Shown here: one piece after another, positions 1-21,677 of the stretch
Layout: each line of letters opens with the position of its first letter
Numbering within the stretch: position 1 is the first letter of the stretch
Origin: an uncultured archaeon
GTDB lineage: Archaea; EX4484-52; JAADEF01
Assembly: GCA_964407715.1 (NCBI GenBank)
Contig: CAYOWP010000014.1
Coordinates: 1 to 21,677, forward strand
Direction of reading: 5' to 3'
Length of the DNA stretch: 21,677 nt
Made by a program: the position numbers and the translations under genes
The notes under the pieces: generated by a model
What the model was told of the DNA's origin: nothing
Databases searched by the model: none
The model's input: only the letters and a program-made list of their open reading frames with translations

Positions 1-104
1 TTCCATTAGTTTTATTAAACCCAGAAACTAAGGAATATAAGATACTAAGTAGAGAAAACGGCCCTGTTTACACTATAAGTGCTGTTCCTAAAAATCTGAG
101 ATAG
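1..104 (+). CDS. 3' end of an upstream gene (partial, ...PLVLLNPETKEYKILSRENGPVYTISAVPKNLR*)
   Basis: Frame open from position 3 to TAG at 102-104; protein-like composition; too short to identify. Confidence 0.5.
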   Translation, partial: PLVLLNPETKEYKILSRENGPVYTISAVPKNLR

Positions 105-106
105 AT

Positions 107-496
107 GGCATTGTCCAATAATTCTTTATTGTTAAGCGGAAAAATAGCCTTTTAAAATTTGGCTAATGGGAAAATATCGCTACCATAAAAGTTTAAGAGC
201 AGATAATCTCTTTAAAAGAATAGCTGCTTTATTGCCTTTTGAGAAGGTACATCTCTAACCTTTTGTTAAAGATTAGCTGCTCTGATGTGTGTTATTGATG
301 TGGTATGCTTCCTGTTAACCATGTTTTATTAAAAACATAGTTAACGAGAAAATATCTTCATTCACTCATGGAATGCAGCATGTTAATCTTTCGTTAAATG
401 TTAGTTGCTTCATAACCATTATAAAGAGTTAGCCACTATAAATGCTATTTGCGCGTTAAATTTCCGCTTAACAATAGAGAATTATTGGACAAAGCC
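107..496. mobile_element. Non-autonomous foldback/MITE-like element, copy 1
   Basis: 36-bp TIRs at 107-142 (GGCATTGTCCAATAATTCTTTATTGTTAAGCGGAAA) and 461-496, 34/36 complementary. Flanking 9-bp direct repeat GAGATAGAT (98-106) / AAGATAGAT (497-505). Interior built from GGTTAAC...GCTAACC arms. No transposase ORF. Confidence 0.85.
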
Positions 497-522
497 AAGA
501 TAGATAATCCTTAAGTTAGATT

Positions 523-530
523 TTTATAAA
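523..530 (+). promoter_or_regulatory. Putative TATA box for the S8 protease gene
   Basis: TTTATAAA 23-29 nt before the ATGs at 553/559, consistent with a leaderless or short-leader archaeal promoter. Confidence 0.5.
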
Positions 531-552
531 TTTAACAACCTTCATTAATTTT

Positions 553-3500
553 ATGTTTATGGGCAGATTCAGATGGGTTCTTATCATCATAATAATATTT
601 ATTTTTTTGTGTAACACATCAGCAGGAGCAACTATCCACAAAAAATTCATTGATCCAATAATCGAAAAAGATTTAAAAAAGTATGAAAGAGAATCTCTTT
701 TTGAATCTATAAAGAGTTATCTAAGTAAAGAAAAAGAAGGAGAATATGATATCCTTGTATGTTCAAAGGAGCCAATCAAAAATGAGAAAATATTATTCAA
801 AACAAGAAACTGTTATTGGTACGGCAAGAAGAAAGTAAACCTCAAGAAAATAATGGCGCTAAGAAAAAATAAGGACATAATCTCGATAATGACATCAAAA
901 AAATATGTTCCTACATTGGAATACGCGATACCTTTCACATCAGGAAATTTAAGTTATTATGATACAACACCAAGAAACTTTCTTTATTATAAAGGTAAGA
1001 TTATAAATGGAAGCAATGTTAGGATAGCCATAATAGATACTGGAATAAACACATCTGAATCATGGTTTGGAGATGCTAAAATTATATATAAAGGAAGAAT
1101 TTACTATGATTCACAAGTTGGTTGTATAGAAGATACGAAGAGCTATGCAGATTATGATGGGCACGGAACACATGTTGCAGGAATTGCGCATGCTATTGCT
1201 CCAGGAGCAGAGTTAATAATACTGAAACCTTATGATGATACAACTGGAACTTTCTCAGATGTTGATATAATATGTGCAATAAACAAAGCTCTTGAATTAA
1301 ATGCCTCAATAATTTCTCTATCCTTAGGAGGATTCCCAATCTTTACAGATTGTGATGAGATGACAGATTCGCTATGTTATTACATCTCCCAAACCATTAC
1401 TTCATATCCTGAGGTGATATTTTCAATAGCTGCAGGTAATGAAGGAGATAATAAGATGCATTTTGGGAATTATCTTAGAAATTCAACAGTTAATTTGACA
1501 TACTTAAAAGATGCTGTTGATGACATTACCATGTTAATAAGATGGTATAACACAAGCAAGATAATCAAAAAAATAGAAATAATAGATGCATTAAACGCTG
1601 ATATCATAGGTATAGTGGGATATAATGGAACTGATTATATCTTCAATTACACCTATAATCCTTCAGCATCTTCTTTGTATTATTTCTGTACCCAAAATCA
1701 GTGCATTCTTTTCATTGATATTCAACATTCTAATGAAGAATATAATATTACAATTTCCTCAGAAGAAATGGATTATGATGTATATGCATATGATGTATTT
1801 ACAATGAATGAAAATACATTGCTTCCAAATAACAATAGCAGAAGCATTCTTACGCCTGGAATAAATCCTTTTGCATTTACAGTTGGAAGCATTGCTTCTC
1901 ACATATATGACTCGGGAAAACCTCATAGCAACATAGGAGAAATCTCTTTTTTCTCTTCAAGAGGGGATGTGAAAATAAATGATTCATATCCAATTTTAAA
2001 GCCAGACATAGTTGCTCCAGGAGAGCAAATATTGTCAGCATCTGCATATTATGGGAGTTATGGATGCATTATGGCGGGAACATCAATGTCAACACCTTTC
2101 TTCTCTGGTGTTTTAGCATTAATAAAACAAATACTACCATCAATAACCACAAAGGAAATTAGAGAAAACATAGGAAATATTACAGATAAAGATTCTTATT
2201 CCTTAATGAATTTTGCACCAATTGATAAAGGATACGGCTTAATTAACATCTCTAAAGTGTTACTATCATTACCTGAAATACATATTGGCTCGATTGCTAT
2301 TGAGGTGTACAATCCAAACATTAGCAATTATACCTTGATTTTGAATGTATCTCTAATTAGAGGATCTTTCAGAGCAAAAATAGCTAATGAAACTTTATTG
2401 CCCAATGAAACAAAAAATATGAGTTTTTCTTATACTATTCCTGAAAACCTAACAGCTGGGAATTATACTTTCCAACTTAGCATAAATGGAGAATTTATAA
2501 ATTCTCCATATAAAGAGATTATCAACTTAACAGCATATAGCAATATCTCATATAGGAATCTAAGAATATGGATGGATAATGATACATATAATGTAACCTT
2601 AACCCTACTAAATTATGGATTTCCAACCATGTGCAATCTCACATTGAATGATACCACTTTACCCATTAGGATTAATAGTACAAAGCGTATAGAGTTTACA
2701 AATAATCGTAAGTGTGATGACATAGAGGTTTCATGTATAAATAATATAGGGATCAAAAATATTCCTTTAGCAGAGCTTCATATGAACATTAGCACTGCTA
2801 ATCTCTCAATATTTGATAACTTAACAATAAATATTACACATACAATCTTGTTCCCATATAAATTAATAAGATATCATGCAAGAATTGGTGAAAAGGAATA
2901 CGTGGTTGAGAATTTATCAACTCTTACAATTCCAATAATTGATTTCATGAAGAATCAAACATACAACTATAATTTATCATTAAAAGCAGAAATAATAAAA
3001 CCAAATAATGAAAGTGTTAATGTATCTCTTGCAAGAAATCTTCCAATAGCAATCTCAATACCTCTAAACATCTCAATCTATGCAGAAAATACGAATAACC
3101 CAAAATACATTGGAATAAACTCAACAATCTCTATAAATATAAATCTTACAAAGAATATAACATCAAATATCTCTTATAGGATTGTGTTCCTTAATAATAC
3201 CATAGAATTCTTGACAACCAATACTTCAGTTAATCTCTCATGGAAGCCAAATCTAACAAATTTCACTGGAAATGACAACATAAGCGCTAATTTGTCTTTG
3301 TTCCTTATATATAAAAATAAAACGTTGTTCTTGAAGAATATTTCCTTTTTTGTAGATTTAAAGCCTCCGGAATTTTTATTAAAAAATACAACCAACATAG
3401 AGCATATATTGCTTCCTTTAAAGATAAATGAATCAAATTTATATGAAATAAAAATAGAGTATGAAAACTTTACAAAAAAATACTCCTCAAATGAGATTCA

Positions 3501-4596
3501 AGAATTTCTATTATTAGATATCTGTAAAAACATAACTTTGAATATAACCTTGGAAGACATAGCAAAAAATTATGCATCTTATATCTTAAATGCCTCATGC
3601 ATTCCAATCCCATCAAATTCCACATATAACCTAACAAGAAAATATGTATATGCAATGCATCTCAAAGAAGACATTAATATATCTCAAATTCCTGTGCTCG
3701 TAAGATATGAAAAACAAACCACAAAAATAACAATTGAAGGAGATAAGAAAAAATACACTCTGAATAAAAGCATAAAACTCATTCCAAATACCAAAGACGT
3801 ATTTGTAATTATAAACTTTACAATTCCCTCAGGTGGATATGACATTAAGAGCATATATAAAATAAATACCACAGAGAAAGAAATTACAAATCAATCGTTT
3901 GTAAGCAGCGGAATGTTATTTATTTCTTTAAATCTCTCGACGGATCCTTTAATTTATGTGGTATTCTATAAAGAAGAAAAAATAAAGAAATCAAAAGCCT
4001 CATCAGGTTCATCACATTCTTATAGAAATATAGTTTCTTCAGGAGCAATCTCAGAATCAAAAAATCAAACATCTCAAATAAAACATTCAAATAAAAAAGA
4101 ACCATCATGGAAGATAATTAACCAAACAGAAAATACAATAGAGATTGAGATATTAGAGAACTGTTCATTTGAAATTCCAATCTATAATATATCTATCTTG
4201 CTATCCTTTAACAAAACAAAGGAGGAAAAGGGATACTTAAAAATAACATATAACAAAATCCTAAAAACCATTAAGTTGTTTTTGGAGGTGATTGGCGGAA
4301 AAGCAAAAATAATAAACATCTCATCAAAAAACATTACTCAGATGTATATAATATGCATCAATAATACAAAGATGGAATTATGTTCGCTACCAATAAACAT
4401 AAAAGATAATTTTACAATTGCAATAAAAGAGAAAGAAATCTTAAAAGCGATATACTTAAATAAAACAACTCAAAATCAATATGCTGAGACATCAAAAGAA
4501 GAAACCACAAAAAGTTTGTGGTATTATGCGGCTTTTTTATTCTGCACATTTATGATATACATCTTTATTAAATATCTTATAAAACTAAAGTCATAA
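553..4596 (+). CDS. Secreted, C-terminally membrane-anchored subtilisin-like (S8) serine protease
   Basis: N-terminal signal peptide; IAIIDTG (Asp), DGHGTHVAG (His), AAGNEG (oxyanion Asn), KPDIVAPG, GTSMSTP (Ser); long C-terminal region rich in N-x-S/T sequons; Ser-rich linker; terminal TM helix with basic tail. Confidence 0.93.
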   Translation: MFMGRFRWVLIIIIIFIFLCNTSAGATIHKKFIDPIIEKDLKKYERESLFESIKSYLSKEKEGEYDILVCSKEPIKNEKILFKTRNCYWYGKKKVNLKKIMALRKNKDIISIMTSKKYVPTLEYAIPFTSGNLSYYDTTPRNFLYYKGKIINGSNVRIAIIDTGINTSESWFGDAKIIYKGRIYYDSQVGCIEDTKSYADYDGHGTHVAGIAHAIAPGAELIILKPYDDTTGTFSDVDIICAINKALELNASIISLSLGGFPIFTDCDEMTDSLCYYISQTITSYPEVIFSIAAGNEGDNKMHFGNYLRNSTVNLTYLKDAVDDITMLIRWYNTSKIIKKIEIIDALNADIIGIVGYNGTDYIFNYTYNPSASSLYYFCTQNQCILFIDIQHSNEEYNITISSEEMDYDVYAYDVFTMNENTLLPNNNSRSILTPGINPFAFTVGSIASHIYDSGKPHSNIGEISFFSSRGDVKINDSYPILKPDIVAPGEQILSASAYYGSYGCIMAGTSMSTPFFSGVLALIKQILPSITTKEIRENIGNITDKDSYSLMNFAPIDKGYGLINISKVLLSLPEIHIGSIAIEVYNPNISNYTLILNVSLIRGSFRAKIANETLLPNETKNMSFSYTIPENLTAGNYTFQLSINGEFINSPYKEIINLTAYSNISYRNLRIWMDNDTYNVTLTLLNYGFPTMCNLTLNDTTLPIRINSTKRIEFTNNRKCDDIEVSCINNIGIKNIPLAELHMNISTANLSIFDNLTINITHTILFPYKLIRYHARIGEKEYVVENLSTLTIPIIDFMKNQTYNYNLSLKAEIIKPNNESVNVSLARNLPIAISIPLNISIYAENTNNPKYIGINSTISININLTKNITSNISYRIVFLNNTIEFLTTNTSVNLSWKPNLTNFTGNDNISANLSLFLIYKNKTLFLKNISFFVDLKPPEFLLKNTTNIEHILLPLKINESNLYEIKIEYENFTKKYSSNEIQEFLLLDICKNITLNITLEDIAKNYASYILNASCIPIPSNSTYNLTRKYVYAMHLKEDINISQIPVLVRYEKQTTKITIEGDKKKYTLNKSIKLIPNTKDVFVIINFTIPSGGYDIKSIYKINTTEKEITNQSFVSSGMLFISLNLSTDPLIYVVFYKEEKIKKSKASSGSSHSYRNIVSSGAISESKNQTSQIKHSNKKEPSWKIINQTENTIEIEILENCSFEIPIYNISILLSFNKTKEEKGYLKITYNKILKTIKLFLEVIGGKAKIINISSKNITQMYIICINNTKMELCSLPINIKDNFTIAIKEKEILKAIYLNKTTQNQYAETSKEETTKSLWYYAAFLFCTFMIYIFIKYLIKLKS

Positions 4597-4604
4597 ATTA
4601 ATAT

Positions 4605-5297
4605 ATGGACAGAGATAAGGAATTAAAGGAGTTGTTTAAAAAAGCAGATATGCTTTTCCCATATCAAAAAAGAAGGGAAATCATATCGAGAATATGTGAA
4701 AAGATATATGAAATTGACAACATAGAAATACCACCAAAAATACAAAGAGTGGCAGCAAAGGTGAATAGAGGATATTTTGTACCAGAAAAATATCTAAATT
4801 ATGCATATGAAGATACTCCTCTTCCATTAATTAAAAATCAAACAATATCAGCAATCCATATGGTATTAATTATGCTAACATTGTTAAACATAAAAAAAGG
4901 TCAAAGGATATTAGAAATAGGTACGGGATCAGGATATAATGCAACACTACTCTCGCATTTGGTAGGTAAAAAAGGAGAAATAATAAGCATAGAATATTTT
5001 GATGAACTTTATGAATATGCCAAGAAAAGAATTTCTCTTCTTAACCTTGGTAATGTGCTTCTCATAAAAGGGGATGGAAAGAAAGGATATCCTTATAAGA
5101 AGCCTTATGATAGAATTATTTCAACAGCATGCGCAAAAGAGATATATCAAGCATGGAAAGATCAAATTGATGAGAAAAAAGGAATTATTTTGACTCCAAT
5201 ATATTACTCAGCATTCTCCCAAATGCTTGTAAAATATATAAAAAGGGAAGATAGAATAGAAACATATTTTCCTGTATCATTTGTGCCATTGCTATGA
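4605..5297 (+). CDS. pcm: Protein-L-isoaspartate O-methyltransferase
   Basis: R-x-x-F-V-P, AYEDTPL, QTISAIHMV, ILEIGTGSGYNA, GDGKKG..PYDRII and C-terminal FVPL motifs. Confidence 0.93.
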   Translation: MDRDKELKELFKKADMLFPYQKRREIISRICEKIYEIDNIEIPPKIQRVAAKVNRGYFVPEKYLNYAYEDTPLPLIKNQTISAIHMVLIMLTLLNIKKGQRILEIGTGSGYNATLLSHLVGKKGEIISIEYFDELYEYAKKRISLLNLGNVLLIKGDGKKGYPYKKPYDRIISTACAKEIYQAWKDQIDEKKGIILTPIYYSAFSQMLVKYIKREDRIETYFPVSFVPLL

Positions 5298-5338
5298 TTT
5301 TAATTAATATTTTTAAATTCTCAAAATTCTATATCAAA

Positions 5339-5405
5339 ATAGGGGATGATTATATCAGCCTTGTCTGAAAGAGTTTATGATGTAAGATGGGCGGAATGAC
5401 CCTAT
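5339..5405 (+). ncRNA. Box C/D methylation-guide sRNA
   Basis: Terminal stem ATAGGG/CCCTAT; C-like GATGATT, guide ATATCAGCCTTGT, D' CTGA, C' ATGATG, guide TAAGATGGGCGGA, D-like ATGA. Both guides pair with conserved archaeal 16S rRNA sequences (GCAAGGCUGA and CCGCCCGUC). Confidence 0.8.
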
Positions 5406-5462
5406 CTCAATTTAATATCTTTTCTATCTAATAGAAAAATAGAAAAAGAAAATTTGAAGGTG

Positions 5463-7109
5463 TTATTCTTCAAAATCCATATTGCCTGTATCCTTTCCTC
5501 CAGATGCCTTCTTAGCAGCTATCACATCATCTATTCTCAATATCATCTCTGCTGCCTCACTAGCAGATGCAATAGCTTGTTCCTTTATTTTTAATGGCTC
5601 TATTACTCCCATTTTCTCCATATCTTTAACATTTCCATCAAATACATCAATACCATAAGAAATTTTTCCTTCTTCATGCTTTGCTCTTAACTCCACCAAA
5701 ATATCAATTGGGTCTAAACCTGCATTCTCTGCTAAAGTGCGTGGAATTTCCTCTAATGCATCAGCAAATTTATTCACCGCTAACTGCTCCCTTCCTCCAA
5801 CCTTTTCTGCATATTTCCTTAACTCCTTTGCCAATGTTTCCTCTGTCGCACCTCCTCCAATCACAACTTTCCCACTCTCTAATGCTGAGGCTAAACTTTT
5901 TACAGCATCTTCCATTGCTCTGTACATTTCCTCTACAACATGCTCAGTACCTCCCCTAACAAGGATAGTTACTGCCTTAGGATCCTTACATTCTCTCACA
6001 AAAATCATATCATCTCCTGCTACCTTCTTCTCCTCCACAATACCAGCATATCCTAAATCATCAGATGTGAGATCATCAATGCTTGTTACTATTCTTGCTC
6101 CAGTAGCCCTTGCTAAAGCTTCCATATCGCTCTTTTTCAATCTTCTTGCAGCTAATATTCCCTTTTTGGCAAGATAATGTTGTGCCAAATCATCAATTCC
6201 CTTCTGAGTAAATACCACATTTGCTCCTGTTGATGCTATCTTTTCTACCATCTCCCTAATCATCTTTTCTTCCTGTTCAATAAATGCCTGTAATTGAGAG
6301 GGATCAGTTATCCTTATTTGAGCATCTGTCTCAGTTTCTTTAACCTCTATAGCAGCATCTAACAATGCAATTTTAGCGTTTTTAACTGTTGATGGCATAC
6401 CTGGATGAACTTTCTCTTTATCTAAGACAACTCCTCTTATGAGTTCTGTTTGTTCAATTGTTGCTCCTTCCTTCTTCTCAATCTTTATATTATCCAGATC
6501 TATTTCATATTTGCCATCTTTCTTCTCTATTATAGAAAGAACAGCATCAACTGCAACATCTGCTAATTTCTCCTTTGCTACCTCAGCTGATTTACCTGTG
6601 ATAGAGGTTAATGCAATCTTCTTTAGAGTTTCCTTATCCTTTAAAGATATTGATTTTGCTATTTTATGCAATACCTCTAATGCCTTATCAGTAGCCAATC
6701 TATATCCTCTTATTATTACGGTAGGATGAATATTTTGTTCAAGTAAACTCTCAGCCTCTTTTAAAAGAGCACCCGCAATAACCACAGCTGTAGTAGTTCC
6801 ATCTCCTACCTCGCTATCTTGTGTCTTTGCTACTTCCACAAGCATCTTAGCGGCTGGGTGCTGTACATCCATCTCTTCCAAGATAGTAACACCATCATTA
6901 GTTATGATTATGTCTCCTACGCTATCAACAAGCATCTTATCCATTCCTTTTGGGCCAAGTGTTGTTTTTACAGCATCTGCAACTGCTCTTGCAGCTGCAA
7001 TATTATTCTTTTGTGCTGTTTTACCAGTTTCCCTTATTGCTCCCTCAGGCAATATTAAAATTGGTTGTCCTCCTAAGTTACCTATATATGCACCTCTATC
7101 TCCAGTCAT
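5463..7109 (-). CDS. ths: Thermosome (group II chaperonin) subunit
   Basis: [20 protein letters not shown] and GDGTTTAVV motifs. Start moved from 7130 to the ATG at 7109, which follows the RBS GGAGGTGA (7115-7122). Confidence 0.97.
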
Positions 7110-7260
7110 AGTATTCACCTCCAAGTCCAAAATATTTTAATTTAAATTTTTTAGAGTTTTTCCAATTTGATCCTCAAGCATATCAAAAATGGAAAAACAT
7201 GCAATCTTTTTATAAATGAATTTCGAGTTATGATATATTATATATTTTTATAATTTTTAT

Positions 7261-7944
7261 ATGCCAAATTTAAAAAGATTAGATGTTCTATTTAATTTTA
7301 TGGATAATGCTGTTTATTGGAAAATAATTCAAATCTCAATTATTTTATTGTCAGTTATCGTTTCTGCAGTATTTTATAACATTCTACCTCATAAAATCGC
7401 GATTCATTGGAATACATCAGGTATACCAGATAAATTTGTTACAAAGAGTGTTGGCTTAAGTATTATACCTCTAATCATGCTTTTTATTTTCCTTTTATTT
7501 TCGATTATTCCGATAATAGATCCATTAAGATATAATATTCAGGAATGTAGAAAATATCATGAATGCTTAATTATTGTTTTTTTATGTTTTCTTTTTATAA
7601 TACATTTAGGTGTTATTTTAATTAATCTTGGAATAATTCATGACATAATTTTATTAGTGGATATCTCATTAGCAGGTTTATTATATTATCTTGGCATATT
7701 TCTACCTAAAGTTAAAAGGAATTGGTTCATAGGTATAAGAACTCCATGGAGTTTAAGTAGTGAAAGAATATGGAATAAGACCCACAAAAGAGCAGGAAAA
7801 TTATTCAAGGTTATTGCAGTTATTATGCTACTTATATTGGTTGTTCATTCATCAAAAGCGAGTCTATATGCTGGCATATTATTAACGATAATCTTATTGG
7901 CTTATTTAATTCTTTATTCTTACTATTTGTATTCAAAAACATAG
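7261..7944 (+). CDS. SdpI / DUF1648 family membrane protein
   Basis: LPHKIAIHWN..G.PD (DUF1648), NWFIGIRTPWSLSSERIWNKTHKRAG (SdpI), about 6 TM helices; start may be the ATG at 7300. Confidence 0.9.
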   Translation: MPNLKRLDVLFNFMDNAVYWKIIQISIILLSVIVSAVFYNILPHKIAIHWNTSGIPDKFVTKSVGLSIIPLIMLFIFLLFSIIPIIDPLRYNIQECRKYHECLIIVFLCFLFIIHLGVILINLGIIHDIILLVDISLAGLLYYLGIFLPKVKRNWFIGIRTPWSLSSERIWNKTHKRAGKLFKVIAVIMLLILVVHSSKASLYAGILLTIILLAYLILYSYYLYSKT

Positions 7945-7972
7945 TGTATAAAAAACCCAATTTTATTTTCTT

Positions 7973-8612
7973 TGAATTGGTTAACGAGAAGATATCGCTA
8001 TTCAGAAAGTTTTGGAGCAGATAACCTTTCAAAAAGGTTAGCTGCTCTGCTGTGGTTTGCTGATAAAGTATACCTTCTGTTAACAATTTTTTTATTATTG
8101 GTTAACGCGAAGAAATCTCTCTCACCCATGGTTTACAGCATTGTAACCCGCTTCGAAAAAGATTGGCTGCTCTGATATGGCTTGTTGATGAAGTATATCT
8201 CCCCATAACCAATATGAAATTGGTTAACACGAAGAAAATTGCCATTAACGAGCACCTCATAGCATGCTGATCTCTCCTGCGAGTTAGCTGCTAATTAACC
8301 GCTTTATTAGATTAGCTGCTATGATGCAGCTAATTGATAAGGTGTGGTTCCTGTTAACCAGATTTTTTATTTTTAATAAAAATGGTTAACTGGAAAATAT
8401 CACTTTATAGAGCATATTGCAGTAAGTAATTTCAAGAGGCTTAGCATGCTATTACATGCTTTGTTACTATTGATTTCTTTCCGTTAACCCACTCCAGAGC
8501 AGCTAACCATCTTAGAGTGGTTAGGAAGAAGATAACCTTATAGTAGTGGTTATGGTTATAGCATTCTGTAAGCCCTCTAAAAAATAGATATTTTTTCCAG
8601 TTAACCAATTCA
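7973..8612. repeat. Array of alternating inverted ~50-bp arms (about 5 palindromic units), same family as 107-496
   Basis: Repeated TGGTTAACnnGAAGATATC, GAGCAGCTAACC and their complements. Outer ends TGAATTGGTTAAC (7973) / GTTAACCAATTCA (8612) are perfectly inverted. No GGCATTG TIR seen. Confidence 0.85.
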
Positions 8613-8724
8613 TTAAACCGGTCAATAGTGAATAATCTGACTATCTAACAAAATTTTACCTTTTTAAATTTTTATTTCTAAAATCTTTAATTAAGAAAGC
8701 ATAACTTGTTATCTTAGAGTATTC

Positions 8725-8795
8725 GCGCCGGTAGTCTAGTGGTATGATGCCACCCTGCCACGGTGGAGGCCCGGGTTCAATTCCCGGCCGGCGCA
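8725..8795 (+). tRNA. tRNA-Gly (GCC)
   Basis: Acceptor stem GCGCCGG/CCGGCGC; anticodon arm CCACC-CTGCCAC-GGTGG; T-arm CCGGG-TTCAATT-CCCGG; CCA not encoded. Confidence 0.97.
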
Positions 8796-8806
8796 TATAA
8801 GTAAAG

Positions 8807-9664
8807 CTATATCTCAAATATAACTCCATCCTTATCCAAAAGCGCATAGATCTCAATATCCTCAAGAAATTCTCTTTTGATATCATTGATAAAATTTTCT
8901 ATACCATATTGCAGAATTTCATATCCTATATGTCTAAGCAGAACATATTTCGGATTTGAAGATGCTAACATCTCAACAATATCATCAAAACTTGCATGCC
9001 TAGTTGATGTTTTCTCGTTCCTTCTTAATACTGATGGATGGGCTATTAATATATCAACCCCTTTATAATACTTCTCAAAACTCTCAAAATATGCGGTATC
9101 TGATGTATATGCTATCTTTAACTTATCTGTTTCAAGAACAAATCCTATGGTATGCTCTTTATGATGTAGAGCAGGTGTTATTTTTATTTTAAAATGTTCA
9201 AATGCTATTTTTTTATCTACCTCTCCAACTATAACCTCTTTTGCCATTCTAAGATGATATTTTGAGATATAACTATTGCAATCTCCTTTTAATCCCAAGA
9301 CACATGGTGATGCTATAAGCAATGGCTTCTTACGATACATGCTTCTTGCGAATATACATTCAATTATTCCCTCAGCATCTGAGGAATGATCTATATGAGC
9401 ATGCGAGACAAACACAGCATCTATATCCTCAAAATTTACCTCACTTTCAATGGCACTTATCAATGATCCAATTCCTGGATCAACATATATTTTTGTTTTA
9501 TTAATGCTTAATATAAACCCCGCTGTTCTCAATCTTTGCGTCACTACATGATATCCAGTACCTCCTGATCCTATATTATAAAGAAAATTTGGTTCTTTGG
9601 AAATTGTGCTATAGGTAATATTCCTTAAGATTCCCAAACTTACCATTCCAAACGCTACCCCCAT
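8807..9664 (-). CDS. MBL-fold metallo-hydrolase
   Basis: GSGG, YVDPG, SHAHIDHSSD (HxHxDH), PALHH, YTSDT and LRHIG motifs. Confidence 0.88.
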   Translation of the reverse strand: MGVAFGMVSLGILRNITYSTISKEPNFLYNIGSGGTGYHVVTQRLRTAGFILSINKTKIYVDPGIGSLISAIESEVNFEDIDAVFVSHAHIDHSSDAEGIIECIFARSMYRKKPLLIASPCVLGLKGDCNSYISKYHLRMAKEVIVGEVDKKIAFEHFKIKITPALHHKEHTIGFVLETDKLKIAYTSDTAYFESFEKYYKGVDILIAHPSVLRRNEKTSTRHASFDDIVEMLASSNPKYVLLRHIGYEILQYGIENFINDIKREFLEDIEIYALLDKDGVIFEI

Positions 9665-9679
9665 ATCACAACTTAAAAA

Positions 9680-10006
9680 TCAATAAATCTTATTAGTTTC
9701 TTTGTCTATCCATGCTGCATAATGAACTGAGAGATTCTCTATAGGTATGGCTATAAACTCAGCCACTTCATAATTATGCATTACAAGAACCTCGCTCTTA
9801 AGTTTTTCTATTAGTTCCTCACGTGTCTTCATAATTATGAGATATTCTTCACTATTCACTACATTGCCTTTCCACCAATAAAGGCTATTAACATTTGATA
9901 TGATATTAACACATGCTGCCAATCTTTTATTTAATACCACATTTGCTATTTTCTTTGCTACTTCATAATTATCTGTAGTTGTCATTACAATAAAATATTT
10001 TTCCAT
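9680..10006 (-). CDS. cutA: Divalent-cation tolerance protein CutA
   Basis: RLAACVNI, SLYWWKG, EEYLIIMKT and HNYEVAEFIA motifs; AGGTGG RBS. Confidence 0.95.
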   Translation of the reverse strand: MEKYFIVMTTTDNYEVAKKIANVVLNKRLAACVNIISNVNSLYWWKGNVVNSEEYLIIMKTREELIEKLKSEVLVMHNYEVAEFIAIPIENLSVHYAAWIDKETNKIY

Positions 10007-10016
10007 AATGGACCAC

Positions 10017-11522
10017 CTATATCCTTACAATTATATTATCTTTATGCAAATGCGGTAATTTCTTATGATTTAGATATATTTCATACTCTTCTGATGGAAT
10101 ATTAATCTCAAGGTTGTAATCCTTCATTTTCTCATCACATTCTATTTCAATTTTCTTTCTCTCTTTATCATAGATTATGTTGAGATTTATATTTTCATAA
10201 GATAATCCATGATAAAGGATTTTCTTTTCATATAAATGTTTATTTTCAAATTCCAAATGTATTTTATTTAGGATATTATTTACCTCCACTTTTATTATCT
10301 CCTTAAAGTATTTCATAAAGATAATAGTAGCGAAGAATATATCATTATAAAATAAAAGATAATTTTTGAGCGTATCATAATCATTGATTTCTAATCTGCT
10401 GAGCAAATGAGTATAGCTGTGTTTTTCCTTTGTTAGTTTTAAAATTACATAATCTCTCACGCTCTCGGGTAAATCCTTAAGATATATCTTTACCAATAGA
10501 TATATAGATAAAGGATCCTTTAAGAGGTTTTCATCTTTACTAAGAAAATCTATGACCTTTAGCTTTGTTTGGTAATCCTCTTTGTAAAGATGTTCAAATA
10601 ATATATATTCATCCTTGCTCTCTATTTTTATTTTTGTGAGATAATCCAAGAACTTTTCTATTTTTTCTTCTTTATGTGAAAATTTGGAATATGATTTTAA
10701 TAAAAACATAAAAGCATAGTTATATATTCCTCTATTCTTATGGATTTTCTTGCTTAACTCCTCAATGAATTTTTCTACTATTTCATGGCCTCCTAATTCC
10801 AATAATATTAAAGAAAACAATATTTGTCTTGTCATATCTTCTCCTATCTCAGCATAACATATCTTATTTTTTTCTTTTTCTTTTATGCTACTCGCAATCA
10901 TGCTCTTACATATATTGAGAAGAGAGTTTAAATGAATGTTATCTGTTTTTATAGTAAAATTATTTATGATATCATACATGCATGACACATATTTCCTGCT
11001 TTGTTTGTCATTATCATTGACAAGGATATATGGATGAATTCCTTCATGCTCTAAGTTATTTAATATGGAATCAATATAATCTCTGCTTCCATAAAGAATC
11101 GTGATTTTTTTTGATTCCAAAGGATTTATTTCCACGCGTAGTGATGATGAATCTCTTGATGAAATATTGTTAATGACTAATATCTTATCTTTATCTATGA
11201 TCCAACCCTCTCTTACATCATCCCACATAAAAGAGGAAGAAGAAATATACATGTTTATAGATTCTTTTTTATGAGCATTATTTTTTAATGATAACTTAAT
11301 ATAAAAACCTTTTTTTAATGAGAACACATAAGCATATCCGCTAACTAAGGATGTATTACTTTTTACCTTAAACACACTACCAAATGGATTGTCTATATCA
11401 TCTATCTGAAACTTGAGATTCTCAAATAAGATATCAAATGTTCCTTGAGTTTTATAATCAACAACCTTTATCTTCCTATGATCCAAAAAGAGATTTTCTT
11501 GAGGATTTGAGATTATAACCAT
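10017..11522 (-). CDS. Hypothetical protein (501 aa), possibly a degenerate glycoside-hydrolase-like fold
   Basis: Long ORF co-directional with cutA; beta-rich N-terminus, helical middle, beta-rich C-terminus; no clear catalytic motif. Confidence 0.7.
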   Translation of the reverse strand: MVIISNPQENLFLDHRKIKVVDYKTQGTFDILFENLKFQIDDIDNPFGSVFKVKSNTSLVSGYAYVFSLKKGFYIKLSLKNNAHKKESINMYISSSSFMWDDVREGWIIDKDKILVINNISSRDSSSLRVEINPLESKKITILYGSRDYIDSILNNLEHEGIHPYILVNDNDKQSRKYVSCMYDIINNFTIKTDNIHLNSLLNICKSMIASSIKEKEKNKICYAEIGEDMTRQILFSLILLELGGHEIVEKFIEELSKKIHKNRGIYNYAFMFLLKSYSKFSHKEEKIEKFLDYLTKIKIESKDEYILFEHLYKEDYQTKLKVIDFLSKDENLLKDPLSIYLLVKIYLKDLPESVRDYVILKLTKEKHSYTHLLSRLEINDYDTLKNYLLFYNDIFFATIIFMKYFKEIIKVEVNNILNKIHLEFENKHLYEKKILYHGLSYENINLNIIYDKERKKIEIECDEKMKDYNLEINIPSEEYEIYLNHKKLPHLHKDNIIVRI

Positions 11523-11584
11523 AAATAAAATAATATAAACACAATAATTATATATTTATTTTTGAGAACAAAAAGGGTGTTTAC

Positions 11585-11980
11585 ATGGCAAGCATTCCTT
11601 ACAATGATCAATCTAAAACACTCAAGGAGATAATTAAAATAATTAAGGAATTGGCCCAACGTATACGAATGATAGAGGAAAGAATCTCTAAAATTGAGAA
11701 TGCCATAAATGAGTTGAATACAAAGCTTCATGATGAACTTCAAATCATTAATGAATATAAAACTGAGACAAACAATAGATTAAATAAGTTGGAAGTTGAT
11801 ACTACAAATCAAGCAATAAACATAAAAAACATAGAAAGAAAATTAAAAGAATATGCTCGAAAGACAGAGTTAAGAGAACTAAAAGAATATATTGACCTAA
11901 TAAAACCAATTAATAAGATATATGTTACTCGGAAAGAACTAAAAGAAATTATGAAAAGAGAAAATATGAAAAATAAATAA
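11585..11980 (+). CDS. Coiled-coil hypothetical protein
   Basis: 131-aa ORF with heptad pattern; AGGGTG RBS-like sequence upstream. Confidence 0.8.
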   Translation: MASIPYNDQSKTLKEIIKIIKELAQRIRMIEERISKIENAINELNTKLHDELQIINEYKTETNNRLNKLEVDTTNQAINIKNIERKLKEYARKTELRELKEYIDLIKPINKIYVTRKELKEIMKRENMKNK

Positions 11981-11996
11981 GTTAGGGTCGAAAATT

Positions 11997-13616
11997 ATGG
12001 AAAAATCATTAAGAATACTTTTCTTGTTATTTTGTCAATATTTGCTTTTAAATGTTGTGTCAGCAGTTAAAATAAGTAATTGTGCCACTTTAACTGATAA
12101 TGGTTATTATATCTTAGGAAAGGATATATTCTTCACCTCTTCAGAATGTATCAAAATAGAGAATGTATCTTTTATGATATTTGATTGCAATAATCATTCC
12201 TTTTCTTCCTCTTTTTCAGGAACTGCCATTTTAATACATAATTCATCAAATGTTCACATATCCAACTGTAACTTCTATAACTCCACAACCTCTATTAATA
12301 TTACTAATGGCGTTAATATAACCATTAATAAAATATATGATTATAACTCTACATTATCTCTATATTTAGAAGATGTTAACAGCACAAATATATTTGACAT
12401 CTCACTTGAGGAACTAAGTAAGGGAATATATGCAATGAAATCCAATAATCTCAATATATCATATCTCTCTATTAAAGGCTTAGGAAATGAGAATGGAATA
12501 AAGATAGATAACTCCAATGAAATTAATGTCTCTCATATCAATATCTCTTCTTTCTCTTATGGAATTATAGTTAACAACACACAAAACATGAAGATATTTA
12601 ACAATAATATATCCTATAATACCTATGGAATCTGTACAAAAAACTCAAATTATATAACAGTCTATAATAATTTATTCATAAACGATGTGAACTTTCAAGA
12701 TGATGGCTCATCAAACATTTATTTGTCAATCTCCAAGGATTGTACGCAAAAAGCCATAACAAAGGCTCCTTGTATTGGAGGAAATTTTTGGGGAAATTCA
12801 ACAAAAACTGATTTCTCAGACACTTGCAACGATACTAATGGAGATGGTTTTTGTGATAATTCTTATACAATAGGATCACTAACAGACTCTTTACCTTTAT
12901 CGCCCTATATATTCATTAATGTAAAAATTAACCCAACCAATTATGATGTTAATTCAACAGAAGAATTCATAATTAAAGGAAATGCAAAAATAATGCCATA
13001 TCTTGCGCCATATGATGGAGATGTAAGTGTTTATTTATCCTCAAGCGGATTCATAAAAAACATATCTTCAAATAATGGGAACATCTATGATTCATTTATT
13101 CATCCAGCAAATTCATATGATAAGCAAGCATATCTCATAGGCTATAATGCAAGTTATATCTCCAACAATACCTATTACCTCATGCCAAGAATCTTTACTC
13201 TTGGCATAAAAATAAAAGGAGGAGTTCCAGTAGAAAGGAATTCTGTATATAAATATTCTCTTATAATGGTAAATAATCTTTACATCTTTCTTTTGCCGAC
13301 ATTATTTAAATCAGAAACAGCAGAGCTATATACATCTGAGCAAGGTCTAAAGGTGGATCCATCAATGGAAAGCATAATTATGGGAGTATTTCATTCATAT
13401 ACTGATAGTGATGCTTTGCGTAATAGAATATCTCTATTTTATGAGAATGAGTATTGTACCTTCTCTTTTGGAGATATTATAAATAAAAAATGTAATGTCG
13501 TTATTCCTATTTATTCTGAACTTCCATTGATGGCATCATTTAAATCTATAGGAGAAGGAAACTATGTTTTCATTTTGAAAAGATTAAGGGATAGTATTAG
13601 TCTTAGTTTGAAATAA
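11997..13616 (+). CDS. Secreted NosD-like right-handed parallel beta-helix protein
   Basis: Signal peptide; ISNC..L..GYYIL..DI, FDCNNH, repeated GI-x-x-x-NS-N-x-x-I units; GGNFWG...CNDTNGDGFCD cap motif. Confidence 0.85.
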   Translation: MEKSLRILFLLFCQYLLLNVVSAVKISNCATLTDNGYYILGKDIFFTSSECIKIENVSFMIFDCNNHSFSSSFSGTAILIHNSSNVHISNCNFYNSTTSINITNGVNITINKIYDYNSTLSLYLEDVNSTNIFDISLEELSKGIYAMKSNNLNISYLSIKGLGNENGIKIDNSNEINVSHINISSFSYGIIVNNTQNMKIFNNNISYNTYGICTKNSNYITVYNNLFINDVNFQDDGSSNIYLSISKDCTQKAITKAPCIGGNFWGNSTKTDFSDTCNDTNGDGFCDNSYTIGSLTDSLPLSPYIFINVKINPTNYDVNSTEEFIIKGNAKIMPYLAPYDGDVSVYLSSSGFIKNISSNNGNIYDSFIHPANSYDKQAYLIGYNASYISNNTYYLMPRIFTLGIKIKGGVPVERNSVYKYSLIMVNNLYIFLLPTLFKSETAELYTSEQGLKVDPSMESIIMGVFHSYTDSDALRNRISLFYENEYCTFSFGDIINKKCNVVIPIYSELPLMASFKSIGEGNYVFILKRLRDSISLSLK

Positions 13617-13742
13617 TGGGGACGCTGGGATTTGAACCCAGGGCCGTGGGTTTCCCCACTCTACGAATCATTGCATTAGAGCTCATAGCTCCACAGCATA
13701 TATGCTCTGGAGCCCACGATGTTCCCGCTACACCACGTCCCC
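13617..13742 (-). tRNA. tRNA-Trp (CCA) with a 55-nt intron at position 37/38
   Basis: Acceptor stem GGGGACG/CGTCCCC; anticodon arm GTGGG-CTCCAG^A-CCCAC; T-arm CTGGG-TTCAAAT-CCCAG; 71 nt after removing 13652-13706; BHB with CUCC/GGGG helix and AG^A / AA^A bulges. Confidence 0.95.
13652..13706 (-). ncRNA. tRNA-Trp intron with a putative C/D-type guide for Cm34
   Basis: Intron contains TGGAGCT-ATGA, complementary to tRNA positions 30-36; the 5th nt upstream of the ATGA box pairs with C34. Confidence 0.55.
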
Positions 13743-13789
13743 AAATACACACAATATTATTTAAAATCTATTATGTTTTTAAAAGATTT

Positions 13790-14422
13790 ATGGCAAGGAA
13801 CATGCATGTCTCTTCTCCTGAAGATATCATAAGAAAACTCAAAGTATCATATGATAAATTCGCAGAGGATTTTGCGAATACAAGGAAAGATAAGGAATGG
13901 AAAGAAGTCATAGAGTATCTAAAATCTTTACCTTCAAACATCACACTTTTGGATGCAGGATGTGGTTATAATAGATATGGAAAATATATAAATGGAACTC
14001 ATGTATGCATGGATTTTTCAAAAAATCTTATAAAAATTTCCATGGCAGATTATCAGCAAAGCATATATGTTGTAGGAAATATAATAGATTTACCATTTAA
14101 AGATGCTTCCTTTGAGTATTCCATATGCATAGCAACTGTTCATCATTTACCTTCTAAGACACTAAGAAAGAGAGCTATTAATGAGCTTATTAGAGTATCA
14201 AGAAAAGCCATATTTTTAAGTGTCTGGTACAAGCATCAAAAAAAATTTGAAAATCTTCCAAAGGATGTAGATGTAATGTGGAGAAAGAAGTATTTCAGAT
14301 ATTATCATCTCTATGATTTCAAGGAAATTGTTGAAGACATAATTAAGGGCATGCATTATAAAGAGATTTTTTCTTTTGTTGATTATCACAAAAGAAATAT
14401 ATATGTTGAGATTGTAAAATAA
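13790..14422 (+). CDS. Class I SAM-dependent methyltransferase, Trm9/ALKBH8-like
   Basis: YDKFAEDFANTR..W, LLDAGCG, SICIATVHHL..LRKRAINELIRV, SVW, DVDVMW and RYYHLY resemble Trm9 motifs. Start set at ATG 13790 because the upstream ORF extension is antisense to the tRNA. Confidence 0.8.
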   Translation: MARNMHVSSPEDIIRKLKVSYDKFAEDFANTRKDKEWKEVIEYLKSLPSNITLLDAGCGYNRYGKYINGTHVCMDFSKNLIKISMADYQQSIYVVGNIIDLPFKDASFEYSICIATVHHLPSKTLRKRAINELIRVSRKAIFLSVWYKHQKKFENLPKDVDVMWRKKYFRYYHLYDFKEIVEDIIKGMHYKEIFSFVDYHKRNIYVEIVK

Positions 14423-14445
14423 AGCTCAGCAAAGATCAAGTATTG

Positions 14446-14772
14446 CTAAGCAAAATAAAGATAATTCTTCAAATTTTTTATCCTTCTCTTTTTCTCATCA
14501 ACTTCTATTCCCTCTTTTTTAAGTTTTCTTATTTTTTCTTTAATTCCTATGTTATATCCACCAAGAGAGCTGTCACTCTTTACCACTTTATAGCATGGAT
14601 ATATTTCTGGATGTTTATTGGATGCTAAAATCTTTCCTATCACACGCGGATGAAGATGAAAGATATCTCCAAGCATTTTATAGGTAACAATCTTACCATT
14701 AGGTATCTTAAGTAAAAAAGAGAAGATCTCCTTCTTTATATCCTCAAAATTATTTTTTTTGTATCTCTGCAT
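14446..14772 (-). CDS. MGMT/Ogt-family (methylated-DNA--protein-cysteine methyltransferase) C-terminal-domain protein
   Basis: IPNGKIVTYK, HPRVIG, PCYKVV (canonical PCHRVV) and LGGY...KLKKEG motifs. Start probably ATG 14772, since the longer ORF overlaps S27ae. Confidence 0.85.
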   Translation of the reverse strand: MQRYKKNNFEDIKKEIFSFLLKIPNGKIVTYKMLGDIFHLHPRVIGKILASNKHPEIYPCYKVVKSDSSLGGYNIGIKEKIRKLKKEGIEVDEKKRRIKNLKNYLYFA

Positions 14773-14917
14773 ATCCACAATACCCACAAAACCTTCTCCC
14801 TGGCATCTTAGCAAGTATGCCTGTTTTGCATTTTGGACAGAGATCAAAATCTCTTATTAATTTTCCGTTCTCTATTTTATATTTTTTCCAAATATCCACC
14901 TTGGCATGTTTTCCCAT
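14750..14917 (-). CDS. rps27ae: 30S ribosomal protein S27ae (eS31), missing from the ORF track
   Basis: 55 aa MGKHAKVDIWKKYKIENGKLIRDFDLCPKCKTGILAKMPGEKVCGYCGYAEIQKK; CPKC...CGYC zinc ribbon; GGTGA RBS; canonical position after S24e. Confidence 0.92.
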   Translation of the reverse strand: MGKHAKVDIWKKYKIENGKLIRDFDLCPKCKTGILAKMPGRRFCGYCGYAEIQKK

Positions 14918-14926
14918 AATCATCAC

Positions 14927-15217
14927 CTAAGAAGTTGCTTCTTTTTTCTCTTTCTCTATGGTAATGGGTTTAGAATATATCAAAGCAAAAAATTCAAACA
15001 TTCTTCTTCCAGGCTTGCCCATAATATATTTTAAGTTAATGTGATTCTCTGGCACTTTATACTTAGATGATAAATATGAAATCATATATGCCTTTGAAGG
15101 AGTCCCTTTTGTTGAGATTACTATACCTCTAACCTCCTTTCTATTAAAGATTACATTTTCCTTCTCATTTTCTATTTTAACCTCATATTCCTCATTTGTT
15201 TTTTCATCCCCGCTCAT
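14927..15217 (-). CDS. rps24e: 30S ribosomal protein S24e
   Basis: EKENVIFNRKEV, GTPSK and ALIY motifs; position after spt4. Confidence 0.88.
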   Translation of the reverse strand: MSGDEKTNEEYEVKIENEKENVIFNRKEVRGIVISTKGTPSKAYMISYLSSKYKVPENHINLKYIMGKPGRRMFEFFALIYSKPITIEKEKKEATS

Positions 15218-15230
15218 TATGCTATCACCG

Positions 15231-15422
15231 TCATAAAACTTTTAATGCATATCTACCAGGTACCTTTTTCTCACTTAGTTCTGCTATCTCAGAGTTCTCT
15301 GGATCTAAAATCAATATGATCCCTTTAAATGATGTTGATAAATCCCTATTTTTACACACAACACATTCCTTCCCTTCCTCTATTATTCTACCACATAATT
15401 TACATGCTTTTTCTGTTGCCAT
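15231..15422 (-). CDS. spt4: Transcription elongation factor Spt4 (RpoE'')
   Basis: KACKLC..CVVC and FKGIILILDPENSEIA...PGRYALKV motifs; second ATG chosen from AGGTGA RBS spacing. Confidence 0.95.
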   Translation of the reverse strand: MATEKACKLCGRIIEEGKECVVCKNRDLSTSFKGIILILDPENSEIAELSEKKVPGRYALKVL

Positions 15423-15441
15423 ATACATTCACCTTGCTATA

Positions 15442-16002
15442 TCATTTATTATCTTTAGCCTTTTTTTCTTTTTCTCTTTTTATCCATGAAACAATACCTA
15501 ATCCTGGCTGTTTTAATGTAAGCAAAATCTTATTTTTATCTCCCTTATCTAAACTAATGCCTATAATTCTAGCAATGGCGCTATCTCCAATTTTTATTAT
15601 TTTTTTGTTATCCTCAGTGACTAGTGTAGATGTTTTTTTATTGTATTTTAGGAACTCATCAGTAATCTGTGAAATATGGGCTAAGGCATCTATTGGTCCA
15701 AATCTTATAAAAATTCCAAAATTTGTAACATCAACTATTTCCCCTTTTACTACCTCATGTAACATGGGCTCAAAAACAATAGCTTTTGCTTTTACCGGAT
15801 AATACACATTAGGATCCTCTTCAAATATTTCTCCTTCCCCAATATCCAAAATTTCAAGTATCTTCAAAAAATAATATTTCTTTAAAACGATTTTTCCTTC
15901 ATAAATCTCTTTTAAAGACTCTTTTAGTGATTTCCTTTTGTCCTCTCCCAGCATTTCAGGTTTTACTGGAACTGTGGCATTAAAAATAATTTCCTTAAAC
16001 AT
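15442..16002 (-). CDS. rpoE1: DNA-directed RNA polymerase subunit E' (Rpo7)
   Basis: EVVKGEIVDVTNFGIFIRFGPIDALAHISQITD (S1 domain) and LTLKQPGLG..W; GGAGG RBS before ATG 16002. Confidence 0.96.
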   Translation of the reverse strand: MFKEIIFNATVPVKPEMLGEDKRKSLKESLKEIYEGKIVLKKYYFLKILEILDIGEGEIFEEDPNVYYPVKAKAIVFEPMLHEVVKGEIVDVTNFGIFIRFGPIDALAHISQITDEFLKYNKKTSTLVTEDNKKIIKIGDSAIARIIGISLDKGDKNKILLTLKQPGLGIVSWIKREKEKKAKDNK

Positions 16003-16029
16003 TTTTATTCCCTCCATAACTAACAAGAA

Positions 16030-16335
16030 TTATTTAATAATCTCAAATTTCTTTGCTCTGATGCATTTATTTGAGAGATTATATTTACCACATTCAGTAC
16101 ATTTAAACCTTAAGAATATCTTTTGAGAGGTTTTTGCACCATATTTAACTCCATGTTCCATCTTTGGATATGGGCTACCTCCATAACCATAATGCAACTT
16201 TTCAAGTCTGTATCTTGATCCTGCCTTTAATGAACTTGTTTTCCTTCTTCCAGATGTTTTTATTCTCTCCACTTTTTGAACTGTGTGCTTATTACATACC
16301 CTACAATATCTTTTTACATATAAAGGAATTTTCAC
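16030..16335 (-). CDS. rpl44e: 50S ribosomal protein L44e (eL42)
   Basis: KIP...RYCRVCNKHT, GYGG and K.FLRFKCTECGK motifs; GTG start at 16335 after an AGGTGG RBS. Confidence 0.95.
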   Translation of the reverse strand: MKIPLYVKRYCRVCNKHTVQKVERIKTSGRRKTSSLKAGSRYRLEKLHYGYGGSPYPKMEHGVKYGAKTSQKIFLRFKCTECGKYNLSNKCIRAKKFEIIK

Positions 16336-16388
16336 ATACACCACCTTTAATTATATGTTTAAAAACCTATTAAATTTAAAAAAGTAAT

Positions 16389-17265
16389 GGTTTCTAAGTG
16401 CTATAATATTGCTCATTAATAATGTGCCTCTCGTTAACCATTTTTTATTCTTTTTTATTATTGGTTAACGGAGAAATATCGCTTTTCAAAAAGCATATCA
16501 CAGAATCGCAACCTCTATTAAGGGTTAGCTGCTTCCTAACTGCTTTCAAGGATTAGGTGCTACAATGTGCTTCATTGAGAGGATCTCTTTTCCTTAACCA
16601 TTTTTGTTTTTAAATGATTTTGTTAACGCGAGGATATCGCTAATACAAAGGTTTGAGAGCAGCTAACCTCTTCAAAAAGGTTAGCTGCTCACAGACCTCT
16701 TCAAAAGGTTAGCTGTTGTGATGTGCTTCATTAAGAGTATCTCTTCTCCTTAACCATTTTTATTTTTAAATGATTTTGTTAACGGGAGGATATCGCTAAT
16801 ACAAATGTTTTGCAGCATGCTAACCTCATTTTTAAGGTTAGCTTCTTCGATGAGATTAGTTGATTATGTATTTCTCTCCTTAACCATTCTTATTTTTAAA
16901 AAATGGTTAACGGGAAGGATCACCCATTCAAACCAGCATTGCAGCAGGTAGCCTCTAGTAAGGTTACTTGCTCTGCTAGGGCTTGTTGATGATGTATATC
17001 TTCCGTTAACAATTCTTATAAAAATTTTTAATTGGAGTGATTAACTAGAAGAAATCGCCATCATCAAGACTTTGTAGCATTATTATCTCTTAGAAATGTT
17101 AGCTGCTGTAAATGTTCTCTGAGAGGATTACTCATCCCGTTAACCATTTTAAATGGTTAACTGGAAGAAATCGCTTTTACAAAGGCTTTTCAGCATGCTA
17201 ACCTAATTGAGTGTTAGCTGTTCTAATATGATTTCTTAGCAGATTGTTCCTTCCGTTAATCATTT
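16389..17265. repeat. Array of alternating inverted ~50-bp arms (about 6 palindromic units, 116-159 bp period)
   Basis: Forward-arm GTTAAC-type cores near 16464, 16622, 16778, 16906, 17040 and 17156, each followed by a GCTAACC..GGTTAGC-type hairpin and a reverse arm. Internal 90-bp direct repeat 16565-16654 / 16721-16810. Confidence 0.9.
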
Positions 17266-17391
17266 TTATTATTTTTATATCAACAGAGGCATCTTAGAGC
17301 ATTTATTCTTTTAAAGATGTTATCATCTTCTATCTGTAAAACTCTATTTTTAATTCATCTTTTTAAATAGAAAAATTTGATAAAAAATTTT

Positions 17392-18165
17392 ATGTATAAG
17401 AGGAGGAAGATCGTAAATTTTTTAGATGAACTCTTGGAAATTAACGAGATAGAGGATGAGTGGTATGATAATGGTCTTATTGTGGAAGGCAGAGATAAAA
17501 TATTTTCGATTTCTTTTGCTATAGATCCAACAAAAGATATTGTAAAAAAGGCAATAGAAAGAGAATATGATATGCTGATTACTCATCATGGAATATTTTA
17601 TAAAAAAGCACCTTTGAGGATCAAGGGCAACATAAAAAAGAAATTAAATATTTTGATAGAAAGCAACATAAATTATTATGTGGCCCATTTACCTTTAGAT
17701 ATTCACGAGGAAATAGGAAATGCGCCAAATATACTTAGAAGATTAAATGCAAAATTTCTCACCACATGGGTAGTAGACGGTATTGAAATAGGAGCAATTG
17801 GTGAACTTCAGAAATCGATATCGTTTAATGAGCTTTTAGAATTTTTCAAAGAAAGAATAACAAACAAGGTAATAGGTATGAATTTTGGTCCTAAAAATGT
17901 CTCATTGATATGTGCCATTTCAACAGATGTAAATGATATCATTTATGATAGCGTTGAGTTTGATGCCATAATTTTGCCAACAATGGATCATATTTCTTAT
18001 CAAGATGCAAAAGAGTATGGAATCAATGTTATATATGCGAATCAATATGATTTAGATAAAATTTGCTTTGAGCTTTTGAAATCCAAAATTTTGAGAGAGT
18101 TTCCAAAGTTGCATATAGATTTCTTGTATGATAAGGATATGATTTCAAAGAATATACTTTTATAA
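17392..18165 (+). CDS. Nif3-like (DUF34) dinuclear-metal-centre protein
   Basis: D...NGLIVEG, AID, DMLITHHGIF and HLPLDIHEEIGNA motifs; ATG 17392 preferred over TTG 17377. Confidence 0.9.
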   Translation: MYKRRKIVNFLDELLEINEIEDEWYDNGLIVEGRDKIFSISFAIDPTKDIVKKAIEREYDMLITHHGIFYKKAPLRIKGNIKKKLNILIESNINYYVAHLPLDIHEEIGNAPNILRRLNAKFLTTWVVDGIEIGAIGELQKSISFNELLEFFKERITNKVIGMNFGPKNVSLICAISTDVNDIIYDSVEFDAIILPTMDHISYQDAKEYGINVIYANQYDLDKICFELLKSKILREFPKLHIDFLYDKDMISKNILL

Positions 18166-18166
18166 T

Positions 18167-18514
18167 GGCATTATCTAATAATTTTTTAATGAGGATTTGT
18201 TAATGAGAAAATTTCTTCTTATAATCGCATTAGCTATCTAAGGTTTGCTGCTCTGATGTGCTTCTTTAAAAGACTGCTTTTTAACAAGGAATTATACCCA
18301 GTCAATGAGTAGCAATAGAGCAGCTAACCTTAAAGATGACATGCTACAAAACCTGTAGTAATAGCGATTTCTTCCCGTTAACAATTTTTATCCATTCAAA
18401 ATAATTGGTTAACGGGAAGCATATCCCTATTCAAAAGGGTTAAACCGCTATAAGTGCCATTTGAGAGGTTATGTTTCCGCTTAACAATGAAGAATTGAAT
18501 TATTGGACAATGCC
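18167..18514. mobile_element. Non-autonomous foldback/MITE-like element, copy 2
   Basis: Left end GGCATTATCTAATAATT; right end 18474-18514 is the complement of GGCATTGTCCAATAATTC(AATTC)TTCATTGTTAAGCGGAAA. Perfect 9-bp direct repeat TTTTATAAT at 18158-18166 and 18515-18523. Same internal arms as copy 1. Confidence 0.87.
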
Positions 18515-18530
18515 TTTTATAATGATAAGA

Positions 18531-18546
18531 CCGAAATCTTTATAAA
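18531..18546 (+). promoter_or_regulatory. Putative BRE/TATA promoter for the pilin gene
   Basis: CCGAAATC-TTTATAAA ending 25 nt before ATG 18572. Confidence 0.55.
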
Positions 18547-18571
18547 CATTTACGATACATAATTACTCTTT

Positions 18572-18904
18572 ATGAGAACTAAAACAAAAAAAGCAGTATC
18601 TATAACCATCTCGGCTGTGCTTCTTGTTGTGTTTGTTACTGCTATAGCTATGCTATATAGTGGGTGGTTCAAATCATTCATAAGGAGCATCTCAGAATCA
18701 GCAGAAAAACAGGACTTACCTGTTAACTGCGATAAAGTAAAAGTCTCCATCCAAAAAGTAACTTATGGAGTAGTAGACAAATTAGAGAGCTATATCAACA
18801 AAACTTTTCTCCATGACAAAGCATATGAGGAAAGTACTTTCAATCTAACCCTAAACAATAGCAATGTTGAAGTCACCATAGATTTAACACCCATACCTTA
18901 TTAA
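18572..18904 (+). CDS. Archaeal type IV pilin-like protein (class III signal peptide)
   Basis: MRTKTKKA|VSITISAVLLVVFVTAIA: basic leader, KKA/VS cleavage site, hydrophobic helix. Confidence 0.75.
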   Translation: MRTKTKKAVSITISAVLLVVFVTAIAMLYSGWFKSFIRSISESAEKQDLPVNCDKVKVSIQKVTYGVVDKLESYINKTFLHDKAYEESTFNLTLNNSNVEVTIDLTPIPY

Positions 18905-18913
18905 GGTGATAAC

Positions 18914-21677
18914 ATGAGATATCTATTGTTCATCGCGATGCTTTTACTCATACTTTTCACATTACCTTTTTCCTATGCAGCCACCTCTCTCAACTCCTGC
19001 ACCACAATCTCATCTCCAGGAGTTTACTATCTCACCTCTGACATCACTGACTCAAGCAGTACTTGCTTTACTATCTCCTCTTCTGACGTAATTTTGGATT
19101 GCCAAGGACATGTGATTGATGGTACTCAAGCCTCTGGTAGTTATGGCATATATGCCAGTGGCTCCTTAAGCAACATCACCATAAGAAACTGCAAAATCCA
19201 AGAGTTTTATTATGGAATTTACTTCTATAATGGTGTTCATGATAGCAAGATAGAGAATGTTGTGAGTAATAGCAACTCGGGGGAGGGCATCATTCTCTAT
19301 TCCTCTTCCTCTAACACCTTAACAAACATTATTGCTAATAACAATAGTAATGGCATCTTTCTTTCTTCCTCTTCTTCCAACAACTTAACAAACATCATTG
19401 CTAATAACAATAAGAACTATTATGGCATCGAGCTTTGTGGTTCCTCCAACACCTTAACAAATATCACTGCTAATAACAATGGTGAGTTAGGCATCTATCT
19501 TAATGGTGGTTCCTCTAACCTCTTAACAAATATCACTGCTAATAGTAACTCTAGATGGGGCATCCATTTCTATTCCTCTTCCTCCAACACCTTAACAAAT
19601 ATCACTGCTAATAACAATGGTGAGTATGGTATCTATCTCTATTCCTCCTCCTCTAACACCTTAACAAACATTATCACAAAAGAAAATCACAACTGGGATA
19701 TTTTGGTTAGCGATTCGTCTTCATGTTCTACTTCAATAACAAATGCAATAGGTTCTGGAGATAGGCCAATAGGATATTACACCACAGCTATAAATATCTC
19801 AGACAAAATATTTTCTGAGCTTATCTTATGTAATGCAGATTGGAGCAATATTACCAACATCATAGTAAAAGGTTCAGATACTCTAAAGAATAATGGGATT
19901 TTAGTAATGTTTACAAATAATGTAACATTTAAAAAAATCAACTCAAGTTGGAATTATTATGGCATCCATTTCTATTCCTCTTCCTCTAACACCTTAACAA
20001 ACATTACTGCTCAGAATAACAATTGGGATGGCATCTATCTTGATCACTCTTCCTCTAACACATTAACAAATATCATCGCTAATAACAATGGTGAGTATGG
20101 CATCTTTCTCTATTCCTCTTCCTCCAACACCTTAACAAACATTACTGCTCAGAATAACAATAGGTATGGTATCTCTCTTTCTTCCTCTTCCTCCAACACC
20201 TTAACAAACATCATTGCTAATAGCAACTCTCACTCTGGCATCTTTCTCCAATCCTCTTCCTCTTCCTCTAACACCTTAACAAATATCATCGCTAATAACA
20301 ATGGTGAGTATGGCATCTATCTTTCTTCCGTTTCCTCAAACACATTAACAAACATTACTGCTCAGAATAACAATTGGTATGGCATCTATATCATTTCTTC
20401 TTCATCCAACAACTTAACAAACATCACTGCCAATAACAATGGTGATAGGGGCATCTATCTCCGATCCTCCTCCTCCAACACAATAGCAAAATCCACCATA
20501 AAATATAACGCTCAATATGGTATTTATCTTTATAGTTCAGATAACAACAACATCACATCCTCAATTATTAAATTTAACCCTCAAGGTATTTACTTTAATG
20601 GTTACTCAGACAACAACACCTTCAAAAACAATACCATACTCAAAAACAAAATCAATAATATAAGAATCACATCCAGCGATAACAACAATCTCTTTTATAA
20701 CAATCTATTATCTACAGCTAAATACAAAATCTCCGATGCATCATCAACAACAAAATGGAACTATACGAATATAGGAAATCACTGGCTAGATTATGATGCT
20801 GAACATGAAGGATGCTATGATACTAACAATGACAATATATGTGATGATCCTTATGCTATCAATGATAAATATGATTACTATCCAATCTATACAGGAACAC
20901 CTCAAAAAACATTCACTTGTTCATCATGTAGTGAGTGTACTTCTCTAATACAAAACAATGCAACTCCCAATGATATAGTGCAATTAACTGTTGATATTAC
21001 TGATTCCACTACCTCTAAATGCATATATTTTGATCCTTATACATATCCAGAAATAACATTTGATTGTCAAAACCATTTAATAGATGGAGATGACAATGTT
21101 GATTATGGAATTTATATTGATTATACTCAAGGCATTACAATCAAAAACTGTCAATTAACAGATTGGGATTCTGCAAATATCTACTTAACCAATGCTAAGT
21201 ATAATACCTTAGAGAATATAATCACTAAGAGCAGTCCAGATTATGGTATTTATCTTTCTTCTTCTTCTTCCTCAAATACATTAACAAATATAATTGCTAA
21301 TAGCAATAATAATGGCATCTATCTCGATTCTTTTTCCAACTATAATACATTAATAAATATCACAGCTAATGACAATAATTATGGGATCTATCTTTATAAG
21401 GCCTCATCAAATACATTAACAAATCTTACTGCTGAGAACAATGATTATGGAATTTATCTTGATTACTCTTCCTCATCAAATACTCTCAAAGATATCATTG
21501 CCAAAGAAAATACTTTGTGGGACATCTATGTTGCTTCATGTTCTACTTCAATAACAAATGCAACAGGTTCCGGAGATAGGCCAATAGGATATTACACCAC
21601 AGCTGTGAATATCTCAGACAAGATATTTTCTGAGCTTATCTTATGTAATGCAGATTGGAGCAATATTACCAACATCA
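18914..21677 (+). CDS. Large secreted parallel beta-helix (NosD/PbH1) surface protein, 3'-partial (>920 aa)
   Basis: AGGTGA RBS; ATG 18914; signal peptide MRYLLFIAMLLLILFTLPFSYA; SCTTISSPGVYYLTSDI..CF..LDCQGH module; about 18 GIxLxSSSSNTLTNIxANNN repeats; frame stays consistent to the window end. Confidence 0.9.
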   Translation, partial: MRYLLFIAMLLLILFTLPFSYAATSLNSCTTISSPGVYYLTSDITDSSSTCFTISSSDVILDCQGHVIDGTQASGSYGIYASGSLSNITIRNCKIQEFYYGIYFYNGVHDSKIENVVSNSNSGEGIILYSSSSNTLTNIIANNNSNGIFLSSSSSNNLTNIIANNNKNYYGIELCGSSNTLTNITANNNGELGIYLNGGSSNLLTNITANSNSRWGIHFYSSSSNTLTNITANNNGEYGIYLYSSSSNTLTNIITKENHNWDILVSDSSSCSTSITNAIGSGDRPIGYYTTAINISDKIFSELILCNADWSNITNIIVKGSDTLKNNGILVMFTNNVTFKKINSSWNYYGIHFYSSSSNTLTNITAQNNNWDGIYLDHSSSNTLTNIIANNNGEYGIFLYSSSSNTLTNITAQNNNRYGISLSSSSSNTLTNIIANSNSHSGIFLQSSSSSSNTLTNIIANNNGEYGIYLSSVSSNTLTNITAQNNNWYGIYIISSSSNNLTNITANNNGDRGIYLRSSSSNTIAKSTIKYNAQYGIYLYSSDNNNITSSIIKFNPQGIYFNGYSDNNTFKNNTILKNKINNIRITSSDNNNLFYNNLLSTAKYKISDASSTTKWNYTNIGNHWLDYDAEHEGCYDTNNDNICDDPYAINDKYDYYPIYTGTPQKTFTCSSCSECTSLIQNNATPNDIVQLTVDITDSTTSKCIYFDPYTYPEITFDCQNHLIDGDDNVDYGIYIDYTQGITIKNCQLTDWDSANIYLTNAKYNTLENIITKSSPDYGIYLSSSSSSNTLTNIIANSNNNGIYLDSFSNYNTLINITANDNNYGIYLYKASSNTLTNLTAENNDYGIYLDYSSSSNTLKDIIAKENTLWDIYVASCSTSITNATGSGDRPIGYYTTAVNISDKIFSELILCNADWSNITNI
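19287..20480 (+). repeat. Intragenic ~69-bp tandem repeats (blocks of 6 and 8 units)
   Basis: Recurrent GGCATC-N9-TCCTCTTCCTCYAACACCTTAACAAAYATYAYTGCT; a further ~4 more diverged units at 21245-21500. Confidence 0.9.
19719..19862 (+). repeat. 144-bp near-identical duplication with 21534-21677
   Basis: 5 mismatches in 144 bp; the second copy reaches the window edge. Confidence 0.9.

Follow-up and report, generated by a model that had tools for sequence, protein, structure and literature searches.

Two short elements in a small archaeal genome belong to an abundant MITE family that probably derives from an IS903-group insertion sequence

Two short elements, E1 and E2, lie in a stretch of 21,677 nucleotides from an uncultured archaeon (contig CAYOWP010000014.1, hereafter the window), and their repeat-bounded ends and variable palindromic interiors raise the question of what kind of mobile DNA they represent and which enzyme moved them. 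A sequence-only reading had taken them for an undescribed non-autonomous family of foldback type, with affinities to Mutator/IS256, IS6 and IS1595 elements. The present analysis shows that E1 and E2 are true copies of an abundant non-coding MITE family, which is ordinary selfish DNA and not a new class of element. The family is probably species-restricted and made up of non-coding derivatives of an insertion sequence (IS) of the IS903 group, which we take to be a subgroup of the IS5 family.

The coordinates of the two elements and of the related repeats in the window are given in Table 1. Both elements carry the 9-bp flanking repeats first reported for them. E1 starts 106 bp from the contig end and has 37-nt arms (106-142 and 461-497) that are 95% complementary. 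The right end of E2 is a complete GGCATTGTCCAATAATTC...TTGTTAAGCGGAA end with an additional 5-nt AATTC duplication, while its left end has only the outer 18 nt in common (GGCATTATCTAATAATTT, 15/18) and continues into a different subterminal type, TTTAATGAGGATTTGTTAATGAG. No open reading frame (ORF) of 80 or more amino acids is present inside either element, which bears out their description as non-autonomous, bounded by terminal inverted repeats (TIRs) and free of an internal transposase. The outer 18-nt end is presumed to be the site at which the transposase recognises and cleaves the element.

Table 1. Coordinates of the MITE copies, their flanking duplications (TSDs) and ends, and the hairpin-unit arrays in the window
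Feature	Position	Strand	Details
MITE copy E1	107-496		390 bp; 37-nt TIR, 3 hairpin-unit matches, no ORF >=80 aa
E1 left TSD GAGATAGAT	98-106		8/9 identical to 497-505
E1 right TSD AAGATAGAT	497-505		pairs with 98-106
E1 left outer 18-nt end GGCATTGTCCAATAATTC	107-124	+	exact family consensus; 14/18 against IS903B inverted repeat
E1 right outer end, inward reading GGCTTTGTCCAATAATTC	479-496	-	15/18 against IS903B inverted repeat
MITE copy E2	18167-18514		348 bp; 3 hairpin-unit matches inside
E2 left TSD TTTTATAAT	18158-18166		includes TAA stop (18163-18165) of NIF3-family gene 17377-18165
E2 right TSD TTTTATAAT	18515-18523		9/9, same as left copy
Array of ~5 hairpin units, without MITE ends	7978-8607		unit-profile matches; beside tRNA 8725-8795
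Array of ~7 hairpin units, without MITE ends, one orientation throughout	16462-17264	+	unit-profile matches; sequence read

The host genome (G000), from a vent archaeon, is a small archaeal genome of about 0.85 Mb, 92% complete, of DPANN type and with a reduced, symbiont-like character. A search with the 18-mer end yielded 75 occurrences genome-wide at up to one mismatch and 116 termini at up to three mismatches (115 once the redundant contig C9 was removed), the reversed-pattern control giving 0. The termini form 45 paired copies, which range in size from 89 to 390 bp. At fixed register, flanking 9-mers identical at 8/9 positions or better were found in 19 of the 45 pairs (7 perfect, 12 with one mismatch), compared with 0/1980 mismatched flank pairs and 0/45 outward-shifted 9-mers. 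The corresponding counts for other lengths are 2/45 at >=7/8 for 8 bp and 4/45 at >=9/10 for 10 bp. The genome-wide tabulation suggested earlier as a check thus gave a consistent length of 9 bp. One copy (contig C13, 20753-21054) represents a nested insertion, since its flanking repeat GCATTGTCT is itself the beginning of the end of another element. The copies are hence short and non-coding, with terminal inverted repeats and duplications of constant length, as expected of prokaryotic MITEs.

The interiors of the elements were found by a unit-profile search to consist of 1-3 copies of a 113-nt hairpin unit, confirming the modular and palindromic organisation noticed from the letters; arms of about 50 nt do occur in both orientations, and the profile places three unit pieces in each of E1 and E2. 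The inner terminal repeat does resemble the arm start, as had been noted; it consists of the first bases of such a hairpin unit, and most of the 45 paired elements have their first unit match beginning at element position 22-34. The unit constitutes about 4.5% of the genome and lies mostly outside the elements, 343 of the 414 unit calls being located outside paired ends.

Could these units be structured-RNA genes or regulatory hairpins maintained by selection, and not selfish DNA? They have a polarity, one strand scoring up to about 26 bits higher with the profile; their setting is intergenic, with an A-run at one side and a T-run at the other; and Watson-Crick pairs occupy 67.4% of the cells of the consensus stem compared with 20-35% in shifted controls. 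However, G:T (8.9%) and A:C (7.9%) are nearly equal among the stem cells, so that no preference for one strand as RNA is seen, which fits a DNA palindrome. Pairing at mid-stem is poor (33-65%), Rfam recognised two tRNAs and no other family in the window, and the order's 41 other genomes, the same genus included, all lack the units; together these observations make a selected RNA or regulatory role very unlikely. Short palindromes stacked in intergenic arrays are also known as REP/BIME (REPIN-RAYT) and Correia-type repeats, which the units resemble in this respect; unlike REP/BIME, they are physically joined to IS-type ends with duplications, and an assignment to REP/BIME was rejected, as the Y1 (RAYT) transposase (PF01797) has 0 matches in the genome. 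Eukaryotic foldback elements similarly combine inverted modular repeats with a strong fold-back potential, and the archaeal family has both: its arms occur in both orientations, and the single strands of E1 and E2 fold far better than shuffled sequences (z = -8.95 and -5.79, respectively). That the family is an archaeal counterpart of these elements, with long modular inverted repeats as functional arms, is nevertheless hardly credible. Foldback elements are recognised by long TIRs built of subrepeats that take up most of the element, whereas the true terminal repeat here is only about 18-36 nt, every end shares the outer 18 nt alone, with the next 20 nt falling into at least five types, and each unit is a self-contained palindrome independent of the ends. 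The smallest copies (89-160 bp) contain one unit or none. The likeness is superficial and the foldback designation is not retained.

The identity of the ends points elsewhere. One E. coli chromosome (L158) contains a complete IS903B of 1057 bp, which is bounded at either end by the 18-nt repeat GGCTTTGTTGAATAAATC, flanked on both sides by the 9-bp duplication CCTAAACGT and equipped with a transposase composed of PF13737 and PF01609; PMC9769513 also describes 9-bp direct repeats for IS903B. The outer 18 nt of the archaeal family match its inverted repeat at 14/18 positions (15/18 for the right end of E1), ungapped and in the same register, and like it start with GGC. Since this end match and the 9-bp duplication are shared, the family is best interpreted as MITEs belonging to an IS903-group (IS5-family) element, the link being drawn from 18 nt and the length of the duplication. 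IS903B differs in being autonomous and carrying a transposase, whereas the archaeal copies encode nothing and the assembly holds no such gene. In a related genome (G055), an ORF follows the near-identical end TGCTTTGTCCAAAAAGTG of a multi-copy element at a distance of about 50 nt downstream; it reaches 31.8 bits with PF13737, for which the cut-off is 28.1, and runs for 92 aa before a stop.

A six-frame Pfam search of the host genome gave 0 matches for PF01609, PF13737, PF01797, PF00872, PF00665, PF12762 and PF13610, and two for PF07282, both sub-threshold. These results bear on the mover, which had been sought among the Mutator/IS256, IS6 and IS1595 types. IS256-type elements can yield duplications of 8-9 bp, and IS6 and IS1595 have ends of the GGC type, but the duplications peak sharply at 9 bp and not at 8, which excludes the 8-bp length usual for IS6 and IS1595; neither Transposase_mut (PF00872) nor PF13610 and PF12762 is found; and the IS903B match in register and the G055 end beside a PF13737 ORF both favour another group. 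A mover of any of these three types is accordingly highly improbable, and the affiliation was replaced by that to the IS903 group. It is quite possible, though not probable, that the family is a fossil, with its transposase lost from the lineage, its copies immobile and their sizes produced by recombination and slippage among units only. In keeping with this, no cognate transposase was found elsewhere in the 92%-complete assembly, which is weak evidence because short-read bins routinely lose multi-copy IS, as the broken IS in G055 illustrates. In the class of about 250 bp (19 copies), the best match of each copy to another is 86-93% identical, perfect duplications are few, and the same copy occupies the same site in a metagenome contig from a different record, which aligns over 4171 bp at 99.64% identity. 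Against it, 37 of the 116 termini retain the exact 18-mer, although similarity was itself the criterion by which they were found. Judged by their sequences, the copies are not young, and the family may no longer be mobile.

Direct searches for a parent element or an empty site were also made. Of 26 unpaired termini, 21 run into at least 100 bp of ordinary element sequence, and four of the other five, read by eye, showed no long open frame. No empty site was seen. In a genome of the same genus (G001), the NIF3 gene is 72% identical with different genes downstream, leaving no orthologous empty site for E2 to be read. When contigs of four vent/sediment runs were compared with window positions 1-20000, one X1 contig spanned the left junction of E2 (16708-18268) with no difference; among the 15 contig joints listed, of 44 in all, 0 skip E1 or E2, the contigs breaking at repeats and thus being uninformative on empty alleles. 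PF01609 occurs in 22 of the order's 41 other genomes, and the IS903B protein has matches at nine places; five of these nine loci (L159-L162, L167), searched for flanking inverted repeats, with the flanks of the transposase ORF read directly in L159 and L160, gave no family-like ends.

For a family of IS903-group MITEs, the following course of events may be envisaged. A DDE transposase of the PF13737 and PF01609 type would bind each end over its outer 16-18 nt and cut at the GGC termini, the element would be joined to a target whose strands are cut 9 bp apart, and repair of the stagger would leave the 9-bp duplication. The enzyme would act in trans, supplied by a copy outside the assembly or since lost. 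The body would have been formed from the resident 113-nt palindromic unit of this genome, in 1-3 copies. One and the same short end is joined to at least five different subterminal contexts, which gives the family the look of having been re-assorted or re-formed many times from end and hairpin units; this would explain the variable sizes of its copies.

The claim that the family is undescribed holds in part. A full-length element with exact ends was found in none of 185,579 species genomes, in no viral contig and in none of the metagenome matches listed, and the 21-base end pattern had 0 matches in the species genomes and viral contigs. The exact 18-mer gave 32 single matches in species genomes, all chance-like except L175, and a 17-base pattern gave 8 single matches in viral contigs. 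From the metagenome matches listed for a degenerate 18-mer, 80 loci were fetched: L038 is a true family copy in a nearly identical strain, L064 and L095 belong to a bacterial family of about 200 bp, and the remainder look like chance 18-mers. The kind of element, however, is already in print. MITEAba12 and its parent ISAba12 in Acinetobacter are a described case of MITEs related to an IS whose ends read GGCTTTGT... and whose duplications are 9 bp long; according to PMC6382973, MITEAba12 has GGCTTTGTTGCACAAA repeats, is identical to its parent IS at the ends only, and was proposed by its authors to be mobilised in trans. It resembles the archaeal family in being non-coding, with GGC.TTGT... terminal repeats (10/16 identical over its 16-nt repeat) and 9-bp duplications. 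It differs in its single 113-bp type, the parent ISAba12 in the same genome, a bacterial host and the lack of a modular hairpin body.

As DPANN genomes have earlier been reported to be dense in MITEs (PMC11602168), the family adds a well-characterised example and not a new principle. A reduced, symbiont-like genome of less than 1 Mb still carries about 5% of one home-grown selfish-repeat family, and this family is now assigned to a known transposon group. Such an assignment helps annotation, because repeats of this kind break assemblies and may pass for RNA genes or CRISPR-like arrays.

What is new here, besides the related end next to an IS903-type transposase gene in G055, is the presence of near-identical ends in vent bacteria. 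G042 and G045 are vent MAGs of one bacterial lineage (the record of G042 is titled Candidatus Hydrothermia), in which TGCYTTGTCCAATAATTCT ends number 242 and 340, respectively, compared with at most 6 in controls; neither genome yielded a transposase associated with such ends. Their elements share with the archaeal family 17 of the first 19 nt of the end, 9-bp duplications, hundreds of copies and the tendency to break assemblies. They differ in having an unrelated interior (the archaeal unit profile had 0 matches in 51 kb of loci), mostly one size class and a host in another domain. A tentative and rather doubtful extension is that an IS903-like lineage crossed domains at vents and that the same end was grafted onto each host's own repeats, such MITEs being built repeatedly from an IS end and local palindromes and not by internal deletion of an IS. 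The near-identical ends provide a concrete and testable case of an IS lineage shared across domains in one habitat. Among the distinct bacterial pairs of about 200 bp, 5/8 have a flank identity of at least 8/9, compared with 0/56 in the control.

The two elements of the window, E1 and E2, are best read, on their sequence, as genuine archaeal MITEs derived from an IS903-type element, and their bodies are built from a hairpin repeat that belongs to the genome itself. The ends and flanking repeats claimed for both elements in a sequence-only reading were borne out. E1, with arms of 37 nt that are 95% complementary, is flanked by GAGATAGAT and AAGATAGAT, and E2 by a perfect TTTTATAAT repeat, the TAA stop of a NIF3-family gene falling inside the left copy. 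At the left end of E2 the match is limited to the outer 18 nt (15/18), beyond which the sequence is of another subterminal type. No ORF of at least 80 aa is present within either element.

The window is a complete contig of an assembly (hereafter the host assembly) of 16 contigs and 898,521 bp, rated 92% complete. Genes in the window for a thermosome, an Rpb7-type RNA polymerase subunit and ribosomal proteins S24e and L44e mark the host as an archaeon, and the sequencing runs containing this DNA are labelled as hydrothermal vent metagenomes. Contigs C8 and C9 share 43,696 bases that are 100% identical as reverse complement, each block adjoining a 100-N gap; C9 is therefore a redundant assembly copy that inflates genome-wide counts, and the correction for it was applied only to those counts marked as such.

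Coordinates of the family members and other features in the window, in contigs of the host assembly (C) and in loci from other genomes (L)
Sequence	Position	Feature	Length
Window	107-496	E1, MITE copy	390 bp
Window	7978-8607	Hairpin-unit array without MITE ends (profile matches)	
Window	11997-13616	ORF	
Window	13616-14422	ORF	
Window	13617-13742	tRNA match, minus strand	126 nt
Window	16462-17264	Hairpin-unit array without MITE ends (profile matches)	
Window	17377-18165	NIF3-family gene	
Window	18167-18514	E2, MITE copy	348 bp
Window	18914-21676	Beta-helix protein, running off the contig	
C7	about 7264-7314	MITE remnant	~45 bp
C7	54162-55078	Composite transposon-like structure	917 bp
C8	7161-50856	Block duplicated in C9	43,696 bases
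C9	262-43957	Block duplicated in C8	43,696 bases
C13	20753-21054	MITE copy in another element's end	
L001 (G003)	34-51	Lone copy of the family end	
L136 (G015)	1590-1618	Element end GGCTTTGTGTAWAAAGTCC	
L138 (G036)	2940-3002	Element end GGCTTTGTGTAWAAAGTCC	

The outer 18-mer GGCATTGTCCAATAATTC has 116 termini in the host assembly at up to three mismatches (115 without C9), of which 37 are exact and 38, 25 and 16 carry one, two and three mismatches, respectively; at up to one mismatch there are 75, against 0 for a reversed-pattern control. Facing termini no more than 3 kb apart form 45 pairs, with spans of 89-390 bp that cluster near 150 and 250 bp. Among the unpaired termini (n=26), 21 run on into at least 100 bp common to paired copies and are therefore copies whose partner end decayed. 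With up to two mismatches the end is matched 100 times in the host assembly as against one match each in 3 of 41 further genomes from the order, and has no match in the same-genus genome; among the genomes searched, the family is restricted to the host species. A lone end copy with one mismatch opens a 1.5-kb contig (L001) from a genome of the same family as the host; the sequence after it is unrelated, and the copy may be either a relic or a coincidental match.

Target-site duplications were examined with element boundaries set by the 18-mer, scoring flank identity per register in the 45 pairs. A length of 9 bp stands out sharply: 19 pairs have at most one mismatch there (7 of them perfect), compared to 2 at 8 bp and 4 at 10 bp. 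When left flanks were compared with the right flanks of other copies, none of 1980 combinations reached 8/9, nor did any of 45 outward-shifted 9-mer pairs. The target of the C13 copy is the start of another element's end, and this copy is thus a nested insertion. In the C7 remnant, as read by eye, one end is full and the other reduced to GGCATT, with AAATTCTTG on either flank; the copy seems to have inserted first and lost its interior later. The second C7 structure comprises two direct MITE copies of 251 and 154 bp around 512 bp, in which an ORF of 63 aa precedes one for a ParE-family toxin (PF05016, 47 bits). TCAGTTCT flanks the entire structure on both sides and the inner junctions carry a direct AACATCAAA repeat besides, which might stem from a cointegrate-like event.

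The family may be inactive today: best copy-to-copy identity in the ~250-bp class (19 copies) is 86-93%, 12 of the 19 good duplications are imperfect by a mismatch, and the same MITE copy occupies the same site in a contig of a different metagenome record (99.64% identity over 4171 bp).

The interiors consist of a 113-nt palindromic unit, TGGTTAACGGGAAG...CTTCCCGTTAACCA, defined by an iterated nucleotide profile and covering 38,650 of 854,509 non-redundant bases (4.5%; 4.9% jointly with the paired elements). The 414 non-overlapping calls divide into 71 within paired elements (n=45) and 343 elsewhere. In most paired elements the first unit match begins at element position 22-34. The suggestion that the inner TIR resembles the arm start held, since in ends reading ...TTGTTAAGCGGAAA the inner stretch is the opening bases of the unit. 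The 20 nt after the 18-nt end fall into at least five subterminal types, A (43 termini), B (20), C (21), D (9) and E (7), plus 16 others; most elements combine two different types, and the family-wide common part is the outer end only. Among the genomes of the order, the units were found in the host assembly only; the remaining 41 have none. Across 38 consensus pairs in 186 distinct full-length units, 67.4% of the stem cells are Watson-Crick, where shifted controls give 20-35%; G:T cells (8.9%) are about as frequent as A:C cells (7.9%) and mid-stem pairing is poor, a pattern that fits a DNA palindrome and not an RNA from one strand. An Rfam search of the window returned two tRNAs and nothing else. 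Genome-wide (184 units), the palindrome continues past its GTTAAC cores, to the left as an A-run and to the right as a T-run, which gives every unit the look of a hairpin-plus-T-run terminator working in both directions.

A foldback-type element had been proposed, but the likeness to eukaryotic foldback elements is superficial. The other relationships considered were IS256/Mutator-type, whose PF00872 domain is absent from the host assembly, and IS6 or IS1595, which are excluded by the 9-bp duplication length and whose domains PF13610 and PF12762 are likewise absent. A complete reference IS903B (L158, E. coli chromosome; 1057 bp) is bounded on either side by an 18-nt repeat, GGCTTTGTTGAATAAATC, and has a 9-bp duplication, CCTAAACGT, and transposase domains PF13737 and PF01609; counted ungapped from the terminus, its repeat is identical to the archaeal end at 14/18 positions and to the right end of E1 at 15/18. 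The archaeal family is paralleled by the 9-bp direct repeats of IS903B (PMC9769513) and by MITEAba12/ISAba12, for which PMC6382973 gives GGCTTTGTTGCACAAA repeats, 9-bp duplications and an identity of the MITE to its parent IS that is limited to the ends.

A six-frame Pfam search of the 92% complete host assembly yielded no PF01609, PF13737, PF01797, PF00872, PF00665, PF12762 or PF13610, and two matches to PF07282, both sub-threshold. When 185,579 species genomes were scanned for the exact 18-mer, 32 single matches came up, about the chance expectation; one of them is L175, described next. Related ends occur in a vent bacterial lineage. In G042, a MAG titled Candidatus Hydrothermia bacterium, locus L175 holds an element of 204 bp whose ends are inverted and which carries a AATTTCTTT duplication; the end pattern is present 242 times (against 6 controls), and 340 times in its relative G045. 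The dominant end of the two, TGCYTTGTCCAATAATTCT, is identical to the archaeal end at 17 of the first 19 nt, and of their eight distinct pairs (~200 bp) five reach at least 8/9 at 9 bp and another 10/10 (control 0/56). The archaeal unit profile has no match in 51 kb of bacterial element loci, so the archaeal and bacterial families share ends only. No IS903-type transposase was found in the G042 or G045 bins. A third relative, G055, has a multi-copy element that breaks the assembly on either side and whose end reads TGCTTTGTCCAAAAAGTG, and an ORF starting ~50 nt inside it scores 31.8 bits on PF13737 (cut-off 28.1), with a stop after 92 aa and the contig terminating shortly beyond; this is the sole direct link of such ends to an IS903-type enzyme.

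Two genomes of the host's order (L136, L138) have in common an element end that follows a PF01609 transposase gene at a distance of 700-900 bp and has GTGTATAAAGTC repeated two or three times subterminally; no left end to match it was found. In the window, the tRNA match lies exactly at the junction of two ORFs and, as it spans 126 nt against a 71-position model, the tRNA probably contains an intron. The large beta-helix (NosD/Beta_helix) surface-type protein at the contig's end has 69-nt (23-aa) repeats, with at least 15 copies listed.

Follow-up and report, generated by a model that had tools for sequence, protein, structure and literature searches.

We find that the array at positions 16389–17265 of the window (the whole 21.7-kb stretch of DNA analyzed here, which is the entire contig C14) is probably a tandem array of a species-specific, noncoding, two-arm palindromic repeat that behaves as selfish DNA. 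Within each arm of the repeat, two conserved cores lie 40–42 nt apart. The initial annotation took this constancy as a sign of selection for a protein-binding unit; most simply, it is the inherited shape of one species-specific repeat family, and we see no sign of selection on the spacing.

The source assembly comprises 16 contigs (898.5 kb, ∼31% G+C), with a completeness of 92% and a contamination of 0.26%. Archaeal genes within the window include those for L44e, an Rpb7-type RNA polymerase subunit, and a thermosome, whose nearest homologs (at most 70% identity) are found in Candidatus Aenigmatarchaeota bins; the host genome is Aenigmatarchaeota-like, that of a tiny DPANN archaeon. Contigs C8 (7161–50856) and C9 (262–43957) are 100% identical, in reverse complement, over 43.7 kb. 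This duplication is assembly redundancy and would inflate genome-wide counts unless one contig were dropped; C9 was therefore left out of the counts, which gives a genome of 854,509 bp. A 7743-nt metagenome contig links C1 and C11 at their starts via ∼4.8 kb of 45%–62% G+C without long ORFs, presumably the rRNA operon that is absent from the bin. An Rfam tRNA match in the window at 13617–13742 (− strand; 44.9 bits, 126 nt), absent from the ARAGORN output, probably represents an archaeal tRNA with an intron; ORF 11997–13616 ends directly next to it, and it overlaps the start of ORF 13616–14422.

The array sits in a 1032-bp gap (16345–17376) between two divergent genes. On one side is the gene for ribosomal protein L44e (16030–16344, − strand; Pfam PF00935, E = 1.3e-13), the start of which faces the array, and on the other a gene of the NIF3/DUF34 family (17377–18165, + strand; Pfam PF01784, E = 6e-41), which has arrays on both sides. 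A second array of the same family (7978–8607, + strand; ∼5–6 units), which holds the unit at 7980–8079, lies between an SdpI-family gene and a tRNA-Gly gene. The window also holds a small array at 111–492 (+ strand, ∼3 matches) and another, of mixed orientation, at 18171–18510 (three matches). Both small arrays have a MITE-type terminal repeat motif on either side; the large array at 16389–17265 is without such ends.

The large array opens with a degraded half unit, which six full units follow, and all of them share one orientation. The canonical unit is a two-arm palindrome of ∼109 nt with four 7-nt GGTTARC-type cores that alternate in orientation: A short A/T apical loop joins the left arm (GGTTAAC to GCTAACC) to the right arm (GGTTAGC to GTTAACC). 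Units end in inverted termini of 13–14 nt, 91% paired; these ends are TGGTTAAC and GTTAACCA, with neither a GTAG nor a CGTC tag present. Half unit A (16389–16441, + strand) is a degraded right arm only, which ends in GTTAACC (GTTAAC at 16433) and gives no separate profile match. Unit B (16462–16600, + strand; 139 nt) carries an apical hairpin duplication of ∼28 nt and matches positions 1–110 of the nhmmer model with 52.6 bits (DNA fold z = −1.69). Unit C (16620–16756, + strand; 137 nt) is also apex-duplicated, with split nhmmer matches at 16622–16690 and 16694–16756 (fold z = −5.60). The two are 82% identical over 142 nt at a 156-nt period, which identifies them as a local tandem duplicate. 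Unit D (16776–16886, + strand; 111 nt) is canonical, with cores at 16778, 16819, and 16837 and a degenerate core at 16879; it scores 101.7 bits on the plus strand versus 44.7 on the minus strand (fold z = −1.15). Unit E (16904–17012, + strand; 109 nt) has degenerate apical cores (74.3 bits, fold z = −3.34). In unit F (17038–17146, + strand; 109 nt; 88.8 bits), the left terminal core has decayed to ATTAAC and the hairpin potential is gone (fold z = +1.19), with equal or better folding in 184 of 200 shuffles. Unit G (17154–17262, + strand; 109 nt; 99.8 bits) has cores at 17156, 17197, 17213, and 17255, the last reading GTTAAT (fold z = −1.75). Fold z thus ranges from −5.6 to +1.2 among the six full units. 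Two structural variants recur in the family: One has a 28-nt apex duplication, and the other lacks 15 nt of the left apical half.

An nhmmer profile built from six copies in the window and iterated once detected 448 nonoverlapping loci in the assembly, or 424 without C9. These 424 matches fall into 127 intergenic arrays. The matches cover 37,081 bp (4.3%) and the arrays span 42,342 bp of the 854,509 bp. Only 3154 of 37,033 repeat bases lie within called ORFs, all of them short ORFs inside arrays. With 42.3 kb in arrays versus 70.5 kb of other intergenic DNA, the family makes up ∼37% of the DNA between called genes. DPANN archaea have among the smallest and most gene-dense of cellular genomes, and the family is therefore a useful case of selfish DNA persisting under strong genome reduction. 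Neighboring units share the same orientation in 253 of 315 pairs. Because the conserved middles of the two arms differ, the unit has a definite polarity, and its better strand outscores the other by a median of 38 bits. Arrays occupy 37% of divergent, 9% of tandem, and 11% of convergent gaps. After correction for available space, the excess in divergent gaps is modest (53 seen versus 36.7 expected; P = 0.004, chi-square test, based on crude ORF calls). Slightly more than half of the repeat-bearing gaps (56 of 109) are downstream from at least one gene.

We found the family in this species only. A covariance model search of 40 relatives was negative; one of these belongs to the same genus, three belong to the same family, and 36 to the same order. 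A three-core pattern was likewise without a match in the order's 41 other genomes, although many of the relatives are fragmented bins whose repeats may have failed to assemble. A stricter pattern had no match in 185,579 species genomes or in viral contigs, and its one match in metagenome contigs is from the same species. In the same-genus genome, the L44e ortholog (85% identical) has an 86-bp upstream gap and the NIF3 ortholog (69% identical) a 56-bp upstream gap, and both gaps are repeat-free (best model E = 0.27 and 0.44 for L44e and NIF3, respectively). Since the neighbors of the two genes there differ from those in the window, these are not clean preinsertion sites. Gene order is interrupted at the gap 16345–17376 when compared with the same-genus genome (C45), in which L44e is preceded after 86 bp (gap 1109–1194 of the compared piece) by a codirectional 181-aa ORF and not by NIF3.

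Arrays change by whole units between near-identical strains. In a metagenome contig of the same species, with flanks 99% identical, one array has an extra unit of 130 bp; the same contig shows clustered replacements in distal units, the first 4.5 units being identical bar one base. Three DNA runs yielded no clean structural variant of the array at 16389–17265, their contigs being fragmentary and cross-matched by other copies. A 458-nt contig from a second vent sample matches 16878–17334 except for 11 substitutions within 22 nt (17171–17192, in the left arm of unit G); the cluster resembles a conversion patch but could also be a chimeric assembly across repeat copies. We also compared the nearest relatives of individual arms, a noisy test with arms of 35 nt. 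The nearest relative lies in the same array for the left arm of nine and the right arm of 11 of 168 units, and a single unit is closest for both arms in only nine of 168, so that left and right arms have different closest relatives. Arm identity is 0.64 and 0.62 (left and right) within arrays versus 0.58 and 0.60 between arrays. The similarity therefore does not stem mainly from recent local duplication. The differing nearest relatives indicate that arms assort as modules, as would be expected of exchange between copies with the conserved cores as anchors.

The family has relatives with the hallmarks of mobile DNA. Solo matches to the profile proved to be a 93-nt deletion variant inside a noncoding element of 140–150 bp. 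Its ends are terminal inverted repeats of 17 nt, and direct repeats of ∼9 bp, read at four copies (e.g., C3 63391–63590), flank it; these features identify it as a MITE; we take it to resemble IS5-family or IS903-type derivatives. The interior of the ∼109-nt unit is homologous to the interior of this MITE in the same genome. A 12-mer core of the MITE terminal repeat has 98 exact occurrences, and 149 at up to one mismatch. Of the 81 arrays with one to three matches, 37 carry both terminal repeats. Among the 46 arrays of at least four matches, two have both, six have one, and 38, including the array at 16389–17265, have none; target duplications were not seen at the edges of this or other large arrays. 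Since the large arrays mostly lack transposon ends, we infer, rather than observe, that MITEs seeded them.

We searched the 92%-complete assembly for enzymes that might mobilize the family. The Y1 transposase model (PF01797) had no match, with six control genomes positive, although the unassembled 8% may hide one. Nor was there a match in the assembly to DDE_Tnp_1 (PF01609), DDE_Tnp_1_2 (PF13586), or DDE_Tnp_1_5 (PF13737), and the TnpB zinc ribbon gave two subthreshold matches only. Insertion sequences often fail to assemble in metagenome bins. None of ten array-bracketed genes that we scanned is transposase-like. Six are ordinary: a HAD-kinase, a Hef-like helicase-nuclease, a diphthamide synthase, a winged-helix protein, ParE, and a coiled-coil protein. 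Four ORFs, at C3:20076–21290 (404 aa), C7:10807–12693 (628 aa), C10:259–999 (246 aa), and C4:54518–55312 (264 aa), have no Pfam or NCBIfam match and are the remaining candidates for an element-associated protein. A transposase or recombinase site had been among the options of the initial annotation; the constraint on the cores (see below) would fit propagation by such an enzyme.

The individual core-to-core distances of 40–42 nt reported earlier are correct. Between exact cores, we measure 40 nt from 16622 to 16662; 41 nt from 16778 to 16819, from 17156 to 17197, and from 17098 to 17139; and 42 nt from 8037 to 8079. The pairs 16906–16947, 16837–16879, 16963–17005, 17213–17255, and 7980–8020 have one degenerate core each and were read from the sequence. 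The three-core pattern GGTTAAC-N28-42-TAACC-N5-14-GGTTA has 64 + 70 matches in the genome versus 0 + 1 for the reversed control, which places the geometry far beyond chance. Measured on aligned full-length copies genome-wide, the core distance has a mode of 41 in the left arm, with 118 of 133 (89%) at 40–42 nt, and a mode of 42 in the right arm, with 143 of 171 (84%) at 40–42 nt. The geometry is thus fixed in the sense of a narrow distribution but not strictly, since one or more indels relative to the consensus occur in 97 left arms and 58 right arms (of 163 each). The arm middles do diverge strongly, as had been noted, with 0.28–0.30 substitutions per site relative to the consensus. The loops had been described as freely varying, and this applies to the inter-unit spacers only: 144 of 147 are 7–30 nt long and three are 58–63 nt, with a mode of 20 and 75 at 18–21 nt. 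The apical loop, in contrast, is as constant as the arms, its core-to-core distance having a mode of 17 and measuring 16–18 in 100 of 133 units.

Indels per substitution amount to 128/1636 (0.078) in the left arm, 62/672 (0.092) in the apex, and 63/1637 (0.038) in the right arm, or one indel per 11–26 substitutions across arms and apex; neither of the large structural variants described above (apex duplication of 28 nt, left apical deletion of 15 nt) is included in these counts. A ratio of 0.04–0.09 is in the ordinary range for unconstrained prokaryotic DNA, a benchmark that comes from outside this genome. Arms in which indel events leave the length unchanged are rare (four of 163 left and one of 163 right arms, or five of 326 in all). 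Summed per-site variances never exceed the variance of total arm length, and the length changes of left and right arms are uncorrelated (r = −0.008). The spacers are 91% A+T, and 53% of their bases lie in homopolymer runs of at least 4, versus 8.6% within units; this difference alone predicts more length change in the spacers. The step from constant spacing to selection on spacing is therefore unsupported, given the arm indel ratios of 0.038–0.078, the scarcity of compensation, and a length variance that is not reduced. More generally, constant spacing in a repeat family is evidence of selection only if indels compensate or fall below the substitution-based prediction.

The cores show a different pattern. 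They are 94%–100% identical per site, also in a relaxed set, versus ∼29% of arm sites that are off consensus. The terminal TTAAC positions are 97%–100% identical, and since they are still 93%–98% identical when short-stopping alignments are projected outward, the detection bias is small. Such strongly position-specific conservation rules out plain neutral decay of a single burst; the cores are constrained by something. To this extent the initial annotation was right to reject neutral decay, as neither even indels nor uniform substitution rates describe the family, but its inference of selection on spacing does not follow. We read the core conservation as a constraint on propagation; in-place purifying selection, exerted through a host binding protein, would give the same picture. 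We considered and set aside restriction-type avoidance of GTTAAC outside the repeats, the observed/expected ratio (0.75) being unremarkable among palindromic hexamers.

We envisage the following history for such arrays. Individual loci would have been seeded through transposition of the MITE form or a lost relative thereof. Arrays may then expand and contract via unequal recombination or slippage between units, and gene conversion may shuffle the arms, with the conserved cores as homology anchors. The distance of 40–42 bp would be the length of the founder unit, persisting because arm indels are 13–26 times rarer than substitutions; the arms are poor in homopolymer runs, and the A/T runs of the inter-unit spacers would slip readily. 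The cores would persist because only lineages that keep them are copied, by whatever enzyme mobilizes or recombines them, so that the constraint on the cores would act on propagation and not on host function.

The alternative that survives best, although we consider it unlikely, is that the arrays are domesticated by the host: A protein such as a nucleoid-organizing factor, a topoisomerase, or a segregation factor would bind inverted core pairs about four helical turns apart, and both cores and spacing would be selected. The far better conservation of the four cores than of the arms would be expected of such sites, as would the narrow spacing (40–42 nt in 89% of left and 84% of right arms), and the arrays are somewhat enriched between divergent genes. 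BIMEs, the nearest architectural analog, bind IHF, gyrase, and DNA polymerase I (PMC2817692). The genome encodes a histone-fold protein, from a single gene (C5:34813–34980, − strand; PF00808, 30.1 bits) that is relevant only if the arrays position chromatin proteins. There is also a hint of helical periodicity in the conservation, with a peak at 9.75 bp, but it is not significant, since 7.75% of symmetry-preserving shuffles equal it (P = 0.078), and it vanishes with a uniform background. Against selected host sites stand the lack of compensating indels and the unreduced length variance. The apical distance of 17 and the inter-unit distance of ∼29 put the cores off one common helix face. Units decay in place, unit F lacking both an intact terminal core and the fold; their number varies between strains; and we identified no candidate binding protein. 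None of the order's 41 other genomes, the same genus included, yielded the family. This distribution, the difference in array size between samples, and the tie to MITEs with target-site duplications speak against the domesticated genome-wide binding-site system proposed in the initial annotation.

A more specific form of this idea, which we regard as quite doubtful, is that the cores are in-place sites for an unannotated DPANN protein and the arrays an archaeal counterpart of the BIMEs that bind gyrase and IHF. We keep it in view because the cores are 94%–100% identical against ∼29% of arm sites off consensus, because arrays are enriched in divergent gaps, and because no mobilizing enzyme was found. 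If true, a genome that has very little noncoding DNA would rely on repeat-borne elements for nucleoid organization or for the insulation of divergent promoters.

It is very unlikely that the units act as RNA, either as hairpin ncRNAs or as stabilizing or terminating stem–loops with oligo-T runs as archaeal termination signals. The consensus unit does fold as a long hairpin (−41 kcal/mol), pairing in a 31-copy alignment reaches 91% in the terminal helix and 87% in the apical helix, spacers start with T runs on either strand, and about half of the repeat-bearing gaps (56 of 109) follow a gene. However, the pairing of the terminal and apical helices is high because their sequence is conserved and not through compensation, and the middle helix is only 52.5% paired. 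Across 171 distinct copies, standard pairs are as frequent as column independence predicts at nearly every pair. In the 31-copy alignment, 76.9% of cells are paired versus 78.5% in shuffles, the covariation score lies under that of shuffles in 498 of 500, and no covariation measure exceeds the mean of the shuffles. Compensatory substitutions, suggested earlier as the mark of an RNA or cruciform structure as opposed to the position-specific conservation of a protein site, thus leave no covariation in either set, and it is the position-specific pattern that we see. RNAalifold retains only four base pairs in its consensus, and ViennaRNA alifold on 185 copies retains none, so the consensus-fold structure was imposed for the pair counts. 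G:T versus A:C mismatches (552 versus 444) give no clear RNA strand signal, and both strands of the repeat fold about equally well. An Rfam search of the window at gathering thresholds found only two tRNAs, with no family at the array and no CRISPR family. Arrays are also commonest between divergent genes, where terminators are not needed. There is no structure under selection in the repeat family.

Least probable of all is an autonomous, REP/RAYT-like single-strand hairpin element whose cores and arm length are recognized by an HUH/Y1 enzyme: The architecture is like that of REPINs, with conserved inverted ends and a variable interior of conserved length (PMC3116915), the arms assort independently, and the arrays lack classical terminal repeats and target duplications, but the Y1 search was negative in the 92%-complete assembly with control genomes positive, the scan of ten array-bracketed genes gave nothing transposase-like, and the compensatory changes that PMC3116915 describes as common in REPINs are absent here.

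Selfish tandem amplification of a MITE-related repeat, the reading that we prefer, sets the family beside several known systems. In the literature outside subscription journals, we found no description of the family or of BIME-like arrays in Archaea; the supplementary tables of PMC11602168 may list the genome. The arrays share with CRISPR arrays regularly spaced, partly palindromic repeats in noncoding DNA. Unlike in CRISPR, the spacers are short (7–30 nt), 91% A+T, and mutually alike; the repeats diverge by ∼30%; there are 127 loci; and no Rfam CRISPR family matches.

The likeness to prokaryotic MITEs is closer. The solo relatives are 140–150 bp long and noncoding, with 17-nt terminal inverted repeats, target duplications of ∼9 bp, and no transposase gene inside, and the family is limited to one lineage. 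Unlike MITEs, the array at 16389–17265 has neither such ends nor target duplications and consists of an internal hairpin module amplified in tandem. A MITE census gives top archaeal densities of 146, 105, and 100 MITEs per megabase (PMC11602168). The repeat density here is ∼496 profile matches per megabase, or 4.3%–5% of the genome, a comparison that is rough since the methods differ.

In architecture, the family most resembles REP, BIME, and REPIN sequences. Like these, it is extragenic, has hundreds of copies, and shows alternating motifs at regular distances (here 41, 17, and 42); it also has conserved ends with a variable interior of conserved length, forms tandem clusters, and is species-specific. 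A REP is an imperfect palindrome of ∼20–60 nt with a GTAG/CGTC-type tag at one end, as described in PMC3733652 and PMC2817692; the unit here is ∼109 nt long, with 7-nt GGTTARC cores and no tag. The argument of the initial annotation, from conserved ends and interior length, was also made for REPINs, where it was backed by compensatory changes and a cognate RAYT (PMC3116915). Unlike in REP-RAYT systems, we found no RAYT and no compensatory changes; the host is an archaeon, and arrays are commonest between divergent genes. Architecturally, the family is an archaeal parallel to the BIME/REPIN arrays of bacteria, but without the driving enzyme of the latter. On the simplest account, it joins a BIME/REPIN-like architecture to an origin tied to a MITE, with an arm length that is inherited and cores that are kept for propagation.
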